DNA from: a virus
Taxonomy: Duplodnaviria > Caudoviricetes
Virus record (IMG/VR): IMGVR_UViG_3300037851_000542
Coordinates: 195,995 to 259,994 of that record
Length of the DNA stretch: 64,000 nucleotides
Direction: 5' to 3' (one strand)
Made by a program: the position numbers and the translations under genes. Shown piece after piece: positions 1 through 64,000 of this stretch (positions are counted from its first letter, which is position 1; each line of letters begins with the position of its first letter). Under the pieces are notes generated by a model. That model saw only the letters and a list, made by a program, of their open reading frames with translations, had not been told where the DNA came from and did no database searches.

Positions 1-1378
1 CATTTTTTATATTCTTATAAAATGTACAAATTTCTTTCCACCAGTAATTAAATTGATAATAGCCTGAAGTTACTCCAATATAAGAGTTACCACTTATTAA
101 GGAGCTTTCTGGTACTTTATCCCCATACTTCTCTCTAAGCTCTTTAATTCTTCTAACGTTTTCCATAGGATTGGAATCCGTAGACAGTATAGGTCTTATT
201 GCTGATCTAAATATATGCTCTGGGAGTTGGGCAATCTCATCGAGCAATATTAATTGGGCGCGTTCCCCTCTTATCTTACTTCCGTCATTTCCCACTGGTA
301 ATGCTTTTAAAATACTTGGTGGTTGTCTTCCCACTCTTCTAGTGGCGCAATATGCAGAGTCTGTTCTTATGCTGGGTCCTTTGGCATCTATGCATTCTTG
401 CAGGAAAGGACTCTCGTGATATAACTTTTCAAACTCCGCAAATATTAATTTTGATTGCCTAAAGCTTGGAGCAAATACACATATGTTTGTACCTGGATAG
501 AGCATCATTCTAAGGGCTAAGTAAAGAGCAGAGAGAAATGTATTGTGTGTTACTATATAGTTATCTACTATATAAAGACCCTCTGGGTCTTCTATCATAA
601 TGCACCTACCTGGTTTGGATTCTATTGGAAGTACTTCTTTTATATATAAACCTGATATCTCATAGGAGTCTTTTAAAATAACATCTAAGTCTAAATTAGT
701 GTCGTTTTCTCTTGTAAAAATAGAGCATACGTGACCTAGCGACCATAATTTTTTCTGAACCTCTAAGGCTAGATCTTTAGTTAAATTTTCATAATACCCT
801 GAACACAAATAAGAACAATTTAAAGATTTCTTTATAAACTCTTCTGTTTCTTTTTTATCTATCGTCGGTAAATCTCCGACTAAAGGTATATAAACATCTG
901 CTCCAAATTCAATAAGAGTTTTTATTTTTTCTGTTGTTAGAACCTTTTTATTAAACTCATTAAAGACTAACCATTGATGGTCCTTGCAAGCTTCAATTTC
1001 CCTGCCGTCTACAAATACTACTTTAAACATTACAGGGTTAGATTCGCAGGATATATTAACTATTTTTGATTTATTACCTTCTGGGGTAATAACCTCATCA
1101 CCAATATTTAGGGTATCAATTCTTTTAAATCCATCCGGAGTTAAAACATTAGTACTGTCCGATAATAGCTTTCCAAATCCCCGACTAGCAGTTAATACAC
1201 AAAATCTACCATTCCACCAGTCTAGTAATACTTTTTGCTGAATAGCTGGTAAAGTTACTGGTTCACTTTGCCTTACTAATAGATGATTAGCTGCTATAAT
1301 AGGGTTAGTCCTATAATAGGAAATTAGTCTTATAAAATCATCGCTGATTAGATTAGGATCTGGTTTTATTAAAATCAA
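1..1378 (-). CDS. terL: Terminase large subunit, intein-containing; 3' end runs off the window; not in the ORF track
   Basis: Manual translation from TTG at 1378: ...LTASRGFGK[intein]TFLSALY... (Walker A), then VFAPSFRQSKLIF, GSKIRGERAQLILLDEIAQ (Walker B) and GVTSGY. The frame stays open to position 1. Confidence 0.9.
   Translation of the reverse strand, partial: MILIKPDPNLISDDFIRLISYYRTNPIIAANHLLVRQSEPVTLPAIQQKVLLDWWNGRFCVLTASRGFGKLLSDSTNVLTPDGFKRIDTLNIGDEVITPEGNKSKIVNISCESNPVMFKVVFVDGREIEACKDHQWLVFNEFNKKVLTTEKIKTLIEFGADVYIPLVGDLPTIDKKETEEFIKKSLNCSYLCSGYYENLTKDLALEVQKKLWSLGHVCSIFTRENDTNLDLDVILKDSYEISGLYIKEVLPIESKPGRCIMIEDPEGLYIVDNYIVTHNTFLSALYLALRMMLYPGTNICVFAPSFRQSKLIFAEFEKLYHESPFLQECIDAKGPSIRTDSAYCATRRVGRQPPSILKALPVGNDGSKIRGERAQLILLDEIAQLPEHIFRSAIRPILSTDSNPMENVRRIKELREKYGDKVPESSLISGNSYIGVTSGYYQFNYWWKEICTFYKNIKN
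542..1168 (-). mobile_element. Intein (209 aa) in the terminase Walker A; class-3-like (Leu1, WCT signature), with a reduced endonuclease remnant
   Basis: Starts LLSDSTNVLTPDGFKRIDTLKIGDEV; block B EACKDHQW; block F GRCIMIEDPEGLY; ends IVTHN followed by extein Thr. Confidence 0.88.
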
Positions 1379-1385
1379 AGTTGAA

Positions 1386-2012
1386 TCACTCTAATACATT
1401 ATCTTTTAATTTAGGTTCCATATACTCATCTAAGGACTGATATTTATCTAAGGTATCAGAATAATACTTTGCTAAGGCTTCAACTGCTTCGTTTATATCT
1501 ATTTTTTTTACTTCATCTATTAGATCTAACATAGTTTTGGACTTAGTTAAATCTCTAGATTCCTTTCTATCCTTAGTTCTTATGTTTAAGTTTTCTTTTC
1601 TTTTTTCAATCTGTTTACTCATTTTATCAAAATGATCTAATAGGACTTTATTTTCATAATCCTTTTTATCAAAACTAGCATCATTTATCATTTTACACAT
1701 CTCATCAAAAGAGATTACATCCCTATAAAGTTGTGCTATCTCTTCAACTTCAGTTGTTGTGACTGTTTCGGCTCCAAGGGTTATAATCATCTGGTCACAT
1801 AACATTAAAAATCTATCTCTAGTCCCCATAGGTAAAGTTTCTTGAGGCACATAAAGAAAAATTACGCTTTCATTTATATAGTTATTTCTCATATGAAACT
1901 GAGAATTTTTGGAAGTGTACCCCTGTTGTTGTATTACAGAGCTAGCACTTGGTAAGCCTAGTACTACAGGTTGTGATTGGGATTTAGGTGGTCTTCCTCT
2001 TTTTCCTGCCAC
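1386..2012 (-). CDS. Hypothetical protein, candidate terminase small subunit
   Basis: Directly upstream of terL; basic N-terminus (GKRGRPPK) and helical charged C-terminus. Positional inference only. Confidence 0.4.
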   Translation of the reverse strand: MAGKRGRPPKSQSQPVVLGLPSASSVIQQQGYTSKNSQFHMRNNYINESVIFLYVPQETLPMGTRDRFLMLCDQMIITLGAETVTTTEVEEIAQLYRDVISFDEMCKMINDASFDKKDYENKVLLDHFDKMSKQIEKRKENLNIRTKDRKESRDLTKSKTMLDLIDEVKKIDINEAVEALAKYYSDTLDKYQSLDEYMEPKLKDNVLE

Positions 2013-2350
2013 TAAGATTTACCCTCTCTTATTAGGTCTTCTAAAGTTTTAATATCTTCTTTTGATATGGTATTTAATTTACTACACTTACTGCAGATAA
2101 TCATACAAGTAGTTCTCTTTATGGATAGGTAGTTAGTACATTGATCAGTACTACATTTAATTTGACCTATAGATACAGAATTTATATTAGAACTTTTTGG
2201 TCCGGAGTTAAAATGGTTGTAGTATTCTCCAGTTTTAGGATCTGTTTTTCCAGCCTTATACTTATCATAAAACTCGCTGGCTTTTCTTACTTTTTCTTTA
2301 TACTTTTTAGGTCCAATTTCTTGGAGTAGTTTTGGTTCCCTTACTGACAT
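2012..2350 (-). CDS. Zinc-finger-like protein
   Basis: CSTDQC...CMIICSKC cysteine cluster; stop codon abuts the next start. Confidence 0.55.
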   Translation of the reverse strand: MSVREPKLLQEIGPKKYKEKVRKASEFYDKYKAGKTDPKTGEYYNHFNSGPKSSNINSVSIGQIKCSTDQCTNYLSIKRTTCMIICSKCSKLNTISKEDIKTLEDLIREGKS

Positions 2351-2364
2351 AATTAAAAATATCT

Positions 2365-2396
2365 CCTAGATTTTTAGATTATATCAAAAATCTAGG
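2365..2396. other. Intergenic inverted repeat
   Basis: cctagattttt-N10-aaaaatctagg between the 2350 and 2416 ORFs; no clear U-tract. Confidence 0.5.
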
Positions 2397-2415
2397 ATAA
2401 TTGCAACAAATACAA

Positions 2416-2649
2416 TTATTTAGACCTTACAGATCCTCTGCGAGCTTTTCTGCCTTTTTCATCTGATGGATATTCTTCTGGATCTATGTATACGTATTGT
2501 ATCTGCCCTGAAGTAGCTGTGATTAAAGTCTTATTACCATCAATATATAGTTCAACATTACCAAGAGTTACTGGATCTGGTATGATCTTATCATCTCTAG
2601 GTTCTGCGTCCTTGATAGAAGGTTTATATATAAAAAAAGCTCTTCCCAT
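2416..2649 (-). CDS. Hypothetical protein
   Basis: 77-aa ORF co-oriented with its neighbours. Confidence 0.6.
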   Translation of the reverse strand: MGRAFFIYKPSIKDAEPRDDKIIPDPVTLGNVELYIDGNKTLITATSGQIQYVYIDPEEYPSDEKGRKARRGSVRSK

Positions 2650-2750
2650 AACAAATTAGCCTCTTAATTTAGTATATTTTTAAAATAGTATAAAATGTTA
2701 ATTAAATACTATAGATTTAATTATACATATCCAAGAGGTACTTACATAAA

Positions 2751-3395
2751 ATGGCAAAGAGACCTGTACAGCCTCAAACTACTACTGACTTTTCTTATTC
2801 CAGTTCATACATAGATTTAATTAAAAACGGTCAAGTAGATCGAGTAAGGGTTAAATTTCCATTAACTACTGATCGCAGTCTCCAAGGAAACATACCATAC
2901 ACGGATAAGACTCTACACAGATACTACGGAGGAGAGGTTCCAGAAATAGGAAGACCTAATAATGAAAAAGATCCAAAAAAGGGCGCTTTTAAATTAAGTG
3001 ATCAGGAATTTAGATTTAAAAATAACAATCCTAATATAAAGAAAATAGGTAGATTAGAAATAGGTACTACTTCAGGCATAGAGCCTCTAACAGAAGAGGC
3101 TTTTACTCCTGGTTTGCAACAAGGGTATCCTACAGATAACCCAGTTGAAGTTAATAGTAAGTATGAACCTAACCATAATGAAGCAGAGTTTGTAGTTATG
3201 GGGGCTATGGATCCATCTAAATACTTACAAGAGAAGCATAAATATAAATACCCACTGGACCCTGACAAAACAACTTCTGATAATAGGATCAATTGGCAAA
3301 CAAGTCCAGATTATATGACACCTACTTCCCCAAATACTAGATATCCTAATGGTGGGGCAATAAGAAGAACGAATCAATACACTAAACCAAAGTAA
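2751..3395 (+). CDS. Hypothetical Pro/Gly/Thr-rich protein
   Basis: 214-aa ORF with upstream GAGG; no recognised motif. Confidence 0.7.
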   Translation: MAKRPVQPQTTTDFSYSSSYIDLIKNGQVDRVRVKFPLTTDRSLQGNIPYTDKTLHRYYGGEVPEIGRPNNEKDPKKGAFKLSDQEFRFKNNNPNIKKIGRLEIGTTSGIEPLTEEAFTPGLQQGYPTDNPVEVNSKYEPNHNEAEFVVMGAMDPSKYLQEKHKYKYPLDPDKTTSDNRINWQTSPDYMTPTSPNTRYPNGGAIRRTNQYTKPK

Positions 3396-3930
3396 TTATA
3401 GATTTTTTAAACTCTGAATGGGATCCGTTGTTTAGTATTTTAGCGTCAATGTCGTGGTAATTGTCCAGATCTAATTCACTAATGTGATTACTTCCTGTAA
3501 GTGCCTCAAAATTGGGTCTGACTATTTGTACAACTTCTACAGTGTGATTATTAATTTCTGCCCATTTTCTAGCAAATTGAATTTCTGATTTATACCTGCA
3601 GTCAGTTATACAAAATTTATCGTGACCTCCTGCAATTAAATCAACTATTGTCCTATTAAACGCATAAGATACCCAAGTATCAATATAGGCTTGTCTATGA
3701 CCCTCTCCTAGTGTTTGTAGCATAAATCTTGGAGTAACATTGTATCTAGGATCTATTTCATCTTTTAAATTACTATGTAATTGCTCAGAGGATAAATCAT
3801 ACATTGATCTGCAATGTTCTTTGAGTTTGTCTGCAAAAGCTACTCTTAAAAACCCGTACTCTTTTAAAAACAAAGCTGCGGTATCTTTACCTGACCTACT
3901 TTTTCCACATAGAACAATTATTCTTGCCAT
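3382..3930 (-). CDS. Deoxynucleoside monophosphate kinase (T4 gp1-like)
   Basis: IIVLCGKSRSGKDT P-loop, AFADKLKE, RFMLQTLG, ITDCRYKSE. Confidence 0.88.
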   Translation of the reverse strand: MARIIVLCGKSRSGKDTAALFLKEYGFLRVAFADKLKEHCRSMYDLSSEQLHSNLKDEIDPRYNVTPRFMLQTLGEGHRQAYIDTWVSYAFNRTIVDLIAGGHDKFCITDCRYKSEIQFARKWAEINNHTVEVVQIVRPNFEALTGSNHISELDLDNYHDIDAKILNNGSHSEFKKSIITLV

Positions 3931-3941
3931 TATCTACCTTA

Positions 3942-4172
3942 CTATTTATATGATTTAAGTGAAGTTAAAGCTTTATTTAAGGAACTTTCAAGTTCTTTTG
4001 TAACTTTAGAAATGCTTTTACTTTTAATACTATTATCTGGATTATCTGGAATCTCAGTTAAGTCTATTACCACTAGCTTTCTAGTATCGTCTTTTTTCAC
4101 AGGAATATCAAAGGAGATCTGGGGATTAGTTTTTGATCCATTCCAATATCCTACTAATCTAACTTTGTCCAT
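3942..4172 (-). CDS. Hypothetical protein
   Basis: 76-aa ORF in a tightly packed run. Confidence 0.6.
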   Translation of the reverse strand: MDKVRLVGYWNGSKTNPQISFDIPVKKDDTRKLVVIDLTEIPDNPDNSIKSKSISKVTKELESSLNKALTSLKSYK

Positions 4173-4182
4173 CTAGTGCAAT

Positions 4183-4539
4183 TTAATTCTTGTTAATTAT
4201 ATTCTCGGACTGGTTAATAAGTTCTTCTAATTTAATTAGGTGCTCTATTAAAGTTGATTTTACTACCATATTATCTGTTTCTATAGTCCCTATAAGAACA
4301 GTAGAAATGACCATAGACAGTATATCTTGATTTAATAATTTAAAATCCGGATTAGTAATGACTTGATCTTTTAAAGAATAATTGGTTATTAACTGGCTGG
4401 ATACGTTTTGTATGCTATTAACTTTATCCATAATAAGGTTAACTACCTGTCCATCTTGCTGTTCCATATTAGAGCAAAGACATTTTAATTCACTTAGCAA
4501 AAGTGTTAACTTTATTTTTAAGAATTGCAGGTTTTCCAT
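4183..4539 (-). CDS. Hypothetical protein
   Basis: 118-aa helical ORF coupled to its neighbour. Confidence 0.6.
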   Translation of the reverse strand: MENLQFLKIKLTLLLSELKCLCSNMEQQDGQVVNLIMDKVNSIQNVSSQLITNYSLKDQVITNPDFKLLNQDILSMVISTVLIGTIETDNMVVKSTLIEHLIKLEELINQSENIINKN

Positions 4540-4823
4540 TAAATTAGATGCTTTATATTAAAATATTTTATAGCAGTTTTACAGTCTTTATTACTAAATC
4601 CGTAGTTTTTTAGAGACTCTAGTAATTGAGTTTTAGTTTCCTTATATCTTCTTTTTACAGCCCAAGTTCTATAGTTTTTATACCTGTCTACTACTAAAAC
4701 TGGCGTTAAATCTTCATAGCTTATTGGAACTATAATGTCTATATAAAAATCTATGTTATCTAACTTAGATAATCTGATCCTTTTTCCACAATTCATTTTA
4801 ACAGTTATAACATAAAAAAACAA
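4539..4823 (-). CDS. Hypothetical protein
   Basis: 94-aa ORF; ends IKHLI*. Confidence 0.55.
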   Translation of the reverse strand: MFFYVITVKMNCGKRIRLSKLDNIDFYIDIIVPISYEDLTPVLVVDRYKNYRTWAVKRRYKETKTQLLESLKNYGFSNKDCKTAIKYFNIKHLI

Positions 4824-4828
4824 ATAAA

Positions 4829-4858
4829 AAGCCTATACTAGGGGACTAGTATAGGCTT
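4829..4858 (-). terminator. Rho-independent terminator
   Basis: 13-bp stem aagcctatactag/ctagtataggctt, followed on the minus strand by a T-rich tract, just after the 4883 stop. Confidence 0.8.
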
Positions 4859-4882
4859 AACCTGTCAAAATAGATTGTATTA

Positions 4883-5218
4883 CTACTTAACTATTGAACT
4901 AGGCTTAGTAGATACTGTGTTTGAAGTCGGAGCTGCTGGTTTCATCTTAGGTGCAGTAGTAACAGCAGTCTTCTGTAGCATTCCGCTACCTGAAGAAGTG
5001 CCTGTTCTAATTGCGCCTTGTGGATGACCTTGCATAACACTTGGCTTAGCGTACAACTGTCCGGCTGCAGCATCTGGATTATTAAAAGGCATATTATCAA
5101 TACCGTTTAATAGTGCAGCTCCTGGAAGGGCTGCCAGATTATCTACATCTGTGCTGTTATCGCTGCCGTCTAGTGGTGCAAATGTACCTGGCTTGCGAGT
5201 TGGTTTTCCTACGAACAT
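4883..5218 (-). CDS. Hypothetical low-complexity (Ala/Pro/Gly/Thr) protein
   Basis: Start placed at the ATG downstream of GGAG; followed by a terminator. Confidence 0.7.
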   Translation of the reverse strand: MFVGKPTRKPGTFAPLDGSDNSTDVDNLAALPGAALLNGIDNMPFNNPDAAAGQLYAKPSVMQGHPQGAIRTGTSSGSGMLQKTAVTTAPKMKPAAPTSNTVSTKPSSIVK

Positions 5219-5361
5219 ACTTAATTCCTCCAAAAAATAATTACGTAATATTTTTAGTTAAAAGCTTAAAATACCCATAGTACAATTTATTTTTATTGTA
5301 ATTTAATCAAAATTAAGCCTTGCATTTCAATAATTAAATCTATATAATTACTTAAATAAAA

Positions 5362-6186
5362 CTAATCTATAGTTAAATTAACGGGTCCTTCTACTTTGCT
5401 TATAAATACCTGGTTCTCATAATGAGAACTAGGTTTACTATTAGAAGTTTTAAATTGACTTACTCCGTCTGTTTTATAGTAAATAACTTCTGAGTCTTTA
5501 TAAATTACAACAGGCTCTATACAGAAACACATTCCTTCTTTTATAGGTACTCCTTTTTGAGGAAAACCACAACAAGGTACTATTGGACTTTCGTGTAAAC
5601 TTAGTCCTATTCCGTGTCCAGTAAAAGCATTAAATGTTTTATACTTTTTACTTAGGATCATAGTTTTATTTATGGCATAACCTATGTCACCTATTGTAGG
5701 ATCTTTTATGCTGCAAATACTATTAAAGGCATTATTAAAGGACTCAACAGAAATATCTATAATGCCCCGATGATTATTTATATCTTCTCCAACAATATAA
5801 GTTCTAGCACTGTCGGAACAGAAGCTATTATACTTAACCCCTATGTCTATGGATAAAACATCCCCATTCTCTAGCAGTCTATTATTAGGTAGCCCGTGAA
5901 CTAAATCTTCATTATTAGAGGTACACAAAGTAAATGGAAAAGGAGTAGCCTTAGGGTGATCCTTATAGTTTTTAAATAAAGGTTCTGCTTTATTTTTTAT
6001 AATTAAATCTTCAGCTATTTGATTTAACTCTAAAGTAGTGATTCCTATTTGAATAGATTTTTCTAGTTCTTTTCTTACACTAACTAAAATGTGAGCAGAT
6101 TCTTTAAAATAAGGTAAACACTCTTCAGAATATATATGTGTACCATCACCTAAGATGCTGTAGGTTGGTTGAGCACCTGAAGACAT
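5362..6186 (-). CDS. map: Methionine aminopeptidase, type I
   Basis: Metal ligands in IDIGV, CSDSARTY, GHGIGLSLHESP, CIEPV and SHYENQV; NEDLVHGLP. Confidence 0.93.
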   Translation of the reverse strand: MSSGAQPTYSILGDGTHIYSEECLPYFKESAHILVSVRKELEKSIQIGITTLELNQIAEDLIIKNKAEPLFKNYKDHPKATPFPFTLCTSNNEDLVHGLPNNRLLENGDVLSIDIGVKYNSFCSDSARTYIVGEDINNHRGIIDISVESFNNAFNSICSIKDPTIGDIGYAINKTMILSKKYKTFNAFTGHGIGLSLHESPIVPCCGFPQKGVPIKEGMCFCIEPVVIYKDSEVIYYKTDGVSQFKTSNSKPSSHYENQVFISKVEGPVNLTID

Positions 6187-6205
6187 CTAGAATTCTTTTT
6201 AAAAA

Positions 6206-7258
6206 TTAAAGACCAGCTTGCTGGGCGATCAAACAACCTTCTGCTACTGCATTAAGCGGATCAGAAGCGTGCCTAACTTCTTTTACTTGAAAAGGTAGCC
6301 TATGGGCATTTCTATCGAACTCTTTTTTAAACTCTGATAGAAAATTAATAGCCTTTGATGTGCCACCTGATACTACAACTGTTATTGGTTCTTGGTACCT
6401 TGGAACACTATCTAAGGAGTTTACTTTTGTTACTATAGCTTCTACTGTATACTTAATTAAGTTCTGGTAATAAATTGCAATTGCCTGTTTGGTCCTATCT
6501 GATTGAGCTAAATCACTTATATCTACCCCTCCTTCTTTTACCAAAGTAACTAAAGCAGGAGTAATCTCACTATTCTTAGGATCTTGATCGTCATAACCTA
6601 GGGATACTGCTACTGAGGTGTCAATGTAATCACCACCAATTGAAGTTGCAAAACTAGCCATCTCTTCAGCGTTAAATGCTAGACAGATGTTAGCCATACC
6701 TGCTCCAAAGGATACTGCCATACCTGTGTAGTTCTCCTCTCCTAGATTGGAAAGTACAATAGCAAAAGCTTCATTTATTGGAGAGCCCTCATAGCCTAAC
6801 TGCTTGAGTATAGAATTAATAGCACTTGTGTGAAACACTTCATCAAACTTTGCATCAATCGGCGAAGCAGGCACGCTGTATACAACTTTTTCATTTGGAG
6901 TAACGGGCTCTCCAAGAAGTTCTCTTAAAAGTGCTGTAAACATTGGTAACGCTTTTGTCTCTTTTGGAGAGATAACCCCTTTAGCGAGAGGTCTCCTTAA
7001 AACCATATTTTTTACTACTGCTTGATTCAAACTCTCATCTCCAATCACTTGGATTGTACCGTCGTCCATTTCGAGGTAGTTAACTCCGGCGTCTTTGAAG
7101 CCTTTAATCATAATGGTTTTAACAAGTGGGTTTGAAGGTCTCATTTCTAAAAAAGCATCCCTAACACTTTTTGTAGTTGTATTACCTTGTTCATCAACGC
7201 TAGCTACAACTAGGAAACAGGTGCCTACATCTAGTCCCAAATTTGGCGTTCTAGTCAT
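6206..7258 (-). CDS. Actin-fold ATPase (MreB/ParM/FtsA superfamily)
   Basis: Phosphate-1 GLDVGT, RRPLAKGVI, connect-1 PINEAFA, phosphate-2 SFGAGMAN, IGGDYID, adenosine VSGGTS, connect-2 PLNAVAEGC. Confidence 0.85.
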   Translation of the reverse strand: MTRTPNLGLDVGTCFLVVASVDEQGNTTTKSVRDAFLEMRPSNPLVKTIMIKGFKDAGVNYLEMDDGTIQVIGDESLNQAVVKNMVLRRPLAKGVISPKETKALPMFTALLRELLGEPVTPNEKVVYSVPASPIDAKFDEVFHTSAINSILKQLGYEGSPINEAFAIVLSNLGEENYTGMAVSFGAGMANICLAFNAEEMASFATSIGGDYIDTSVAVSLGYDDQDPKNSEITPALVTLVKEGGVDISDLAQSDRTKQAIAIYYQNLIKYTVEAIVTKVNSLDSVPRYQEPITVVVSGGTSKAINFLSEFKKEFDRNAHRLPFQVKEVRHASDPLNAVAEGCLIAQQAGL

Positions 7259-7847
7259 CTTCTTCTATACCTTCTTTTAGCTTCTTGAGTTTATTTAATT
7301 TATCTTGAATATTTGAACCAGATCTAGACTCTATAGTAACATTAGTTTTAATTTTATCCAAATCTTTTATATCACTTGGGTTTATAAACACGTTATCCAT
7401 TACTACATTTAAATTATTTTTGGAGGCAACCTGAGTAACACTATCTGAAACTATTGTTACAGGTGTAGATGCTATGTTTTCTAGCTTTTTAGTTATTTCT
7501 GCTAGAACAAGCATCATATCTTGACTGTTTGTAGTAGGAGGTGTATTAGTACCGTGTACCTGTGAAACTATCTCGTGTATCTTATTATAGTTAATTATAT
7601 CAGCTTGTTGGTCTTTTAAATCATTATGAACAGATTTAGTTAACTGGTTTACTAGGAACCTTATTGCCATCCCTTGACCAACACTGTTGGACTTTTTTAA
7701 GTTAGCGCTTATTTTTTCTAGTATGTGACTGTATTTATATTCTTCTATAGTTTTTAACTCTATAGCCTTCTTTAGTTTTATAAGCACACTGACATCAATA
7801 CCCAGTTTAACTAAAGATTCAATCAGCTCTTCAATATTTTGTCCCAT
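7251..7847 (-). CDS. Hypothetical helical protein overlapping the actin-like gene
   Basis: 198-aa ORF; 8-nt overlap. Confidence 0.7.
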   Translation of the reverse strand: MGQNIEELIESLVKLGIDVSVLIKLKKAIELKTIEEYKYSHILEKISANLKKSNSVGQGMAIRFLVNQLTKSVHNDLKDQQADIINYNKIHEIVSQVHGTNTPPTTNSQDMMLVLAEITKKLENIASTPVTIVSDSVTQVASKNNLNVVMDNVFINPSDIKDLDKIKTNVTIESRSGSNIQDKLNKLKKLKEGIEEDD

Positions 7848-8710
7848 TCCATTAATAATTTAAGTAATTTTATATCAAAACTACTTATTTCCTTATTTTT
7901 TAATAAATCGTCAACCTTGGCATATAAGTCGCATAGATCACTTAAATCTATAGTATTTAAAAACTTATCCAAGCCATAAAAGGCAAAGTCTGGGTATTTC
8001 CAGTATTTTCTAGTCTCTTCTTTATCTCTTGTAAATTTGTAAACTATTGTTGAGTAAAGCCTTTTAAGTACTAAAGGGAATACTACAAACTCATTATGGT
8101 TATAGATAACTGACTGTACTAGTCCCATATCCCTATTACCTCTGGAAAAGAGGTTATCTAGAAATTTAAATATTAAAGTATTATCTGACACTTCGGGCAG
8201 TAAAGATAGAGCTGTTTTTTCATCCACAATCTTTAGATAATTGGAGAATTTCTCTATTAATCTAAATAAGTCATTTCTTTTACTAATACCTGAATCTGTA
8301 AAGTAGCTTATATACTTATCGTGTAAGTTAAATTCATTAAACACATTAGTTATAAACTCTACTTTCTTTTTACCTTTTAACTCGGTTACACTTTTAATTT
8401 TAGATATACTGTTCAAGGATTTGAAGAAGGAGGATTCTTTATTCAGGTTTTTAAATATCCAAACTAGATTGATATTCTTAGGGTACTTAAGTACAGATAA
8501 TAACATATCGGAGTTTTTAGGCTCTATGTTATATATAACTAGGGTTTTTTTAGAAGGTATCAAAGTACTTTGATGTAACTTATAAAAACCCTCTAAGTCT
8601 AATAAATCAAAGTTATGTATATCTAAGGTTTCAGTAGGATTATCTTGTTTATATAGAAACACAACATCTTCGTGGTCTTTAGTTGTGAATATATTTACTT
8701 TGTAGTCCAA
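7823..8710 (-). CDS. Probable DNA polymerase III delta-like clamp-loader subunit
   Basis: Size, degenerate AAA+-like layout without Walker A, and overlap with dnaX. Confidence 0.55.
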   Translation of the reverse strand: MDYKVNIFTTKDHEDVVFLYKQDNPTETLDIHNFDLLDLEGFYKLHQSTLIPSKKTLVIYNIEPKNSDMLLSVLKYPKNINLVWIFKNLNKESSFFKSLNSISKIKSVTELKGKKKVEFITNVFNEFNLHDKYISYFTDSGISKRNDLFRLIEKFSNYLKIVDEKTALSLLPEVSDNTLIFKFLDNLFSRGNRDMGLVQSVIYNHNEFVVFPLVLKRLYSTIVYKFTRDKEETRKYWKYPDFAFYGLDKFLNTIDLSDLCDLYAKVDDLLKNKEISSFDIKLLKLLMEWDKILKS

Positions 8711-9747
8711 CTCTTTATAATCTCTATTGATAGTCTTCTTAGTCTTTGTTCAGGAAAAGGTAGAAATTTTAGGTCTGAGTATACTTTTACCAGCTCATCA
8801 TAAAGAAAGTCTAAATATCTTGCGCCGCTTTTTAAATTTGCTGGATTGGAAGGGTCTAATAGGTTATTTGATGTTAGAAACTCAGCTAAGTCTTTTGTTT
8901 GCCCATTATAGTTTTTAGAACTCAAGTTAAATCTTAACTCTATTATAAATTTCTGTAACTGTAATATTGTGTCCAGTGGGTCAACTCCATCTGAACAAAA
9001 AAGGTCTACTGCCTCTACTAATTTATAAAAGTCCTTTAAAAAGCAACTTTTAATAAAATTATCTATAATTGAAAAGTCTAAAAATCCTATTATTTTAAGT
9101 ATATCTTCTTCAGACTGGGCAAATGACTGCGCTGTTTTTATTTTCTGTAAGTCTACTATTGCATTTCTAAGAGAGCCTCTACTTTTATCAATAACGCTAT
9201 GAAGCAGGTAATCACTTAATTTAATATTTTCAGTTACTGCTATTTCATTTAACTTTAGTATTAAGTCCTTATTAGGTATAGGTAAAAATTTATAATCAGC
9301 GCTTCTTGATTTTATAGAATCTGGTATTTTAGAAAAGTCTGAGGTTACAAATATAAAATAAACGTGGTCTGGGGTTTCTTCTACGGTTTTTAGTAGACCA
9401 TCAAAGGCTTTATTTGGAATATTATGAGCTTCATCAAATATATAAGTCTTTATCAGCCCCTCAAATGCATAGTTTTTGACTTCGTTTTGAAGTCTCCTAG
9501 TAAAGTCAACATTTGCCTCTACCGTACAATCTTGTTCTAAGGTACCGGTATCACTTGGATTTAGAGTGCTGGCAATTATACGAGCTACTGATGTTTTACC
9601 TGTACCAAACCCACCGTGAAAGATTAAAGAGTGAGGAAGTTCATTATTTTTTAATTGATGACTAATAAGCTTTATAATATGATCTTGACCAACAATCCCT
9701 GAGAAATCAGAAGGTCTATATTTATTATAGAGAGTACTTTCGGACAT
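8695..9747 (-). CDS. dnaX: DNA polymerase III gamma/tau-like clamp-loader ATPase
   Basis: LYNKYRPSDFSGIVGQDHI, GGFGTGKT, IFDEAHNI, LLKTVEETP, SIKSRS, GSLRNAI. Confidence 0.93.
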   Translation of the reverse strand: MSESTLYNKYRPSDFSGIVGQDHIIKLISHQLKNNELPHSLIFHGGFGTGKTSVARIIASTLNPSDTGTLEQDCTVEANVDFTRRLQNEVKNYAFEGLIKTYIFDEAHNIPNKAFDGLLKTVEETPDHVYFIFVTSDFSKIPDSIKSRSADYKFLPIPNKDLILKLNEIAVTENIKLSDYLLHSVIDKSRGSLRNAIVDLQKIKTAQSFAQSEEDILKIIGFLDFSIIDNFIKSCFLKDFYKLVEAVDLFCSDGVDPLDTILQLQKFIIELRFNLSSKNYNGQTKDLAEFLTSNNLLDPSNPANLKSGARYLDFLYDELVKVYSDLKFLPFPEQRLRRLSIEIIKSWTTK

Positions 9748-9796
9748 TAGTAGATACCATTAAATTTTAACTTAATGGTACTATACCAAATTCAAC

Positions 9797-10252
9797 CTAA
9801 TGCTGTAAAGAGTTAAAATGAAAAGACTCTAGAATATCTTCCTCGGTAAATTTAACTTTCTCTATTGGCTGCCCAGAAGAAATACAAAGTTCCCCTGCAA
9901 CAGCCTGCCTTTGAGTATTTATATAATACAAGGCTATATAAGGCTCGTCTGGATCTACAAAAATAGATACTGACTCTATTTTTTTAACAATACAATCTGC
10001 TTTTAAAAACTGCTCGTAAAGTTCCTTTTTCATCGAGCTAAATTGCTCTGAGTCTTGAGTACTAACTCCATCTCCTATTAATTTCTGCAGTTTTCTAGCA
10101 ACAAGGATATCAATAAAATAACCACCAACACAAAAATAGATGGGTATATTATCTTGCTCGGAACATAAATCTATTAAATCTTTTAAATCAGTTAAAATCT
10201 GTGAATATGATTCTTTTGAGCTTAAGGTCTTTAAACTTAACCCGTTTTTCAT
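9797..10252 (-). CDS. Hypothetical protein
   Basis: 151-aa ORF. Confidence 0.65.
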   Translation of the reverse strand: MKNGLSLKTLSSKESYSQILTDLKDLIDLCSEQDNIPIYFCVGGYFIDILVARKLQKLIGDGVSTQDSEQFSSMKKELYEQFLKADCIVKKIESVSIFVDPDEPYIALYYINTQRQAVAGELCISSGQPIEKVKFTEEDILESFHFNSLQH

Positions 10253-10290
10253 TTGCCATACAACCCCGCACTATTAAGTGATGAATTGAA

Positions 10291-10527
10291 TTAGGCTAGC
10301 TTGTCTTCTATTACTTCTTGTTTTAATAACCTTGTATATGTATCAGGGGAATAACTCCAAGTGCCTTTTTGTTTATCTTTAACAAATACACACTTACAGT
10401 TATCCCCTGTACATTTGAACCATTTCATATTACCGTCCTTTATAGCAAGAGACCTATAATACTCAGGGTCTGACTCAGATAAAATTACTAAGTCGCAATC
10501 ACAAAGAGGACAGCCTAACTTATTCAT
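10291..10527 (-). CDS. Zinc-ribbon protein
   Basis: CPLC...CTGDNC motif. Confidence 0.6.
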   Translation of the reverse strand: MNKLGCPLCDCDLVILSESDPEYYRSLAIKDGNMKWFKCTGDNCKCVFVKDKQKGTWSYSPDTYTRLLKQEVIEDKLA

Positions 10528-10546
10528 ATTTTTAAAAAAAATATTA

Positions 10547-10777
10547 TTAAACTACTACCCAAGCCCCTGAAACTACGATTTTTAATTTAGCAGCTGTTAA
10601 ATCATAAACTAGACTTCCATCTGGAAGTTTACTGGCATCTGGAAGATCAGCTGTAGCTTTTAAAGAGATAAGACCTATAGAGCGTCCGCCCTTACCGCCT
10701 TGACCGCGTGCAACACCACCAATAACATTTACATCAACTTCTTCTCTAACAAAAGGCTTTTCTTTAAAATTACTCAT
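10547..10777 (-). CDS. Small Gly-rich hypothetical protein
   Basis: Start at MSNFKEKP after GAGG; GSLVYD...LKIVVSGAW. Confidence 0.6.
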   Translation of the reverse strand: MSNFKEKPFVREEVDVNVIGGVARGQGGKGGRSIGLISLKATADLPDASKLPDGSLVYDLTAAKLKIVVSGAWVVV

Positions 10778-10852
10778 ATTGTACACCTCAATTACTATGT
10801 ATTTAAGTAGAACTACCAAACATTAGATTAAATAGTACAACAATTGATAATT

Positions 10853-11080
10853 TTATTCCGACCTTTTGGATAACTCATAATCTATAGCTTCATTAACCTG
10901 AGATTTAAGTTCCAGTAATTGGCTACTTTCTAGAAAAGACAAGTGAAATATAGAGTTATTTATAAGTAAACTAGTACCTACCTTAATTACTTTCCCATTA
11001 ATTTCCATATAAGTTTCAGAATCCGCCCATTGAACTGCAAAATTATCTAAAACATTTGCTTTAATTATTTCTTCTGCCAT
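10853..11080 (-). CDS. Hypothetical protein
   Basis: 75-aa ORF with upstream AGGA. Confidence 0.6.
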   Translation of the reverse strand: MAEEIIKANVLDNFAVQWADSETYMEINGKVIKVGTSLLINNSIFHLSFLESSQLLELKSQVNEAIDYELSKRSE

Positions 11081-11093
11081 ATAATTCCTGTAA

Positions 11094-11480
11094 CTAAGAA
11101 CAAAGGGTTATTTGAGATTGATGTACAAAATAAGCAATAAGTTCTTGCAGTGAGTACCTTCTAGCTTCTTCGTGTAGTATTATTTCACCATCTTGTCTTG
11201 TAACTAAAAATTCTGGATACTCAGCAGTGTCATCTACTCTTAGGTAAAAATTGAGAAGATTATTACATAAGTGAAGACCTATTGTACCATTTCCTTCTGA
11301 TGTTAAATATGGTTGATTATTTTCTGGAAAATACCCACAAATATCTCTGGCTAATTCAATATTAGAAGGTTTGATGATTTCAGCACTATAAAGGTCCCAA
11401 CCTGTTTCTAAGTTACCAAGCGCAGCAAGAGCTTTTTCTACTCGCTCGTTAAGTTTGTATCTAATTTTAATCATAAACAA
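11094..11480 (-). CDS. Hypothetical protein
   Basis: 128-aa ORF; first gene of the leftward block. Confidence 0.6.
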   Translation of the reverse strand: MFMIKIRYKLNERVEKALAALGNLETGWDLYSAEIIKPSNIELARDICGYFPENNQPYLTSEGNGTIGLHLCNNLLNFYLRVDDTAEYPEFLVTRQDGEIILHEEARRYSLQELIAYFVHQSQITLCS

Positions 11481-11561
11481 ATAAATCTTAGAAGTGAAAT
11501 TTGATTTCCAAATAATAGTTATGCTAAGATTGTATCAAATCTTTATATTAAAATCAATAGT

Positions 11562-13022
11562 ATGGACAAATTGCAAATAACTTTATCTAACCAGTACCCT
11601 GTTTGGTTTAATTTTATCCTTAGGGGGAAGAAACCAGCACTTCCTTGTTGTAATATAAATAACTATTTAGTAAAGATAGCATATGATTCTAAGTTCAGGG
11701 AAGAAGAAAATCTAAAAAGATTTAACGCAGGTAAAGAGCTTTATGAGTATAAGAAAGTTCAACCGGTTATAGATAGCCTTAATGAAAGAAACTTAAAGAA
11801 TAAAATAGGTGTTTTCTTCTTAGATATAGATACTTTACCTCCTACATTCCCTAATTTTAAAAATTTAAATAACTTTCTAGATCACCTACTACCAAGTGAT
11901 AAGTTCATAGTTGGTGCTAGCCCTAGTGGTAAAACTAAAATAATATTTACCTATTCAAGTAGTTATAACATAGGATCTGAGATAAGTAAGGCAGGTAATA
12001 AGGAAATATTTAGAGATAATATTATTAATTTAATAAATACATACATTCCTGAGTATATAGCCCAATACGTAGATACTAGTGAAAGCGGATTCTACAAAGG
12101 GTTTATAACAGAAGATCTGTATAACAAACTAAAGACTAGAATACAAAAACTAACACCAGTAAATAACAACACACCACACACATCATTAATATTATCTTAT
12201 GGCAAGGTTCTCGATCACACCTCGGTGTGTGTGTATCCTCTTCCAGATCCAGATACTGCTTGCCCAGATATAAGTCACTTTGTTATTCCTGAAGTCTTTG
12301 AAGATTCATTGTTAGAGAACAGCCCTTATACACTAGAAGAAATAGAGGTATTAGGTAAAAGAGTTAAACAAAGGGACTTTAGATCAGCATTATCTAAACC
12401 TAGTAGGTTCACAAACTCTAAATTTAATTATTATACAGAGGATATATTACCTTTTGATATAAAACTAAGATCTAACCAAGTACTGCACGATAAGGTACTT
12501 AGAATATTATTATCTACTCCAAAGTTAATAGTAGGGTTTGACTTATCAAAAGAGAAGTTAGCTCAACAAGTAGAGTTAATATTTGGCATAGAAGTCACAG
12601 GAACTGAAGAATATGATCCTTATTTAGAGTGCAATAGGATTAGAAAAGATAGACCTATAAGGACAGTTATAGATTATTTTATTAAAAAAGGCTTATTGGA
12701 ATGCATAGATCACACCTACAATACCAATAAAGCTAAAACATTTAGAGCTTCTGGTAAGTTACGTGAATATTTACTTTCTAAGTTTAAGTTTAAAGTAAAA
12801 AATATACCTTCTGAAGTCCCAAAAGGTAAGTCTTTTAGCATAAATAAGATTCTATACAGTCTATGTAAGTCTAAAAGAAATCCAGAGGCGTATAGACAAA
12901 TATCGGAGCAACAGTTATTATATACAAGTAAATATGTTCCCGATCAGTATAATAATAGAAAGAAACTCTATCATAAGAGTTACAACAATTTGCTTAAACT
13001 TTGTAACATAAGTATTCAATGA
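11562..13022 (+). CDS. Primase-polymerase (AEP)-like replication protein with a possible C-terminal winged helix
   Basis: FFLDID (DxD), ASPSGKTKIIF, later RTVIDYFIKKGLLECIDHTY. Confidence 0.5.
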   Translation: MDKLQITLSNQYPVWFNFILRGKKPALPCCNINNYLVKIAYDSKFREEENLKRFNAGKELYEYKKVQPVIDSLNERNLKNKIGVFFLDIDTLPPTFPNFKNLNNFLDHLLPSDKFIVGASPSGKTKIIFTYSSSYNIGSEISKAGNKEIFRDNIINLINTYIPEYIAQYVDTSESGFYKGFITEDLYNKLKTRIQKLTPVNNNTPHTSLILSYGKVLDHTSVCVYPLPDPDTACPDISHFVIPEVFEDSLLENSPYTLEEIEVLGKRVKQRDFRSALSKPSRFTNSKFNYYTEDILPFDIKLRSNQVLHDKVLRILLSTPKLIVGFDLSKEKLAQQVELIFGIEVTGTEEYDPYLECNRIRKDRPIRTVIDYFIKKGLLECIDHTYNTNKAKTFRASGKLREYLLSKFKFKVKNIPSEVPKGKSFSINKILYSLCKSKRNPEAYRQISEQQLLYTSKYVPDQYNNRKKLYHKSYNNLLKLCNISIQ

Positions 13023-13726
13023 AATCTTTTATAATTAATTTTGACCATCCCTTAGTAGTTTTTGATACAGAAACTGGTGGTTTACAGTCTTATGACCAAG
13101 TTGATTTCAATTTCTTAGGCTCTGGTCTACCTGAGTTTTACTCAGTCGGGCAAGAGCTAACTGGTAGAGTTGTTAAACCAATGACTCCTATACTAGAAAT
13201 CGGCGCAATAAAATATGATCCTAAAACCTTTGAAGAAATAAGCACATTTCATAGTTACCTAGGAAAAGAAGAGCACCAGACTTTCGATGAATACTTAAAC
13301 TCTTGTGACAAAAAAGCTTTAGAGATTAATAAGTTAAGTACAAAAATAGATTTATTAGCTTCTGCAAAACCCGGAAGTTTAGTTATAACAGAGTTTATAG
13401 AGTGGGCTAAAGGTAATCACGGACAATTTATACCTGCCGGTCAAAATGTAAAGTTTGATATAGATATGTTACAAGGCTGGGCTAAAAAGTTTGGTATAAG
13501 TTCTGCTTTAGATTATAGAACTATTGGATATCCTGAGGATTTAAGGTACTACAGTAGATTTTATTTTTCATTGCCCCAGACACCTACGATACCTAATTAT
13601 AAACTAAGTACAATTGCATCTGCACTAGGATTAAATACTGATAATGCTCACGAAGCTTTACCAGATGTAAGAATGACAGCAGAGTGCCTAAAAATAATAT
13701 ATAAAAGACTAGCAGAAAAAAGTTGA
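13019..13726 (+). CDS. DEDDh 3'-5' exonuclease (DnaQ-like)
   Basis: VFDTETGG, GQNVKFDIDML, AHEALPDV. Confidence 0.9.
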   Translation: MKSFIINFDHPLVVFDTETGGLQSYDQVDFNFLGSGLPEFYSVGQELTGRVVKPMTPILEIGAIKYDPKTFEEISTFHSYLGKEEHQTFDEYLNSCDKKALEINKLSTKIDLLASAKPGSLVITEFIEWAKGNHGQFIPAGQNVKFDIDMLQGWAKKFGISSALDYRTIGYPEDLRYYSRFYFSLPQTPTIPNYKLSTIASALGLNTDNAHEALPDVRMTAECLKIIYKRLAEKS

Positions 13727-13733
13727 AAAAAGA

Positions 13734-13762
13734 CTAAAGTAATTTTAATGGGATTCCGATAC
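13734..13762 (+). promoter_or_regulatory. Sigma-28-like promoter, variant copy
   Basis: CTAAAGT; TAAA-N16-TCCGATAC; upstream of the 13814 ATG. Confidence 0.6.
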
Positions 13763-13813
13763 TACCTGAGAGAGATTTTATAAACGTATTTTAATTTTTA
13801 TTCAGGAAAACGT

Positions 13814-15325
13814 ATGCTAGACAATTATAATGAAAAAGCTTTTAAGTTACTTGGTCTTGGTAATTCTTTTAAATTAGCGCACTTACCTTTTATTACCAGC
13901 AATGATGTATTTGGAGTTTTAGCTCTAGAAGGTTCATCAGGAACTGGTAAAACTACACTAGTCGGAAGATTAGGTTTAGTAAACCAAAGGGCAACAGGCG
14001 GCGCTTATGGTATTTACTCCGCAGATAAAGTACAGTACCAAGATTTTGTTGGTATTCCAGTACCTAACATTAAAGAAGGTAAAGTAGATATTCTAGAGAT
14101 GGAGAACGCCATTGCCACTAAAGAAGTACTGCTAATTGACGAGGCGAACAGGGCAGGATATGACGCACAAGAGAAGTTCCTACAGTTATTTTCAACCAGA
14201 ATGATTGACGGACACAAAACTAAGTGTAGATATATCTATATCGCTATGAACCCTGTGCTATCAGAAGACGAGAACGATAATTATGAAGGTGTACAACCTT
14301 TAGACAAGGCTTACGGTGAAAGGGTTCAGGCTATCCTAACTATGCCTAGGTTTAATGATATGTCTAAGACCCACCAGATAGAAATTATGCAAAGCTGTTT
14401 TAATCAAACATCTTGGGCACCAACTGATGAGTTAGTTGAGGCACACAAGGCGTTTATTGCGGAAGCTCGTTCGCATTATAATGATTTAAAAACCACTGCA
14501 ATGGAATCGGTCTGCGAATACTTGCACAATTTTGCAGATTTACTACATTCTGAAAGTAAGAAATCAATAAAACTTGAAGCAAGAAGAATGCAATTCCTAA
14601 TAGTAAACATATTAGGTACACACGCTTTAAATTTGGTATTAAATAATAAAGCTACTTTGGTGACTTCTGCACTAGAAGCTTTAACTATAAGCTTCCCACA
14701 GAGACTTTGGGAACAGAAGATAGAGAATACTCAAATTAGTGTTGCTCACGATCAGTCTGCCCATTTACTAAAAGCTAAAATAACGTCATCTAAGGATAAA
14801 TCTCAAAGTGTTAAATCTCTTTTAAGTAGTTTAAATCAAGACATTACTGAAGGAAAATCTAACACTGAAGACAGATCTAAGAGAATTAATCAAATGATTC
14901 CTGATGTAAGTACTGATGCTTTTGACCACTACATATTTGCTTTTGCAGTAGTCAGAGGATTAGAAGCTGCTGGACCAAACGAATTCATTAAAAATAATGA
15001 GGAAGAAAGACTTACTCGAATTGTTAATGAGATAAGAGACTCTAAATCATATAAGCAGGTTAAGAAGCTATCAGAAAAAGCTGTTAAGTCTGGTAAAAAA
15101 GCTCCTTTGCCAGAATGGTTAGATTCTGATTTAAACACTGATGATGTTGAAATATATAACAACAGTTACAGTGATGAAATCTCTTGGTTTGCTAACGGTC
15201 TTATAGATAAGTTAAAAACACTTGGTCAGTATGATGACTTAACTTTTAAGTATAGAGATGTACTTAGTGAGTTCAATAGTATTAGAAGAGCGGTTATAAA
15301 TTGTATCCAGTCGTTGAATAGTTAA
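13814..15325 (+). CDS. MoxR-like AAA+ ATPase
   Basis: EGSSGTGKTT, LLIDEANRA, IAMNP, DKAYGERV. Confidence 0.85.
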   Translation: MLDNYNEKAFKLLGLGNSFKLAHLPFITSNDVFGVLALEGSSGTGKTTLVGRLGLVNQRATGGAYGIYSADKVQYQDFVGIPVPNIKEGKVDILEMENAIATKEVLLIDEANRAGYDAQEKFLQLFSTRMIDGHKTKCRYIYIAMNPVLSEDENDNYEGVQPLDKAYGERVQAILTMPRFNDMSKTHQIEIMQSCFNQTSWAPTDELVEAHKAFIAEARSHYNDLKTTAMESVCEYLHNFADLLHSESKKSIKLEARRMQFLIVNILGTHALNLVLNNKATLVTSALEALTISFPQRLWEQKIENTQISVAHDQSAHLLKAKITSSKDKSQSVKSLLSSLNQDITEGKSNTEDRSKRINQMIPDVSTDAFDHYIFAFAVVRGLEAAGPNEFIKNNEEERLTRIVNEIRDSKSYKQVKKLSEKAVKSGKKAPLPEWLDSDLNTDDVEIYNNSYSDEISWFANGLIDKLKTLGQYDDLTFKYRDVLSEFNSIRRAVINCIQSLNS

Positions 15326-15362
15326 TTGGGTATAAATAAAAATAACTGTTTGTAAAAAATCT

Positions 15363-15391
15363 CTAAAGTATATCGGCGTATTTGCCGATAT
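15363..15391 (+). promoter_or_regulatory. Sigma-28-like promoter overlapped by a 12-bp palindrome
   Basis: TAAA-N16-GCCGATAT; aagtatatcggc-N6-gccgatatactt at 15366-15395. Confidence 0.7.
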
Positions 15392-15429
15392 ACTTCTATA
15401 GAAGATAAGATCTAATAGGAGTTAATTTA

Positions 15430-17040
15430 ATGTCTACTTATAAACTTCCACCTCTAGCCAGCGAATACCTAAAACACCTTATTAGTAAGTCTCCGGAAGA
15501 CCTACCTTCTTTAAAGAAAATTGCTGGTATAGGCAGGGTCATTTATTCTGATAAAGAAAGTATGTCAGCTGCAGTAGCCAATACTCGACCTTACTCTCTT
15601 ATATTTGGTCGTAAGTTTATGGAAGATAATATGAGAGACGACTACGATGCTGTTTTTATCCTATTTCACGAGTTGACACATCTAGTATTAGACCATTTTG
15701 CACAGGATGTTCTTGGACTTTTTGAAGAAAAGGGACTATCCGGAGATAAGTTAAAGACTATATTTGCACAACACTGTACACATATAGTAGTAGATGCGCA
15801 GGTGAACGCTACTTGTTACCATACACTAAGGGATGAAAAATACAATAACTTTCCAATTTCCTTTTATTCTTTTGAAAAGGTCTTAGCCAGGCACGCAGAA
15901 GCCTCGGCTAAAGCAATAGCAGCAGGACAAGAACCTCCAAAAGAGCCTACTGACAATATGCCATATTGCTTCCTTCATTCCAATGGGGAGAGCGAATGTC
16001 CAGACGATAAGCTAAAGGAAGTACATAGAAAGCTCTACTCTGTTAAAGGTATAAGTAATTCCGAATTAATTGATGCTTTACTACCTTGGTTCCAAAAGAA
16101 TGAAGAGAGTGTAAAAAATGCTATTCAACACTTAATTGGAAATCATAAAGATCTTATGGATGGGGATAGGACCTCTAATCCAAACGATCTGACAAAAGAA
16201 GAAAAAGAAATCCTAGATGCGATTGCTGACGCTATTGATCAGGGGCATAAAAACTCTAAGGACAAGAGCAAGGCAAAAGAAGCGGCAGGAAATAAAGAAG
16301 ATCAGAAGCTGGATAAGGATTTAGCAAGAACAAAAAAGTTAGACGGAGATAAAGAAAATAAAGAAGAACAGAACTCTAAAGACTATACCTTAAATCAAAA
16401 TCCAGTTAAATTGGCAGTAGCAAGATTAAAGCAAAGCCTAAAAACAAACGATTATATTAAAAAAGTACTAGTAAAGCAGTATAAACCTTCACCCTCTAGT
16501 AAACTAGCTAGAGCTATAGAAGCTTTCTATCCTCATACTCCCAGAAGGAGTGTTGTACCCAATTTTCACGATAGAAGAACTTCTTCTCTTTATTCTTGTG
16601 ATATTTTACCAGTATTTCATAATGTACCTGGAAAAGGCGTTAAGAATTCTATAGCGTGTTATATTGATGTTTCTGGTTCTCAAGAACACGTTATACCTAA
16701 AGTAGTAGCAGCAGTACTTAGGTATAAGAAGCACGTAGGTAATGAAGTGTACTGTTTTTCTAATGTAGTATTAGATACTCACGTTAAAAAACTAGCTAAA
16801 GGTGAAATTTTCACCACTGGTGGTACTGACTTTGACCCAGTAGCTGAACATATCCTAGAGAATAAGTTTAAAAGTATTATTATCCTAACTGATGGTTGTG
16901 CCCCATTGTCTGAAGAGAATATATCTAAGCTAAAAGCTAGAAATGTTAAAATAACAGTAGGATGGACAGAAAAAAATATAACTAGAGCACCATTAGAGGC
17001 AGTGTCTAAAGATGAGTTTTGGCTTTTTGATGATAAATAA
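15430..17040 (+). CDS. Metallopeptidase-like (HExxH) plus VWA domain protein (DUF2201-like), MoxR partner
   Basis: FHELTH; MIDAS YIDVSGS, TGGTDF, ILTDG. Confidence 0.85.
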   Translation: MSTYKLPPLASEYLKHLISKSPEDLPSLKKIAGIGRVIYSDKESMSAAVANTRPYSLIFGRKFMEDNMRDDYDAVFILFHELTHLVLDHFAQDVLGLFEEKGLSGDKLKTIFAQHCTHIVVDAQVNATCYHTLRDEKYNNFPISFYSFEKVLARHAEASAKAIAAGQEPPKEPTDNMPYCFLHSNGESECPDDKLKEVHRKLYSVKGISNSELIDALLPWFQKNEESVKNAIQHLIGNHKDLMDGDRTSNPNDLTKEEKEILDAIADAIDQGHKNSKDKSKAKEAAGNKEDQKLDKDLARTKKLDGDKENKEEQNSKDYTLNQNPVKLAVARLKQSLKTNDYIKKVLVKQYKPSPSSKLARAIEAFYPHTPRRSVVPNFHDRRTSSLYSCDILPVFHNVPGKGVKNSIACYIDVSGSQEHVIPKVVAAVLRYKKHVGNEVYCFSNVVLDTHVKKLAKGEIFTTGGTDFDPVAEHILENKFKSIIILTDGCAPLSEENISKLKARNVKITVGWTEKNITRAPLEAVSKDEFWLFDDK

Positions 17041-17045
17041 GGTAT

Positions 17046-17408
17046 ATGGAAAAGTTACTTGAAACCATTTGTTTTAAGTCCATTTTGATGTTCTTAATGG
17101 TATGTCAATTACTGGATGGACTTTTAACTTTCGGCGGGTTAACCTTACTTAATCATAGACTAGACTTTGAAGGTAATATTTTAGTAAGATGTGTACTTAA
17201 ATATTGCGGAGTAATAGAGGGATTAATATTAGTTAAAGCTATAGGTATATTAATTATTTATTTAGTAATACTAAATTTAGATTTAATAATTACCTCCATA
17301 CCAAAAGCCAGATTCAACTTATTTAAAATATTATCTCTAATAATTTTGAGTATATATGTCCTTTATGCTATTATACCTTGGTTGCTGCTATTAACATTTG
17401 ATTGGTGA
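17046..17408 (+). CDS. Membrane protein (DUF5658-like)
   Basis: Three hydrophobic segments; LDGLLT...EGNILVR. Confidence 0.6.
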   Translation: MEKLLETICFKSILMFLMVCQLLDGLLTFGGLTLLNHRLDFEGNILVRCVLKYCGVIEGLILVKAIGILIIYLVILNLDLIITSIPKARFNLFKILSLIILSIYVLYAIIPWLLLLTFDW

Positions 17409-17411
17409 TGT

Positions 17412-18212
17412 ATGTTAAAATATAATGTAGAAGATGATTACCTAGACCTTGTTGGACACGTAATTAATTCTGGAGAAGACAGAGCTGATCGTACTGGCAC
17501 AGGAACCAAAAGTATATTTGGTATGCATCTAAGACATAATATGAGAGAAGGTTTTCCACTACTCACTACTAAATATGTGTGGTTCAAAGGAGTAGTCTCT
17601 GAGTTGCTATGGTTTCTATCAGGATCTACAAATGTTCAAGACCTACATAAGGATAACAATCATATCTGGGACGAATGGGCAGATAAAGACGGCAACCTAG
17701 GCTTAATCTATGGGCATCAGTGGCGCAATCTAAAAGTGGACCAGATACAAGCAACCATTGATGAGATAAAAATAAATCCCACATCAAGAAGATTAATAGT
17801 ATCATCTTGGAATGTAGAGCAACTAGACCAGATGGCTCTCTATCCGTGCCATATTATGTTTCAGGTGTACATTAGAGAGTCTAAGTATCTAGATTTACAA
17901 TTGTATCAAAGATCTGCGGATTTAATGTTGGGGGTTCCATTTAATATTGCTTCCTATAGTTTGTTAATGATGATTTTGGCGCAAGTAACAGGTTATGAAG
18001 CCGGAGAGTTTATATACACTTTAGGGGATGTACACGTTTATAATAATCACATAGACCAAGCAAGGGTGCAATTAGCAAGAGATATTAAGGATGCCTTTCC
18101 TACAGTAGAAATTTTAAACCCCACAAAAGATATAAATAGTTTTAAATTAGAGGATTTTAAGTTGTGTAATTATACACATCAAGGTAAAATTGAGTTTCCA
18201 GTAGCTGTATAA
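17412..18212 (+). CDS. thyA: Thymidylate synthase
   Basis: DRTGTGT, GFPLLTTK, ELLWFLSG, YGHQWR, MALYPCH, YQRSADLMLGVPFNIASY. Confidence 0.97.
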   Translation: MLKYNVEDDYLDLVGHVINSGEDRADRTGTGTKSIFGMHLRHNMREGFPLLTTKYVWFKGVVSELLWFLSGSTNVQDLHKDNNHIWDEWADKDGNLGLIYGHQWRNLKVDQIQATIDEIKINPTSRRLIVSSWNVEQLDQMALYPCHIMFQVYIRESKYLDLQLYQRSADLMLGVPFNIASYSLLMMILAQVTGYEAGEFIYTLGDVHVYNNHIDQARVQLARDIKDAFPTVEILNPTKDINSFKLEDFKLCNYTHQGKIEFPVAV

Positions 18213-18232
18213 TCTCTTTAGGTGCAAGATAA

Positions 18233-18938
18233 GTGTTTAATAAAATAAAAGATATATACGAAGATATTACATATAAACTAGATGACTTATATTATAAGTT
18301 AGCAAATAAATATGTGATGAAATATAACAAACTACACATCCAAAGTTTACAGGATGACACCTATTATGATGATGATTCTATTTTACTGCACGCTAATTTT
18401 CAAGTATTAGTTAATTTTGTAGAAAGTAATTATTACAGAGACTGGGAAAGAAAACAAAATTGGTTTGAAAGAAACATACCCTTCCCATTTAATCATTTTT
18501 TTGAAAATAAGAGTAAAAAAATTGAGTATGGGATAAAAATGGTCGGCATCCTTACCTTTAGAGGATATTTTAGACGCTGATGGTAATACTTTAGAGTGGG
18601 GAAATAAATCACAAGCTCTATCAGCAAAGGAAGCGCTGGAATTATATGACTGGTGGGTGAATATAAGACCGAACAGGCAAGAGCCCGAAGAGTTATCTGG
18701 ATGGAATGCTTGGTGTGATTATGAAAAAGAAACTTATGGTCATCCTTGGAATAGGCATACAAAATTAGAATCGGGGGCTATAAGACTGACCAATAAAGAA
18801 GAATATATGTCAGAAGAGGATGTAAAAAAACACAAGCAGGTATTAAAATTAACTTGTGAAATAGAAGAAGCTCAGAACCAAGAAGATGAAGATATGTTAA
18901 TAAGATTAATTAAAATTAGAAGAACTCTTTGGACCTAA
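18233..18938 (+). pseudogene. Conserved phage protein apparently split by a frameshift near 18540 (track ORFs 18233-18580 and 18657-18938)
   Basis: The second frame is open from about 18537 (KWSASLP...QALSAKEALELYDWW...RP...EDMLIRLIKIRRTLWT) and reads as a continuation of LLHANFQVLVNFVE...YGIK. Confidence 0.6.
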
Positions 18939-19050
18939 CATACTATTGATTATCTTATAGCAATAGTTCTTAAAGCCTATTTAAATAAATAGGCAAGCTC
19001 TTACGCATTTAATAAACTAGCAATTTGAAATAAATATCATTGGAGCCTTA

Positions 19051-20025
19051 ATGAACCTTACTAAAAAAAGAGTAGCATTTAAACCTTTCGAGTATCCTGA
19101 AGTTACAAAATACAAAGATGCAATAAATCACAGTTATTGGTTAGTTAGCGAGTGGAATTTTATTAGTGATATTCAAGACTTTAATGTAAAATTAAATAAT
19201 CAAGAGCGTAATGCAGTTAAAAATACTTTACTTGCTATATCCCAGATAGAAGTATCAGTTAAAAGATTCTGGACTAATTTAGGTAAATGGTTTCCTAAAC
19301 CAGAAATAGAGCAAGTCGGAGTTACTTTTGGTGAATCTGAAGTAAGACACGCAGATGCCTACTCACATTTGTTAGAAGTGCTGGGATTAAACGAAGACTT
19401 TGACCTGTTGTTGCAAAATCCTGTTATTCAAGGCAGAGTTCAATACTTAACTAAGTACCTTAAACAAGCAGCAGATACTGATACAGAAGAGTATACTTTA
19501 ACATTAGCTTTATTTTCTATTTTTATTGAAAACGTAAGTTTATTTTCGCAATTTGCAATTATTAAATCATTTAGTAAACATAAAAATCTGCTAAAGGATA
19601 TTGATAATGTTGTGCAAGCCACACAACAAGAGGAATTAATCCACGCCCAGTTTGGAGTCTACTTACTAAAACAAATTAAAAAAGAATTTCCCAAATGGTT
19701 TGACGAAGATTTTTATAAGAAAATATATAGAGCAGCTAAAAAAGCTTACCTAGCCGAAGAAAAAATATTAGACTGGATATTTGAAGAAGGAGAACTCAGT
19801 TTTCTTTCTAAAGATGTCTTAAAAGAGTTTATTAAAGACAGAATCAATAAAAGTATAGTAGAATTAGAGGGCGAGCCTGTATTTGAAATTAATCAAGATT
19901 TGCTAAAACAATTAGAATGGTTTAATGAAGAGATTTATTCCCAAGTTAATAGCGACTTCTTCTATAAAAAACCTGTCACCTACAGTAAGAAAGTTCAATC
20001 AATTAAAGAAGAGGATTTATTTTAA
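19051..20025 (+). CDS. nrdB: Class I ribonucleotide reductase beta subunit
   Basis: FKPFEYP, SQIEVSV, ESEVRHADAYS, IENVSLFSQF, EELIHAQFG, NSDFFYKKP. Confidence 0.95.
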   Translation: MNLTKKRVAFKPFEYPEVTKYKDAINHSYWLVSEWNFISDIQDFNVKLNNQERNAVKNTLLAISQIEVSVKRFWTNLGKWFPKPEIEQVGVTFGESEVRHADAYSHLLEVLGLNEDFDLLLQNPVIQGRVQYLTKYLKQAADTDTEEYTLTLALFSIFIENVSLFSQFAIIKSFSKHKNLLKDIDNVVQATQQEELIHAQFGVYLLKQIKKEFPKWFDEDFYKKIYRAAKKAYLAEEKILDWIFEEGELSFLSKDVLKEFIKDRINKSIVELEGEPVFEINQDLLKQLEWFNEEIYSQVNSDFFYKKPVTYSKKVQSIKEEDLF

Positions 20026-22802
20026 TGTCGAAAGATTATGTTTGGTTAAATGAGTATTCACAACAATATTTGGAATCAGATTATTTAGTATCAGGACAGT
20101 CATTAGATGAAAGAGTAGACGTTATATGTCAGACTATTGCAAAAATACTTGGAGATAAGCTCTCTATTGCCGATAAATTTAAAGAAAATTTAAAAAAAGG
20201 CTGGTACTCTTTATCCACCCCTATATGGGCTAACTTTGGAACAGACAGAGGGCTTCCCATTAGTTGTTTTTCAAGTACTATTGAGGATAATATGGCGTCT
20301 ATACTTTACACCAACGCTGAAGTTGGTATGATGACTAAGTATGGTGGCGGAACGGCAGCTTATTTTGGAGATCTAAGGGGTAGAGGTCACCCAATTAAGA
20401 ATAATGGATATTCTTCTGGTGCTGTACATTTTATGCAAATGTTTGACTCTCAAATGAGCGTTATAAGCCAGGGATCTACTCGTCGTGGTAACTTCGCAGC
20501 TTATCTCCCCATAAATCATCCAGACATAATGGAATTTTTAAAAATAAAAAGCGAAGGGTTTTTAATTCAAGACCTTTCTTTTGGGGTATGTGTTGAGGAC
20601 GAGTGGCTTCAATCAATGAAAGATGGGGACAAAGAAAAAAGAAAAATATGGGCAAAGGTGCTAGAAGTTAGAGCTAATGTTGGATACCCTTACATAATAT
20701 TTACCGATAATGTAAATAAAAATACAGCCGATGTTTACATTGACAAGGAGATGAAAATCACTCACTCAAATTTATGCATAGCTGGAGATCAAAGAGTGGT
20801 AACTTCTCTAGGTTATCTAACAGCAAAAGAGCTTTGTGAATTAGATATTCCTTTATCCTTATTTGATGGGGAAAAAGAAGTTAAATCTTCAAAAATGAAA
20901 CTTAGAGAACACTCCGCAGATATATTTAAGATTACTTTAGAAAACGGTTTAGAACATAGAATAACTGGTTATCACCCTTTGCCAGTTTTAAATACTGCTA
21001 CTAAGCAGATTTCTAAAACCTTGTGCCAAGATTTAAAAGTAGGAGATATAATTGCTATCCAAACTAACAAAGGTTTATTTGGAGAATTAGATATGCCTAA
21101 AGAAGCTTTTTTATTAGGGCTCTACCAAGGAGACGGTACTCAAACCAAAACAGATATAATGCTGGACCTCTGGGAAAATGATTTTGATCTAGAAAAAGAA
21201 ATACAAGAAGCTTTTAATTATATTCATTTTAAATACAATTGTGATAATTACGGAGTTATTAATCAAACTGCCAGATTGGTTGGGACTAGAAGAAGAAATC
21301 CAGCTACTTTTCATACATGTAACGCAGGACAGTCTAACGTAGCAAAAAAAAGATTAAGCTCTAGAACTTTAAAAAAAGCTCTAGATTTTAAAAAAGGAAT
21401 AGTGCCAGACTGGATTTGGAAGTCTTCCGAGAAAACCCAATGGCAATACGTAAGGGGATTACTTTATTCAGACGGTACTTGCGGAATGTACAATGGTAAA
21501 GGTGATTCGATTCAGGTTTCTCTAGCTAGTATTGATTTAACTTTTCTTAAAGATGTTCAGCTAATTTTTAATAATCTGGGATTGCAATCCTCTATTAGAT
21601 TGTTGAGAAAATCAGGACAAAATCTACTACCCGATGGTAAAGGTGGAAAGAAATACTATCATACAAAGGACTGTTGGAGACTCATTGTTAGCAATAAAGC
21701 TTCCTGTATAGAGTTAGATTTAAATACGGGATTTTTAAAAAGAAAAAGCATTAACTTATCTAATAGAAAATACCGAGATAATACTAAAAAAGGTTATAAA
21801 ATAAGTTCAATAATGTATGAAGGAAGAGAGCCTGTATATTGCCCTACTGTTGAGAGTGAAGATCATATATTTATCAGCCAAGGTTTCAAAACATTTAACT
21901 GTAGTGAGATCTTTTTGCCCACAAGTGCTACAGAGTCTTTTGTTTGTGATCTCTCTTCTATGAACTTACTCCATTATGATGATTGGAAAGATACAGATGC
22001 AGTAGAAGTTTTGATTTATGTTTTAGATGCAGTTATGGAAGAGTTCATAGAGAAGTCTAAAAACATTATGTTTATGGATCGGGCGCATAATTTTGCTAAA
22101 AATCACAGAGCTTTAGGTCTAGGGGTACTAGGTTGGCACAGCTTACTACAAAGTAAAATGATACCATTTGAAAGTATGGAAGCTAAGTTATTAAATACTA
22201 CAATTTTTAAGGGACTACAAAAGAAAACTCTTGAAGCCTCTCAATACTTAGCTACTATATACGGTGAGCCTAAATTATTAAAAGGGTACGGAAGAAGAAA
22301 TTCTACTACTATGGCTATTGCACCTACCAAAAGTTCTGCTTTTATATTAGGTCAAGTGTCAGAAGGTATTGAACCTCACAAGTCTAATTATTATATTAAA
22401 GATTTGGCTAAAGGAAAGTTTTCTATACGAAATGTTCATTTAAAAGATCTACTGGCATCTCTTCAAAGGGATACTTCGGAAGTTTGGGAATCTATCTTAA
22501 AAAATAAAGGTAGCGTTCAGCATTTAGATTTTCTAACTATTGAGCAAAAAAACGTATTTAAGACTTTTCAGGAAATCTCCCCGAGAGAAATTGTTATTCA
22601 AGCAGCATCTAGACAAAAGTATATCGACCAAGGGCAGTCGTTAAATTTAATGATTAATCCTAAAACTCCAGTTAAAGATGTAAATGCTTTAATATTAGAA
22701 GCTTGGGAGTTAGGTGTAAAAGCTTTCTATTATCAGATCGGTATAAATGCTGCTCAAGAGCTTAGTCAAAATATTCTTACTTGCACTAGTTGCGAAAGTT
22801 AA
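20025..22802 (+). CDS. nrdA: Class I ribonucleotide reductase alpha subunit with intein
   Basis: PISCF, TRRGNFAAYL, SNL[intein]CSEI, AIAPTKSS, DQGQSLN, C-terminal CTSC. Confidence 0.96.
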   Translation: MSKDYVWLNEYSQQYLESDYLVSGQSLDERVDVICQTIAKILGDKLSIADKFKENLKKGWYSLSTPIWANFGTDRGLPISCFSSTIEDNMASILYTNAEVGMMTKYGGGTAAYFGDLRGRGHPIKNNGYSSGAVHFMQMFDSQMSVISQGSTRRGNFAAYLPINHPDIMEFLKIKSEGFLIQDLSFGVCVEDEWLQSMKDGDKEKRKIWAKVLEVRANVGYPYIIFTDNVNKNTADVYIDKEMKITHSNLCIAGDQRVVTSLGYLTAKELCELDIPLSLFDGEKEVKSSKMKLREHSADIFKITLENGLEHRITGYHPLPVLNTATKQISKTLCQDLKVGDIIAIQTNKGLFGELDMPKEAFLLGLYQGDGTQTKTDIMLDLWENDFDLEKEIQEAFNYIHFKYNCDNYGVINQTARLVGTRRRNPATFHTCNAGQSNVAKKRLSSRTLKKALDFKKGIVPDWIWKSSEKTQWQYVRGLLYSDGTCGMYNGKGDSIQVSLASIDLTFLKDVQLIFNNLGLQSSIRLLRKSGQNLLPDGKGGKKYYHTKDCWRLIVSNKASCIELDLNTGFLKRKSINLSNRKYRDNTKKGYKISSIMYEGREPVYCPTVESEDHIFISQGFKTFNCSEIFLPTSATESFVCDLSSMNLLHYDDWKDTDAVEVLIYVLDAVMEEFIEKSKNIMFMDRAHNFAKNHRALGLGVLGWHSLLQSKMIPFESMEAKLLNTTIFKGLQKKTLEASQYLATIYGEPKLLKGYGRRNSTTMAIAPTKSSAFILGQVSEGIEPHKSNYYIKDLAKGKFSIRNVHLKDLLASLQRDTSEVWESILKNKGSVQHLDFLTIEQKNVFKTFQEISPREIVIQAASRQKYIDQGQSLNLMINPKTPVKDVNALILEAWELGVKAFYYQIGINAAQELSQNILTCTSCES
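20775..21899 (+). mobile_element. Intein (375 aa) with LAGLIDADG homing endonuclease in nrdA
   Basis: Starts CIAGDQRVVTSLG, ends FKTFN before CSEI; LLGLYQGDGT and VRGLLYSDGT motifs. Confidence 0.93.
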
Positions 22803-22869
22803 GTATACTGAAGGCTGATACTCCTCTACATCTGAAAAACAGTTTATTATTAATAACCTAAAAGTACCT

Positions 22870-23550
22870 ATGCAAACTACTAATGATATTAAATCTAATA
22901 ACCTAAAAGCCTATGAAAACATAGGTTTAGAGTATGAAAATTTTATACAAAGGACTAAATGGAGTATAGTTAGACCAAGTTTAACTAATCTGCTTGTTAA
23001 TTTAGTAGAACGTAATACTAATAATGCTTTAGACTTAGGTTGTAATATTGGAAAAGAAAGTATTAGATTGCAATGTGACTTTGGTTTTGATGTAGAGGCT
23101 ATAGACTTTTCCGCCAATAATATAAAACTTGCAAAACAACATAAAGACTCGGATGAGGACTTCTATGACTTTATAGGTTTTCCTAATTTTAAAGTAGGGG
23201 ACATAGAAACCTATATTCCTGAAAAAGATAATTATGAATTAATACAAATGATGTTTGTATTATTCCATATTGACAGACAAAGGCATTTTAATATTATAGA
23301 CAAATACCTAAACCTCTTGGACAAAAATGGTAAATTTATGTTAACTACCTCTATGGAAGTAGGAGGTACAGTAGAAACAGAATTCACAGAATTACCTAAT
23401 TGGTTGGGTAAAGGCACTACTGAGTATAGTTACTTTAATAAAGATGTGTACATAGAAAGGTATAAAGATCATATTATTATGGAGTTTGGAGTTAATGTAG
23501 CCGAAAACGGTCTTATGTATAAATTCAACCATTTAATACTAGGAAATTGA
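22870..23550 (+). CDS. Class I SAM-dependent methyltransferase
   Basis: ALDLGCNIG, AIDFS, VGDI, LFHI. Confidence 0.85.
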   Translation: MQTTNDIKSNNLKAYENIGLEYENFIQRTKWSIVRPSLTNLLVNLVERNTNNALDLGCNIGKESIRLQCDFGFDVEAIDFSANNIKLAKQHKDSDEDFYDFIGFPNFKVGDIETYIPEKDNYELIQMMFVLFHIDRQRHFNIIDKYLNLLDKNGKFMLTTSMEVGGTVETEFTELPNWLGKGTTEYSYFNKDVYIERYKDHIIMEFGVNVAENGLMYKFNHLILGN

Positions 23551-23783
23551 TTATGAGCGAAAAATCAAACATTGATAAAGTAATTACAGCTATACTCTTT
23601 ACTTTACTATTTTTGCTATTTATAGCAATAGATATCTGGATTTTAAAAAGTATATTTAATCTGATAAGTTATCATACCTTTTCTTCTGCTTTAAAGTTAA
23701 GTATGGGACAAGCATTCTTTCTATGGTTATTAGTCTTTTATCTAAGACTCACCACTCTTGCAATTCTAAAAAATAACAACTAG
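23547..23783 (+). CDS. Small membrane protein
   Basis: Two hydrophobic segments. Confidence 0.65.
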   Translation: MIMSEKSNIDKVITAILFTLLFLLFIAIDIWILKSIFNLISYHTFSSALKLSMGQAFFLWLLVFYLRLTTLAILKNNN

Positions 23784-23791
23784 TTAATTAA

Positions 23792-24538
23792 ATGTTTTCT
23801 ATACACCCAGCTTTGCTAAAAAACTTAGATGCTAGTTTTATTAACAGTTTCATTGAAAACTATGAAACAGGTGTAGACATCCTATACTTTACTAAAAATA
23901 AATTTCAATTTAAAAACTTCTTTCATTTTGGTACGATAGCACAAGCTTTAAAGAAACCAGAGTGTTACTTTGAAGAAGATAAGTTTATTTATACAAACTA
24001 CGCAGCTAACTGTAAAACAATAGAAAATTTTCTATTAAATAGGGACTACGACCTAGTACCTGCCTATAAAATTAATTTTACTGAAGATAAGATTCTACAT
24101 ATAAGACCAAACTCTGGGTTAAAGCCTTTTGCTGGATTTCCTACTCACTCTTTTGTTGTTAAGTCCGAAATTGATTTTAGACAAATTGCTCCAGAAACAC
24201 TATGTATAATAAGTCCTTTTAAACTAATAAAAGAGATTGAAATAAGAGCTTGGTTTATTGAGGGTAGATTTGTAACTTACGGTGTATATGGATTTGGCTC
24301 CAGCGCCGTAGAAAAAATAGACCTTAGTGGTGATCTAAAAGAGCTAATTTCAATACTAGAGCAGTCTGGTGACCTAGATTACTTTGGATTAGGTTGTACA
24401 GTAGATTTTGTATTAGATGTTAGATCTAATCAATGGAAAATAGTAGAATGTAATGGTTTAGCTACTTCTGGCTGGTATAATGGTATAGATGTTATGGCTT
24501 TAATGGCTACCTTAAACAGTCAGCTTAGTGGGTACTAA
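23792..24538 (+). CDS. ATP-grasp protein (R2K/DUF4343-like)
   Basis: HIRPNSGLKPFAG, EIRAWFIEG, TVDFV, IVECNGLATSGWY. Confidence 0.75.
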   Translation: MFSIHPALLKNLDASFINSFIENYETGVDILYFTKNKFQFKNFFHFGTIAQALKKPECYFEEDKFIYTNYAANCKTIENFLLNRDYDLVPAYKINFTEDKILHIRPNSGLKPFAGFPTHSFVVKSEIDFRQIAPETLCIISPFKLIKEIEIRAWFIEGRFVTYGVYGFGSSAVEKIDLSGDLKELISILEQSGDLDYFGLGCTVDFVLDVRSNQWKIVECNGLATSGWYNGIDVMALMATLNSQLSGY

Positions 24539-24884
24539 TTACTTTTGTTGCCGCAATTTTAAAAAAAAGATACCCAAGTCTGCAATACATATTGGGAAGA
24601 AAAGTTACGGATGGTCTTTTTCTTTTAGAGCACACGAAGCGTGTGGGCTTGTTACCAGTAGTGCTTGGCTAAATTTTCTATATACAAATCCACAACTTAC
24701 AATAGTGGATGAATATAACAATCCTATTTCTTACGGTCAATTTAAAGATTTAGTCAATAGCTCTTTATTAGAACCTAATAATCAATATTTATGGTCTTTA
24801 AAACGTGATTATCTAAACACTAGGGAAGAAACAGATTGGTTAGATGATTCTGGTTTTTGTATCACTTCAGTAGACTTTTCCTAA
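24528..24884 (+). CDS. Conserved phage hypothetical protein
   Basis: HIGKKSYGWSFSF, IVDEYN, terminal DFS. Confidence 0.7.
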   Translation: MGTNYFCCRNFKKKIPKSAIHIGKKSYGWSFSFRAHEACGLVTSSAWLNFLYTNPQLTIVDEYNNPISYGQFKDLVNSSLLEPNNQYLWSLKRDYLNTREETDWLDDSGFCITSVDFS

Positions 24885-24943
24885 TTTAATTGTTATACTT
24901 GTTTAAATGTTTAATTAATTTTATAGACTACATTGTAACCTAT

Positions 24944-25315
24944 ATGAAGAATATATACTATTTAGCTTGCCCTTATAGTAAAGGTACCGAACAAGTAAGG
25001 ATAGAAAGATTTGATAAGGTAACAGAAGCTTGTTCTTTATTAACTAACCAAGGGTTCTGTATATTTTCACCTATTACCCATAGTCATCCTATGGTTAAGT
25101 ACGGGGTACCTAGTTGCTGGGATTTCTGGAAGAAAGTAGATACATTGTTTATCTCAGTATTTACAGGATTAATAGTTTTACAGTTAGATGGCTGGTTAGA
25201 ATCAGCAGGTGTACAGGAAGAAATACTTATAGCTGAGTCTATGGGTAAACCTGTAATATATGTAACACTGGAAGATATTAGAGCCGCTAAATTAAGTGGG
25301 GCATTGGCACCATGA
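24944..25315 (+). CDS. DUF1937-like (nucleoside deoxyribosyltransferase-fold) protein
   Basis: IYYLACPYS, FSPITHSHP, LDGWLESAGVQEE. Confidence 0.75.
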   Translation: MKNIYYLACPYSKGTEQVRIERFDKVTEACSLLTNQGFCIFSPITHSHPMVKYGVPSCWDFWKKVDTLFISVFTGLIVLQLDGWLESAGVQEEILIAESMGKPVIYVTLEDIRAAKLSGALAP

Positions 25316-26124
25316 GCAAAATAATACTACATCCACGTAACCTGACATTATATATAATTATATCCTCAGTAGTATTGTTTATACTAGGTACTTTTATTAC
25401 TTTTAAAGGTTTAGGCATAAGAGATCGAAATGAGTTTCCTTGGATGGGTTCTCTTACGAATTCAGATGTTAATAACTTTAAAAATAGGTTCTGCGGCGGA
25501 TCATTAATTGATGAGTACCACGTTATTACTGCAGCACACTGTGTTAATCCTAGAAACTCTAGTCCACTATTTTTTAGTATAGGTTCTCCAGAGTTGACTG
25601 AGGCAAAGACATTTATAGAAGTAGAGGAAATTATTGTACACGAAAAATATTCTCATAGGTTTTTAAACGATGATATTGCAATCTTAAAATTAAAAAAACC
25701 TTATAAATTAAAATCTTACCCCAAATTACCTACCGAACAAGTTGTTAGTAATTTAAAGAAAGCCTTTATATTAGGTTGGGGTACCTTGGATAGAGAAAAA
25801 AATGTACAGCCTAATCTATTAAAGTATATGCCTATAGATATTTGGGATCAAAGTGATTGTATAACTTCTATAGCAAGTCTATTATATAATCCTGTTAAAA
25901 TGATATGTGGTGGTATATTAGCATCTTACTCAAATGGCAAGGATGGGGAAAGTCCTTGTTATGGGGATTCTGGTGGTCCAATATTAACAAAAGCAGGAAA
26001 AGATTTTTATATAGTAGGGATTGTATCTTGGGGCACTGAGTGCTATAGTAATTTGACCCCACAGGTATTTACAAATGTATATTATCACAACGATTGGATA
26101 AAAGATAAACTAGAAAATTCTTAA
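25312..26124 (+). CDS. Chymotrypsin-family (S1A) serine protease with an N-terminal hydrophobic segment
   Basis: FCGGSLI, TAAHC, DDIAILKL, CYGDSGGP, GIVSWG. Confidence 0.93.
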   Translation: MSKIILHPRNLTLYIIISSVVLFILGTFITFKGLGIRDRNEFPWMGSLTNSDVNNFKNRFCGGSLIDEYHVITAAHCVNPRNSSPLFFSIGSPELTEAKTFIEVEEIIVHEKYSHRFLNDDIAILKLKKPYKLKSYPKLPTEQVVSNLKKAFILGWGTLDREKNVQPNLLKYMPIDIWDQSDCITSIASLLYNPVKMICGGILASYSNGKDGESPCYGDSGGPILTKAGKDFYIVGIVSWGTECYSNLTPQVFTNVYYHNDWIKDKLENS

Positions 26125-26135
26125 AGGAAAAATAT

Positions 26136-26459
26136 ATGAATAATCAAAATGCACAACAAGAAGGGCGTACCTTAACAGCAGAAACTGCTACAATTAAGGA
26201 TCTTATTGAAGTAAATAATAGTCTGAAATTATCTTTCAATGAAAGTAGACCTAGATTAGAGGATGCACCACTTTTACTTGAAGCAGTAAAAATTCTTAAC
26301 TTTGTAAATCTAGTTCTAGAAAGACTAGAAGCAGAGTCTAAAGATAAAACAGAACTTCCTGTAACCTCTCCTGTAACCTCTCCTGTTAACCATACAAGCT
26401 CTCAGCCTGCAAAAGAGGTAGTTAACCCTGTTGCATTTGTTAATAATGTATCACTCTAA
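26136..26459 (+). CDS. Hypothetical protein
   Basis: 107 aa; PVTS repeats in the tail. Confidence 0.7.
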   Translation: MNNQNAQQEGRTLTAETATIKDLIEVNNSLKLSFNESRPRLEDAPLLLEAVKILNFVNLVLERLEAESKDKTELPVTSPVTSPVNHTSSQPAKEVVNPVAFVNNVSL

Positions 26460-26471
26460 AGAAGATTTGAA

Positions 26472-27176
26472 ATGAGAAAATTTATTTTACTTTTAAAACT
26501 TTTGCTTGCTAGATTTCTTAGTCTTTTTATCGGAAAAAAGGAGGAAACTGAGGAATCCGAATCCGAATCCGAATTAGAAACTGATTCCGAGGTTGATTCC
26601 GAACTAAGCGAAGAGAATTTAGATGGAGAGAACAACTCAGATGAAACAGAGGGGTTAGATCCAGAAGCAGATAGTGACAGCGGTACTGAGTCTGTAGACG
26701 AGACAGTTGCAGATGAAGAACGTATCGCTGACGCCGGTGAAGCCTCTAGTTTAACAGACCCAAAGACTGACTTTAGAAATGCTAAAGTTTTGGCAGCACT
26801 TTGGAAACCTAAACGTGATCACGGGCACGAAGCTGTAGTAGTATTCTGGTCAGATAACATCTCATATAAAGACTTAGTGCTTGAAGTTTTAAACCCTAAA
26901 GGTCAGCAGATCAAAGTTTTAGGTAAAAAAGACTTTGTACCCGCTTCTTATTATGTACGTGGTCACAATGTACACGGTAAATATGGGGGTATAAACTTTG
27001 CTTTGCCAGTCAGCTCTAACCAGTTACCCAAGAAGCTTATGTTGAAAGCTAAAGTAAAGAGTCCAGCTACTGGTAAGGTTAAATATGTTAAAATATTTAA
27101 GTTTGATTCAATAACTGTATCAGATCCTAATAAGAGAGTAGAGGTGAATTACAAAACAAACAACTATAAAGGTTAA
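26472..27176 (+). CDS. Hypothetical protein with an amphipathic N-terminus and acidic linker
   Basis: E/S/D-rich stretch, then a basic globular domain. Confidence 0.7.
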   Translation: MRKFILLLKLLLARFLSLFIGKKEETEESESESELETDSEVDSELSEENLDGENNSDETEGLDPEADSDSGTESVDETVADEERIADAGEASSLTDPKTDFRNAKVLAALWKPKRDHGHEAVVVFWSDNISYKDLVLEVLNPKGQQIKVLGKKDFVPASYYVRGHNVHGKYGGINFALPVSSNQLPKKLMLKAKVKSPATGKVKYVKIFKFDSITVSDPNKRVEVNYKTNNYKG

Positions 27177-27181
27177 ACACG

Positions 27182-27544
27182 TTGAAGTTTCCAGTTATAA
27201 AAAAAGGAGTTACAAGGTGGGTAATTGTTTGCCCTAAGAGAGCTTATAAAATCCCGTCACTTTATAGCTGGAAACACTTTTTGCAAGGATTATTAGCTAA
27301 TATGCAAGAAGCTCAATGGAGTGGTTTTGATAAAAGACTTTGCCCCGTTATTTTTAAGCTACCACTGGGTTTTTTAGTTGTGATGCCAACAGTTGAACCA
27401 ATTAAAACAGAAGATTGTTACTTGCCGGACGATATGTATGACGCTCTTGTAAATCACGAAGATTACATATTACCTGTTGAAAATAAAACTAATTCTTTTG
27501 GTATTTTAAATGGAGAAATTGTAGCTATTGATTATGGATCTTAA
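27182..27544 (+). CDS. Phage hypothetical protein with kinase-like end motifs
   Basis: GVTRWV...YKIP...NSFG...VAIDYG; TTG start. Confidence 0.55.
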   Translation: MKFPVIKKGVTRWVIVCPKRAYKIPSLYSWKHFLQGLLANMQEAQWSGFDKRLCPVIFKLPLGFLVVMPTVEPIKTEDCYLPDDMYDALVNHEDYILPVENKTNSFGILNGEIVAIDYGS

Positions 27545-27566
27545 TTAGTTTAACTAAGTACCTTAA

Positions 27567-28388
27567 ATGACTACACTACTTAGATATCCAGGAGGTAAGC
27601 AGAAATTAATTAAGCCTATATTAAACTTGATAGGACTAGACTTGTTAAAATCTACTAGATATGTAGAACCTTTTTTAGGTGGAGGTTCTATGGCTATTGA
27701 AATAGTTAAAAAATATCCTAATATAAATGAAATAGTTTTATCAGATATAGATGTAAACTTATGCGCTTTATGGAATTCGGTTATTAATAATAAAGAGAGT
27801 TTAAAAACCCTTATTAAGGACTTTACCCCTACAGTAGAATCTTTTTTTAAATTTAAAGAAGATTTACAAACACCAGATATAGATCCTTTGCTAAGAGGGT
27901 TTAAAAAACTTGCAATTCATCAGATGTCCTATTCTGGTCTTGGGGAAAAAGCAGGAGGTCCTATAGGAGGTAAAGCTCAAAACTCTAAGTATTTAATTAA
28001 CTGTAGGTGGAAACCTCAAAGTTTAAATAAAAAAATTGATGAAATTAGTAATATATTTAAAAAAGTAAATTTCATAACGTCACAGCCAGTATTACAGGAA
28101 AGTTTTCCAACAGTACTACAAAACTGGTGTAATAAGAGCACATTTGTATATCTCGACCCTCCATATTACAAGAAAGGAGAGGAACTGTATGTAAATAGCT
28201 TTACCTCAGAATGTCACCTTAATTTAAGAGATTCCGTTAATAATTTAGATGGCAGGTTCGCTATATCCTACGATAAGGTTGACGAGATAATAAGACTGTA
28301 TTCAGATTACAAAATAAATGAATTAAAAGTTAATTACACTATCAATACCTCAAGAAATAATACTGAAATATTAATAACAAACCTATGA
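27567..28388 (+). CDS. DNA adenine methyltransferase (Dam/D12 class)
   Basis: LRYPGGK, VEPFLGGGS, YLDPPYY. Confidence 0.92.
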   Translation: MTTLLRYPGGKQKLIKPILNLIGLDLLKSTRYVEPFLGGGSMAIEIVKKYPNINEIVLSDIDVNLCALWNSVINNKESLKTLIKDFTPTVESFFKFKEDLQTPDIDPLLRGFKKLAIHQMSYSGLGEKAGGPIGGKAQNSKYLINCRWKPQSLNKKIDEISNIFKKVNFITSQPVLQESFPTVLQNWCNKSTFVYLDPPYYKKGEELYVNSFTSECHLNLRDSVNNLDGRFAISYDKVDEIIRLYSDYKINELKVNYTINTSRNNTEILITNL

Positions 28389-28924
28389 AAATAGTAATTA
28401 CAACAGAAGACTACATAAAATGTGAAAAAGCCTCTTGTAATATGTGGGCAAATTCTAAAAAAGGGGTATATGGTAAGGGTTTGATAAATAACAACAACGA
28501 TCCATACAAAGCCGAAAGAGTAGGTAAGCTAGGAGAGGTTGCCCTTGCTAAAGTTTTAGGAGGGGATGTAGATTTTTCTTATAAAGAAAAAGGAGATTTT
28601 TGTGATATAACTGTAAAAGGCAAAAAAGTTGATATTAAAACTGCCCTTAGAAATTATGGAGAGCTTTTGGTATACGCAAGGCATGAAAATGGACGGGACA
28701 TTGAATTAAAATCTGATTTGTATATAGCCGCTGTTTTACTAGAAGAAGATCGAATCAAAAAAAGGGCTATAGTAGATTTAATAGGTTGGTGTACTAGAAA
28801 AGAGATACTTGCTAACGGAATGCATCCTGGTAAAAATGGGGCAAAGCACCTAAATTATGTTGCTAAATATTCCAGCCTAAAACATCTGGATGTATTAATA
28901 GCTTATTTAGGGACCTTGGATTAA
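28385..28924 (+). CDS. Putative PD-(D/E)XK nuclease-fold protein
   Basis: GKLGEVALA...CDITVKGKKVDIKT; ATGA overlap with the MTase. Confidence 0.55.
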   Translation: MKIVITTEDYIKCEKASCNMWANSKKGVYGKGLINNNNDPYKAERVGKLGEVALAKVLGGDVDFSYKEKGDFCDITVKGKKVDIKTALRNYGELLVYARHENGRDIELKSDLYIAAVLLEEDRIKKRAIVDLIGWCTRKEILANGMHPGKNGAKHLNYVAKYSSLKHLDVLIAYLGTLD

Positions 28925-28942
28925 ATTAATCCAAGGTCTTTT
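28912..28942 (+). terminator. Hairpin terminator between convergent genes
   Basis: gaccttggatta-aat-taatccaaggtc then tttt. Confidence 0.75.
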
Positions 28943-28946
28943 TGCA

Positions 28947-29201
28947 TTAGAATTTGCTAGCAGCGTCGGCTGTAGCTTCACATCTGTCTACACCTGAACC
29001 AGTTCTTTCTACACCATTACTGGCTTTTAACACAACTACTTCACTTTTATTATCAAGCATTTTTATGCTTTTATACTTGGTATGAGCTACGCCCATATCA
29101 GCTGCTAATTGTGTTAAAATAGCAGCACAACAGTACTCTGGTTTACCTGGTGACATATCTTCTGATATTTCTAGATATTCTTCTTTAGTTTTAACTGGCA
29201 T
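28947..29201 (-). CDS. Hypothetical protein
   Basis: 84-aa ORF with upstream GAGG. Confidence 0.65.
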   Translation of the reverse strand: MPVKTKEEYLEISEDMSPGKPEYCCAAILTQLAADMGVAHTKYKSIKMLDNKSEVVVLKASNGVERTGSGVDRCEATADAASKF

Positions 29202-29294
29202 ATTTTGGTCCTCATTAATTAATTAATTTTTTTGGTGGAATTAAGATTTGTTAACAAAAATGTATATAGTATATTTAAATCTTTTAAATATCAC

Positions 29295-29323
29295 TTGACA
29301 ACTTCAAATTATGTGCATATTAC
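29295..29323 (+). promoter_or_regulatory. Possible sigma-70-type promoter for Hsp20
   Basis: TTGACA-N17-TATTAC. Confidence 0.4.
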
Positions 29324-29368
29324 CTTAAATGTGTTTTATTTATTTAAATGCATATTAGGAGAATGTTT

Positions 29369-29800
29369 ATGTACAATTTAGCATATTTAGATTTATTTAA
29401 CAATAACAGTCTTTTAGATACTATTCAAAAACTTGATAAAGTACCTGTAAGAAGCAATTTACCTATTAATCTTATAGAGGAACAGGATAAGTTTGTAGTT
29501 GAAGCTAAAGTTAATACCTTAGATAAAGATAGCATTCATATTGAATTAATAAATAATAACCTAAGTATTACTGTGGATACAAACAAACAACTAACTAAAG
29601 AAGGAGGAAATAATAAACCAATTAATTTTATTTTAAACGAGTTTAAATATAAGGAGGTAAAAAACAGAACTATATCACTATCAAAAACTTGTAATTTAAA
29701 CACAGAATTAAAAGCAGAATTAAATAATGGAATTTTAACCATAGAGATTCCAAAATTGAACCCACAAAGTCAGGAACCTAAAAAAATACCAATAAGTTAA
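29369..29800 (+). CDS. Small heat-shock protein (Hsp20)
   Basis: INLIEEQDKFVVEA, IHIELINNNLSI, AELNNGILTIEIPK; AGGAGA RBS. Confidence 0.88.
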   Translation: MYNLAYLDLFNNNSLLDTIQKLDKVPVRSNLPINLIEEQDKFVVEAKVNTLDKDSIHIELINNNLSITVDTNKQLTKEGGNNKPINFILNEFKYKEVKNRTISLSKTCNLNTELKAELNNGILTIEIPKLNPQSQEPKKIPIS

Positions 29801-29825
29801 TTAGAGTTGCTATTTAATTTAAATT

Positions 29826-29861
29826 AAAGTATATTAAGCGTTAGCGCTTAATATACTTTTT
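29826..29861 (+). terminator. Rho-independent terminator
   Basis: aaagtatattaagcg-ttag-cgcttaatatacttt followed by Ts. Confidence 0.8.
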
Positions 29862-29874
29862 CTTACAGGGCACT

Positions 29875-30864
29875 ATGACTAGATTAATAGCACATCGGGG
29901 TAATATAGCTGGTCCAAATCCAGACTCCGAGAATAAACTAACCTACTTATTAAAGGCTTTAAGCTTAGGTTTTGATATTGAAGTAGATGTTAGATTAAAG
30001 GACGGCAAATTATACTTAGGTCACGATGTAGAACAAGAGCAAATTGAAAGTTCTTTTCTAAAAAATAAAAGAATATGGACTCACTGTAAGGACATAGAAT
30101 CTTTTAACTACTTGCTTCAATTTAAGGATATAAATTGTTTTTATCAAAATAATGAAGATATAGTCCTTACTAGTAGGGGTTTTGTTTGGCACCATTCTTC
30201 TAATACAAACTTTGGACAAAAAAGTATAGGTGTTTGTTTAGATTATAATCAGGATTTTGATAATAATATTAGCTCTATGTATGGTTTATGTTCTGATTAT
30301 GTAGGCTCCTATACAGTGCCTCCAAAAAATAATAGTAGCTCAGGTCTATTTAAATTGCTTGTTATTGATATTGATGGGGTAATGACTGATGGCAGGAAGT
30401 ATTACGATTTAAATGGCGAGATCTTAAGTAAAACGTATTATGATCAGGACTTTACCGCCATAAAAAGATTTAAGTCTGCCGGAATACAAGTTTGTTTCCT
30501 TTCAGGCGATAGGACTATAAATGAAAAAATGGCAGAAATTAGAAAGATAGACTTTTATTTTGCTAGAGATCTTATTACTGGTAGTATAGATAAAGCTAAC
30601 TTTTTACCAAAACTTTGTGAAACATACAATGTTACACAAGATGAAATAGCATACGTTGGAGACGATTACTATGACCTTTCTATTATAGAGAGTCTTTGGT
30701 ACACGTATTGCCCCTCTAACGCTGTGTTTGATCTAAGGCAAGTGGTACATAAGGTACTTGACGCAGAAGGCGGTCACGGGGTTATAGCGAAGCTATACGA
30801 GGAGTACAAAGACCAGATAGACTACTCGTTTCCTATAGATAATTTTGAGGTTAACAACAAGTGA
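29875..30864 (+). CDS. Fusion of a GDPD/PLC-like phosphodiesterase domain and a KdsC-like HAD phosphatase
   Basis: IAHRGNI...GFDIEVDV, then LLVIDIDGVMTDG, FLSG, AYVGDDYYD. Confidence 0.82.
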   Translation: MTRLIAHRGNIAGPNPDSENKLTYLLKALSLGFDIEVDVRLKDGKLYLGHDVEQEQIESSFLKNKRIWTHCKDIESFNYLLQFKDINCFYQNNEDIVLTSRGFVWHHSSNTNFGQKSIGVCLDYNQDFDNNISSMYGLCSDYVGSYTVPPKNNSSSGLFKLLVIDIDGVMTDGRKYYDLNGEILSKTYYDQDFTAIKRFKSAGIQVCFLSGDRTINEKMAEIRKIDFYFARDLITGSIDKANFLPKLCETYNVTQDEIAYVGDDYYDLSIIESLWYTYCPSNAVFDLRQVVHKVLDAEGGHGVIAKLYEEYKDQIDYSFPIDNFEVNNK

Positions 30865-31700
30865 AGTTAGCATTATATGGCAATGTAATATTAGATGAGA
30901 TCTGGTCTGTTAACACTAATTTAATTGATCATTCTAATGTTGCCAAATCAAAAAAAGAATCAATGGGGGGCGTAGTTAATTGTCTTTGGGCATTAAAATC
31001 TAATACTTTAACAGAAGTGTGTTTATATGCTTGCACTAATTACCTTTTAGAGGGTGATTATACATTTAAAAACTTAAATATATCTAAACTGCATAATTCA
31101 ACAAGTTTAAATAGTAGTGCGCTAATACTAGAGGATTTATCCTCCGGTCTTAAAACTAGCTATGTCATTTGGGGAGATGAATGTAATCAAAGCATACCTG
31201 TGGACAAAGATTATGATTGGATTCATATTGCATATCTTGATAAGCTGCATTTTTTAAATGTAGAAACTTTAAAAGAACTAAAATTAAAATGTAAATATCT
31301 ATCTGTAGATTTCTGTCTAAAAACCCCAGATCTAGAAAACGTAAATAGAATTAATTCAATTATAGACATAGGTCTCATTGATGTTTTCTTTGGGTCTTTA
31401 GAGGAGTTACAAAATTATAAACTTAAAAGTAGCAAAACTAGTATTGTTGTAGAGCACTCTTCTAGGGTTTGTAAGCTATACAGACCTAAAAAAGAATGCT
31501 CATTAGTTTTTACTGATTACATAGAGTCTAATATAAATGTTAACGGTGCTGGTGATTATTTAGCGGCAACATTTATTAACCTATGTTTATGTAAACTTAG
31601 CACTTTAAAAAAGCCTCTAAATAGTTTAAACTTAGAAGAGCTATTAGCAGAAGCAAGTAAAAAAACAACTAAATTCATTTTAGAAAAGTCGGCACAATGA
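30861..31700 (+). CDS. PfkB-family carbohydrate kinase
   Basis: GNVILD, MGGVVN, VNGAGDYLAA. Confidence 0.8.
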   Translation: MKLALYGNVILDEIWSVNTNLIDHSNVAKSKKESMGGVVNCLWALKSNTLTEVCLYACTNYLLEGDYTFKNLNISKLHNSTSLNSSALILEDLSSGLKTSYVIWGDECNQSIPVDKDYDWIHIAYLDKLHFLNVETLKELKLKCKYLSVDFCLKTPDLENVNRINSIIDIGLIDVFFGSLEELQNYKLKSSKTSIVVEHSSRVCKLYRPKKECSLVFTDYIESNINVNGAGDYLAATFINLCLCKLSTLKKPLNSLNLEELLAEASKKTTKFILEKSAQ

Positions 31701-32878
31701 GTAATACCAAAAAGTATACATTATTAGTTCCTTTAGCCGGTAAAGGACAGCGTATGGTCAATGGTGGTTTTAAACTACCTAAACCTATGCTACTAGCTGG
31801 ACATAAAACTATACTTGAGTGGGGATTAGACTCAATAGATTATTCTGAGTGTGAATTAATATTCATTGTAAGGCAGGATCATATATCAGGATTTTCAATA
31901 GACTCTTTTTTAAAGAGAAAGTATGGAGAAGAAATAAAAATAGCTATAGCTTATGAGGATACAGCAGGATCCTTACAAAGTTGCCAGCTAGCCAAAGATT
32001 TAATAAACAAAGACCTACCATTAATCATTTTCTGCCCAGACGTAGCATTTGATAAACCAAAATTTAAACCAAAACCTTCTGATTTTATAGCTGATGGGCA
32101 CATCCTAACTTTTAAAGCTAACTCTACTAACTATAGTTATGTCAGATCTGATTCAAAAGGTAATGTAATTCAAACAGCAGAAAAAGTTATTATAAGTGAA
32201 GATGCTTCTGTAGGTGTCTATTGTTTTAAATCAGCCAGAACTTTCTTTCAATATACATCTACAGTTATAACAGGAAACTTAAAAGAACAGGGTGAGTTTT
32301 ATATTGCACCTTTGTATAACCTATTAATAAGAGATGGTTTAAAAGTTACTCAACAGAGAGTTGAGACTATGTACATTATGGGTACTCCTGAAGAATTAAA
32401 CTTCTTTAATAAAGTCGTCTATAATTACTTTTTACCTAGGAGTTTTATATTATGCTCAGACCACTCAGGTTTTACAAGAAAGCAAGAAGCAATAGATTAT
32501 TTAACTAAATCTTTAAACAGTAATTTCATTGACTGTGGTTGTCACTCTACTAAAGATTGTGATTATACCGAATTTATAGAGAGCGCCGTCTCGGTACATA
32601 ACAGAACACCTGGGTCTATTATTTTGGGTTTTTGCAGGTCTGGTCAGGGAGTTAATATAACTGCTAATAAATTTAAAAATATAAGGGGAGTTTTAGTATC
32701 AGATGCAGTCGGGGCTAGGTTAGGCATTGAACATAATGCCGCCAATTTTTTTGCTATACCTGAAGGGGTTACCAACGAAAAGGCACTCATTGACATTATA
32801 CAAGAGTTAAAGACAGCTCAGTTTAGGGGAGGTAGGCACCAAAACAGGCTATCTAAAGTTCTGCAAATTGGAAATTAA
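31697..32878 (+). CDS. Fusion of a sugar nucleotidyltransferase (GT-A) and an RpiB/LacAB-type isomerase
   Basis: VPLAGKGQRM...PKP, AEKVIIS, GEFYIAPLYN; then CSDHSGF, CRSGQG, HNAAN, GGRHQNRL. Confidence 0.85.
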   Translation: MSNTKKYTLLVPLAGKGQRMVNGGFKLPKPMLLAGHKTILEWGLDSIDYSECELIFIVRQDHISGFSIDSFLKRKYGEEIKIAIAYEDTAGSLQSCQLAKDLINKDLPLIIFCPDVAFDKPKFKPKPSDFIADGHILTFKANSTNYSYVRSDSKGNVIQTAEKVIISEDASVGVYCFKSARTFFQYTSTVITGNLKEQGEFYIAPLYNLLIRDGLKVTQQRVETMYIMGTPEELNFFNKVVYNYFLPRSFILCSDHSGFTRKQEAIDYLTKSLNSNFIDCGCHSTKDCDYTEFIESAVSVHNRTPGSIILGFCRSGQGVNITANKFKNIRGVLVSDAVGARLGIEHNAANFFAIPEGVTNEKALIDIIQELKTAQFRGGRHQNRLSKVLQIGN

Positions 32879-33199
32879 ATGAAAATTGATAATATAAAGA
32901 ATTTCACTAATGGTTGGTTTATTGGGGATTTTGAACCTAGCCTGATAAAGACAGAATCTTTCGAGGTAGCACATCACTTATATCCAAAAGGTTATTCGGC
33001 ACCTTTGCATTACCATAAGGTAGCAACTGAGTTCAATTATATTATTAAAGGCAAGGTAAAAATAAAAGAAATAATTTTAGAGGAAGGGGATATATTTGTA
33101 TATGATCCATACGAGGTATCAGAAGTGGAGTTCCTTGAAGATACATCTTTAATAATAATTAAAACACCGTCCCTAACTACTGATAAGTATCTAGTATGA
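32879..33199 (+). CDS. Cupin protein of the type found in glycan loci
   Basis: GWFIGDFEP, HYHKVATEFN. Confidence 0.75.
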   Translation: MKIDNIKNFTNGWFIGDFEPSLIKTESFEVAHHLYPKGYSAPLHYHKVATEFNYIIKGKVKIKEIILEEGDIFVYDPYEVSEVEFLEDTSLIIIKTPSLTTDKYLV

Positions 33200-33996
33200 T
33201 CGATCTTATACTACAAGGTCCAGTTTACCCATATACAAAGGATATTATAGATTACTATTTACAAAGTAATCTGGTTAGTAAAGTTATACTCTCTTGTTGG
33301 GATACTTGCAAAACAGATCATATTTTCAACTCTAAAGTTGTAATTATAAAAAATAAAGATGTTGCTTTCTGCGGTTGTGGCAATATTAATAGGCAAATAT
33401 TATCTTCTATGTCTGGACTACAGGCATCAAATAATCACTATTGCGCCAAAATGAGAACAGACCAAAAGGTTAGTCATAATAGCTTAGATATGATGCATAG
33501 GTTTTATTTAAAATTTAAAAACTCAGATTTAAGATGTCTTGATGGAAGCGGTCCAAATTCGTCAATTTTTGTTGCAGGTATGTATACTAGGTATGCATTT
33601 CATCCTAGGGATCATATTTTCTGGGGACATAAATCTGATCTTATAAGGTTATTTAATATACCATATAGTGAGTTACCATTAGAAGTAAGTGGAGAGAAAT
33701 ACAATAACGGAGAGGGATACTGGAGAAAAACAGTCAGACCGGAAAGTTATTTAGGTACACATTACTGTTCTAATTTCGATGAAAGAGTACTTAATTTTAC
33801 CAAGGACTTTGCCTCTTATATTGTAGACTCAGGAAGCAAGCACAACGAGGCCATGCGGGTTTCAGCAGAGATAAAAGATAAAGTATTTAAAGTGTTTCCT
33901 AGGATTGAACTAGAATGGGCTAAATATAATCTTAAAAACTATCATTATCATATTGGACAAACTTTTACCGAGTATTGGTATGACAATGAGTGGTAA
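33196..33996 (+). CDS. WavE-like protein
   Basis: LILQGP, ILSCW, KMRTDQ, HPRDHIFWG, PESYLG. Confidence 0.75.
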   Translation: MIDLILQGPVYPYTKDIIDYYLQSNLVSKVILSCWDTCKTDHIFNSKVVIIKNKDVAFCGCGNINRQILSSMSGLQASNNHYCAKMRTDQKVSHNSLDMMHRFYLKFKNSDLRCLDGSGPNSSIFVAGMYTRYAFHPRDHIFWGHKSDLIRLFNIPYSELPLEVSGEKYNNGEGYWRKTVRPESYLGTHYCSNFDERVLNFTKDFASYIVDSGSKHNEAMRVSAEIKDKVFKVFPRIELEWAKYNLKNYHYHIGQTFTEYWYDNEW

Positions 33997-34948
33997 CATA
34001 TTACTTATAAATACTTCTAAAAAAGAGTGTGGTATCCATCAGTATGGATTAAATGTATTTAAAGCTCTAGAAGAAAACCAAGACAAGTTAGAATTTAATT
34101 ATTTTTACGGTGCTCCGGCGTCTGCGCAAGAGTTTATATTACTTCTAGACCAAAGGGACTATAAGGCTGTTATTGTAAACTATGTAGGAGCTGTAATGCC
34201 TTGGATAAAAAGTTTTAATTATAAGGCTTATAAAAATACTTTTTTTATTGATCTTATTCACGAGGGTATACATTTAGATCATAAAAACAGTTTTGCAGAC
34301 TACTATTTTGATTTTACACTTTATGCTAGCCCCCTAGATCGAAACGAGCCTAATGTTTTTAAATTGCCAAGGGTCCTACCAAAAGGTACCTCTACACTTT
34401 TTAATAATTTGCCCACAAAACCTAGAATAGGTAGTTTTGGATTTGGTATTCTAGATAGAGGTTGGCTACAGGTCATAGAAAAAGTTCAGGATGAGTTTGA
34501 GGAAGCAGACATCGTATTTCAAATGCCTTTTAATTCAGTAGTAGACCCTAACGGTTCCTACTATGCTAGAAACACAGCATATAGATGCGGACAGGTTAAA
34601 TTAAAACCCAATATTACCTTAAATATTAGTCATCACTTTTTAGACCCAGTGGAAGTAGTTAATTGGTTAGCAAACAACACAATAAACTTATTTCTATATC
34701 AAGAGCCTAACCCTAAAGGTATATCTAGTACTATTGATTTTGCTCTAGCAGCTAACCGTCCTATTGGAATTAGCTCTTCTCCTATGTTTAAGCACCTATC
34801 TGAAGTAGAACCTTTAATCAATACAGATAAAAATACAATTGCCTCTATTATAGATAAAGGTCCTTCTGTATTGGATAGTTACAGGAAAATATGGTCCAGC
34901 GAGTCTTTTTCAGCCTACCTAGATTCTTTGCTTAGATCCAAATTGTAG
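33986..34948 (+). CDS. Putative GT-B glycosyltransferase
   Basis: CGIHQYG, IGSFGFG, GISSTIDFALAANRPIGIS; paralog of 37450. Confidence 0.65.
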   Translation: MSGNILLINTSKKECGIHQYGLNVFKALEENQDKLEFNYFYGAPASAQEFILLLDQRDYKAVIVNYVGAVMPWIKSFNYKAYKNTFFIDLIHEGIHLDHKNSFADYYFDFTLYASPLDRNEPNVFKLPRVLPKGTSTLFNNLPTKPRIGSFGFGILDRGWLQVIEKVQDEFEEADIVFQMPFNSVVDPNGSYYARNTAYRCGQVKLKPNITLNISHHFLDPVEVVNWLANNTINLFLYQEPNPKGISSTIDFALAANRPIGISSSPMFKHLSEVEPLINTDKNTIASIIDKGPSVLDSYRKIWSSESFSAYLDSLLRSKL

Positions 34949-34977
34949 TTGAATCCTTTGTTGTTTAGAGGTATAAT
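34949..34977 (+). promoter_or_regulatory. Sigma-70-type promoter
   Basis: TTGAAT-N17-TATAAT upstream of 35013. Confidence 0.65.
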
Positions 34978-35012
34978 GTTTTAAGTTTTTATTTTTACAA
35001 TATCTACACATT

Positions 35013-36278
35013 ATGTCATTATACAAAGAAGTTACTAAATGCAGGTCCTGTGGTAGCAATATAACTAGTCTATTAGAACTTGGAAACCACAAACTTACAG
35101 GAATATTCCCAGATCCAGGTCAACATTTACCTGAAGCACCAGTTACTCTGATGAAGTGTGTAAACAAGGAATGTGGACTGGTTCAGTTAAAGGAATCAGT
35201 AGATCCGAATCTAATGTACGGAAAAGATTATGGTTATAGGACTGGATTAAATAAGTCAATGTATAACCACGTACTTTCCACCCTAGATTTAAGTAAAAAG
35301 TGGATTACTCTTGAAAGCGGAGACGTTTACGTAGACTGTGGAAGTAACGACGGAAGCCTTGTCAACCACGTATCTAAAAGCACCGAGGGCGTTTTATGTG
35401 TGGGTGTGGATCCTACTATCTGTAAATTTTCAAAATTCTATAACCCAGAAGTTGTAAAAGTAGAAAACTTTTTCAATTATGGTTCGGTAAGTGAAGCTAT
35501 AGGAAACAAGAAAATAAAACTACTTACTAGTTTAAGTATGTTCTATGATCTAGAAGATCCTAACAGTTTTGTTAAAGAAGTCAATAGTTTAATCTCTAAT
35601 GATGGTGTTTGGATTTTTGAACAAGCTTACCTTGGGTTTATGTTAAACAGAGTGACAGTAGATACTATTCTATCTGAGCATTTATTATATTATGACCTAA
35701 AATCAATAGATTACATTCTCTCCCGAAATGGAATGAAAATTATTGATGTAGAGCTAAATGATATAAATGCAGGAAGTTTAAGGGTAACAGCTGTAAAGGA
35801 TACAAGTAAGTTTACACCATCTCCTTCCGTAGGTCTATTAAAGAACTACGAGGAAGTAATGGGGTTTAACGATAGTAGTTTTTCTATCTATAAAAACTTT
35901 GTTACGCTTTGTGAGAACTTTAAAGGTAAATTTCAAGAATTCCTACGTGATTCCTGTTGGACTGATAAAACGGTTTACGCACTAGGTGCGTCAACAAAGT
36001 TTAATTGCATTCTACAGTATGTCGAAGCTAACCCAGACTTAATAAAAGGCATAGGGGAAGTCAATCCAGATAAATTTGGAAAAGTAACACCAGGTACTCA
36101 AATACCTATTTTAAGCGAAGATAACGTTTTGGAACTTCAGCCTGACTTTATAGTAATAGGTTGCTACCACTTTAAAGACTTCTTTTTAAACAATGAGAAA
36201 ATAAAGAAGTATATGAGTAAAGGTGGAACAGTAGTGTTTCCATTACCACATTTAGAGTTTTACAGCACAGGTAGTTAA
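35013..36278 (+). CDS. NDP-sugar C-methyltransferase-like protein
   Basis: CRSCG...CVNKECGLVQL, YGYRTG, DCGSNDGSL, SEHLLYY, LGASTKFN, GTQIPI. Confidence 0.85.
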   Translation: MSLYKEVTKCRSCGSNITSLLELGNHKLTGIFPDPGQHLPEAPVTLMKCVNKECGLVQLKESVDPNLMYGKDYGYRTGLNKSMYNHVLSTLDLSKKWITLESGDVYVDCGSNDGSLVNHVSKSTEGVLCVGVDPTICKFSKFYNPEVVKVENFFNYGSVSEAIGNKKIKLLTSLSMFYDLEDPNSFVKEVNSLISNDGVWIFEQAYLGFMLNRVTVDTILSEHLLYYDLKSIDYILSRNGMKIIDVELNDINAGSLRVTAVKDTSKFTPSPSVGLLKNYEEVMGFNDSSFSIYKNFVTLCENFKGKFQEFLRDSCWTDKTVYALGASTKFNCILQYVEANPDLIKGIGEVNPDKFGKVTPGTQIPILSEDNVLELQPDFIVIGCYHFKDFFLNNEKIKKYMSKGGTVVFPLPHLEFYSTGS

Positions 36279-36280
36279 TT

Positions 36281-37453
36281 GTGAGAGACGGTATAAAATG
36301 TTTTGCTCCTATCTTTGACTTGAGTGGTTATGGTTCTTGGTCTAGGACATATTTAAATATGTTCATAGATTCAGGGATACCTTTAACTATAGGTACAGAT
36401 ATAAACAATAAAAACTCATTTATATCTTACGATCCTGTCAGAGCAGATTATGGGGATGTTTATAGTAAGTTAAACTCTAAACTAAATCTAGATGTAAAGT
36501 ATAGCACTACAATTAGTTGGCTCACTCCTGACTGCGCAGCTTTACAGAACTGTAATGAAAAACAGGATACATATAAAATTCTAATGACTTTATGGGAGAC
36601 ATCAAAGCTTCCAGATCATTGGATTCCAATGATTGATCTTTTTAATGAAGTGTGGTTACCAGGTCCCTGGAATAGAGAAATATTTGAGAGAAGTTTGTTT
36701 AATTTCTCTAAAAGGTTCACAGGGTATTCTTCATTAAATAAGAAGATTATCAGAGAACTTCCTTTACCTGTAAAAGATACCAGCTCCATTAGTAGTCTGG
36801 AAGAAGGACAACTGAAAATAAGCAGAGATAAGTTTAACTTTTATACAATATCTCAATGGTCTGAGAGAAAGAATTTTTTTGATTTAATTTTAACATACTT
36901 AAGTACTTTTTCAAGCGAAGACAATGTTAGATTAATATTAAAAACACACCTAAAAGACTTTACCGAAGAAGATAGAAAATATATAGTCAATGAAATAGGG
37001 CAAATAATACAGAGTACTGGTAGGCACAATTTACCTGAGATATCCTTAATACATAAGTCCCTTTCCTCAGCTGAAATACAACATCTACACAATAATGCGG
37101 ATTGTTATGTCTCCTGTTCTAGAGGAGAAGGTTTAGGTTTGGGAGTACTAGAAGCTTGTACCAACGCAAAACCAGTTATATCTCACGAATTTGGTGAGCA
37201 AAGTATGTATTTAAAAGGTAACAGCCTCTGTTATGATTATCAACTGGGACCGGTCAATGGAAGATCCAACCCAACATTGTATAAGTCAGATCAAGAATGG
37301 GCTTACCCTATTTATAGAAGTTTAAAAGAAAAATTACTTTATGCTTACAATAATAAAGCTAAAATATCAGAAGAAGCCTCAGTAAGAAAACTAGATATAT
37401 TAAATTCCTATAATACCGAAAATATAAAAGATCTGTTGGGTAGTTATTTATGA
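36281..37453 (+). CDS. GT4-like glycosyltransferase
   Basis: SGYG, TLWETSKLP, ERKNF, SRGEGLGLGVLEA. Confidence 0.85.
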   Translation: MRDGIKCFAPIFDLSGYGSWSRTYLNMFIDSGIPLTIGTDINNKNSFISYDPVRADYGDVYSKLNSKLNLDVKYSTTISWLTPDCAALQNCNEKQDTYKILMTLWETSKLPDHWIPMIDLFNEVWLPGPWNREIFERSLFNFSKRFTGYSSLNKKIIRELPLPVKDTSSISSLEEGQLKISRDKFNFYTISQWSERKNFFDLILTYLSTFSSEDNVRLILKTHLKDFTEEDRKYIVNEIGQIIQSTGRHNLPEISLIHKSLSSAEIQHLHNNADCYVSCSRGEGLGLGVLEACTNAKPVISHEFGEQSMYLKGNSLCYDYQLGPVNGRSNPTLYKSDQEWAYPIYRSLKEKLLYAYNNKAKISEEASVRKLDILNSYNTENIKDLLGSYL

Positions 37454-38439
37454 TCAAGGTGTTATTTGTAACTCATAGTATAGAATCTTGTGGTGTATAT
37501 CAATATGGTGTAAACATAAGCAAAGCCATAAAAAAACACAATAAAGAACTTGATTGGGAATACTTTGAGTGTAGTAGTGAATTGAGTTTGGTTAACAAAG
37601 TTAAAGAGTATTCGCCTGATGCAATAGTAGTTAATTTTCATCCAGGTACTGTGCCTTGGGTAGTTAATCATTATGGGTTTCTAAAAATAATCTGCACTCA
37701 TTTAAATATACCACTGTGCGGGTTCTTTCACGAGGTCACACAGCAAAAAATAGATAGCGGAGAACAGTCCGCTTTTGATTTTGTTCTGTGTCCCGACCCC
37801 ACAGTTTCTGTGCCAAACCTAAAATACTGGAAGCTACCAAGGTTAATACTAGAACCTGATGAAGAATTAAAAGTAAAAGACAATAAAGGTAGGCTAGTAA
37901 TTAGTAGCTTTGGATTTCCCTTTAGAAATAAAGGCTTTCTAGAGTTATTACACGCTGTTAATAGTCAGTTTGATAATGCTGTACTGAAGTTAAATTTACC
38001 TGAAAACACAGTAGTAGGAGAAGAGTTAAGAATAGAATCAAGAGCAGTCTTAGAGGAACTTCACAACTATAAAAGAAAACCTAACATAGACCTTGTTATT
38101 AGTCAGGATTTTTTATCCACGCAGGAAGTTCTTAAGTTCTTGGCAGATAGCAATTTAAATTGTTTTTTATATCACAGTTTACCAGATAGAGGTGTATCTA
38201 GCTGTATTGATTACGCATTAGGTGTTAAAGTACCAATCGCTATATCAAAATCAAATATGTTTAGGCATCTTAGTTCAAAGTATAAAGACTTATGTGTAGA
38301 AAATTCATCTTTAGTGGATATTCTAAACAGGGGAACTTCACCTTTATCAGACTTTTATAATAAATGGTCTTCAGTGGAGTTTGCTAAAAATATGGAGCAG
38401 ACATTAAATAATTTACTTAATGTTTGGAAAAGAAAGTAG
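37450..38439 (+). CDS. Putative GT-B glycosyltransferase, paralog of 33986
   Basis: CGVYQYG, ISSFGF, GVSSCIDYALGVKVPIAIS. Confidence 0.65.
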   Translation: MIKVLFVTHSIESCGVYQYGVNISKAIKKHNKELDWEYFECSSELSLVNKVKEYSPDAIVVNFHPGTVPWVVNHYGFLKIICTHLNIPLCGFFHEVTQQKIDSGEQSAFDFVLCPDPTVSVPNLKYWKLPRLILEPDEELKVKDNKGRLVISSFGFPFRNKGFLELLHAVNSQFDNAVLKLNLPENTVVGEELRIESRAVLEELHNYKRKPNIDLVISQDFLSTQEVLKFLADSNLNCFLYHSLPDRGVSSCIDYALGVKVPIAISKSNMFRHLSSKYKDLCVENSSLVDILNRGTSPLSDFYNKWSSVEFAKNMEQTLNNLLNVWKRK

Positions 38440-39224
38440 CAGTGAAAAAAGTCTCTGTAGTCCTTCAAGGACCAATTCACCCTTTTACCCCTGAGATTAT
38501 AGATCATTATTTAGACACAGGTGTAATAGATGAGGTAGTAGTTTCTTGTTGGAACACTGATAATATAGACTATTCAGATCCTAGAGTTAGTATTGTAAAA
38601 AGTGATATATCTTCTATTAGACATTTTGGCGGCGGCAACATAAATCTACAACTTACTACATCCTTAACTGGATTAAAAAATGTTAAGAATGAAGTAGTAT
38701 TTAAAATAAGAACCGATCAGCAAATAAAGAAAGATGATTTTATAAACCTGTATAATTTATTTTACTCACTTGATCATAAGCCTATAGAAAAACTTGATGG
38801 CTCTTTTGCTAAAAGTAAAATTGTATGTACTGGTTACTTTAAAAAGTTCCCTTATCACCCTAGGGATCATATTTTCTTAGGTTTCACGGAAGATATGATA
38901 AGTCTTTTTAGTGCTCCTCATTCTCCACAACCAAATATGTATCACGATTTTAATAGGGCAATAAGGGCTGAGGCTTATCTTGGAGTACATTATTTTTCTC
39001 AGTTTAGCGAAGAGTCTAAAAAACATATTGATAACTTTGCCGACTTTATGTTAGATAATTCTAAACTCAAGCACGAAGCTGAATCAGAAGATAATAAATG
39101 GTACGATAAAATATTCACAGTGTCTCCCATAGTGAATATTATTTGGAAAAAGTATGGAGGTTACGAGTATGCGCCTCTAACTTCCCCTCCTTCGTATAAA
39201 GAACTACACAAAACTAGCTGGTAA
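38424..39224 (+). CDS. WavE-like protein, paralog of 33196
   Basis: VVLQGP, VVSCW, KIRTDQ, HPRDHIFLG, AEAYLG. Confidence 0.75.
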   Translation: MEKKVAVKKVSVVLQGPIHPFTPEIIDHYLDTGVIDEVVVSCWNTDNIDYSDPRVSIVKSDISSIRHFGGGNINLQLTTSLTGLKNVKNEVVFKIRTDQQIKKDDFINLYNLFYSLDHKPIEKLDGSFAKSKIVCTGYFKKFPYHPRDHIFLGFTEDMISLFSAPHSPQPNMYHDFNRAIRAEAYLGVHYFSQFSEESKKHIDNFADFMLDNSKLKHEAESEDNKWYDKIFTVSPIVNIIWKKYGGYEYAPLTSPPSYKELHKTSW

Positions 39225-39239
39225 AAGCAAAGCAAAACA

Positions 39240-40289
39240 ATGAAAATATTATACATCTCTTGTCACCAGGTTCTTGAGTATGATGAGTTAAAGTTGTTCT
39301 ATGATCTAGGTCACGAGGTATTATCTATAGGGTTTTATTTAGATCCTTCTAACCCTTCAGCGAATTCAAGACCTGCAATAAGTAATTATAAAAATGTGGA
39401 CAGTAAGGTTATAGACGAGTTCTTTACTCTAAACCCAAACTATAAGTTAAAAAATAGACCAAATATTGGTGACTTTAAACTTACTGAAAGTTTCCTTAAA
39501 AACTTTGATTGTATTATAACTGAGTTTCATTTTGAAGAGTTAGAAAAAGTTTGGAAGCCCGAATTAAAAGTGCCTTTAATAGTTAGAAGTCCGGGACAAC
39601 CGTCTCAATGGTTTGAGCATTATGTCAGACACTTTAAATCTTTGGGTGCTAAAATAGTAAGGTTTTCACCAGCAGAAAGATTTACCCAAGGTTACTGTGG
39701 TGAAGATGCTATTATTAGATTATATGTTAATCCTGAAGAATATCAAGGCTGGAAAGGGTTAGAAAGCAATGTTCTATTTTCGGTCTGCAATAACGCCTTA
39801 GCTAGACGCAAAGAAGTTAACTTAGACAACTATCTTTTTATAACTAAAGGGTATAACACAGAGTTATATGGATACTCCAATAGGGATCTACCTCAATGCT
39901 GGGGTGAGTTAAGTAATAGTGGACTTACGGGCAAATACAGGACCAGCAGAGCTTTCTTTAGTATGGGTACACAACCAGGACCTTATACTTACAGTTTTAT
40001 AGAAGCTTGGTGTACAGGCATACCTGTCATAACCTGGTCAAAGGGACTAGGTGGGCAAATTATCGGTCAAAACGGCGGTAACTCTTTTGAGATTCCAGAT
40101 TTTATAGATAACGGAGTAGACTGCATATCTTCTGATTCCAAAGTAGAGCTTACATATGCGTTAAAACTTTTGATGTCAGATGACACTTTCGCCAAAGGAC
40201 TTTCTGAAAAAGGAAGAATTAAATGTATAAATATGTTTAATTATAGTGTAGCAAAGTCTCAGTGGGAAGACTTATTAAAGCAGCTATAG
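39240..40289 (+). CDS. GT-B glycosyltransferase
   Basis: MKILYISCH, YTYSFIEAWCTGIPVI, FIDNGVD. Confidence 0.75.
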   Translation: MKILYISCHQVLEYDELKLFYDLGHEVLSIGFYLDPSNPSANSRPAISNYKNVDSKVIDEFFTLNPNYKLKNRPNIGDFKLTESFLKNFDCIITEFHFEELEKVWKPELKVPLIVRSPGQPSQWFEHYVRHFKSLGAKIVRFSPAERFTQGYCGEDAIIRLYVNPEEYQGWKGLESNVLFSVCNNALARRKEVNLDNYLFITKGYNTELYGYSNRDLPQCWGELSNSGLTGKYRTSRAFFSMGTQPGPYTYSFIEAWCTGIPVITWSKGLGGQIIGQNGGNSFEIPDFIDNGVDCISSDSKVELTYALKLLMSDDTFAKGLSEKGRIKCINMFNYSVAKSQWEDLLKQL

Positions 40290-40520
40290 CCAAAGTAATA
40301 TACTCCAAGTTTCACCCATCTCCTCTAACCGCAAATTAGTAGTACCGTACCGGTGTATTGCAAAAGTAATACCTTTGTGGTTATAACTGTCACTATAAGT
40401 AAAATCTAATACTTTACCTAAGTATCTTGTAAATTGACCTTGTTCATCTATTAAAAATAATGTATACTGTTGTTTATACTGTAGTTTTTCAATAGGAGTT
40501 GATGGTATTAATGTAGGCAT
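40284..40520 (-). CDS. Small hypothetical protein
   Basis: Start moved to MPTLIP to avoid a head-to-head overlap. Confidence 0.5.
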   Translation of the reverse strand: MPTLIPSTPIEKLQYKQQYTLFLIDEQGQFTRYLGKVLDFTYSDSYNHKGITFAIHRYGTTNLRLEEMGETWSILLWL

Positions 40521-40556
40521 TTGTATATAGTAGCATAATTCACAAAGAATAAAAAG

Positions 40557-41141
40557 ATGTTTAACCAAAGTACATCAAATTTAATAAGGCAAAATACAGC
40601 CTTAAATAATCAAACAATCCTATTGAAAAATCCATCTATTTTGGATAATGATTTTATCTTGGCTACTTTTACAGATAATTTTGTTAGCAGTTTTAAACTA
40701 TTTCAAAATGATTTTCATCAGTTCATAGAGCCTAATACTAATAGCAACTTACTTGCAGACGTATCAATTCTTCAAGGTTATTACCTTAAAAATAGTAATA
40801 AAGTTCCTGAGTTAGAGTTTGTTCCTGCAAGCAATAACAGTTATAGTTTTGACTCTATTGATATTGTTCCGTATCTTGAAAGTTTCATAGAGCTTACTAA
40901 TAGTTCTATGAATGTAATAAACCCTTCTCGTAACCATATAGAGACAGCAGAGCGCTCTATTCATCATAGAGAAGTGTTAGTCTTATTTCACGGAAGTTGC
41001 ATAAAACTTGTAAGGACCGTCAGAGTATCTCATTACCCATATTATCAAGAAGCAGAAATAGTATTTGAGGAGGTCTTAACAGAAAAGACTATTAAATTAA
41101 AAGTGTCTAATTCAACAGAGTGGTTATTGTGCAGAATTTAG
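40557..41141 (+). CDS. Hypothetical protein
   Basis: 194-aa ORF. Confidence 0.65.
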   Translation: MFNQSTSNLIRQNTALNNQTILLKNPSILDNDFILATFTDNFVSSFKLFQNDFHQFIEPNTNSNLLADVSILQGYYLKNSNKVPELEFVPASNNSYSFDSIDIVPYLESFIELTNSSMNVINPSRNHIETAERSIHHREVLVLFHGSCIKLVRTVRVSHYPYYQEAEIVFEEVLTEKTIKLKVSNSTEWLLCRI

Positions 41142-41464
41142 GGGATATAATTGGTAAGGCAATAGAGACTGCCAGCTCCGATATTAGTGAGTTACCTAGC
41201 GTGGACGGTAAACTGCAATCTACGGATCTTGCACTTTACTATGAAAAGCAAACTAAAATTTTACTTAATTACCTAAAGGATAATCAAGTTTCAATAAACC
41301 CTAACGCTTTAAATGTCATTTTAGTTGCACTTGCATCCTATTCTATGCTTGAAAGAAGTCTTCTAGACTCTCAAGAAGACCTTCTAAAGGCTAATTATAA
41401 GAGAGACAGAAAGCGAATAATGACACGTATAACTAGGGTAATATTTGATCAACTAGCTGAGTAA
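41120..41464 (+). CDS. Hypothetical protein
   Basis: 114-aa ORF followed by a hairpin. Confidence 0.6.
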   Translation: MVIVQNLGDIIGKAIETASSDISELPSVDGKLQSTDLALYYEKQTKILLNYLKDNQVSINPNALNVILVALASYSMLERSLLDSQEDLLKANYKRDRKRIMTRITRVIFDQLAE

Positions 41465-41466
41465 TA

Positions 41467-41495
41467 GGACTTTAGAGTTTTTTGCTCTAAAGTCC
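41467..41495. terminator. Hairpin between convergent genes
   Basis: ggactttagag-N7-ctctaaagtcc. Confidence 0.65.
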
Positions 41496-41520
41496 TTAGA
41501 CTAACACGCTTTTAGTTTTA

Positions 41521-41865
41521 TTATTGTGGTCCAATTACAATCCAAGTACTTTTGTAATTTTCCATATTAAATGCACACTCAGCAAAAAACTTATTGTCTG
41601 ATGTTAAAAAAAGTGCATCTACCCCATCAGAACAAGTTAAAACTGTTAGTTTATTAAAAGTATCCATAAAACCTTGGCTGAATTGTGGCACAAAAAACAG
41701 CACCTTATATCCTTCTAAGGTCTCCTTATCAGCCAGTAGCTTTACTTGCTCTTTAGGTAATGCGCTGTCTGTGTGGTATTCAAACAATAGGTCAAAGTTC
41801 TTTTTCTCAATACCGTTTTCTGGTCCTGTATAGTCTTCATTCGATTTAGTGGCAGTAGTGCTCAT
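41521..41865 (-). CDS. Hypothetical protein
   Basis: 114 aa; upstream AAGGA and a sigma-28-like site. Confidence 0.7.
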   Translation of the reverse strand: MSTTATKSNEDYTGPENGIEKKNFDLLFEYHTDSALPKEQVKLLADKETLEGYKVLFFVPQFSQGFMDTFNKLTVLTCSDGVDALFLTSDNKFFAECAFNMENYKSTWIVIGPQ

Positions 41866-41940
41866 TTTATATTGTCCTTTAAACGTGTTAAATTATCTTT
41901 AGCAATTATCTTAAATTAAAAAATTGTCCGTACAAAGTAT

Positions 41941-41969
41941 ATATCGGCTGGTGTTTGATAATACTTTAG
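41941..41969 (-). promoter_or_regulatory. Sigma-28-like promoter
   Basis: Minus strand: CTAAAGT; TAAA-N16-GCCGATAT. Confidence 0.7.
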
Positions 41970-41987
41970 TTAATTTTTAACTATTTT

Positions 41988-42272
41988 TTAAATATTATAA
42001 AAAACACACCATTTGCTAGAATAGCTAGTATTGCTAAATATATTGTAATCAATACTTGGTTGATGTGCAATACTTAATGTATGAAACTTATAACTCACAA
42101 TATCGCTATGCAAGTGTCTGTAAACTATTTTTTCAGTAAGAGTAACAGGTACAATCCTAAGGTTATTATAGTAACTACAATAGTAGTATATTAAATAATC
42201 CTTTGATACTTTTATGCTTGTGGCACTTAATTGAGTTTTAAAACTGATTAAATCAGTATCTTTGATTGCCAT
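41988..42272 (-). CDS. Small protein with the shared C-terminal motif (VFYNI*)
   Basis: ORF track. Confidence 0.6.
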   Translation of the reverse strand: MAIKDTDLISFKTQLSATSIKVSKDYLIYYYCSYYNNLRIVPVTLTEKIVYRHLHSDIVSYKFHTLSIAHQPSIDYNIFSNTSYSSKWCVFYNI

Positions 42273-42469
42273 TCTTTATACTGAGTTTTACCCAAAAGGG
42301 ATATATAAAAAATCTCCATCTTAGTGTCCTTAACAGTCACTGCCCATTTAAAAATAGTGTCATTATTGTAAGGGTCATAGAATTTGTTAAAAAGAATAGC
42401 TTTGTACGTATACTGAATATCTTTATTAAGGCAGGTAGTCAAAAGGTATTTATTCAAAATTATTAGCAT
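42248..42469 (-). CDS. Small protein (SKILI*)
   Basis: ORF track. Confidence 0.55.
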   Translation of the reverse strand: MLIILNKYLLTTCLNKDIQYTYKAILFNKFYDPYNNDTIFKWAVTVKDTKMEIFYISLLGKTQYKEWQSKILI

Positions 42470-42477
42470 AGTAATTA

Positions 42478-42813
42478 TTAAATAAAGGGAACCCCTACCC
42501 AGTATTTGTTGCTAAAAATCTTTGGAAGGCTAATATATTCTTTTGAATTTAAATCAGTAAAAATTAACCTATCATCCCCAATCTGCTCAGAAAACTCAGC
42601 TATTCGGTAGTTTATTTTTACAGCCTCGCTTTTTTTATAAGGCATTCTGGGAAATGATATTAAAAGATACTTACAATTTGGTATAAACGGACAGTTAGAT
42701 CTAATCTTTTTGCATTTAACTATGTTATGGAAACCTTGCTCAGTAGAATCTAAACTACCTCTTTGCTGATTTAATATGGACTCAAATCCCCTTTTTGGGA
42801 TTAAACTGGACAA
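42478..42813 (-). CDS. Small protein (GVPFI*)
   Basis: ORF track. Confidence 0.6.
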   Translation of the reverse strand: MSSLIPKRGFESILNQQRGSLDSTEQGFHNIVKCKKIRSNCPFIPNCKYLLISFPRMPYKKSEAVKINYRIAEFSEQIGDDRLIFTDLNSKEYISLPKIFSNKYWVGVPFI

Positions 42814-43044
42814 TTAAATCTCCTCTAAATACCAACTTCTGTTATAGTTCTTGGAAAAAAGTGTCATTTCTTCTGCACTTCTATTATTGACCAGTACTAA
42901 ATAAGACCCACCTACTACATTAGCGGATTCCCCCATTTTACCAATAGAGCAATTATTCCAATTCTTATTATTGGTCTTGGTTAGAGTTAGGCTGTAAGTT
43001 TTGCCTATACTTATATCTTTATAATTGTTAACTTTCTTTGCCAT
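42814..43044 (-). CDS. Small protein (WYLEEI*)
   Basis: ORF track. Confidence 0.6.
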   Translation of the reverse strand: MAKKVNNYKDISIGKTYSLTLTKTNNKNWNNCSIGKMGESANVVGGSYLVLVNNRSAEEMTLFSKNYNRSWYLEEI

Positions 43045-43074
43045 ATAGATGCTCCGAATTAATTTGACTTAAAA

Positions 43075-44331
43075 TCCTATTTTCGGATAGGGGGTAACTT
43101 GGTTATTAAAATTAAAAAACAAATTAATTATACTATAAAATACTTGATATAAGCAAGCATTATTGTTACTATAACAATAGTATGAAAAAGACTTTTAGGT
43201 ATAAGTGCTACCCAGTGAAACCTCAAGTGGCGGAAAATTTAAACCGCCATTTGAAGCTATGCTGTGACCTTTATAACGGAGTTAAACAGCAGGACGAAGA
43301 TTCTTACCGAAAGACTGAAAAGAGTCCAAGTAAGTACGATGTTATTTGTATGCTTCCCGAGGTTAAGAAAGTTAGTCCGGAATATAAGGAAGTAAATGCG
43401 CAGGTACTGCAAGACGTAGTGGAGCGTTATTTCCGCAATAAACAAGGGTTTTTCGTCAGGCTGAAGAAAAAGCTAGTCGCTGGTATGCCCAGATACAAAA
43501 GTTGTAAAAGGTACGACTCTTTGACTTATAAACAAAACGGCTACAAGTTAGTGGGAAATACCCTTACGCTGGCAAACATCGGAACTTTTAAGCTAAGATT
43601 ACAGCGCCCGATTGAAGGAACAATTAAAACTATTACCGTTTCTCGTAAGTATAACGGAATATTCGTAAACTTTACTACCGAGAGTAAACCTAAAAAGCTA
43701 AGATTCAACAGAAAAGAGATTGGGCTCGATCTAAATGTTAGCGATAATTACATAATGACTTCAGAAGGCGAGGCTTTTTCCTTTCACAATCCCCTTAAAA
43801 CTAATTTAGAGGAGCTTAAAGCAAAGTGTAAGCGTCATTCCAAGAGCAGAGGTTCTTCCCAGCTAAAGCGGATTTACTCTCTAAAGAAACTTCACGCAAA
43901 GGTAAAGAATAGTCGCTTAGACTTTCAGCATAAGTTAACCCGAAAATTAGTAAATACTTACGGCACGATAGCAATCGAGGACCTAAAGCCCTCGGAAATG
44001 CTTACCGAAAATAGTAGCATAAATCGATCCCTTTCGGATCAGGCGTTTGCCCAATTTATTGAGATCTTATCTTACAAAGCGGAAGAAGCTGGTAGGAAGT
44101 TAATCAAGGTAAATCCGGCGTATACTTCTAAAACTTGTAGTAATTGCGGCGCAATACACAAGAATCTAGAAGTAGGAAATAAAGAATTTAATTGTAATTC
44201 CTGCAATTTCCACGCCAATCGAGATTTCAACGCGGCTAAAAATATATTAGCCCGTTCAAAAAACCAGGGCGGACGGCTCTGTGGGTATCCAGTCCCTAGA
44301 AACCCTATACTAAAGTAAGGGGAGTTGTCAC
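43075..44331 (+). mobile_element. IS200/IS605-family TnpB-only element; left boundary approximate
   Basis: tnpB inserted against the local gene orientation; 3' end ggggagttgtcac resembles TnpB right ends; no tnpA seen. Confidence 0.7.
43182..44318 (+). CDS. tnpB: RNA-guided endonuclease TnpB
   Basis: KTFRYKCYP, VNAQVLQDV, RuvC IGLDL / IAIEDL / NRDFNAAKNI, zinc finger CSNC...CNSC. Confidence 0.93.
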   Translation: MKKTFRYKCYPVKPQVAENLNRHLKLCCDLYNGVKQQDEDSYRKTEKSPSKYDVICMLPEVKKVSPEYKEVNAQVLQDVVERYFRNKQGFFVRLKKKLVAGMPRYKSCKRYDSLTYKQNGYKLVGNTLTLANIGTFKLRLQRPIEGTIKTITVSRKYNGIFVNFTTESKPKKLRFNRKEIGLDLNVSDNYIMTSEGEAFSFHNPLKTNLEELKAKCKRHSKSRGSSQLKRIYSLKKLHAKVKNSRLDFQHKLTRKLVNTYGTIAIEDLKPSEMLTENSSINRSLSDQAFAQFIEILSYKAEEAGRKLIKVNPAYTSKTCSNCGAIHKNLEVGNKEFNCNSCNFHANRDFNAAKNILARSKNQGGRLCGYPVPRNPILK

Positions 44332-44350
44332 AGTTTAAATTAAAATAAAA
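44230..44350 (+). ncRNA. Putative TnpB omega/reRNA: scaffold overlapping the tnpB 3' end, guide after TCAC at 44331
   Basis: GC-richer tail ending GGGGAGTTGTCAC; 5' boundary inferred from family architecture. Confidence 0.5.
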
Positions 44351-44631
44351 AACTTAGAATGTTCAGGTATTCCACCGTTCTGTACTAAACAAATGTGATA
44401 ATTATCAAAACTTTTACCCCTACTTTTATAGGTCTCTAATACTATGTACCCAAACATACTTCTAGGAGGCATAGGTCTTGTTACTGTGCCGGTCCTTACT
44501 TTTTGAGTAGATAAAACACTATATTTTCTAGATATGTCTACATATATGTAATCAGAGTTTGATACAACCTGTTGGGTTCCGTGAAAATCTAACCCCAGTA
44601 TTAATGTTCTCCAGCCTATTTTTTTTGCCAC
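44335..44631 (-). CDS. Small protein (KFFILI*)
   Basis: ORF track; GTG start. Confidence 0.6.
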   Translation of the reverse strand: MAKKIGWRTLILGLDFHGTQQVVSNSDYIYVDISRKYSVLSTQKVRTGTVTRPMPPRSMFGYIVLETYKSRGKSFDNYHICLVQNGGIPEHSKFFILI

Positions 44632-44716
44632 ACGCCCCTAATTTAAATTCTACTAGCTTTTTAACTAAGTATATAGTAACATACTAATAGAATAGTTTAC
44701 ATAGGAAAACCTCAAT

Positions 44717-45613
44717 ATGCTGTTTAAAAAAGTTAAAAAACTACTTGGAATCGGCAAAAAAACTAATGATACAGATAAAAATCTTCTACTTAACAGGGAA
44801 AAGGTTTTAAACGAGTTTAAGGACTTCTTTAATACAGAATTTAAGGAAGTTCAATTAATTACTCAAGATTATAGTAAAACAGAGGATGACCTGTCTAAAG
44901 CTTTTAGAATATTCTGTTCAAATATAATGAGCTATATAGATGCATTGCCAAATTCTAAAGAACACAGTTTAGATATAATTAATTATTTATATAAAGAACT
45001 GCCGAAATCTTATAACCTAGACTCCGCTATTTTAACTAGCGGTATAGCAGTTAGTTGCTTATCTAAAGTGAAAAGAAATGTTTCTGAGAATGAGTTGTTG
45101 ATACAATTGGCGGATAGGTTTTATTTTACAGAAATGAGTGATTTAAACTTCCTTTTAGAGGAATATACCAGAAATAACCCAGTAACTAGTATCATTAAAA
45201 ATGCCTTAAATGATTTTAATTTTGAGTATGAGAGACACCCCTCTGGACATATGATTAAGCACAAGATTAATACAGAAAGGCAAGCCGTATGTACTAGACC
45301 TGATCACGGGTTTGTGTTTGTTAATAGGAATGACGCCTACATCGTTCCGGGTTATATAATAGAGATGCTGGAGCCTCACATAAAATCTAACAATAGCGAG
45401 CTTGTATATGATTTATTTTGTAAAATAATAGGGGAAAATGAAGTAGCTTACTTGAATAAGAAACTGGGAGATACTACAGAGTTATCAATAGAGGGAAAGT
45501 ATGTGCCGGACAGATCACTTTTTGATGCCGCAAAAGATTGTACGTATCACTTTGTAGATAATAACATCTCGGTAGCTGATTTAGCAGACAAAGGTTTTAT
45601 TACAATACAGTAA
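44717..45613 (+). CDS. Hypothetical protein
   Basis: 298-aa ORF with upstream AGGA. Confidence 0.8.
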   Translation: MLFKKVKKLLGIGKKTNDTDKNLLLNREKVLNEFKDFFNTEFKEVQLITQDYSKTEDDLSKAFRIFCSNIMSYIDALPNSKEHSLDIINYLYKELPKSYNLDSAILTSGIAVSCLSKVKRNVSENELLIQLADRFYFTEMSDLNFLLEEYTRNNPVTSIIKNALNDFNFEYERHPSGHMIKHKINTERQAVCTRPDHGFVFVNRNDAYIVPGYIIEMLEPHIKSNNSELVYDLFCKIIGENEVAYLNKKLGDTTELSIEGKYVPDRSLFDAAKDCTYHFVDNNISVADLADKGFITIQ

Positions 45614-45623
45614 GGAATTAAAA

Positions 45624-46328
45624 TTGGAAAAGCTTTCTGAATTATTATTAGAATTACGTAGCCCTTATTATACACTGGATCAAGCTGTTGATATACTAAA
45701 CAGAAATTTTAGCCTTTCTGATATAGAACGTGCTAAACACTTATTGCGAAAATATAGGGCATCTTACTCAGGACTTGAAGCACTAACTAAAAATATACTA
45801 AAATTACTAGACCATTCTAATTTAGATTTTGATTATTTCTGTGACCTGATTCAGTACAAAAATACAACTGTAAAAAGCTATAACTACAACTTTAGTAACA
45901 AACTCTCTGAAGTTCTGTTGAGCAAGATAAAGAATGAAAAGTATCCTCAAGCTTTTAGGGAGGTCCTGTGCATTAGTGAAGTTGAATCCCCTAAGGTTGT
46001 AGAAAATCTTTGGACATTAATTGTATATATGCAAGTTGCCCTAGGTGAGCCAGTATTTTTAGTAACCAGTTTAAGTATGAGTCGGATTCTACTAAGTCAT
46101 AAAATGATAGAGAGTAATCTAATTAAAGCTAAAGAGATCTTCAATTTAAACTCTTTAGACTCCGCTTTTTTACATCAGTGTGATGGAATAGATCTTCTAT
46201 ATCAATTAAGAGAGTTTAAAGAAGATAATAGTGTCGAGTTTCCTATAATTCTAGATTATAAGTCTAATCAGGAAGAATTTTTAATATCGCGTGGATTTAA
46301 TAGACTAATAAAGTTGTATGACTATTAG
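45624..46328 (+). CDS. Hypothetical protein
   Basis: 234-aa ORF; TTG start after AAGGA. Confidence 0.75.
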   Translation: MEKLSELLLELRSPYYTLDQAVDILNRNFSLSDIERAKHLLRKYRASYSGLEALTKNILKLLDHSNLDFDYFCDLIQYKNTTVKSYNYNFSNKLSEVLLSKIKNEKYPQAFREVLCISEVESPKVVENLWTLIVYMQVALGEPVFLVTSLSMSRILLSHKMIESNLIKAKEIFNLNSLDSAFLHQCDGIDLLYQLREFKEDNSVEFPIILDYKSNQEEFLISRGFNRLIKLYDY

Positions 46329-46557
46329 TTAAATGGTATACTAAGTACAGTTGGGCTTTTAAATTTATTTAGGAAGAAAAAATGTTAGACTTGATATTAT
46401 CCACTTTAGCTGTATTTGGTGTTCTTTGGGGAATTGCAAATTTGAATTCTGGTACTTCCAGTCTTTTGGGATTTAAAAGCAAAGAAGACTTGAACACAGA
46501 TATGTTAATTGAAACAATGAAAAGAAACATTGAGTCTACTAAACAATAGGTATACAT

Positions 46558-46857
46558 ATGCCGTATATTAAAAAAGAAACAAGAGAACTTTATAATCCCG
46601 AAATTGAAATTTTGGCTAAAAAGATTATAGAGGATTCAGAACTAGAGGCTAAAAATTGGAAAGGAGATTTAAACTACATTTGCTTTAAATTAGCTAAATC
46701 TATGGAGCAACACCTACAAGAACATTATAAGTTTTCTTTTGGTTATCAAGATCATAGTGATGTTATAAGTGCATTTAGAGATTGTGCTGATGAATACAGC
46801 AGAAGAGTACTGGCACCATATGAGGACAAAAAGATAAAGGAAAACGGGGATGTCTAA
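46558..46857 (+). CDS. Conserved phage protein
   Basis: MPYIK...GDLNY...EYSRRVLAPYEDKKIKENGD. Confidence 0.75.
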   Translation: MPYIKKETRELYNPEIEILAKKIIEDSELEAKNWKGDLNYICFKLAKSMEQHLQEHYKFSFGYQDHSDVISAFRDCADEYSRRVLAPYEDKKIKENGDV

Positions 46858-47095
46858 AAACCCTAAAGTTAAAATAGCATTTACTTTTTTTAAGTATATA
46901 CTTGGTTTAATATTTACCTTAGCAGGTTTATATTTATTAGCTTCTATGATATCAGATCAGCTTGGTCTAAAACAAGATATAGCTGTACCTATTATGATCA
47001 TAATCTACACTGTAATATCTCCTATTATAGAATCAATATTTATAGGACTCCAAGTAGCTGATTATAAAATAGAAGAGCCTTTAGAGGAACCTTAG
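46850..47095 (+). CDS. Small membrane protein
   Basis: Two hydrophobic segments. Confidence 0.65.
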   Translation: MSKNPKVKIAFTFFKYILGLIFTLAGLYLLASMISDQLGLKQDIAVPIMIIIYTVISPIIESIFIGLQVADYKIEEPLEEP

Positions 47096-47097
47096 TT

Positions 47098-47304
47098 ATG
47101 CCTACTTATGTTTACCAAAGAAAAGACGGTACCACCTTCGAGATGAAACAAGGTATTAAAGAAGAAGCATTAAAAAATTGTCCTACTACTGGTCAAGAAG
47201 TAGTTAGAATTATTCAACCTGCTGGTCTTAGCTTTCAAGGTGAAGGTTGGTATGTAACTTCTTATGGAAATAAAAAAACAAAACCAACTAAAGAAACTTC
47301 TTAG
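47098..47304 (+). CDS. FmdB-like zinc-ribbon family protein (first Cys pair absent)
   Basis: MPTYVY...CP...VVRII...FQGEGWYVTSY. Confidence 0.75.
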   Translation: MPTYVYQRKDGTTFEMKQGIKEEALKNCPTTGQEVVRIIQPAGLSFQGEGWYVTSYGNKKTKPTKETS

Positions 47305-47452
47305 TATGAGTACATTAGAGTCTTTTTTAATGTCTTTTATAATACTTATCATTACCTTAGCTGCTCCAGTAATATTGCTAGGAATAGCTGTAGTTGTAGG
47401 TTTTACAATTAAAGATATGTGGGATAAACTAAATTCATTTTTTGATTTTTAG
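47264..47452 (+). CDS. Small membrane protein
   Basis: Hydrophobic core; the true start is probably at MSTLES. Confidence 0.5.
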   Translation: MEIKKQNQLKKLLSMSTLESFLMSFIILIITLAAPVILLGIAVVVGFTIKDMWDKLNSFFDF

Positions 47453-47520
47453 TCTTTGACTTTAATCTATAAAAGTGTTAATTTGTATTTAAATTAATTG
47501 TTATTTAATAGGAAATCTTT

Positions 47521-47868
47521 ATGGACGAAACAGTAGAAGTTCAGGTAGAGACACCTGAGGAGGTTGATAGCTCTAATACTTTTGAGGTTTTAAACAACTC
47601 ATATATTAAGTATAATGGGGATATTTATGAGAGATTAGAAACAGAGTCAGAAAATATAGAATTACTTTTTGATGACAATTTAGACGAGCTTACTGTAAAA
47701 GCTATGAAAGAAGGTGGCTTTTTATCTAAAGGTGAATTCATAAGACACGCACTTAGAGAGATTATAAAAGATAAAGGGTTGCTTGAGCAGTTTAAAAACG
47801 GCAAAGGTGTAGCAGTAAATATGCCAGTAATAGAAGAGACTGTTCCAGAAGAACCCACTAAAGAATAA
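47521..47868 (+). CDS. Acidic protein with a possible ribbon-helix-helix segment
   Basis: SKGEFIRHALREII. Confidence 0.55.
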   Translation: MDETVEVQVETPEEVDSSNTFEVLNNSYIKYNGDIYERLETESENIELLFDDNLDELTVKAMKEGGFLSKGEFIRHALREIIKDKGLLEQFKNGKGVAVNMPVIEETVPEEPTKE

Positions 47869-47871
47869 GTA

Positions 47872-48453
47872 ATGGAATTCTTTTTTACCTCAGATACTCA
47901 TTTTGGACATAAGAATGTTATCAAATACGATAACAGACCATTTTCTAGTATTGAAGAGCACGATGAAGCATTAATAGCCAACTGGAATAGCGCTGTCACT
48001 AAGAAAGACAAAGTATTTTTAGTTGGTGATTTTTCTCTTACTAGTCAAGCTTATTCTAAAGTAGTATTGTCTAGGTTAAACGGACAAATTCATTTGATAA
48101 GAGGTAACCACGACAGGAAGTTGCCAAAGGATGTACTTAGTAAATTTTCTAGAGTAGACTCTGCTTTTTATTGGAGGTTACCTTCCTCTGATCAAGGTAT
48201 TTATATGCATCACTACTCCTGTAGAAGTTGGGACGGAAGCGGCAGAAGAAAGTCTTGGCATATTTTTGGACACGTTCACGGGGCTTTAAATGATAGGCAA
48301 TTAGAATTAGGAATGTCTATGGATGTAGGCATTATGAACAACGATTATAAGCTCTTACACTTAGATGATCTAATTTTAAAGTTTAAGAAGATAGAAGAGA
48401 ACCTGATTTTAAATAATAGAGAAGTTGCAACTCATCACCACGAGGAGCCTTAG
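47872..48453 (+). CDS. Calcineurin-like metallophosphoesterase
   Basis: SDTHFGH, VGDF, GNHD, GHVH. Confidence 0.9.
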   Translation: MEFFFTSDTHFGHKNVIKYDNRPFSSIEEHDEALIANWNSAVTKKDKVFLVGDFSLTSQAYSKVVLSRLNGQIHLIRGNHDRKLPKDVLSKFSRVDSAFYWRLPSSDQGIYMHHYSCRSWDGSGRRKSWHIFGHVHGALNDRQLELGMSMDVGIMNNDYKLLHLDDLILKFKKIEENLILNNREVATHHHEEP

Positions 48454-48848
48454 TGTCTAAAAAATTACCAAATTATATATTACAGCATATACCAAGACTA
48501 AGAGATTTAATAAAAGATACAGTACCTGAGTTTAAAGATAAGGACTTAACACAATATGTAAGGAAAGCCAGTCTTTGGAGTGCTAAGGGTAATTCGTGCT
48601 GGGAATTTAGCTATAAAAGTAAAATAAAATCAGAATTAAAAATTAAGTTTATCAGGGATTGTGGTTATTATTTAGGCTCCTCCGAGATGTGGATGTTATG
48701 TAGCGTTAAAAACTATGACTATCCTATTGAAGACGATTATGATTTTAGATCTTGGCATACTAGTAACTACTGTTGGATAAATATCAGAAACTCTAAGCAG
48801 TTTAATAAACACTGTAAATTTCTACTAACCCCTAAGTATATAATTTGA
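48453..48848 (+). CDS. Hypothetical protein (ends PKYII*)
   Basis: 131 aa; GTG start. Confidence 0.6.
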   Translation: MSKKLPNYILQHIPRLRDLIKDTVPEFKDKDLTQYVRKASLWSAKGNSCWEFSYKSKIKSELKIKFIRDCGYYLGSSEMWMLCSVKNYDYPIEDDYDFRSWHTSNYCWINIRNSKQFNKHCKFLLTPKYII

Positions 48849-48878
48849 TTTAATTTAATTTAATTTATTTGTTTTAAT

Positions 48879-49916
48879 ATGTTTAAACGTGCTCTTACTT
48901 TTGATGATTTAGCTTTAGTACCTCAGTATAATAATATAACTTCAAGGTTAGAGCCTGATCTATCTACCTGGTTAACCAAAGATATTAAAATAGGTATGCC
49001 TTTAATACCTGCTAATATGGACTGTGTGATAGGAGATGAGTTAGCAGATGTTATTATAGAAAGAGGTGGTATGCCTTTTTTTCATAGATTCTCTAACATA
49101 GAAACTCAAAAGGGTTGGATTGAAAAATACCAAGATAAAGCTTTTTATTCTGTAGGTTTAGACTGGGCACATTTAGATACTCTAGTTCAACAAGGTGCTA
49201 AGAATTTAGTGTTTGATATAGCACACGGTCACAGTAATCTAATGTTAAATCAAATAAGTAGGTGTAAATCTACTTATCCAGAAGTAACAATTATAGCCGG
49301 AAATATTTGTACAGCACAGGGATATGTTGATTTAGTAAATGCTGGAGCAGATGCAGTTAAGGCAGGCTGTGGCAGTGGGGCAGCCTGCAGTACAAGAGCT
49401 ACTACAGGCTTTGGAGTTCCTCAATTTACGGCAATTTATGACTGTGCTCAGCAGGCAAAAAAGTATAAAATACCAATTATAGCTGACGGTGGGATTAGAA
49501 ACAGCAGAGATGTTGCTATTGCTTTGGCGGCGGGAGCTTGTTCTGTTATGGTAGGTAAATTGTTTGCACTAACTTATGAGAGTTCGGCTAAAAAAATAGA
49601 AAAACATAAATTAGAAATTGGTGAAAGCGGAGGTTGGAGTACTACAATAACTAAATGTTATAGAGGTCAAGCCAGCTTAGACTTTCAAAATGAGTTGAGG
49701 GGTGGACTTAAAAAGGGCACAGTACCAGAAGGAGAACACTTCTGGGCACCGGTTACTAAGTCAGCAAACGAGGTTATAGACGAGCTTCTAGGAGGTCTAA
49801 GGTCGGCAATGACCTACGGGGGCGCAAGAACAATACAGGAGTTACAAAGAAAAGCAGAGTTTGTTGAGGTTAATCCTAATTCATACGGATTAGAGTCTAG
49901 TATAAGAAAAGATTAG
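48879..49916 (+). CDS. IMP dehydrogenase/GMP reductase family enzyme without CBS domains
   Basis: LTFDDLALVP, PANMD, DIAHGH, GSGAACSTR, IADGGIR, GGLRSAMTY. Confidence 0.92.
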   Translation: MFKRALTFDDLALVPQYNNITSRLEPDLSTWLTKDIKIGMPLIPANMDCVIGDELADVIIERGGMPFFHRFSNIETQKGWIEKYQDKAFYSVGLDWAHLDTLVQQGAKNLVFDIAHGHSNLMLNQISRCKSTYPEVTIIAGNICTAQGYVDLVNAGADAVKAGCGSGAACSTRATTGFGVPQFTAIYDCAQQAKKYKIPIIADGGIRNSRDVAIALAAGACSVMVGKLFALTYESSAKKIEKHKLEIGESGGWSTTITKCYRGQASLDFQNELRGGLKKGTVPEGEHFWAPVTKSANEVIDELLGGLRSAMTYGGARTIQELQRKAEFVEVNPNSYGLESSIRKD

Positions 49917-49917
49917 T

Positions 49918-50373
49918 ATGCAAGAAGTTAAAGCTATAATAGCAGGATCTAGAAGTTATTATAATCCCAAAAATAAAGAAGAGGCTAGAACTTTATATAA
50001 TAAAATAGCACCTATCCTCAACCCTTATAGTCCTCTAACAATTGGCTTAAATTTAGATGAAGCAAAAGCTAATAAGACTAAATATGAGTTACCTAAATAC
50101 AAAATTATAGAGGTAGTATCTGGGACAGCTAAGGGTATAGATTTACTTGGAGAAGATTGGGCAATACATAATTGGGTACCTTTAAAACAATTTCCAGCTA
50201 ATTGGGAAAAATATGATTTAAGTGCAGGACCTATAAGAAATAAACAGATGGCGGAATATGCAGATATATTATTTGCATTTTGGGATATGAAAAGTAATGG
50301 TACCAGAAATATGATTAATCAAATGAGGGCTTTAAATAAGCCCTTTTATGTTTTTGATTTAAATAGTCTTTAA
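49918..50373 (+). CDS. SLOG-family (DUF2493-like) protein
   Basis: IIAGSR, SGTAKGID, AGPIRNKQMA, AFWDMKSNGT. Confidence 0.85.
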   Translation: MQEVKAIIAGSRSYYNPKNKEEARTLYNKIAPILNPYSPLTIGLNLDEAKANKTKYELPKYKIIEVVSGTAKGIDLLGEDWAIHNWVPLKQFPANWEKYDLSAGPIRNKQMAEYADILFAFWDMKSNGTRNMINQMRALNKPFYVFDLNSL

Positions 50374-50376
50374 AAG

Positions 50377-50688
50377 CTATCCCGTAACTACTACTCTTAC
50401 ATCTGCATTACCAAATCTATAGTATTCTATTTCTACGTCCGCAGAAGTACAGGACCTCGCCCACCAACCAAACCCTGTACCACCTGCCGATAAATTAGAA
50501 CCAAAATCATAAAGCATAGCATTATCATTAGTTCCTGGAGAATCATAGAAATAATCTAATCTAAGATTAACATTGCTAGGTAAAGCTCCCAAATTATGGT
50601 TATATACAATAAGAGTGTAAGAAAACCCAGAATTTAGCGGCACGTTAAAAGGAGCAGAAACTTTAGTTTTAGAAACCAGATTTACCAC
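50377..50688 (-). CDS. Hypothetical beta-rich protein
   Basis: 103-aa ORF. Confidence 0.6.
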   Translation of the reverse strand: MVNLVSKTKVSAPFNVPLNSGFSYTLIVYNHNLGALPSNVNLRLDYFYDSPGTNDNAMLYDFGSNLSAGGTGFGWWARSCTSADVEIEYYRFGNADVRVVVTG

Positions 50689-50740
50689 TATAAAGGTACC
50701 CCACGTAATTTATTATAAACTTAATATAGTATTAATTTAA

Positions 50741-50983
50741 TTAAATTATAATAAATACTTTTTTAAGTACCCATTTTGCAGAGGAAGTATCAGACTTTAT
50801 AGTAACAGGTTTACCTAATGTAAAATTCTTAAACTGAGTATCAGTCATAATATAAAGTGCTTTAAATTCATTAACACCCAGTGACTGATAAAAACATTCT
50901 GACTTATTTAAGGCTTTTGATCTTCTTACTCCTCTAGGTGCTATAAATGAGCAATAAAAATTAATCCTAGGTTCGCTATACAT
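50741..50983 (-). CDS. Small protein (KVFIII*)
   Basis: ORF track. Confidence 0.55.
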   Translation of the reverse strand: MYSEPRINFYCSFIAPRGVRRSKALNKSECFYQSLGVNEFKALYIMTDTQFKNFTLGKPVTIKSDTSSAKWVLKKVFIII

Positions 50984-50986
50984 TTT

Positions 50987-51397
50987 TTAGTAGTAAGTTA
51001 GAATAACCCGAGTGTTTAATCCTAAAGCGTTAAGATAGCTTATTATGGCTTCCAAATCTAGGTCAGATTCAGCTGAAAGCAAGTACCCTTGCTCATCCCC
51101 TTCATATTCAGGCAAATCTTTATATGAGTCTCCAAAGCCTCTAGAAATAATTTCAAAATTAGTTTCAAAAACACCTATGGTCCAGATGATAGACTCTCTA
51201 TTTAAATCCTTAAAACTCACAAAAATATTACCTTCTAATAGGTCTAGGCTGTCGATTTTTATAACAGCGTTGTCTAATAATAAGGTAAAATTATAAACTG
51301 ACTCTGGGATTATAGGTTTATCTTGAGCTATATAATCATTTAATGCTTTTAAACTGTCAGCATTAATTAAATGATTTTGTTCTTTAATACAGTTCAT
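50987..51397 (-). CDS. Hypothetical protein
   Basis: 136-aa ORF. Confidence 0.65.
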   Translation of the reverse strand: MNCIKEQNHLINADSLKALNDYIAQDKPIIPESVYNFTLLLDNAVIKIDSLDLLEGNIFVSFKDLNRESIIWTIGVFETNFEIISRGFGDSYKDLPEYEGDEQGYLLSAESDLDLEAIISYLNALGLNTRVILTYY

Positions 51398-51517
51398 ATT
51401 AGTATTAATATTAATTTACATTTCTCTTGACGCTTTTCAATACTAGGTATCCTAAAAATAACAGATCTTCTTTTTTTTAAAATATTCTACTCTGACCTTT
51501 ATTACTTTTATTTTATC

Positions 51518-52453
51518 TTAGATAGGACTGACTTCGCTTGCTAATTTAAGAACCTCGTCCCCGTTTTCTTGTTCAATTAAAAGTGCCGGGTTCTCTGGGG
51601 TTCCGTTTCTAGTAATCAAAGAGCTTTTAATATTCTTTTTAACAGTTCTACGGTAAAGTTGAACAATAGTTCCGGTAGCAGTTCCGCTTCCAAATGACCA
51701 TTTCACTTTCATTCCTACCCTAACACTGGAGTTAGAATAGTTTTTATTAAAAAGGTCTTTAGAATATTCAAAACCGTATTCGCTCGCATTTTCCATAATG
51801 TCCTTAATTTCATCTGAAATTTCATCTGACATTACCATATAAGCCTCAGCCAGCTCTTGAACCTCCTCGTTTTGACCTTCTTTAAATACTTTATTGGCTA
51901 ATTTATCTCCAGCAGCAATCCAGTCTAACATATCTTCCAGAAATGCCTTATCAACATCGTTCATTACATACCTATCTTTAAATTCTGACATACTTACTGT
52001 TCCTGCTTTATTTTTTTTATCAGCCGCTTCCATTTGGTTCCAAAGTTTATTTGCCCAAGCTACACCTGCATCTCCTCCCCAAAGGAGCCAGCTTATATAA
52101 GAGTTTGAAGGTCCACCGTCTGGTTTTTTATCGTCATGGTTCTTTTTAAAGGCAGAATGGCGTGAGAAGAATTTATACATTCTCTTAGCAGTAGCAGGTG
52201 ATACAGTTTCTTTATTTTTTAGCTGCACAGCTCTAGCCACCCCTACGGCTAGACCCCCTCTACCGTATTTTTTTCTTAACTCAAGTCCTCTGGCAGCGGC
52301 TTTAGCAACTCCGTCCGGAGGGGTAAAATCAATATGAGCATACTTCTTAACAATACCAGCATTTAATTTTAAAACCCGAGAAGCAGCTTCAATCTTATTA
52401 TTAATACTAGCAAGATTTTCTAGTGCTTTTAAAATTCTATCTTTAATGTCCAT
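51518..52453 (-). CDS. Multidomain phage protein with a C-terminal DUF2945/Hva1 Tudor-like domain
   Basis: FTPPDGVAKAAARGL...RMYKFFSRH...WLLWGGDAG; VKWSFGSGTATG...ITRNGTPENPALLIEQENG. Confidence 0.7.
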   Translation of the reverse strand: MDIKDRILKALENLASINNKIEAASRVLKLNAGIVKKYAHIDFTPPDGVAKAAARGLELRKKYGRGGLAVGVARAVQLKNKETVSPATAKRMYKFFSRHSAFKKNHDDKKPDGGPSNSYISWLLWGGDAGVAWANKLWNQMEAADKKNKAGTVSMSEFKDRYVMNDVDKAFLEDMLDWIAAGDKLANKVFKEGQNEEVQELAEAYMVMSDEISDEIKDIMENASEYGFEYSKDLFNKNYSNSSVRVGMKVKWSFGSGTATGTIVQLYRRTVKKNIKSSLITRNGTPENPALLIEQENGDEVLKLASEVSPI

Positions 52454-52609
52454 AATAAGGGATTGTTACCAGTTTTAATAAATAATACAGTAAACTTCGT
52501 GTTTAGAGATTTAAGAAGAAAAATATACCACCTAACACATTTGATCTATAGTACACAGATTTTAGATTAAAATATAGTCGTAAACAGTAGAGCTATTTAC
52601 TAGCTGTAG

Positions 52610-52855
52610 TCATAAAAGATATAATTGGTCTACCAATCTAAGTTGAACCTCTATAAATTTTGTTGGTCCTGTATAAAAATTACCAAAGAAGCACTTTTCA
52701 AATTCTCCTATTTTTATTAACTCGTAAAGCTCATAATCGTGAAGTTTAAACTTGTTTTTTATACAATTAGGTGTTCCATAGTAATATTCAATAACATTAT
52801 TAGCTAAGGTAACCTCATAGTGATAAATTAAATCATTACTTATATCCACTGCCAA
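52610..52855 (-). CDS. Small protein (QLYLL*)
   Basis: ORF track. Confidence 0.55.
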   Translation of the reverse strand: MAVDISNDLIYHYEVTLANNVIEYYYGTPNCIKNKFKLHDYELYELIKIGEFEKCFFGNFYTGPTKFIEVQLRLVDQLYLL

Positions 52856-53100
52856 ATCTCCGATATTGATATTCTATAGGTGGTTACCTCATAAGGATCA
52901 TTACCATAACATACCATTTCCATACCATTCATAAATTCCCCTACTGGCAAATCAATGTTATCATAATAATTTAAATCTTCCCCATCTAGCCCAAATTTGT
53001 CATGTATTTTTTCTAATGCTTTTTTAATGTTTACACAGGTGTACTCGCCATAATCACATCTACTTTCATCCCAATAAACAACTGAATAAAGCTTATGCAT
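52840..53100 (-). CDS. Small protein (IWQWI*)
   Basis: ORF track. Confidence 0.65.
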   Translation of the reverse strand: MHKLYSVVYWDESRCDYGEYTCVNIKKALEKIHDKFGLDGEDLNYYDNIDLPVGEFMNGMEMVCYGNDPYEVTTYRISISEIWQWI

Positions 53101-53103
53101 AAA

Positions 53104-53427
53104 TTAAATATAAATAAAAGGTTTTCTCTTCAATACTATGTAGCTCCAGTATGCGATATATCCTGTTCTATCATTACTACTAAGATGACTTCCTTCTAAC
53201 GCCAATTTGTGCAAGTCTTCCGGATATAAAATTACAGGATATCCATTTAAAAATGCTTTTTTATTTTCTCTACTAAACATATAGTGAGAAAATACCTCAT
53301 CAAAACTATTAGTAATTTTTGCCTGGAATGGTATTATACTTTCACAATCTTTACAAACACAAAGTTTAGAATGCTCTATTGTATCTAAGATACTCTCTGA
53401 AAATCTTCTTATAAAGTATTTAGCCAT
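53104..53427 (-). CDS. Small protein (PFIYI*)
   Basis: ORF track; follows a sigma-28-like site. Confidence 0.65.
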   Translation of the reverse strand: MAKYFIRRFSESILDTIEHSKLCVCKDCESIIPFQAKITNSFDEVFSHYMFSRENKKAFLNGYPVILYPEDLHKLALEGSHLSSNDRTGYIAYWSYIVLKRKPFIYI

Positions 53428-53459
53428 TTTAAATATGAATTTTAAAGGTTACATATTTT

Positions 53460-53488
53460 ATATCGGCGCAAAATGAAAATAACTTTAG
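53460..53488 (-). promoter_or_regulatory. Sigma-28-like promoter
   Basis: CTAAAGTT; TAAA-N16-GCCGATAT. Confidence 0.7.
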
Positions 53489-53502
53489 TATTATTTAGTA
53501 GG

Positions 53503-53976
53503 CTACCCTACAGGGTCTATCTGATTAGAATCACACAGGTTATGGAATTCTTCCCTTACATAGTTAGCAAAATTATCCTGAATATAAGAGGCTATCGTTA
53601 CAAATAATTCTGCAGAATCAGGATTATTCTCTAGGTATTCTTTTACTTTTTTGTCTGGATTATACTGCTCATACTCCAATACCTTATCTAAAATGGTTTC
53701 TGGAGTAAATATTAAATCATTAGGTAATCCATATTTAGTCATTGATCTATAAGCATTATAAAGATCATAGATTATATTTCTTAATTTGTCGCAATCTGCT
53801 TGCTTATGAATAAAGATTTCCAGCCCATCAAAATCATCGAAGTTTAAAATAAGAGAAGCTGAAACTGGCTCTAATACTGGGGCAGATAGACTATTAATAT
53901 CATCCCTGTACTTAGTTAGGAATAAAGAAGCCTCTTCTTCCGATTTAAAATTAAGGGTTATTGAATGGGTAGTCAT
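53503..53976 (-). CDS. Hypothetical protein
   Basis: 157-aa ORF. Confidence 0.7.
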   Translation of the reverse strand: MTTHSITLNFKSEEEASLFLTKYRDDINSLSAPVLEPVSASLILNFDDFDGLEIFIHKQADCDKLRNIIYDLYNAYRSMTKYGLPNDLIFTPETILDKVLEYEQYNPDKKVKEYLENNPDSAELFVTIASYIQDNFANYVREEFHNLCDSNQIDPVG

Positions 53977-54016
53977 ATGTATTAACTATATACTATTAAT
54001 GTGCCCGAATCAACAT

Positions 54017-54259
54017 TTAAATAAAATACCACATCTTTTCAACTAAACAATGTCCGTATTGGTAACCTAAGTACCCTGTTGTTAAGTAAAACTCTTTTTG
54101 ATGGATAATACAGTTAGAGATAAGTTCTTCTGGGGTAGCTGACATATCTAGGTCTTCTATAGTCTCAATAAGTATATTGTCTAACTCTTTACAGGTAATA
54201 GACCAAGTTTTATTACCAATAGAAATTTCATCCCAACTTTCAATCAAGTAAGCAGTCAT
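54017..54259 (-). CDS. Small protein (MWYFI*)
   Basis: ORF track. Confidence 0.65.
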   Translation of the reverse strand: MTAYLIESWDEISIGNKTWSITCKELDNILIETIEDLDMSATPEELISNCIIHQKEFYLTTGYLGYQYGHCLVEKMWYFI

Positions 54260-54262
54260 ATC

Positions 54263-54454
54263 CTAAATGTAATAATAGATCTTTTTCATACCTTGATATT
54301 GATAATTAAACCACTGTAGATTTGCAGGTACAGCTAGTTGGATATTAGCAATTTGTTGCCATATGGTTATCAATTCGTCAATATGTGCTGTTTTTTGTTT
54401 TTCAGTAAGCGTTTGATATTTATTTAAAATATAATCATATAGTAAGTAAGGCAT
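54263..54454 (-). CDS. Small protein (IYYYI*)
   Basis: ORF track. Confidence 0.65.
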   Translation of the reverse strand: MPYLLYDYILNKYQTLTEKQKTAHIDELITIWQQIANIQLAVPANLQWFNYQYQGMKKIYYYI

Positions 54455-54495
54455 TTATTAATTATAACATAATCATATTGAAATATAAAGTAATT

Positions 54496-55152
54496 TCAAA
54501 TTACTATGAAAAAATCTTGTAAGTATTGTATTTTAAAATAATAATAATGGTGCCAATCTAATGTTATATTTCCGGGCAAATTACCTAATCTACATAGATA
54601 CCTAAATATTTCATCTGTTACAGGAAACCTAAATGATTCAAACTCCCTTAAGGCTGTTTGTACTGCATACTTTCTATCCACCCCAATATCTATGAAGTAT
54701 TTAATTATATCATACTGACCGTATGCAATGCTTTCCCATAGGTAAGGTTCCAAGGTGTTTCTTGTTTCAGGTAAATTATTAACAAGAAACTCAACTATAG
54801 GTAAGTGCCCATTTCTAATGCTATATTTTAATGCAAGGTATATATCTTTGATAGAAGCATAGGTTTTTGTATTAATTAAATATTTAACTATCTCTAAATG
54901 TCCATCAACTGCCGCTAATTTTAAAGGCGAACTATCTCCTGCAGTTAGTAGCGATTTAACTTTTTCAACCTCAACTACGTACCTAACTATTTCTAGGTTA
55001 CCGTACTGAGAAGCTATATATAAAACTTGCAAAGGGGAACCTGTCTCGTAGTATGTATGAGTAATTGTATCTGCAGGTGGAAGGGTGCCTTGAATAATGT
55101 GTTCCCAGACTAACTTACTTAACTCAGGTGAAGTTATATTTGTATTAGCCAT
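54496..55152 (-). CDS. Ankyrin-repeat protein (ends FFIVI*)
   Basis: About four repeats: ASQYGNLEIVRYVV, AAVDGHLEIVKYLI, SIRNGHLPIVEFLV, SIAYGQYDIIKYFI. Confidence 0.88.
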   Translation of the reverse strand: MANTNITSPELSKLVWEHIIQGTLPPADTITHTYYETGSPLQVLYIASQYGNLEIVRYVVEVEKVKSLLTAGDSSPLKLAAVDGHLEIVKYLINTKTYASIKDIYLALKYSIRNGHLPIVEFLVNNLPETRNTLEPYLWESIAYGQYDIIKYFIDIGVDRKYAVQTALREFESFRFPVTDEIFRYLCRLGNLPGNITLDWHHYYYFKIQYLQDFFIVI

Positions 55153-55154
55153 AA

Positions 55155-55415
55155 TTAAATAAAATAATAAAACGATCTTACAATTTTAAGATCTCTCCAA
55201 GGGTAAGGTAAGTTTAAGGCAAAAAAGTTAAAAGTACCGTCAGGTTTTATAATTTCAGATCTGCATTTATTTACAGATTTGCTCATTTCAACTTCATATT
55301 TATATGCAAGTGCTTTTTCAAAAATCTCTGAAATGTAAACCTCATAGACAATAATATCCGGATAGAAATATTTGTATTTTGCTTTCTCTTTGCTATACCC
55401 TACTAAATAACTCAT
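55155..55415 (-). CDS. Small protein (FYYFI*)
   Basis: Start moved to MSYLVGY, just after the rtcB stop. Confidence 0.65.
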   Translation of the reverse strand: MSYLVGYSKEKAKYKYFYPDIIVYEVYISEIFEKALAYKYEVEMSKSVNKCRSEIIKPDGTFNFFALNLPYPWRDLKIVRSFYYFI

Positions 55416-55416
55416 A

Positions 55417-56769
55417 TTATTTATTTTTTTTCTTCCAAAACGTATTGTCAAAATGCCCTGCCATAATACAACCGTATGGTATTATTTCATCTATTACTTG
55501 CCCAAGATCGAATTCTTCCATTTGCTTCCTAACAGTGTTAGCATTCTTATAAGCACTTGGTAATTCTGAGACATCTATTTGTTTAGAATAGAATCTAATA
55601 TCTAACCCTTTAGTTTCATTTATGAATGTCTGCTCTGGAGATGTATCAATAGAACTTTTATGTTGCGCCCTACTAAAATTTCTACCAGCGCCGTGAGGAG
55701 CAAAGCCTAGGTTAGACTCTGAAGTAGTACCCTTAACGACTAATATAGGCTCACTCATATTTAAGGGTATTAACCTTAAACCATTTACACTATCGGGTAC
55801 AAATTTATTATCTAAAGGCGTAGCCCCCTTAGCGTGATAAAATAAATCACCATCTTTAAAAACAAAGTTATGCTCATTCCAGAATCTATCTAAGGGATCT
55901 ACTTTTATGTTATTACTTACTGCATCGTGTAGAGTAGTATGATTTAACTTAGTCCAAGTTCTAACTATCTGTAAAGCTTGCCAATATGACTCACCTTCTT
56001 TAGTATCAGCAGGAATCCAAGCATTATTTTCAGAAGCTTTTGGGGCAATGTCTTTTAAAAAAGTCTTTGCCACTTTTACACCCTGTGTGTATAAATATGC
56101 CCCAAAACCACGACTACCGTGATGAGTTACCATTACTGTCTCGCCAGTATTTCTAGAAGTACCAACAAAAAGGAAGTGGTTGCCATCACCCTGAGTGCCT
56201 AAATGCCCCTTAGCTAAGCCTAGACTTTTATCAGAATTTAAAAAGCTATTATCTAAAATCTTAGCTTCAAGCTCAGAGGGTAGAGTAGAAAACTTCTCTC
56301 TGCCACCAGCACCAAAGTGTGTAATAGAAAGGGCACTATCCAGAATAAGTTTGGGGGATACGTTTCCAAAGTTAGTCGCCATAACCGAGCAGCAGATATC
56401 AGCGCTGTGCATAGATGGATGAATAGCATTCCTAGTTACTACAATGCCTCCTACGGGTATTTGACCTTCTCCTGTAGGGCAAGCGTCGGGCATAACAGCG
56501 CCTGTAACTACAGTAGGTGTCACCATAATCTGATTCATTACTGAGATTACCTTTTCAACGTTATCCTTCTCATGATCAGATTCCGCTCTGATATTTTGAT
56601 AAAAAGGCAAGGGTGCACAATAAGGTTCAAGATATTTAGGCTGAGCAGACTCCAAATAATCAGTTAAAAATTCACCAGTTAGATTAAACTGATTAATGTG
56701 ATCAATAGCAGATTTAAACCACTTACCTGGTTTGTAACCTAAATCTATTAATGTTTTACCGGTAATCAT
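55417..56769 (-). CDS. rtcB: RtcB RNA ligase
   Basis: MPDACP, SADICCSV, GTQGDGNHF, THHGSRG, HNFV, HAKGA, HGAGR, ELPSAYK. Confidence 0.93.
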   Translation of the reverse strand: MITGKTLIDLGYKPGKWFKSAIDHINQFNLTGEFLTDYLESAQPKYLEPYCAPLPFYQNIRAESDHEKDNVEKVISVMNQIMVTPTVVTGAVMPDACPTGEGQIPVGGIVVTRNAIHPSMHSADICCSVMATNFGNVSPKLILDSALSITHFGAGGREKFSTLPSELEAKILDNSFLNSDKSLGLAKGHLGTQGDGNHFLFVGTSRNTGETVMVTHHGSRGFGAYLYTQGVKVAKTFLKDIAPKASENNAWIPADTKEGESYWQALQIVRTWTKLNHTTLHDAVSNNIKVDPLDRFWNEHNFVFKDGDLFYHAKGATPLDNKFVPDSVNGLRLIPLNMSEPILVVKGTTSESNLGFAPHGAGRNFSRAQHKSSIDTSPEQTFINETKGLDIRFYSKQIDVSELPSAYKNANTVRKQMEEFDLGQVIDEIIPYGCIMAGHFDNTFWKKKNK

Positions 56770-56780
56770 AATCTCATCTT

Positions 56781-57062
56781 TTAAATTAAATAATAAGCTT
56801 TTTCAATAGTTTGAGGGTCAGTAGTTACAATGGGTCTTCTAAGTCCATATTCTGGCAATTCTTTATACTTCATCAGAAAATCAAATGCCCAATAAGGATT
56901 TAAGTATTGCAACATAAGTATCTTAATTATAGTATCCTCGGACCAAGCTATAAAGTATTTTTTAGTAGATTTCACATTCATATTAAAATACTTATGTTTA
57001 TTGTTTTCTCGCTTTAACTCAGTGCATAAAACTGAGTACTTAGGTTCAATTTCCGTTTCCAT
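56781..57062 (-). CDS. Small protein (AYYLI*)
   Basis: ORF track. Confidence 0.65.
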   Translation of the reverse strand: METEIEPKYSVLCTELKRENNKHKYFNMNVKSTKKYFIAWSEDTIIKILMLQYLNPYWAFDFLMKYKELPEYGLRRPIVTTDPQTIEKAYYLI

Positions 57063-57498
57063 AATACTTTAAATAATATAAAAAAAAATTAGCAATTATG
57101 TCTTTAGAATCATCAGCACCTTTGGACATTAAAAAGTGAGCATCATTAAAATGTCTGTTTTCTAAAGCACACTTGAGTGTTTCAGAAAAAGGAGAACAAG
57201 AACTACGCCTGTTCACATTTGCTCCTTGTTCTACAAACCATACCACTACGTCCAGACAACCTTGTGAGGCGGCTGATCTTAAAGCCAGATAACGGTCATA
57301 AGCTATTTCAGAACCGCAAGATACTAAGTACTTTACAGTAGGCAGGTGTCCCCCGTAAGCAGCTTCAAGAAGCGCAATATTCATAGTGCGCTGATCTATA
57401 TCTGTAGACTTAATATAACTCTCGACTAACTCTAAGTTACCATAACTACAAGCTTTATAAAATTCAGGTATTAAATGCTGTTCCATCTTACTCTGCAA
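57046..57498 (-). CDS. Ankyrin-repeat protein
   Basis: ACSYGNLELV, AAYGGHLPTVKYLV, AASQGCLDVVVWFVEQGANVN. Confidence 0.88.
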   Translation of the reverse strand: MQSKMEQHLIPEFYKACSYGNLELVESYIKSTDIDQRTMNIALLEAAYGGHLPTVKYLVSCGSEIAYDRYLALRSAASQGCLDVVVWFVEQGANVNRRSSCSPFSETLKCALENRHFNDAHFLMSKGADDSKDIIANFFLYYLKYYGNGN

Positions 57499-57519
57499 TA
57501 CTTAATAAATACTTAAATT

Positions 57520-57548
57520 ATATCGGCGACTATTTAAATTAACTTTAA
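57520..57548 (-). promoter_or_regulatory. Sigma-28-like promoter
   Basis: TTAAAGTT; TAAA-N16-GCCGATAT, close upstream of the ankyrin gene. Confidence 0.7.
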
Positions 57549-57705
57549 TTATATTTTTAACCCGAACTAAAGAAATTTAACTAATATTAAACTAACAATT
57601 AAACTGCTTAAAAATTTTGGGCAGGATCCTTAAAAACTTTAGATTGATTATATATTATCTTTAGAGTAAAATATACCACACTAAACTAGTAAGATCACTT
57701 GTTTA

Positions 57706-57936
57706 TTAAATCATATAATAAGTTGTTGTCTCAGGGAACCCTTTATCTGTTTTATCATGTCTAATATATTTAAGATTTGTTACCTTATATTCTTCTTGGG
57801 TTAAACATACCCACTCTACACTCTTAATATATTTCAGACTCATATTTGCACTGCTAGAGTAATACGGAACCCCAGTACTCCTCACATAATGATAGGGGTT
57901 TAGTTTATATCTTACTATTTTTATTAAATAAAACAT
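57706..57936 (-). CDS. Microprotein MFYLIK...TYYMI*
   Basis: ORF track, start adjusted. Confidence 0.65.
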   Translation of the reverse strand: MFYLIKIVRYKLNPYHYVRSTGVPYYSSSANMSLKYIKSVEWVCLTQEEYKVTNLKYIRHDKTDKGFPETTTYYMI

Positions 57937-57951
57937 GTTACACATTGTACA

Positions 57952-58113
57952 CTATATAAAGTAATACCACTCTAGTATATCTGGAAGTTTTTTTATTAAT
58001 TCTCTGTGCCCATCTGTTATTATTGAATAATCCTTTACAACGTACCAGTGTATAGTACCTTTTATCCCCCAACCAAACTCACATCTCTCACGTTTAATTA
58101 AAATATCAACCAT
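57952..58113 (-). CDS. 53-aa microprotein MVDILIK...EWYYFI*
   Basis: Manual translation; not in the track. Confidence 0.65.
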   Translation of the reverse strand: MVDILIKRERCEFGWGIKGTIHWYVVKDYSIITDGHRELIKKLPDILEWYYFI

Positions 58114-58124
58114 AGTTACTTTAT

Positions 58125-58265
58125 CTAAATAAAATAATAAGTTTGTATTTTACCGCCTTTCTTATTAGGATTCCATAACTGCCTTGATTTAAAATTGGCA
58201 TCAGTGATAGGAATACAAACATTATCCTCCCACACAGTACCTGCTTTATATTTAAGTAAATACAT
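58125..58265 (-). CDS. 46-aa microprotein MYLLKYK...TYYFI*
   Basis: Manual translation. Confidence 0.65.
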   Translation of the reverse strand: MYLLKYKAGTVWEDNVCIPITDANFKSRQLWNPNKKGGKIQTYYFI

Positions 58266-58267
58266 AA

Positions 58268-58483
58268 CTATATTGAATAAAAAACTGTTACATCGGGGTA
58301 TGCTTCGTGTATGGTTATATTATACATTAGATCAAAAATAGTTATGTCTAACTGCTCTTTATCTTGCTCTAAATATAACCATTCTACTTTGCTAATATGA
58401 GGTCTTTGTACGTACTGTTTTAACTCATTTTCATCGTATCTGTCGTCATATACAAGCCTTTGTATTTTTATTAGGTATTTCAT
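58268..58483 (-). CDS. 71-aa microprotein MKYLIK...VFYSI*
   Basis: ORF track. Confidence 0.65.
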   Translation of the reverse strand: MKYLIKIQRLVYDDRYDENELKQYVQRPHISKVEWLYLEQDKEQLDITIFDLMYNITIHEAYPDVTVFYSI

Positions 58484-58489
58484 AACTGT

Positions 58490-58639
58490 TTATACTAAGT
58501 AATAAATCTGTACACCTACTTTATCTTTGCTGGGGTTACTTAATCCAAAAGAAAATCTCAGTGCCTCAAATGCAACTTGATTGACACTGAAGAAGATACT
58601 TTTATTGGGATCAAGTTCATAGTATCTAATCAAATACAT
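58490..58639 (-). CDS. 49-aa microprotein MYLIRYY...IYYLV*
   Basis: Manual translation. Confidence 0.65.
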   Translation of the reverse strand: MYLIRYYELDPNKSIFFSVNQVAFEALRFSFGLSNPSKDKVGVQIYYLV

Positions 58640-58651
58640 ATTATCTTTCAT

Positions 58652-58798
58652 TTAAATAAAGTACCACCACCACTTACCATAAACTTTTCCGGCGCCGCTG
58701 CCCCTTTTTGTCCTGTAAGCTGGGTTAACTAAAGACTCATCTACAACAACCCACGACACCGTAGAGGAGTATGTTCCATAGTTTATTAAAATCATCAT
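58652..58798 (-). CDS. 48-aa microprotein MMILINY...WWWYFI*
   Basis: Manual translation. Confidence 0.65.
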   Translation of the reverse strand: MMILINYGTYSSTVSWVVVDESLVNPAYRTKRGSGAGKVYGKWWWYFI

Positions 58799-58807
58799 AT
58801 AATTTAA

Positions 58808-58954
58808 TTATATAAAATACCACCAGTCCAGATTAGTATAGTTTCTATTCTTTAGTCTATAGTCATTATTAAGTACTGATTGATCTATTACAGACCAGTA
58901 GTATTCTTCCACGCCGGTATAATTAAAGCCTCTTCTTTTAGTTAGTATGTACAT
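58808..58954 (-). CDS. 48-aa microprotein MYILTKR...DWWYFI*
   Basis: Manual translation. Confidence 0.65.
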   Translation of the reverse strand: MYILTKRRGFNYTGVEEYYWSVIDQSVLNNDYRLKNRNYTNLDWWYFI

Positions 58955-58963
58955 ATTTTGTGT

Positions 58964-59083
58964 TTATATAAAATAAAGCCAGTAAGGTTTCTCTATCTCT
59001 GTGATCTTAAAGTCTTCAAACCTTCCTGCTAAGCAATAACAAAATGAGTTATCATTATAAGTAACTTTGCATAGATACTTCAT
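58964..59083 (-). CDS. 39-aa microprotein MKYLCKV...YWLYFI*
   Basis: Manual translation; alternative start at 59095. Confidence 0.6.
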   Translation of the reverse strand: MKYLCKVTYNDNSFCYCLAGRFEDFKITEIEKPYWLYFI

Positions 59084-59091
59084 AGCATTTT

Positions 59092-59372
59092 TCATATTAG
59101 GCACCGCCATACATTTCCTGTTAAAACATTTCTATATTTAAACCATTCTGCTTCGTTGTTATTATCTGAGATTGTATAATATTTTACACTCTTACCACAC
59201 CTACTTTCTTGTCTTAACAGATATGTATGGTTCATATTAGGTAATACCATTTTGAATTTGTTATATACATCCATTCCTTTGTTCAGTCCTAGCTTATTTC
59301 TGTCACCGCGAAATACATAATTAAATTATCATCTACACGTCTGGTTTCTATTAAGTAATATCTATACAACAT
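59092..59372 (-). pseudogene. Possibly frameshifted family member: 27-aa MLYRYYLIE... (59289-59372) plus track ORF 59092-59274 ending WRCLI*
   Basis: The second frame is open upstream of its ATG to about 59320, overlapping the 27-aa ORF. Confidence 0.4.
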
Positions 59373-59520
59373 AGTATGCAGTTACTTTTGCCGTAATAAA
59401 ATCTCTTTTAAAATATATTAATGTATACTCTCTTTCGTCTATTAATCTCCGTACTACATCATTCTCTTTTGTCCCAGAATAGATTAATGTTTCTAGTTTT
59501 ACCAGATAGTAACTCTTCAT
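59362..59520 (-). CDS. 52-aa microprotein MKSYYLVK...AYYVV*
   Basis: Manual translation; ATGA-type overlap with 59517. Confidence 0.65.
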   Translation of the reverse strand: MKSYYLVKLETLIYSGTKENDVVRRLIDEREYTLIYFKRDFITAKVTAYYVV

Positions 59521-59747
59521 ATTAGGTTAAATATTTTTATTATACCATAGGAGTTAGGTATAGTCACTCTGCCCGAAATCATATCATTAATTTCACTGTC
59601 TGCCAAGTCAGATATCTCTTCAGGGGATAAGTGATCTTGGATAGTAGTATCTTCTATTAATAATCCTATAATAATATCTTTAAACTCTTCTATAGATAAA
59701 GCTATTAATTTTTCCTTCTTGTGGTAAAAAAAGTTTACTAGGTACAT
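59517..59747 (-). CDS. Small protein MYLVN...IFNLI*
   Basis: ORF track. Confidence 0.65.
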   Translation of the reverse strand: MYLVNFFYHKKEKLIALSIEEFKDIIIGLLIEDTTIQDHLSPEEISDLADSEINDMISGRVTIPNSYGIIKIFNLI

Positions 59748-59758
59748 TTAATTTACCT

Positions 59759-60097
59759 TTATATTATACGCAAAATATCTATTACACCGTAAAATTCCAT
59801 AGCTCTGTCTGTTTGCTTTGAAAGTGGAATATCTACTATATAGAACGTATTTTTTACTTTTGGTTTTCTTAGATAAAACAGGTCATTGTAAATCTCTATA
59901 GGACTTTCACCATTAGGTAGGTGGGGAAACCTGTCTTTAAAAAGAACATTTATTAACCACCACTTTGAGCATCTTTTATATAAGTAAGGCTTTAAAGCAG
60001 GATATGGAAATTTCCCGCCCCAGCTTTTGTCAACTTCTGTGAAGTAAACCAGTAAATGGTCTTCTTTGTGTAACTCTAAAAATTCCTGCGAATCCAT
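59759..60097 (-). CDS. Small protein (ILRII*)
   Basis: ORF track. Confidence 0.65.
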   Translation of the reverse strand: MDSQEFLELHKEDHLLVYFTEVDKSWGGKFPYPALKPYLYKRCSKWWLINVLFKDRFPHLPNGESPIEIYNDLFYLRKPKVKNTFYIVDIPLSKQTDRAMEFYGVIDILRII

Positions 60098-60120
60098 TTT
60101 GTTATACTAAATTGAATTAG

Positions 60121-60570
60121 TTACTCGCTGCCACAGTTTGGGGTTAGCCCTTCAAAAAGATTATATAGAACAGCTTCTCCTACATCACGATGGTAATCAA
60201 AATCTAAATTTCTTTTGACAAGAAAACTGACTAACATTGTCCAAGGGACTGAAAGTATTGCTAATATAACATAATACATAAAGGCTAGCATTGCTATAGG
60301 TATAGGAGATAGTAGTAACAGAATTACAGCGTGTATAATACTACCTTTGAACATAATGCCAAAGATGCCTGTTAAAACAGATAAAATACCAAAAATAGTA
60401 GTTACAAAAAAAGTAGTGAGTATAAAACGTGTACAAGCAACCACGACTGAGTCTGTTTGTAGATCAAAAGCAGTTAAAGGTCTGCAGGAGGTCTCATATT
60501 GTTCTATCTTATCGTACTCTATTTCTAGGGTTTTTAGATGTTCTAATTTATTGATTTCTTTGTTGTCCAT
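60121..60570 (-). CDS. Membrane protein
   Basis: Long hydrophobic centre; AAGGA RBS. Confidence 0.7.
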   Translation of the reverse strand: MDNKEINKLEHLKTLEIEYDKIEQYETSCRPLTAFDLQTDSVVVACTRFILTTFFVTTIFGILSVLTGIFGIMFKGSIIHAVILLLLSPIPIAMLAFMYYVILAILSVPWTMLVSFLVKRNLDFDYHRDVGEAVLYNLFEGLTPNCGSE

Positions 60571-60588
60571 TATGTTTCCTTTTTATTA

Positions 60589-61077
60589 TTAATCTAAATT
60601 AAACCACTCTGGTTGGTGCTCTTTTATTTTCCACGTAGCTATTTTAGCTTTATCCTTTATGTAATAAAGACGATAGGCTTGTACTGCATCTTCTGGGTTT
60701 TTATATTCAACCGGCATAGCCTGAGCAAAAGGAGTCATACCTTTAGGGATATTTTCCGGCGCTTGTTTTAATAATTTAGACATTTTAGCATCTGTTGCGT
60801 GTACTTTACCGTACCTTCTAGTGTACTCCAAACACATTTCCTGGAAATGATCATAAAGCCAGTTGTAATTGTCCAGCCCCGATCTTGCCCAGATAGATGA
60901 AGGATGATTAACGTGAGAGGCTCTGTATAGACTGTCTATATAAGGCGCTGTTGCGTTTAAAACTCTATGGGCAGTAGACATCAGCTGAGCACTTTCTAGA
61001 ATCATCTTGACTACGTGCTTGTCGCACAGAGACCGTGCTGCTACTTTTGGGTCCTCGTCTACAACAAAGATATTCAT
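60589..61077 (-). CDS. denV: Pyrimidine-dimer DNA glycosylase (DenV/endonuclease V family)
   Basis: MNIF...LCDKHVVKMILESAQL, HVNHPSSIW, QAMP, AYRLYY. Confidence 0.85.
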   Translation of the reverse strand: MNIFVVDEDPKVAARSLCDKHVVKMILESAQLMSTAHRVLNATAPYIDSLYRASHVNHPSSIWARSGLDNYNWLYDHFQEMCLEYTRRYGKVHATDAKMSKLLKQAPENIPKGMTPFAQAMPVEYKNPEDAVQAYRLYYIKDKAKIATWKIKEHQPEWFNLD

Positions 61078-61084
61078 ATTTTTC

Positions 61085-61318
61085 CTAAATTAAATAATAC
61101 ATTTCATTTAAACAAGTATGTATAATCTCATGTCTACAGCATAATGTAAAATAATAGTCGTGATTATGTATAATACTTCTTTTTAAATCTACTATATCCC
61201 CTATTAGAATCACATCCCAAAGCGTCGATATATCTGTTATTTTAGCCCCTGTAGAAAGCGTTAAGTAGTATGGAGGTGCTTGAGGTATAACAGTGTTTTT
61301 TATAAGTACTTTATTCAT
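61085..61318 (-). CDS. Small protein (MYYLI*)
   Basis: ORF track. Confidence 0.65.
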   Translation of the reverse strand: MNKVLIKNTVIPQAPPYYLTLSTGAKITDISTLWDVILIGDIVDLKRSIIHNHDYYFTLCCRHEIIHTCLNEMYYLI

Positions 61319-61330
61319 AGTTTTCTTACA

Positions 61331-61633
61331 TTAAATTAAATAAAACATATCATAGCAATCTGTAAATCTTATACGATTATTTTTAATGCCTTTTACAACA
61401 GGGTTATTAAGAAATATAGACACGCCTCTTACTGACTTATTAATAATGTCTTGTTTGTTTATCATATAATTTTCCAAAGAGGTAACATAAGGATCTATTC
61501 CAAAAGGATCTGTATAGACTTGCACATCTACATCTTTAATCTTACTAGATTTTATATATACTAAAAAATGTAAACCCGACCTTTCTTTGGCTAAGTAAGT
61601 ATTATAAACTTTAAGTTGTTCTTTATTTTCCAC
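61331..61633 (-). CDS. Small protein (MFYLI*)
   Basis: ORF track. Confidence 0.65.
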   Translation of the reverse strand: MENKEQLKVYNTYLAKERSGLHFLVYIKSSKIKDVDVQVYTDPFGIDPYVTSLENYMINKQDIINKSVRGVSIFLNNPVVKGIKNNRIRFTDCYDMFYLI

Positions 61634-61639
61634 TTTTTA

Positions 61640-61945
61640 TCAGATTAAGTAAAATAAGTCCTGACATGCCCAATTCTCGTGGGCATCTAAGTCAAAAGAA
61701 TCAAACCAATCAACATCAAAACAAGCACTGTCTTTATATGTTTTAGTATAGGTCCTTCTGTCTCTAATAAACTCGTCAAAAGAAACAATATCATTATTAC
61801 CTAAATACACACAAACTAAATGTAAATTTTTAGGCTTTATTTTTACTATAGCGTAACGAGTTTTAGACCTACGACGGTTTTCTGTGTATTGTTTACCTTT
61901 ACCTAAGTAGTAATATAAATCAGGTTGCTTTTTAACGTCTCTCAT
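61640..61945 (-). CDS. Small protein (LFYLI*)
   Basis: ORF track. Confidence 0.65.
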   Translation of the reverse strand: MRDVKKQPDLYYYLGKGKQYTENRRRSKTRYAIVKIKPKNLHLVCVYLGNNDIVSFDEFIRDRRTYTKTYKDSACFDVDWFDSFDLDAHENWACQDLFYLI

Positions 61946-61953
61946 GTATTAAT

Positions 61954-62139
61954 CTATATTAAAACTGCATTTAATATACCCACTATTACCAAAGAAAAAA
62001 AAGTACCTACTATAAATAAAACAAGCCATATAATAGGGTAAGGATCAGGAAAGTCATTTTTACGAAGCACCCAAGTAGGCACTAAAGCAGAAATAACCAT
62101 TAAAATTAAAAAAACAAATTTACAAATTTCTTCTTTCAT
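61954..62139 (-). CDS. Small two-TM membrane protein
   Basis: Resembles the adjacent 62136 ORF. Confidence 0.65.
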   Translation of the reverse strand: MKEEICKFVFLILMVISALVPTWVLRKNDFPDPYPIIWLVLFIVGTFFSLVIVGILNAVLI

Positions 62140-62324
62140 AATCCTAATCCGTTTAATATCGTGTTTATGATTGCTACTAAAAACACTATACCTAATAATG
62201 TTAACACGCAGAACATAAAAGTAAAAAACTCTTTATGAGGATGATCACCTACTACCTTATGGGCAATGCAAAAACAAAATAGCGCTAATATTAAAAATAC
62301 GACTTGGGTAACTATTTCTCTCAT
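62136..62324 (-). CDS. Small two-TM membrane protein
   Basis: AAGGA RBS. Confidence 0.65.
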   Translation of the reverse strand: MREIVTQVVFLILALFCFCIAHKVVGDHPHKEFFTFMFCVLTLLGIVFLVAIINTILNGLGL

Positions 62325-62340
62325 GTTTTTCCTTTTTAAA

Positions 62341-63069
62341 TTAAAATTTGTTTAAACTTTCAGATGCAAAATTAAAATAATCTTTATCTAACTCAATACC
62401 TATAAAATTTCTATTATTCTTCTTACAGCTAAGTCCAGTAGTACCTGTTCCCATAAATGGATCTATTATAGTATCACCTTCTGCTGAAAAATTAGTAATA
62501 ATTTTATTAACTAACTCTATTGGATAAGTAGCTCCGTGGGTTTTTATAACTTTCTTGCCTCTTTTTATTTGCCATAAATTCTCTAGAGTACCCCTATTAA
62601 AGTTACCTTTTTTAAACTGCCTAGTAATAGCTTCTTCTTTGCTAGCTAAAACTATTAGAACTTCAAATCTAGAGTTTAAAACACCACTACCTATTGCCGG
62701 TTCAGCATTTATTTTGTCCCAGATAATAAATTCTTTAACGTTTTCATTAAAGTGACCTAACAGTTTGTACAGTGCTTGTTTATTGCCGGTTAGAAACTGA
62801 ACATTATAAAATACTAAGTGGCTGACCCTTAACAATTGATTTAGTACTTTGACATTAAAGTTAAAATACTCTTCCATAGATAAGTTATTAGAATAGTTAG
62901 CATACTTAGTACTAATCTCTTTTACTATTTGTCTAGAACAGTGTTTCCCATTACGTACTCGTAAATTCATATTGTAAGGAGGGCTAGTTATAGCAAGATC
63001 ACAAGTATTATCTTTGATAAGCTTCAGATAACCTAAACAATCACCGTGTAATAGTTTAATATTACTCAT
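62341..63069 (-). CDS. DNA N4/N6 methyltransferase (beta class)
   Basis: LLHGDC, ITSPPY, HGATYP, IDPFMGTGTT, GIELD. Confidence 0.92.
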   Translation of the reverse strand: MSNIKLLHGDCLGYLKLIKDNTCDLAITSPPYNMNLRVRNGKHCSRQIVKEISTKYANYSNNLSMEEYFNFNVKVLNQLLRVSHLVFYNVQFLTGNKQALYKLLGHFNENVKEFIIWDKINAEPAIGSGVLNSRFEVLIVLASKEEAITRQFKKGNFNRGTLENLWQIKRGKKVIKTHGATYPIELVNKIITNFSAEGDTIIDPFMGTGTTGLSCKKNNRNFIGIELDKDYFNFASESLNKF

Positions 63070-63328
63070 TAGTCCAGCCGGATACAGTAAAAGTCTTTAG
63101 GGTAGTAACTACAGTATAACCTTCATTTACAAGTTCGTTTAAAACTGCTATTATAAAAGGCATTTGATCCGGACTGCCCTTATCGAAAGTAGCAAATGTT
63201 TGTCCAAACTTACGTTCCTCATATATTGCATCTCTGACAAAGGCTCTCCACTGTTCTGTTAAAGTTTCATCTGTAAGAACTTCTTCAATTAAATTTCCTG
63301 TGTAAGGATCTAGTACTCTGTTTCCCAT
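63062..63328 (-). CDS. Hypothetical protein
   Basis: 88 aa; coupled to both neighbours. Confidence 0.65.
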   Translation of the reverse strand: MGNRVLDPYTGNLIEEVLTDETLTEQWRAFVRDAIYEERKFGQTFATFDKGSPDQMPFIIAVLNELVNEGYTVVTTLKTFTVSGWTNE

Positions 63329-63630
63329 TATTTATCTCCTATATACATTTGCCCGTCGGAAGTGCAGTTCAAGCCGTCTTTAAAAGTAGAATACTTCTCT
63401 ATATAATAATGCTCTAGTTTTTCCCAATCAGCGGTAAATTCAGATAGTTGTACAATTTCCCAATCGGCTTTTTCGGTAAACGCAAAGGCTAGATTTAAAG
63501 GGTTTCTAAACTCATATCTTTTTTGCCATCTTTTTCTAAAATAAACATTTAAACTCGACTTTATAGTGGAGCCTACATACTTTAGATACCTGTTATGTTT
63601 ATGCCTAAGCAAGTAAACTTGTTTCTCCAA
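63328..63630 (-). CDS. GIY-YIG nuclease-domain protein
   Basis: VYLL...YVGST...R...LEHYYI...GLN. Confidence 0.75.
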   Translation of the reverse strand: MEKQVYLLRHKHNRYLKYVGSTIKSSLNVYFRKRWQKRYEFRNPLNLAFAFTEKADWEIVQLSEFTADWEKLEHYYIEKYSTFKDGLNCTSDGQMYIGDK

Positions 63631-63662
63631 AATTAATCCTATATTAAATGGTTACACAGTTT

Positions 63663-63691
63663 ATATCGGCAAAGTTAAACTAAAACTTTAG
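63663..63691 (-). promoter_or_regulatory. Sigma-28-like promoter
   Basis: CTAAAGTTT; TAAA-N16-GCCGATAT. Confidence 0.72.
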
Positions 63692-63697
63692 TTAAAT

Positions 63698-63826
63698 TTA
63701 AACTAAGTAGTAAATTATAGTTATTATCAATAATCGTATTATCTTTTTACTCCAAATCAGTTAACAATTTGTAAAGAATTCTGTTTTTATTGCGGTAATA
63801 TAATAACTTATTAAGTAAATACTCAT
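63698..63826 (-). pseudogene. Microprotein family member with an internal TAA
   Basis: MSIYLISYYITAIKTEFFTNC*LIWSKKIIRLLIITIIYYLV*. Confidence 0.5.
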
Positions 63827-63827
63827 A

Positions 63828-64000
63828 TTATATTAAATAAAGAACCAGTTTAAATTTAAAATATGACTTACCGATGTGAATAATGAAGTGGTCAATGTCT
63901 GCATTTTCATATGCTTTTGAATTTTTTACCACATCTAGATCAAAGACGGCACTTAATCCAGATTTAAAAATTACTAATATGTAATTATTGTTGTTACTTG
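63828..64000 (-). CDS. 5'-truncated small protein ending VLYLI*
   Basis: Manual translation; open to the window edge. Confidence 0.6.
   Translation of the reverse strand, partial: SNNNNYILVIFKSGLSAVFDLDVVKNSKAYENADIDHFIIHIGKSYFKFKLVLYLI

Follow-up and report, generated by a model that had tools for sequence, protein, structure and literature searches.

An uncultured, virulent-type jumbo phage of about 260 kb, known from a freshwater metagenome, carries a phage-wide class of about 54 transcription units headed by promoter-like sites with the architecture of bacterial sigma-28 promoters. Each site consists of a -35 box, cTAAAG(T/A), followed after 15 bp by (G/T)CCGATA, and the spacing is identical in all copies. 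The phage also encodes a divergent protein of the sigma-70 family, P0001, and the evidence leans, at close to an even chance, towards this protein reading the sites together with the host core enzyme.

Six sites in the window

The window, that is the whole stretch of DNA analysed, corresponds to the final 64 kb of a viral record 259,994 bp long. An earlier note had drawn attention to six copies of the motif, all of which were recovered where it had placed them, as exact matches to cTAAAGt-N15-(G/T)CCGATA:

13734-13761, plus strand: P1, sigma-28-type promoter, cTAAAGT-N15-TCCGATA; exact match, intergenic, PWM score 25.7 bits
15363-15390, plus strand: P2, sigma-28-type promoter, cTAAAGT-N15-GCCGATA; exact match, PWM
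41942-41969, minus strand: P3, sigma-28-type promoter; exact match, PWM
53461-53488, minus strand: P4, sigma-28-type promoter, cTAAAGTT-N13-GCGCCGATAT; exact match, PWM score 38.3 bits
57521-57548, minus strand: P5, sigma-28-type promoter; exact match, PWM
63664-63691, minus strand: P6, sigma-28-type promoter; exact match, PWM

These six occurrences of TAAAG-N16-CCGATA compare with 0.05 expected by chance from 100 dinucleotide shuffles, none of which reached six. Each of the six is intergenic and points towards a start codon on its own strand 23-77 nt past the box, in agreement with the 20-80 nt claimed. The CCGATA hexamer occurs 18 times in the window; the 12 occurrences outside the six sites are coding and have no TAAAG partner, and a PWM scan of the window revealed no sites beyond the six.

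The downstream genes are also those that had been named. P1 lies 53 nt upstream of the start codon (ATG, 13814) of a gene for an ATPase of MoxR type (13814-15325; Pfam AAA_5), and its transcription start is predicted from the sequence near 13770; those predicted for P2 to P6 are at about 15399, 41933, 53452, 57512 and 63655. P2 lies 40 nt upstream of a VWA-like gene (15430-17040; Pfam DUF2201), and both of its boxes are enclosed by a perfect 13 bp hairpin, AAGTATATCGGCG/CGCCGATATACTT (-22.2 kcal/mol, z = -6.2). P3 is found 77 nt upstream of a 114-aa ORF (41521-41865, minus strand) that matched no Pfam family, and P4, which has the top PWM score among the window copies, 34 nt upstream of a 107-aa ORF (53104-53427, minus strand) likewise of no family. 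P5 precedes an ankyrin-repeat gene (57046-57498, minus strand; Pfam Ank_2) whose ATG is likely at 57486 and which is followed in the same direction by an RtcB gene (55417-56769; Pfam RtcB). P6 lies 34 nt upstream of a GIY-YIG gene (63328-63630, minus strand; Pfam GIY-YIG) and heads a minus-strand small-ORF array.

A promoter class throughout the genome

The suggestion that these sites form part of a phage regulon is upheld by the whole genome, which contains 49-54 copies. Exact TAAA-N17-CCGATA occurs 40 times, against 0-4 times for each other spacing from 12 to 20, and a PWM identifies 54 sites, compared with 0-1 when Markov shuffles are scanned. Of the 54, about 50 are intergenic in a genome of which 8% is non-coding, and 48 have a same-strand start codon within 120 nt. 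TAAAG is invariant and is preceded by C in 35 of the 40 exact copies (five of six in the window), the base before CCGATA is G in 22 and T in 13 of the 40, and C is preferred at -14. In PWM variants the first C of CCGATA is replaced by A or T. Motif sites head dense small-ORF arrays at the genome ends, and in the array at genome 10-20 kb a conserved TATAGG(C/G)AAAAA follows the motif at the predicted transcription start. Whichever sigma factor reads it, the motif provides a ready map of transcription units for an uncultured jumbo phage clade.

The spacer had been described as an invariant 16 nt. The invariance holds, but 16 is the count from TAAA to the G or T before CCGATA, and the gap to CCGATA itself is 17. 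Measured from TAAAG to CGATA, the spacing is N17 in 49 of 49 copies and N16 in none.

Comparison with bacterial sigma-28 promoters

Class-3 flagellar promoters, which form the final tier in the hierarchy of flagellar genes, are read by sigma-28, which is FliA in E. coli and Pseudomonas, SigD in Bacillus and WhiG in Streptomyces. The consensus comprises a -35 TCTAAAG, an extended -10 GC and a -10 CGATAA, and in the P. aeruginosa fliC promoter TCTAAAG occupies -36 to -30 and GCCGATAA -15 to -8 (PMC12784957). The phage sites share the TAAAG -35 element, often with its leading C, the GCCGATA(A/T) that unites extended -10 and core, a non-conserved A/T-rich spacer, and an intergenic position 20-80 nt before the start of a co-oriented gene. 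The likeness to sigma-28 that had been pointed out stands, but the 'N15/16' consensus quoted with it masks the fact that every copy in the genome is 1 bp over the canonical TAAAG-N14-GCCGATAA (equivalent to TAAAG-N16-CGATA). As the length of sigma-28 spacers is not strictly conserved (PMC12784957), the N17 spacing lowers the claim to sigma-28 membership without excluding it. The phage class further differs from its bacterial counterparts in that its 54 sites are in a viral genome and precede genes unrelated to motility.

Like the phage sites, the promoter of flxA, a sigma-28-dependent gene of the E. coli Qin prophage, is a sigma-28 promoter within phage-derived DNA; flxA, however, is one gene in a cryptic prophage, whereas here the form is that of the main class of promoters in a jumbo phage of virulent type. 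Literature searches brought up no phage described as having promoters of sigma-28 form as its main class, although such a negative is weak evidence.

Other promoter classes in the phage

Promoters of sigma-70 type had been proposed to coexist with the motif, and the example given is real:

34949-34977, plus strand: sigma-70-type promoter, TTGAAT-N17-TATAAT, located 36 nt upstream of the C-methyltransferase gene (35013)

Different promoter types do coexist, in the form of a few sigma-70-like sites and an enriched 8-bp motif without a -35 box, T[AG]TACTAT, before structural genes. As a class, sigma-70-like promoters have no statistical support in this AT-rich genome: 23 of 194 matches are intergenic against 8% of the genome (1.5-fold enriched), and a scan of the window yields 22 sites against 28 expected. 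In T4, gp55 acts together with gp33 and the sliding clamp to read the late promoters (TATAAATA; PMC7892883). T[AG]TACTAT resembles these promoters in that its single 8-bp box occupies the -10 position, lacks a -35 partner and precedes structural genes; unlike in T4, no gp55-like small sigma was found in this phage, nor in its relative G001. The genome has no bipartite orphan promoter class other than TAAAG/CCGATA.

A divergent sigma factor encoded by the phage

The Pfam beta and beta-prime models detected no multi-subunit RNA polymerase in the whole phage genome. Neither phmmer nor tblastn found a T7-like enzyme with the T7 RNA polymerase protein, which was used as query because the Pfam T7 model gave no match in any control genome. 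Since the phage appears to have no RNA polymerase of its own, the host core enzyme must read the sigma-28-type sites. The genome contains no tRNA genes. When 20 kb of the window were searched by megablast, no cultured relatives were found among GenBank phages, against which the DNA polymerase of the phage, used as a search control, gave matches at 26% identity or less only.

P0001 is a 323 aa protein encoded at genome 78288-79259, outside the window, and matches both region 2 and region 4 of the sigma-70 family. PF04542 scores 23.7 bits in a six-frame search of the genome (24.6 with neighbours; cut-off 24) and 20.9 on the ORF alone, TIGR02937 matches at E = 1.6e-9, below that model's cut-off, and the protein falls in PHROG 351, sigma factor. 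A profile of the P0001 family matches SigA and RpoD chains in their region 2 (3.6e-9). Foldseek aligns the full length of the AlphaFold2 model (mean pLDDT 85.5; about 300 columns) with chains of sigma-A, sigma-S and sigma-28 at probability 1.0, and in the structure comparison none of the three stood out as the nearest fold. Sequence and predicted structure together thus give P0001 the regions 2 and 4 and the sigma2-sigma3-sigma4 fold of the family, and with them a domain for reading a -35 box. It is the sole sigma-like ORF in the genome; a region-4 match at genome 91.3 kb belongs to a LAGLIDADG-type homing endonuclease with a helix-turn-helix and was ruled out as a sigma factor. No relatives of P0001 were detected by tblastn among GenBank phages, nor of its family in a set of one genome per prokaryote species.

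A phage-encoded, FliA-like sigma had been one of the readers envisaged earlier. The sigma exists, but by sequence it is neither FliA-like nor recognisable as a group-3 factor: the FliA/WhiG model TIGR02479 scores 19.1 bits against a curated cut-off of 189.6, and the RpoD, SigB/F/G and RpoH models match as weakly. In an hhalign alignment that is moderately reliable at about 20% identity, the DNA-contacting residues R91, D81 and R84 of E. coli FliA correspond to Y108, Q95 and L98 in P0001, and of those aligned only R95 is kept, as R112. A hand alignment of region 4.2 places N opposite P. aeruginosa S224 and E opposite Q228; across the P0001 family these positions are N, K, S or A and E, D or F, respectively. 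The P0001 gene lies directly behind a sigma-70-like promoter, TTGCAT-N17-TAATAT, and the sigma genes of relatives L006, L009 and L173 are likewise directly preceded by sigma-70-like promoters. In relative L007 the sigma gene lies 36 nt behind a gene that has its own sigma-28-like promoter.

The motif in other viral records

Every contig found with a P0001 homologue and enough flanking DNA carries the motif. The sigma of relative G001 is 44% identical to P0001, and its motif is spaced by N16 27 times and by N17 11 times, with TG preferred at -16/-15; G002, G016 and G019, like G001, favour N16. A scan of IMG/VR identified dozens of unrelated viral records of 27-64% GC with 3-11 co-oriented copies each and almost no control matches, and unrelated motif-bearing phages carry quite different sigma-like ORFs. 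Among records of at least 90 kb a sigma-like ORF is present in 13 of 14 that are motif-rich and in 0-1 of 4 that are motif-poor, a comparison confounded by kinship among the records and by size.

G016, G024 and G046 are complete genomes of 58-60 kb with 5-7 copies each, many of them the canonical TAAAGTTT-N11-GCCGATAA. Neither TIGR02937 nor two purpose-built profiles found a sigma ORF in these three, which leaves a host factor as the sole candidate reader there. Proteins of G016 and G046 have distant matches in GenBank phages (22-27% identity), with no Chi-like flagellotropic phage among the matches listed. Three motif-bearing contigs had no GenBank phage relatives by blastn, and the small sigma-like ORF of another contig had no GenBank phage match by tblastn.

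In other records perfect sigma-70 boxes interleave with TAAAG-N17-CGATA, and they do so in two registers, TAAAG-N7-TTGACA-N4-CGATA-N7-TATAAT and TTGAC-N2-CTAAAG-N8-TAGAAT-N1-2-CGATA, both of which occur within G015. Matches to the composite pattern came only from contigs of metagenome bins labelled with many unrelated phyla; as these are most likely mis-binned phage DNA, the bins say nothing about the host.

Which factor reads the sites

It is tentatively proposed that host sigma-70 holoenzyme would transcribe the P0001 gene from TTGCAT-N17-TAATAT soon after infection and that P0001 would then displace the host sigma from the core enzyme. Its region-4 helix-turn-helix would read cTAAAG and region 2/3 (G)CCGATA, with transcription starting about 8-9 nt past the box. 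This would switch on the small-ORF arrays together with the operons for nucleotide metabolism (MoxR/VWA through ribonucleotide reductase; ankyrin/RtcB), whereas structural genes would use the third promoter type, T[AG]TACTAT. In favour of P0001, a -35-reading domain meets the sole bipartite orphan class in the genome, and the sigma-70-like promoters before the sigma genes here and in L006, L009 and L173 argue for a cascade, as does the motif in each contig found with a P0001 homologue and enough flanking DNA. The N17 spacing with C at -14 here, against N16 with TG in G001, also fits a co-evolving phage factor better than a conserved host sigma-28.

The large virulent phages SPO1 and phiEco32 have no RNA polymerase of their own, and a phage sigma made from a host-type promoter redirects the host core to middle genes. 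Such cascades include gp28 and gp33/34 of Bacillus phage SPO1 and gp36 of phiEco32 (PMC9429907; PMC8948821). If P0001 is the reader, this phage would share with them a sigma-70-family phage protein, a host-type promoter for its gene and a phage-specific bipartite middle class. It would differ in that their sigmas read sequences unlike host promoters, whereas the sequence here is that of a host alternative sigma, and in that no relatives of P0001 could be detected in GenBank phages. A very divergent sigma would then have reached FliA specificity with different contact residues, which bears on how sigma factors read DNA.

A real possibility, held only slightly more cautiously, is that host sigma-28 (FliA/SigD/WhiG) reads the sites, so that the early and middle programme would run from holoenzyme already present in motile cells. 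P0001 would then be left for a different class, in the simplest case the late T[AG]TACTAT. Infection would be tied to cells with active sigma-28, and phage gene expression would be coupled to host motility. All three elements of the motif agree with the sigma-28 consensus while P0001 has neither FliA kinship nor its base contacts, which makes chance convergence unlikely and weighs against P0001, as does the presence of the motif in unrelated phages with different sigmas and in the three sigma-less genomes. In well-studied large phages, small-ORF arrays are usually the earliest genes and are read by an enzyme already in the cell. The sites heading such arrays at the genome ends therefore also count against P0001, and so does the position of the L007 sigma gene. 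In motile E. coli, sigma-28 ranks with the more abundant of the alternative sigmas, and the scarcity of clear sigma-70-type promoters, with their slight intergenic enrichment, is likewise in keeping with a host sigma-28 reader.

However, a phage tuned to canonical sigma-28 should favour N16, as G001, G002, G016 and G019 do, and here all 49 copies are 1 bp longer. The phage comes from a freshwater metagenome sample, and many abundant freshwater bacteria have neither flagella nor fliA. Reading by the host would moreover pair the only sigma of the phage, with its -35-reading domain, with a class that has no -35 box, and to rest 54 promoters on a sigma that FlgM holds inactive would be risky. That large, motif-rich phages tend to carry sigma genes, a point in favour of P0001, likewise speaks against the host.

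That hijacking of host sigma-28 is a general strategy, used for early and middle genes by this jumbo phage and several unrelated lineages, is conceivable but doubtful. If so, some lineages would use composite promoters with interleaved sigma-70 and sigma-28 boxes; these promoters, widespread in environmental phages, would be a new regulatory design. Productive infection would depend on, or sense, the motile state, and a phage could shut off sigma-70 transcription with its own transcription unharmed.

It is very improbable that the motif is not a promoter at all and instead a bipartite site bound by a phage regulator, be it a repressor or an activator, or a signal before genes for the processing of RNA or DNA: an operator overlapping a promoter could resemble the interleaved registers of G015, and P2 is itself a hairpin, but the half-sites are asymmetric, unlike most operators, and sequence, spacing and start-codon distance are those of sigma-28 promoters. 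No conserved sigma-70 boxes lie beside the motif in this genome, so the units would be left promoterless, and in the array at genome 10-20 kb TATAGG(C/G)AAAAA is conserved where transcription is predicted to begin.

A sigma-28-like promoter class

The six sigma-28-type sites proposed in the earlier note are all present in the window, where TAAAG-N16-CCGATA occurs six times against 0.05 expected, a count that no shuffled sequence reached. The spacer, described as an invariant 16 nt, is so when counted from TAAA to the (G/T) preceding CCGATA. All six sites are intergenic with start codons 23-77 nt past the box, in keeping with the claimed 20-80 nt, and the genes behind them are those named before:

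one site, MoxR-type AAA_5 ATPase
one site, VWA-like DUF2201 protein
one site, ankyrin-repeat protein, followed by RtcB
one site, GIY-YIG protein
two sites, small ORFs without family

Genome-wide, exact TAAA-N17-CCGATA is found in 40 copies compared with 0-4 for any other spacing between 12 and 20, and the looser core TAAAG-N17-CGATA in 49 copies compared with none for TAAAG-N16-CGATA. A weight matrix made from the exact copies returns 54 sites at a threshold of at least 12 bits, against 0-1 in each of five Markov-shuffled genomes. Some 50 of these 54 sites fall between genes, in a genome with only 8.1% non-coding DNA by a crude gene call, and 48 have a same-strand start codon at most 120 nt away. 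The conserved columns read C-TAAAG-(T/A)(T/A), a T-rich spacer and (G/T)-CCGATA, preceded by an A/T-rich stretch. Taken together, the counts, fixed spacing, intergenic placement, proximity to start codons and conserved columns are strong evidence that the motif is a promoter class.

Sites are closely packed between 5 and 27 kb (minus strand), 28 and 66 kb, and 246 and 260 kb (minus strand, within the window), where they head arrays of small ORFs, and the sites at window 13735 and 15364 head a nucleotide-metabolism operon with a ribonucleotide reductase gene. In the densest array (10-20 kb, locus L011, outside the window) TATAGG(C/G)AAAAA is conserved 8-12 nt after CCGATA, where a sigma-28-type transcription start is predicted to fall. 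This sequence is reminiscent of T7-type promoter initiation regions, although neither phmmer nor tblastn with the T7 protein finds a T7-like RNA polymerase in the phage (the Pfam T7-type model matched nothing anywhere, controls included, and the test was redone with that protein). Pfam models find no phage beta or beta-prime RNA polymerase subunits either; with no phage RNA polymerase found, the host core enzyme must be used.

In the gap between the MoxR and VWA genes, P2 (window 15363-15390, plus strand) lies inside a perfect 13-bp hairpin (window 15359-15401; AAGTATATCGGCG, loop, CGCCGATATACTT; -22.2 kcal/mol, z = -6.2), the left arm of which holds the -10 box in reverse. Read-through from P1 (window 13734-13761, plus strand) might be halted or attenuated by this hairpin, although the plus strand lacks a U-tract.

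The sigma-28-type promoter itself is textbook. The literature searched contained nothing relevant on phage promoters of this kind, and neither a phage with this as its main promoter class nor the spread of such promoters through environmental phages appears to have been described.

The phage sigma factor

P0001, the one sigma-like ORF of the genome, is a 323 aa protein encoded between tail-fibre genes (genome 78288-79259) behind TTGCAT-N17-TAATAT with a TGn extension. Its region 2 and region 4 matches are weak, its family profile hits SigA and RpoD chains in region 2 (E = 3.6e-9), and alignments of its AlphaFold2 model (pLDDT 85.5) to sigma-A, sigma-S and sigma-28 chains span about 300 columns. 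On these three grounds P0001 is, as modelled, a complete sigma2-sigma3-sigma4 protein. The phage-encoded FliA-like sigma envisaged earlier thus exists as a sigma-like ORF but not as FliA-like: P0001 reaches no sigma subfamily cut-off (19 bits for FliA/WhiG against 190) and in alignment with E. coli FliA the promoter-contact residues are replaced (R91 by Y108, D81 by Q95, R84 by L98), with only R95 kept as R112. In region 4.2, hand alignment places N and E at the positions of P. aeruginosa S224 and Q228, which across the family are S/K/A and D/E/F respectively.

HMMER, run exhaustively against 1.8 billion representatives, gave only five or six homologues of P0001 (38-56% identity). Their contigs and G001, a 153-kb IMG/VR record, carry the same motif wherever flanking DNA suffices. 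Of the 38 copies in G001, 27 have N16 and 11 have N17; a strong TG signal stands two bases ahead of CGATA, and the position that is C in the present genome shows no preference. A sigma-70-like promoter lies directly upstream of the sigma gene in the present genome and in relatives L006, L009 and L173; in L007 and L008 a RuvB-like gene with a sigma-28-like promoter motif precedes it by 36 nt.

The tail-fibre gene region also holds a gene for a PAS/HisKA/HATPase histidine kinase (L014:13762-14982; genome 73762-74982), which lies a few kb ahead of the sigma gene.

Recognition of the motif

The P. aeruginosa fliC promoter has TCTAAAG at -36 to -30 and GCCGATAA at -15 to -8, its GC forming an extended -10 (PMC12784957). 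The phage motif agrees with sigma-28 promoters in the CGATA core, the GC and the -35 box together with the C in front of it, and differs solely in spacing, which is canonically TAAAG-N16-CGATA but N17 in every phage copy.

It is tentatively proposed, at a little under an even chance, that P0001 reads the motif. P0001 is the only sigma of the phage and has a -35-reading domain, and this motif is the genome's sole bipartite orphan promoter class; the P0001 gene is positioned so that host sigma-70 would transcribe it early; spacing and extended -10 quirks differ between this phage and G001, whose sigmas are 44% identical; and 49 of 49 copies avoid the spacing preferred by canonical sigma-28. Recognition by host sigma-28 is only slightly less probable, as the motif equals the sigma-28 consensus in three separate elements, P0001 lacks the residues that read them in FliA, phages with unrelated sigmas or none also carry the motif, and the sites head early-type small-ORF arrays. 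A non-promoter role is improbable, and some probability is reserved for explanations beyond these three.

Other promoter classes

The sigma-70-type site at window 34949 looks convincing, as do those at genome 81047, 145233 and 198372, but such sites are few and, taken as a class, matches of at least 10/12 show just a 1.5-fold excess in intergenic DNA. A second intergenic motif, T[AG]TACTAT, lies 10-110 nt before mostly structural genes at 25 sites genome-wide, those in the window being:

2685, minus strand, T[AG]TACTAT
5277, minus strand, T[AG]TACTAT
10832, minus strand, T[AG]TACTAT
29266, minus strand, T[AG]TACTAT
43129, plus strand, T[AG]TACTAT
52548, minus strand, T[AG]TACTAT

It is identical in G001, has no conserved -35 partner and is alike in form to the T4 late promoter TATAAATA; it is a candidate late-promoter class. 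The idea of separate temporal classes, originally drawn from sigma-70-type sites, therefore rests mainly on the contrast between sigma-28-like sites (small ORFs, DNA metabolism) and T[AG]TACTAT (structural genes), the sigma-70 class being barely enriched.

The motif in unrelated phages

In IMG/VR, scanning with CTAAAGTT-N13-GCCGATA returned more than 117 stretches. Many of the records (G+C 27-64%) hold 3-11 co-oriented TAAAG-N16/17-CGATA copies, while the reversed control is almost without matches. The motif takes three forms:

form 1, pure sigma-28-like sites
form 2, TTGACA within the spacer and TATAAT downstream
form 3, TAGAAT or TATAAT just before CGATA and TTGAC upstream of CTAAAG

Forms 2 and 3 occur together in a single genome (G015). 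Since the TAAAG-CGATA distance stays fixed while the sigma-70 boxes shift, the pair behaves as a unit read by one factor.

Records G004-G009, G014, G015, G021-G023, G043, G050 and G059 (loci L098, L101, L111, L113, L116, L139, L141) have composite promoters: consensus sigma-70 boxes are interleaved with TAAAG-N17-CGATA in either of two registers, and some genomes show both. The sigma-like proteins of these phages, about 172 or 215 aa long, contain a PLENFL motif, and the phages are without relatives in GenBank.

Among records of at least 90 kb, 13 of 14 motif-rich and 0-1 of 4 motif-poor ones have a sigma-like ORF, counts that are indicative only as the records are partly related and size confounds. 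The ORFs belong to different families, including the ECF-sized PLENFL family (about 172 aa) and an RpoD-like protein. Three complete genomes of 58-60 kb and 48-54% G+C (G016, G024, G046; loci L178-L186) carry 5-7 copies each, many in the canonical form TAAAGTTT-N11-GCCGATAA, and no sigma ORF by TIGR02937 or two purpose-built profiles. They are the clearest candidates for phages using host sigma-28.

The phage and its record

The single viral record of 259,994 bp (G+C 32.9%; about 95% complete by CheckV estimate) is present as DNA in two freshwater metagenome runs; the window spans its bases 195,995-259,994. A 20-kb piece of the window gave no megablast match among GenBank phages, and the family-A DNA polymerase has matches of at most 26% identity among 50,697 GenBank phage records; the phage is an uncultured jumbo phage without a close cultured relative. 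Its ribonucleotide reductase large-subunit gene (window 20025-22802) is split by an intein with a LAGLIDADG domain, and the GDP-mannose dehydratase gene (genome 92060-94057) is apparently interrupted too, with a LAGLIDADG-like ORF adjoining.

Follow-up and report, generated by a model that had tools for sequence, protein, structure and literature searches.

A short hydrophobic C-terminal tail on about 80 accessory proteins of one phage is a candidate recognition tag

The C-terminal docking tails of replication proteins include the SSB tip DDDIPF, the acidic tails of T7 gp2.5 and gp4, and the clamp-binding tails of T4, whereas class II PDZ ligands follow the pattern hydrophobic-x-hydrophobic-COOH. 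Poxvirus ankyrin proteins carry a C-terminal PRANC/F-box-like module, which binds eukaryotic Skp1 and links them to a degradation machine. Known degrons are usually exposed, unstructured ends. In LarA, five hydrophobic C-terminal residues form a transferable Lon degron (PMC10665427). Bacterial C termini are generally biased against hydrophobic residues that increase proteolytic susceptibility, and in an Escherichia coli screen LWIFF and similar bulky hydrophobic 5-mers did not act as degrons for ClpXP or ClpAP in vitro (PMC10862746).

Here, a window of 64,000 nucleotides was analyzed within the 259,994-bp genome of a phage whose host is likely a member of the Bdellovibrionota (MAG). About 80 accessory proteins, encoded by about a fifth of the phage genes (approximately 28 of them in the window), end in five hydrophobic residues, typically Ile-Phe-Tyr-Leu-Ile followed by the stop codon. 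As the first-pass annotation had remarked, this tail matches no described system. Given this, its presence on unrelated families, and its maintenance by selection on the protein, it is probably a signal recognized at the C terminus, possibly by the Clp protease of the phage itself.

Distribution of the tail

Among the 395 ORFs counted in the whole genome, 93 end in Ile, a residue that accounts for 7.8% of all positions genome-wide, and 24 end in Val. A strict form of the tail, [ILFWAVM][YFLW][YIH][LF][IV]-stop, constitutes the C terminus of 41 ORFs, and the extended consensus reads [K/D]-[I/L]-[F/Y/W/L]-[Y/H]-[L/F]-[I/V]-COOH. The stop codon of every tagged ORF directly follows Ile or Val, with zero residues beyond. 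Tagged genes are found on both strands, grouped in arrays of small genes at either end of the genome and at 23 to 64 kb, and the whole-genome ORF survey retrieved no structural protein with the tail.

The strict pentapeptide occurs at 5 of 77,880 internal positions, which corresponds to 0.03 expected C-terminal occurrences, and 2,000 per-protein residue shuffles averaged 0.12 and never exceeded 3. The tail is present in 3 of the 559 nonselected ORFs of the same DNA. At 80 other phage loci, terminal Ile was observed in 125 of 1,921 ORFs and an aromatic-aromatic-x-[IV] end in 3 of them. The enrichment is more than 300-fold above every null model. This shows that the shared tail proposed for the window is real and more widespread than claimed, and that its enrichment survives composition nulls and shuffles. 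Between positions 41988 and 64000, the minus-strand ORFs ending in Ile number 28, as previously counted, but those ending in Val number 2 rather than 3. The tails and codon-stop pairs quoted earlier (ATA-TAG at 57952, ATT-TAA at 58652, and ATC-TGA at 61640) are correct, whereas tagged proteins in the window span 46 to 218 amino acids, not 39 to 218. The recognizable enzymes of the region had been said to lack the tail, and this holds for RtcB, DenV, the methyltransferase, and the ORF at 63328 to 63630 (Table 1).

Table 1. Tagged ORFs and untagged genes of the window (window coordinates)
Feature	Position	Strand	C terminus	Remarks
94-aa ORF	41988..42272	-	VFYNI	
73-aa ORF	42248..42469	-	SKILI	Loose fit
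111-aa ORF	42478..42813	-	GVPFI	No Pfam match
98-aa ORF	44335..44631	-	FFILI	Convergent with TnpB, hence no same-strand gene downstream
131-aa ORF	48453..48848	+	PKYII	
80-aa ORF	50741..50983	-	VFIII	
86-aa ORF	52840..53100	-	IWQWI	
107-aa ORF	53104..53427	-	PFIYI	
80-aa ORF	54017..54259	-	MWYFI	Next gene 40 nt away
63-aa ORF	54263..54454	-	IYYYI	
218-aa ankyrin-repeat protein	54496..55152	-	FFIVI	Pfam Ank_2, 1.3e-14
ORF	55155..55451	-	FYYFI	Probable internal-Met start (N terminus MSYLV)
93-aa ORF	56781..57062	-	AYYLI	
79-aa ORF	57706..57945	-	TYYMI	207-nt downstream gap
53-aa mini-protein	57952..58113	-	WYYFI	Predicted beta-beta-alpha-beta, tail as last strand (AlphaFold2)
46-aa mini-protein	58125..58265	-	TYYFI	
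71-aa ORF	58268..58483	-	VFYSI	
53-aa ORF	58490..58651	-	IYYLV	
48-aa ORF	58652..58798	-	WWYFI	
48-aa ORF	58808..58954	-	WWYFI	
48-aa ORF	58964..59110	-	WLYFI	
60-aa ORF	59092..59274	-	WRCLI	Weak version of the tail
52-aa ORF	59362..59520	-	AYYVV	
76-aa ORF	59517..59747	-	IFNLI	
112-aa ORF	59759..60097	-	ILRII	
77-aa ORF	61085..61318	-	MYYLI	
100-aa ORF	61331..61633	-	MFYLI	Sole match among 5.8 billion proteins is itself
101-aa ORF	61640..61945	-	LFYLI	Probable tandem-family member
61-aa two-helix membrane protein	61954..62139	-	AVLI	Probably a chance fit, because the protein is hydrophobic throughout
RtcB RNA ligase	55417..56769	-	KKKNK	No tail; within array
150-aa ankyrin paralogue	57046..57498	-	YGNGN	No tail; internal contrast
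DenV-like glycosylase	60589..61077	-		No tail; within array
Methyltransferase	62341-63069			No tail
ORF	63328-63630			No tail

Protein families carrying the tail

The proteins that bear the tail had been described as unrelated. This stands for the ankyrin proteins, one DUF7448 protein, and the small ORFans, but not for 29 tandem ORFs at genome positions 224 to 8830, which form one paralogous family (29 to 31 members with probable additions). All 29 stop exactly after Ile or Val. The ORF at 61640 to 61945 matches the profile of this family with an hmmsearch E value of 4e-4 (2e-3 with the tail removed) and is probably a member, whereas its neighbor at 61331 to 61633 reaches only 0.1. AlphaFold2 models place the tail inside the sheet as the last beta-strand in both the tandem family and the mini-proteins of the window (pLDDT of 86 and 73.5). 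A single paralogous fold family behind all tails was considered and rejected: the tandem and mini-protein families align with an hhalign probability of only 2%, and the ankyrin and DUF7448 bodies likewise have no detectable homology. With the tail trimmed, a paralogue was found for only 12 of 86 tagged proteins. Because of paralogy, independent acquisitions of the tail number far below 80. An N-terminal Y-[LF]-hydrophobic strand is present in 25 of 74 small proteins with the tail versus 13 of 145 without it, a 5-fold enrichment.

Seven of the nine members of the ankyrin family carry the tail, including the 218-amino-acid protein in the window. In DUF7448, 118 of the 119 homologues listed elsewhere have polar ends soon after the conserved YYSExVxF, and the extension ...WEIPEFKYII is found only in this phage and in a 78%-identical relative (1 of the 119 listed). 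By this comparison, the DUF7448 tail is a lineage-specific extension. The same is true of the tail as a whole in the genomes compared. A sample from a host-like Bdellovibrionota MAG contains it in 0 of 151 cases, and an AT-rich jumbo-phage contig (GC 0.32) in which small ORFs surround RtcB lacks it.

Possible readings of the tail

The tail is tentatively taken to be a recognition tag at the C terminus, with a degron as its most likely form. One common factor would read it at the free C terminus, and the five nonpolar residues would turn a tagged protein into a substrate of an AAA+ protease, so that the entire accessory set would have a short lifetime or be removed on cue. As modeled, the last, fully hydrophobic beta-strand of the small paralogous families is the tail itself, which has also become attached to domains unrelated to them (ankyrin repeats and DUF7448). 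All tagged ORFs present the signal at the extreme C terminus with a free carboxylate, and its natural occurrence on ankyrin, DUF7448, and small ORFan proteins is consistent with transferability. The analysis establishes the enrichment, the protein-level selection, the spread over unrelated families, the confinement to this lineage, and the presence of the protease genes; recognition of the tail by any factor, a protease as the reader, and the choice of protease are inferred.

Candidate proteases are a host Lon, FtsH, or Clp enzyme or the pair encoded by the phage itself. The phage ClpP gene, at genome positions 135445 to 135987, gives a full-length match of 239 bits to PRK00277 (cutoff of 249), versus 87 bits to a head-maturation model, and its Ser-His-Asp triad aligns with that of 6mx2. 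By the triad and the full-length match, this ClpP is intact. The partner, an AAA+ protein of 613 amino acids, is a rare single-ring ClpC-D2-like ATPase with a ClpP-docking loop; its alignment with ClpC D2 extends to the AGF loop. Only 18 of 1.84 billion representatives are related to its rare N-domain; these share the architecture of the phage protein, and in two of them ClpP is 6 to 8 kb away. A proteome-wide tagging system of the phage's own, in which its ClpP and an unfoldase with a private N-domain would read the pentapeptide of the approximately 80 accessory proteins, is unlikely on this evidence.

Several observations run against a degron. The tail lies within a beta-sheet in the AlphaFold2 models, unlike the usual exposed degron end, and the co-occurring N-terminal strand fits a structural clasp of N- and C-terminal strands. 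In the 32 kb sampled from more distantly related phages that encode ClpP and this AAA+ family, the tail is absent. The bulky hydrophobic 5-mers of the E. coli screen were inactive with ClpXP and ClpAP in vitro (PMC10862746).

It is possible, if somewhat unlikely, that the tail is purely structural and read by nothing, being the hydrophobic core strand (in ankyrin proteins, the C-terminal cap) with which very small folds close, in many cases against an N-terminal YL[IV] strand, and having spread by paralogy and a few convergent events. The modeled last strand and the enriched N-terminal motif both agree with this, the tandem family remains a paralogue family when the tail is removed, and ankyrin stacks require hydrophobic caps. 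The first-pass annotation had named a single fold whose last strand explains the motif as the finding that would overturn a portable signal. Such a strand is indeed modeled for the tandem family and the mini-proteins, but it does not account for the ankyrin and DUF7448 proteins or for the exact stop after Ile or Val, past which no member has even one residue. A structural role also leaves unexplained the restriction to one lineage, the same position-specific residues on helical ankyrin and beta-rich families, and the gain of a tail by a DUF7448 domain that is complete without it in 118 of the 119 listed homologues.

A nonproteolytic docking tag is quite unlikely. In this case, the free hydrophobic C terminus would bind one hub (a phage or host scaffold, chaperone, or membrane face), either through beta-strand addition or within a pocket of the PDZ type, and accessory proteins would be colocalized, assembled, or loaded into the virion. 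Docking shares with the degron the evidence for a C terminus that is read, and Ile or Val at position 0 with Leu or Phe at -1 resembles class II PDZ ligands. However, no PDZ or S41 domain was found in the phage (PF13180, PF17820, and PF03572 are absent), zero structural proteins carry the tail, and no candidate hub was identified.

Selection at the protein level maintains the tail, as the first-pass annotation had proposed. Synonymous codons at positions -1 to -4 match genome usage (Tyr TAT/TAC, 34/11 observed versus 31/14 expected), Leu is encoded by each of its six codons, TGG (Trp) is frequent at -3 and -4, and all three stop codons are used. In addition, the tail persists in an orthologue of only 25% identity from a related phage (RKIYLI versus KKIHLI here), through synonymous changes and with a different stop codon. 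It is very improbable that the 15 nucleotides plus stop are a gene-junction element (a promoter, an RNase site, a region for translation reinitiation, or a recombination joint at which cassettes are shuffled) with the peptide as a by-product. Such an element would agree with the 0 to 15 nt that separate the majority of tagged genes from the next start, with the A/T-rich tail codons, with the one departure from genome-like usage, namely a preference for ATT or ATC over ATA at the last Ile (p 1.5e-5), and with a DUF7448 tail that is DNA-identical over 10 codons in two relatives with diverged flanks. Against it, TGG, CAT/CAC, GTN, and CTN are common, and the motif occurs on both strands and is anchored to the stop rather than to the next start. 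Distances to the next gene range from overlap to more than 150 nt, some neighbors are convergent, and 13 of the 41 strict tails either face a convergent gene or are followed by none within 30 nt. With such variable spacing and, bar the last Ile, genome-like synonymous codons, the junctions do not resemble those of translational coupling or ribosome binding. Out-of-frame copies are rare, and a reversed-pattern control gave 4+4 versus 34 matches. Chance, or an AT-composition artifact of ORF calling, is refuted here, since every null fails by orders of magnitude even though the genome has 33% GC and the codons for Ile, Phe, Tyr, and Leu are A/T rich.

Implications and comparison with known systems

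Provided that the tail is read, this phage would be the first bacterial virus known to mark a fifth of its proteome by means of a single short signal at the C terminus. It would provide a handle on dozens of ORFans together, through a common fate or partner, a portable six-residue tag for the poorly studied Bdellovibrionota, and a testable idea on why jumbo phages encode their own Clp proteases. Were the phage's own Clp proteins the reader, the phage could destroy or reroute its whole accessory set on cue, and other jumbo-phage lineages would use the same logic with private tags. If the tail is only structural, it would define a large new mini-protein family built on a clasp of N- and C-terminal strands.

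Like the ssrA (...YALAA; ClpXP, ClpAP, and FtsH) and LarA (Lon) degrons, the tail would be a short nonpolar signal at the extreme C terminus that is movable between proteins, and the genome that bears it also encodes a Clp protease. It differs from these AAA+ degrons in being aromatic, in ending in Ile or Val rather than in Ala-Ala or His, and in its predicted beta-strand. Moreover, it is gene encoded on approximately 80 proteins, whereas ssrA is added by tmRNA. An ssrA-like tag was rejected, as the host-like tmRNA tag (...YATAMPVAA) ends in AMPVAA and the phage tail in [LF][IV].

With the docking tails of replication proteins, it shares the use of one short C-terminal peptide by several proteins, there for binding one partner. 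Those tails are acidic or amphipathic and occur on few DNA-handling proteins with known partners, whereas the phage tail is purely hydrophobic and occurs on dozens of ORFans. Class II PDZ ligands and the HbYX motif of proteasome activators are likewise hydrophobic or aromatic C termini read with a free carboxylate. The tail follows the class II pattern, with Tyr, Ile, His, or Phe at -2 (His not being hydrophobic) and Ile or Val at 0, but the phage has no PDZ domain to serve as reader. HbYX was rejected because it needs a penultimate Tyr, whereas the tail has Tyr at -2 and Leu or Phe as the penultimate residue; the 20S proteasome context is also absent. The poxvirus proteins offer a parallel in viral ankyrin repeats that all carry one short C-terminal module. 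PRANC, however, is folded and much longer, whereas the phage tail comprises 5 to 6 residues, belongs to a bacterial virus, and is also carried by nonankyrin proteins.

Extent and composition of the C-terminal tail

The virus record spans 259,994 bp (GC 0.33; 95% complete according to CheckV), and the window is its final 64 kb. In a greedy ORF set, 30 minus-strand ORFs at window positions 41988 to 62139 end in Ile (28 ORFs) or Val (2 ORFs), and in most of them an aromatic pair precedes a terminal Leu/Phe-Ile. The first-pass annotation had described this tail on about 30 dissimilar small proteins. Re-reading of the ORF ends showed that its quoted tails, codons, and stops are accurate, as is its count of 28 Ile ends, but two Val ends were found rather than three. 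It also holds that recognizable enzymes of the region (RtcB, DenV, and the methyltransferase) lack the tail, which is likewise absent from ORF 63328-63630.

Across the whole genome, the final residue is Ile in 93 of 395 ORFs and Val in 24. Tagged ORFs, that is, those ending in the tail, are clustered at genome positions 224 to 8830, where 29 genes follow in succession, and at 238 to 258 kb, inside the window; further clusters lie on either strand at 23 to 37, 41 to 47, and 60 to 64 kb. The consensus is [K/D]-[I/L/F/W]-[Y/F/L/W]-[Y/I/H]-[L/F]-[I/V]-stop. Its position-specific residue preferences are alike across families, its information content falls to background upstream of position −5, and no tagged protein carries any residue after the Ile/Val.

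A strict form of the pentapeptide, [ILFWAVM][YFLW][YIH][LF][IV]-stop, is the C terminus of 41 ORFs, while its 5 internal occurrences at 77,880 positions predict 0.03 at C termini. Shuffling residues within proteins (2,000 trials) produced 0.12 strict tails on average and never more than 3, so that the enrichment over composition-matched shuffles, a check proposed with the initial claim, survives an AT-composition null. The tail occurs in 3 of 559 nonselected ORFs from the same DNA and in 3 of 1,921 ORFs from 80 other phage loci. It was found neither in a 219-kb AT-rich jumbo-phage contig that has small ORFs around its RtcB nor among 151 ORFs in a 160-kb sample of a host-like metagenome-assembled genome (MAG). 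Because all of these counts are near nil, AT composition is not the explanation. Chance is largely excluded as the source of the tail, and the habit is limited to one phage lineage.

Peptide signal and folds of the tagged proteins

The signal resides in the peptide. A nucleic acid signal is largely excluded, since synonymous codons at positions −1 to −4 match genome usage and the tail is fixed relative to the stop codon and not to the following start. Tail Tyr codons number 34 TAT and 11 TAC (31 and 14 expected), Phe codons are in line with expectation, all six Leu codons occur, and codons containing G (TGG, CAY, GTN, and CTN) are frequent. The sole codon bias is at the last Ile, where ATT/ATC are favored over ATA (ATT/ATC/ATA, 45/10/17 in tagged ORFs versus 29/6/37 expected; p = 1.5e-5). 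The distance to the next gene varies from overlap up to >150 nt, 13 of the 41 strict tails have a convergent neighbor or no gene within 30 nt, and tails are found on both strands. Written as a DNA pattern, the tail gives 34 matches versus 8 for the reversed control. The genome-like synonymous usage and the stop-locked motif support the protein-level selection claimed at first pass. TAG stops are rarer in tagged genes than in others (13% versus 27%; p = 0.0125).

The bodies, described earlier as unrelated, are only partly so. After trimming of the tail, BLASTP and phmmer retrieved any paralogue for only 12 of 86 tagged ORFs, and tagged ORF 61331-61633 matched itself only among 5.8 billion proteins; however, the 29 tandem genes align as a single family, and their profile without the tail still recovers every member. 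This profile also reaches window ORF 61640-61945 (E values of 4e-4 and 2e-3 for the full and tail-trimmed comparisons, respectively), so the two genome ends are probably joined.

The AlphaFold2 model of the tandem family is beta-rich and confident (pLDDT, 86; pTM, 0.74), and the tail forms its final strand (residues 90 to 95). The tail takes the same terminal-strand position in the model of 17 aligned window mini-proteins, which is beta-beta-alpha-beta (pLDDT, 73.5). The two alignments show no relation by hhalign (probability, 2%), and fold searches with both models against PDB, AFDB clusters, and the ESM Atlas gave no significant match. An N-terminal Y-[LF]-hydrophobic strand is present in 25 of 74 tagged small proteins versus 13 of 145 untagged ones. 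In most small proteins, the tail is thus predicted to be a structural strand. This would suit a purely structural clasp, a serious alternative in which the tail serves the fold alone.

Fold alone does not explain the tail in ankyrin-repeat and DUF7448 proteins. Among the ankyrin-repeat paralogues, which are helical solenoids of 91 to 355 amino acids, seven of nine carry the tail right after the last repeat. The DUF7448 protein matches PF24240 (E value of 4e-29) up to residue 118, and among the other homologues listed, 118 of 119 stop on polar residues shortly past the conserved YYSExVxF. Its extension, ...WEIPEFKYII, has a counterpart among those homologues in only one relative, at 78% identity. 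A syntenic contig from a related phage (Logan SRR17165160) encodes an orthologue of tagged ORF 61220-61552 that is 25% identical overall and keeps the tail (RKIYLI versus KKIHLI), with synonymous changes and a different stop. Together with the lack of residues past Ile/Val, the residue preferences common to the different families, and the restriction to one lineage, these sequence comparisons argue that the free hydrophobic C terminus itself is selected. Close relatives were found neither by DNA comparison nor by tblastn with two window ORFs in the phage collection, nor with a DNA polymerase query in INPHARED or IMG/VR.

Host assignment and neighboring genes

The host probably belongs to the Bdellovibrionota, as judged from the full-length phage RF1 (527 bits to prfA), which is 89% identical to the RF1 encoded by a Bdellovibrionota MAG recovered from Lake Mendota and has its next matches in the same phylum. 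The MAG gene is located on a contig of GC 0.47, adjoining groESL. A Bacteroidota host, initially proposed from RtcB (67 to 70% identical to Bacteroidota RtcB), was set aside in view of this RF1 match; the Shine-Dalgarno sites and sigma-28-type promoters of nonarray phage genes were also weighed against it. The differing affinities of RtcB and RF1 point to acquired phage genes of mixed origin.

A sigma-28/FliA-type promoter, (C/T)TAAAG-N16-(G/C)CGATA, lies upstream of dozens of genes, in tagged arrays and before untagged small genes alike, at genome 9 to 24 kb and in numerous other upstream regions, window 53428-53502, 57499-57705, and 63631-64000 among them. Every small gene at genome 9 to 24 kb has a Shine-Dalgarno site, and the palindrome GCTTTATATAAAGC lies upstream. 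Genetic code 11 leaves long ORFs intact, giving no sign of stop-codon recoding. The 311-amino-acid protein of the window ends in ...VSPI, probably not an instance of the tag.

Locations of phage genes considered in the analysis
Feature	Coordinates	Strand	Remarks
TnpB/Cas12f-like gene (OrfB_IS605 and TNB domain)	window 43182-44318	+	between tagged genes; convergent with 44335-44631
Paralogues of the TnpB/Cas12f-like gene	genome 38824-40449, 82652-83128
Ribonucleotide reductase large subunit	window 20025-22802	+	intein with LAGLIDADG domain inserted
311-aa protein	window 51518-52453	−	C-terminal Hva1_TUDOR domain; weak DUF305 match
RtcB	window 55417-56769	−
DUF7448 protein	genome 41577-41969
RF1	genome 42822-43907	+	outside window
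AAA+ ATPase	genome 87387-89228	+	613 aa
ClpP	genome 135445-135987	−

The phage Clp machine and candidate functions

Among the phage genes is one for a ClpP that retains its catalytic triad and scores 239 bits against the ClpP subfamily model, slightly below the 249-bit cutoff and well over head-protease models. The phage also encodes an AAA+ protein, a single-ring ClpC/ClpA-D2-like ATPase, whose residues 286 to 600 align with the D2 ring of ClpC/ClpA over a stretch that takes in the pore loop as well as an AGF tripeptide. This tripeptide occupies the position of the ClpP-docking loop in ClpC. For the 285-residue N-domain, 1.84 billion representatives yielded just 18 relatives, almost all of the same architecture; it is 39% identical in the SRR17165160 contig, and a search of Atlas features for it found nothing. 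In two of these relatives ClpP lies 6 to 8 kb from the ATPase, and in the resolved neighborhoods, from related jumbo phages, Rad52 usually adjoins it.

A C-terminal recognition tag is the best-supported reading of the tail, and a degron is its most concrete form. The tail may act as a degron read by the phage's own Clp machine, given that nonpolar C-terminal pentapeptides make protease substrates and that the phage encodes Clp. Five C-terminal residues of LarA are enough for Lon (PMC10665427), and bacterial C termini in general avoid hydrophobic residues because these make protease substrates (PMC10862746). The host-like tmRNA tag ends in AMPVAA. Against a degron stand the predicted placement of the tail within a beta-sheet, the finding from E. 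coli that bulky hydrophobic 5-mers did not act as degrons for ClpXP or ClpAP (PMC10862746), and the lack of a tail in 32 kb sampled from more distant phages with the same AAA+/ClpP, although this sample covers nonarray regions and so does not establish absence. Beside the structural clasp, a docking tag bound without proteolysis is a serious alternative; a search for candidate readers found no PDZ or S41 domains in the phage.

The first-pass annotation recognized no described system of this kind, and full-text literature searches likewise turned up no account of proteins sharing a tail in this way. The tail resembles known C-terminal tags of the degron or docking type, but its scale, about 20% of genes, is unusual, as is its chemistry, wholly hydrophobic or aromatic with Ile at the end.
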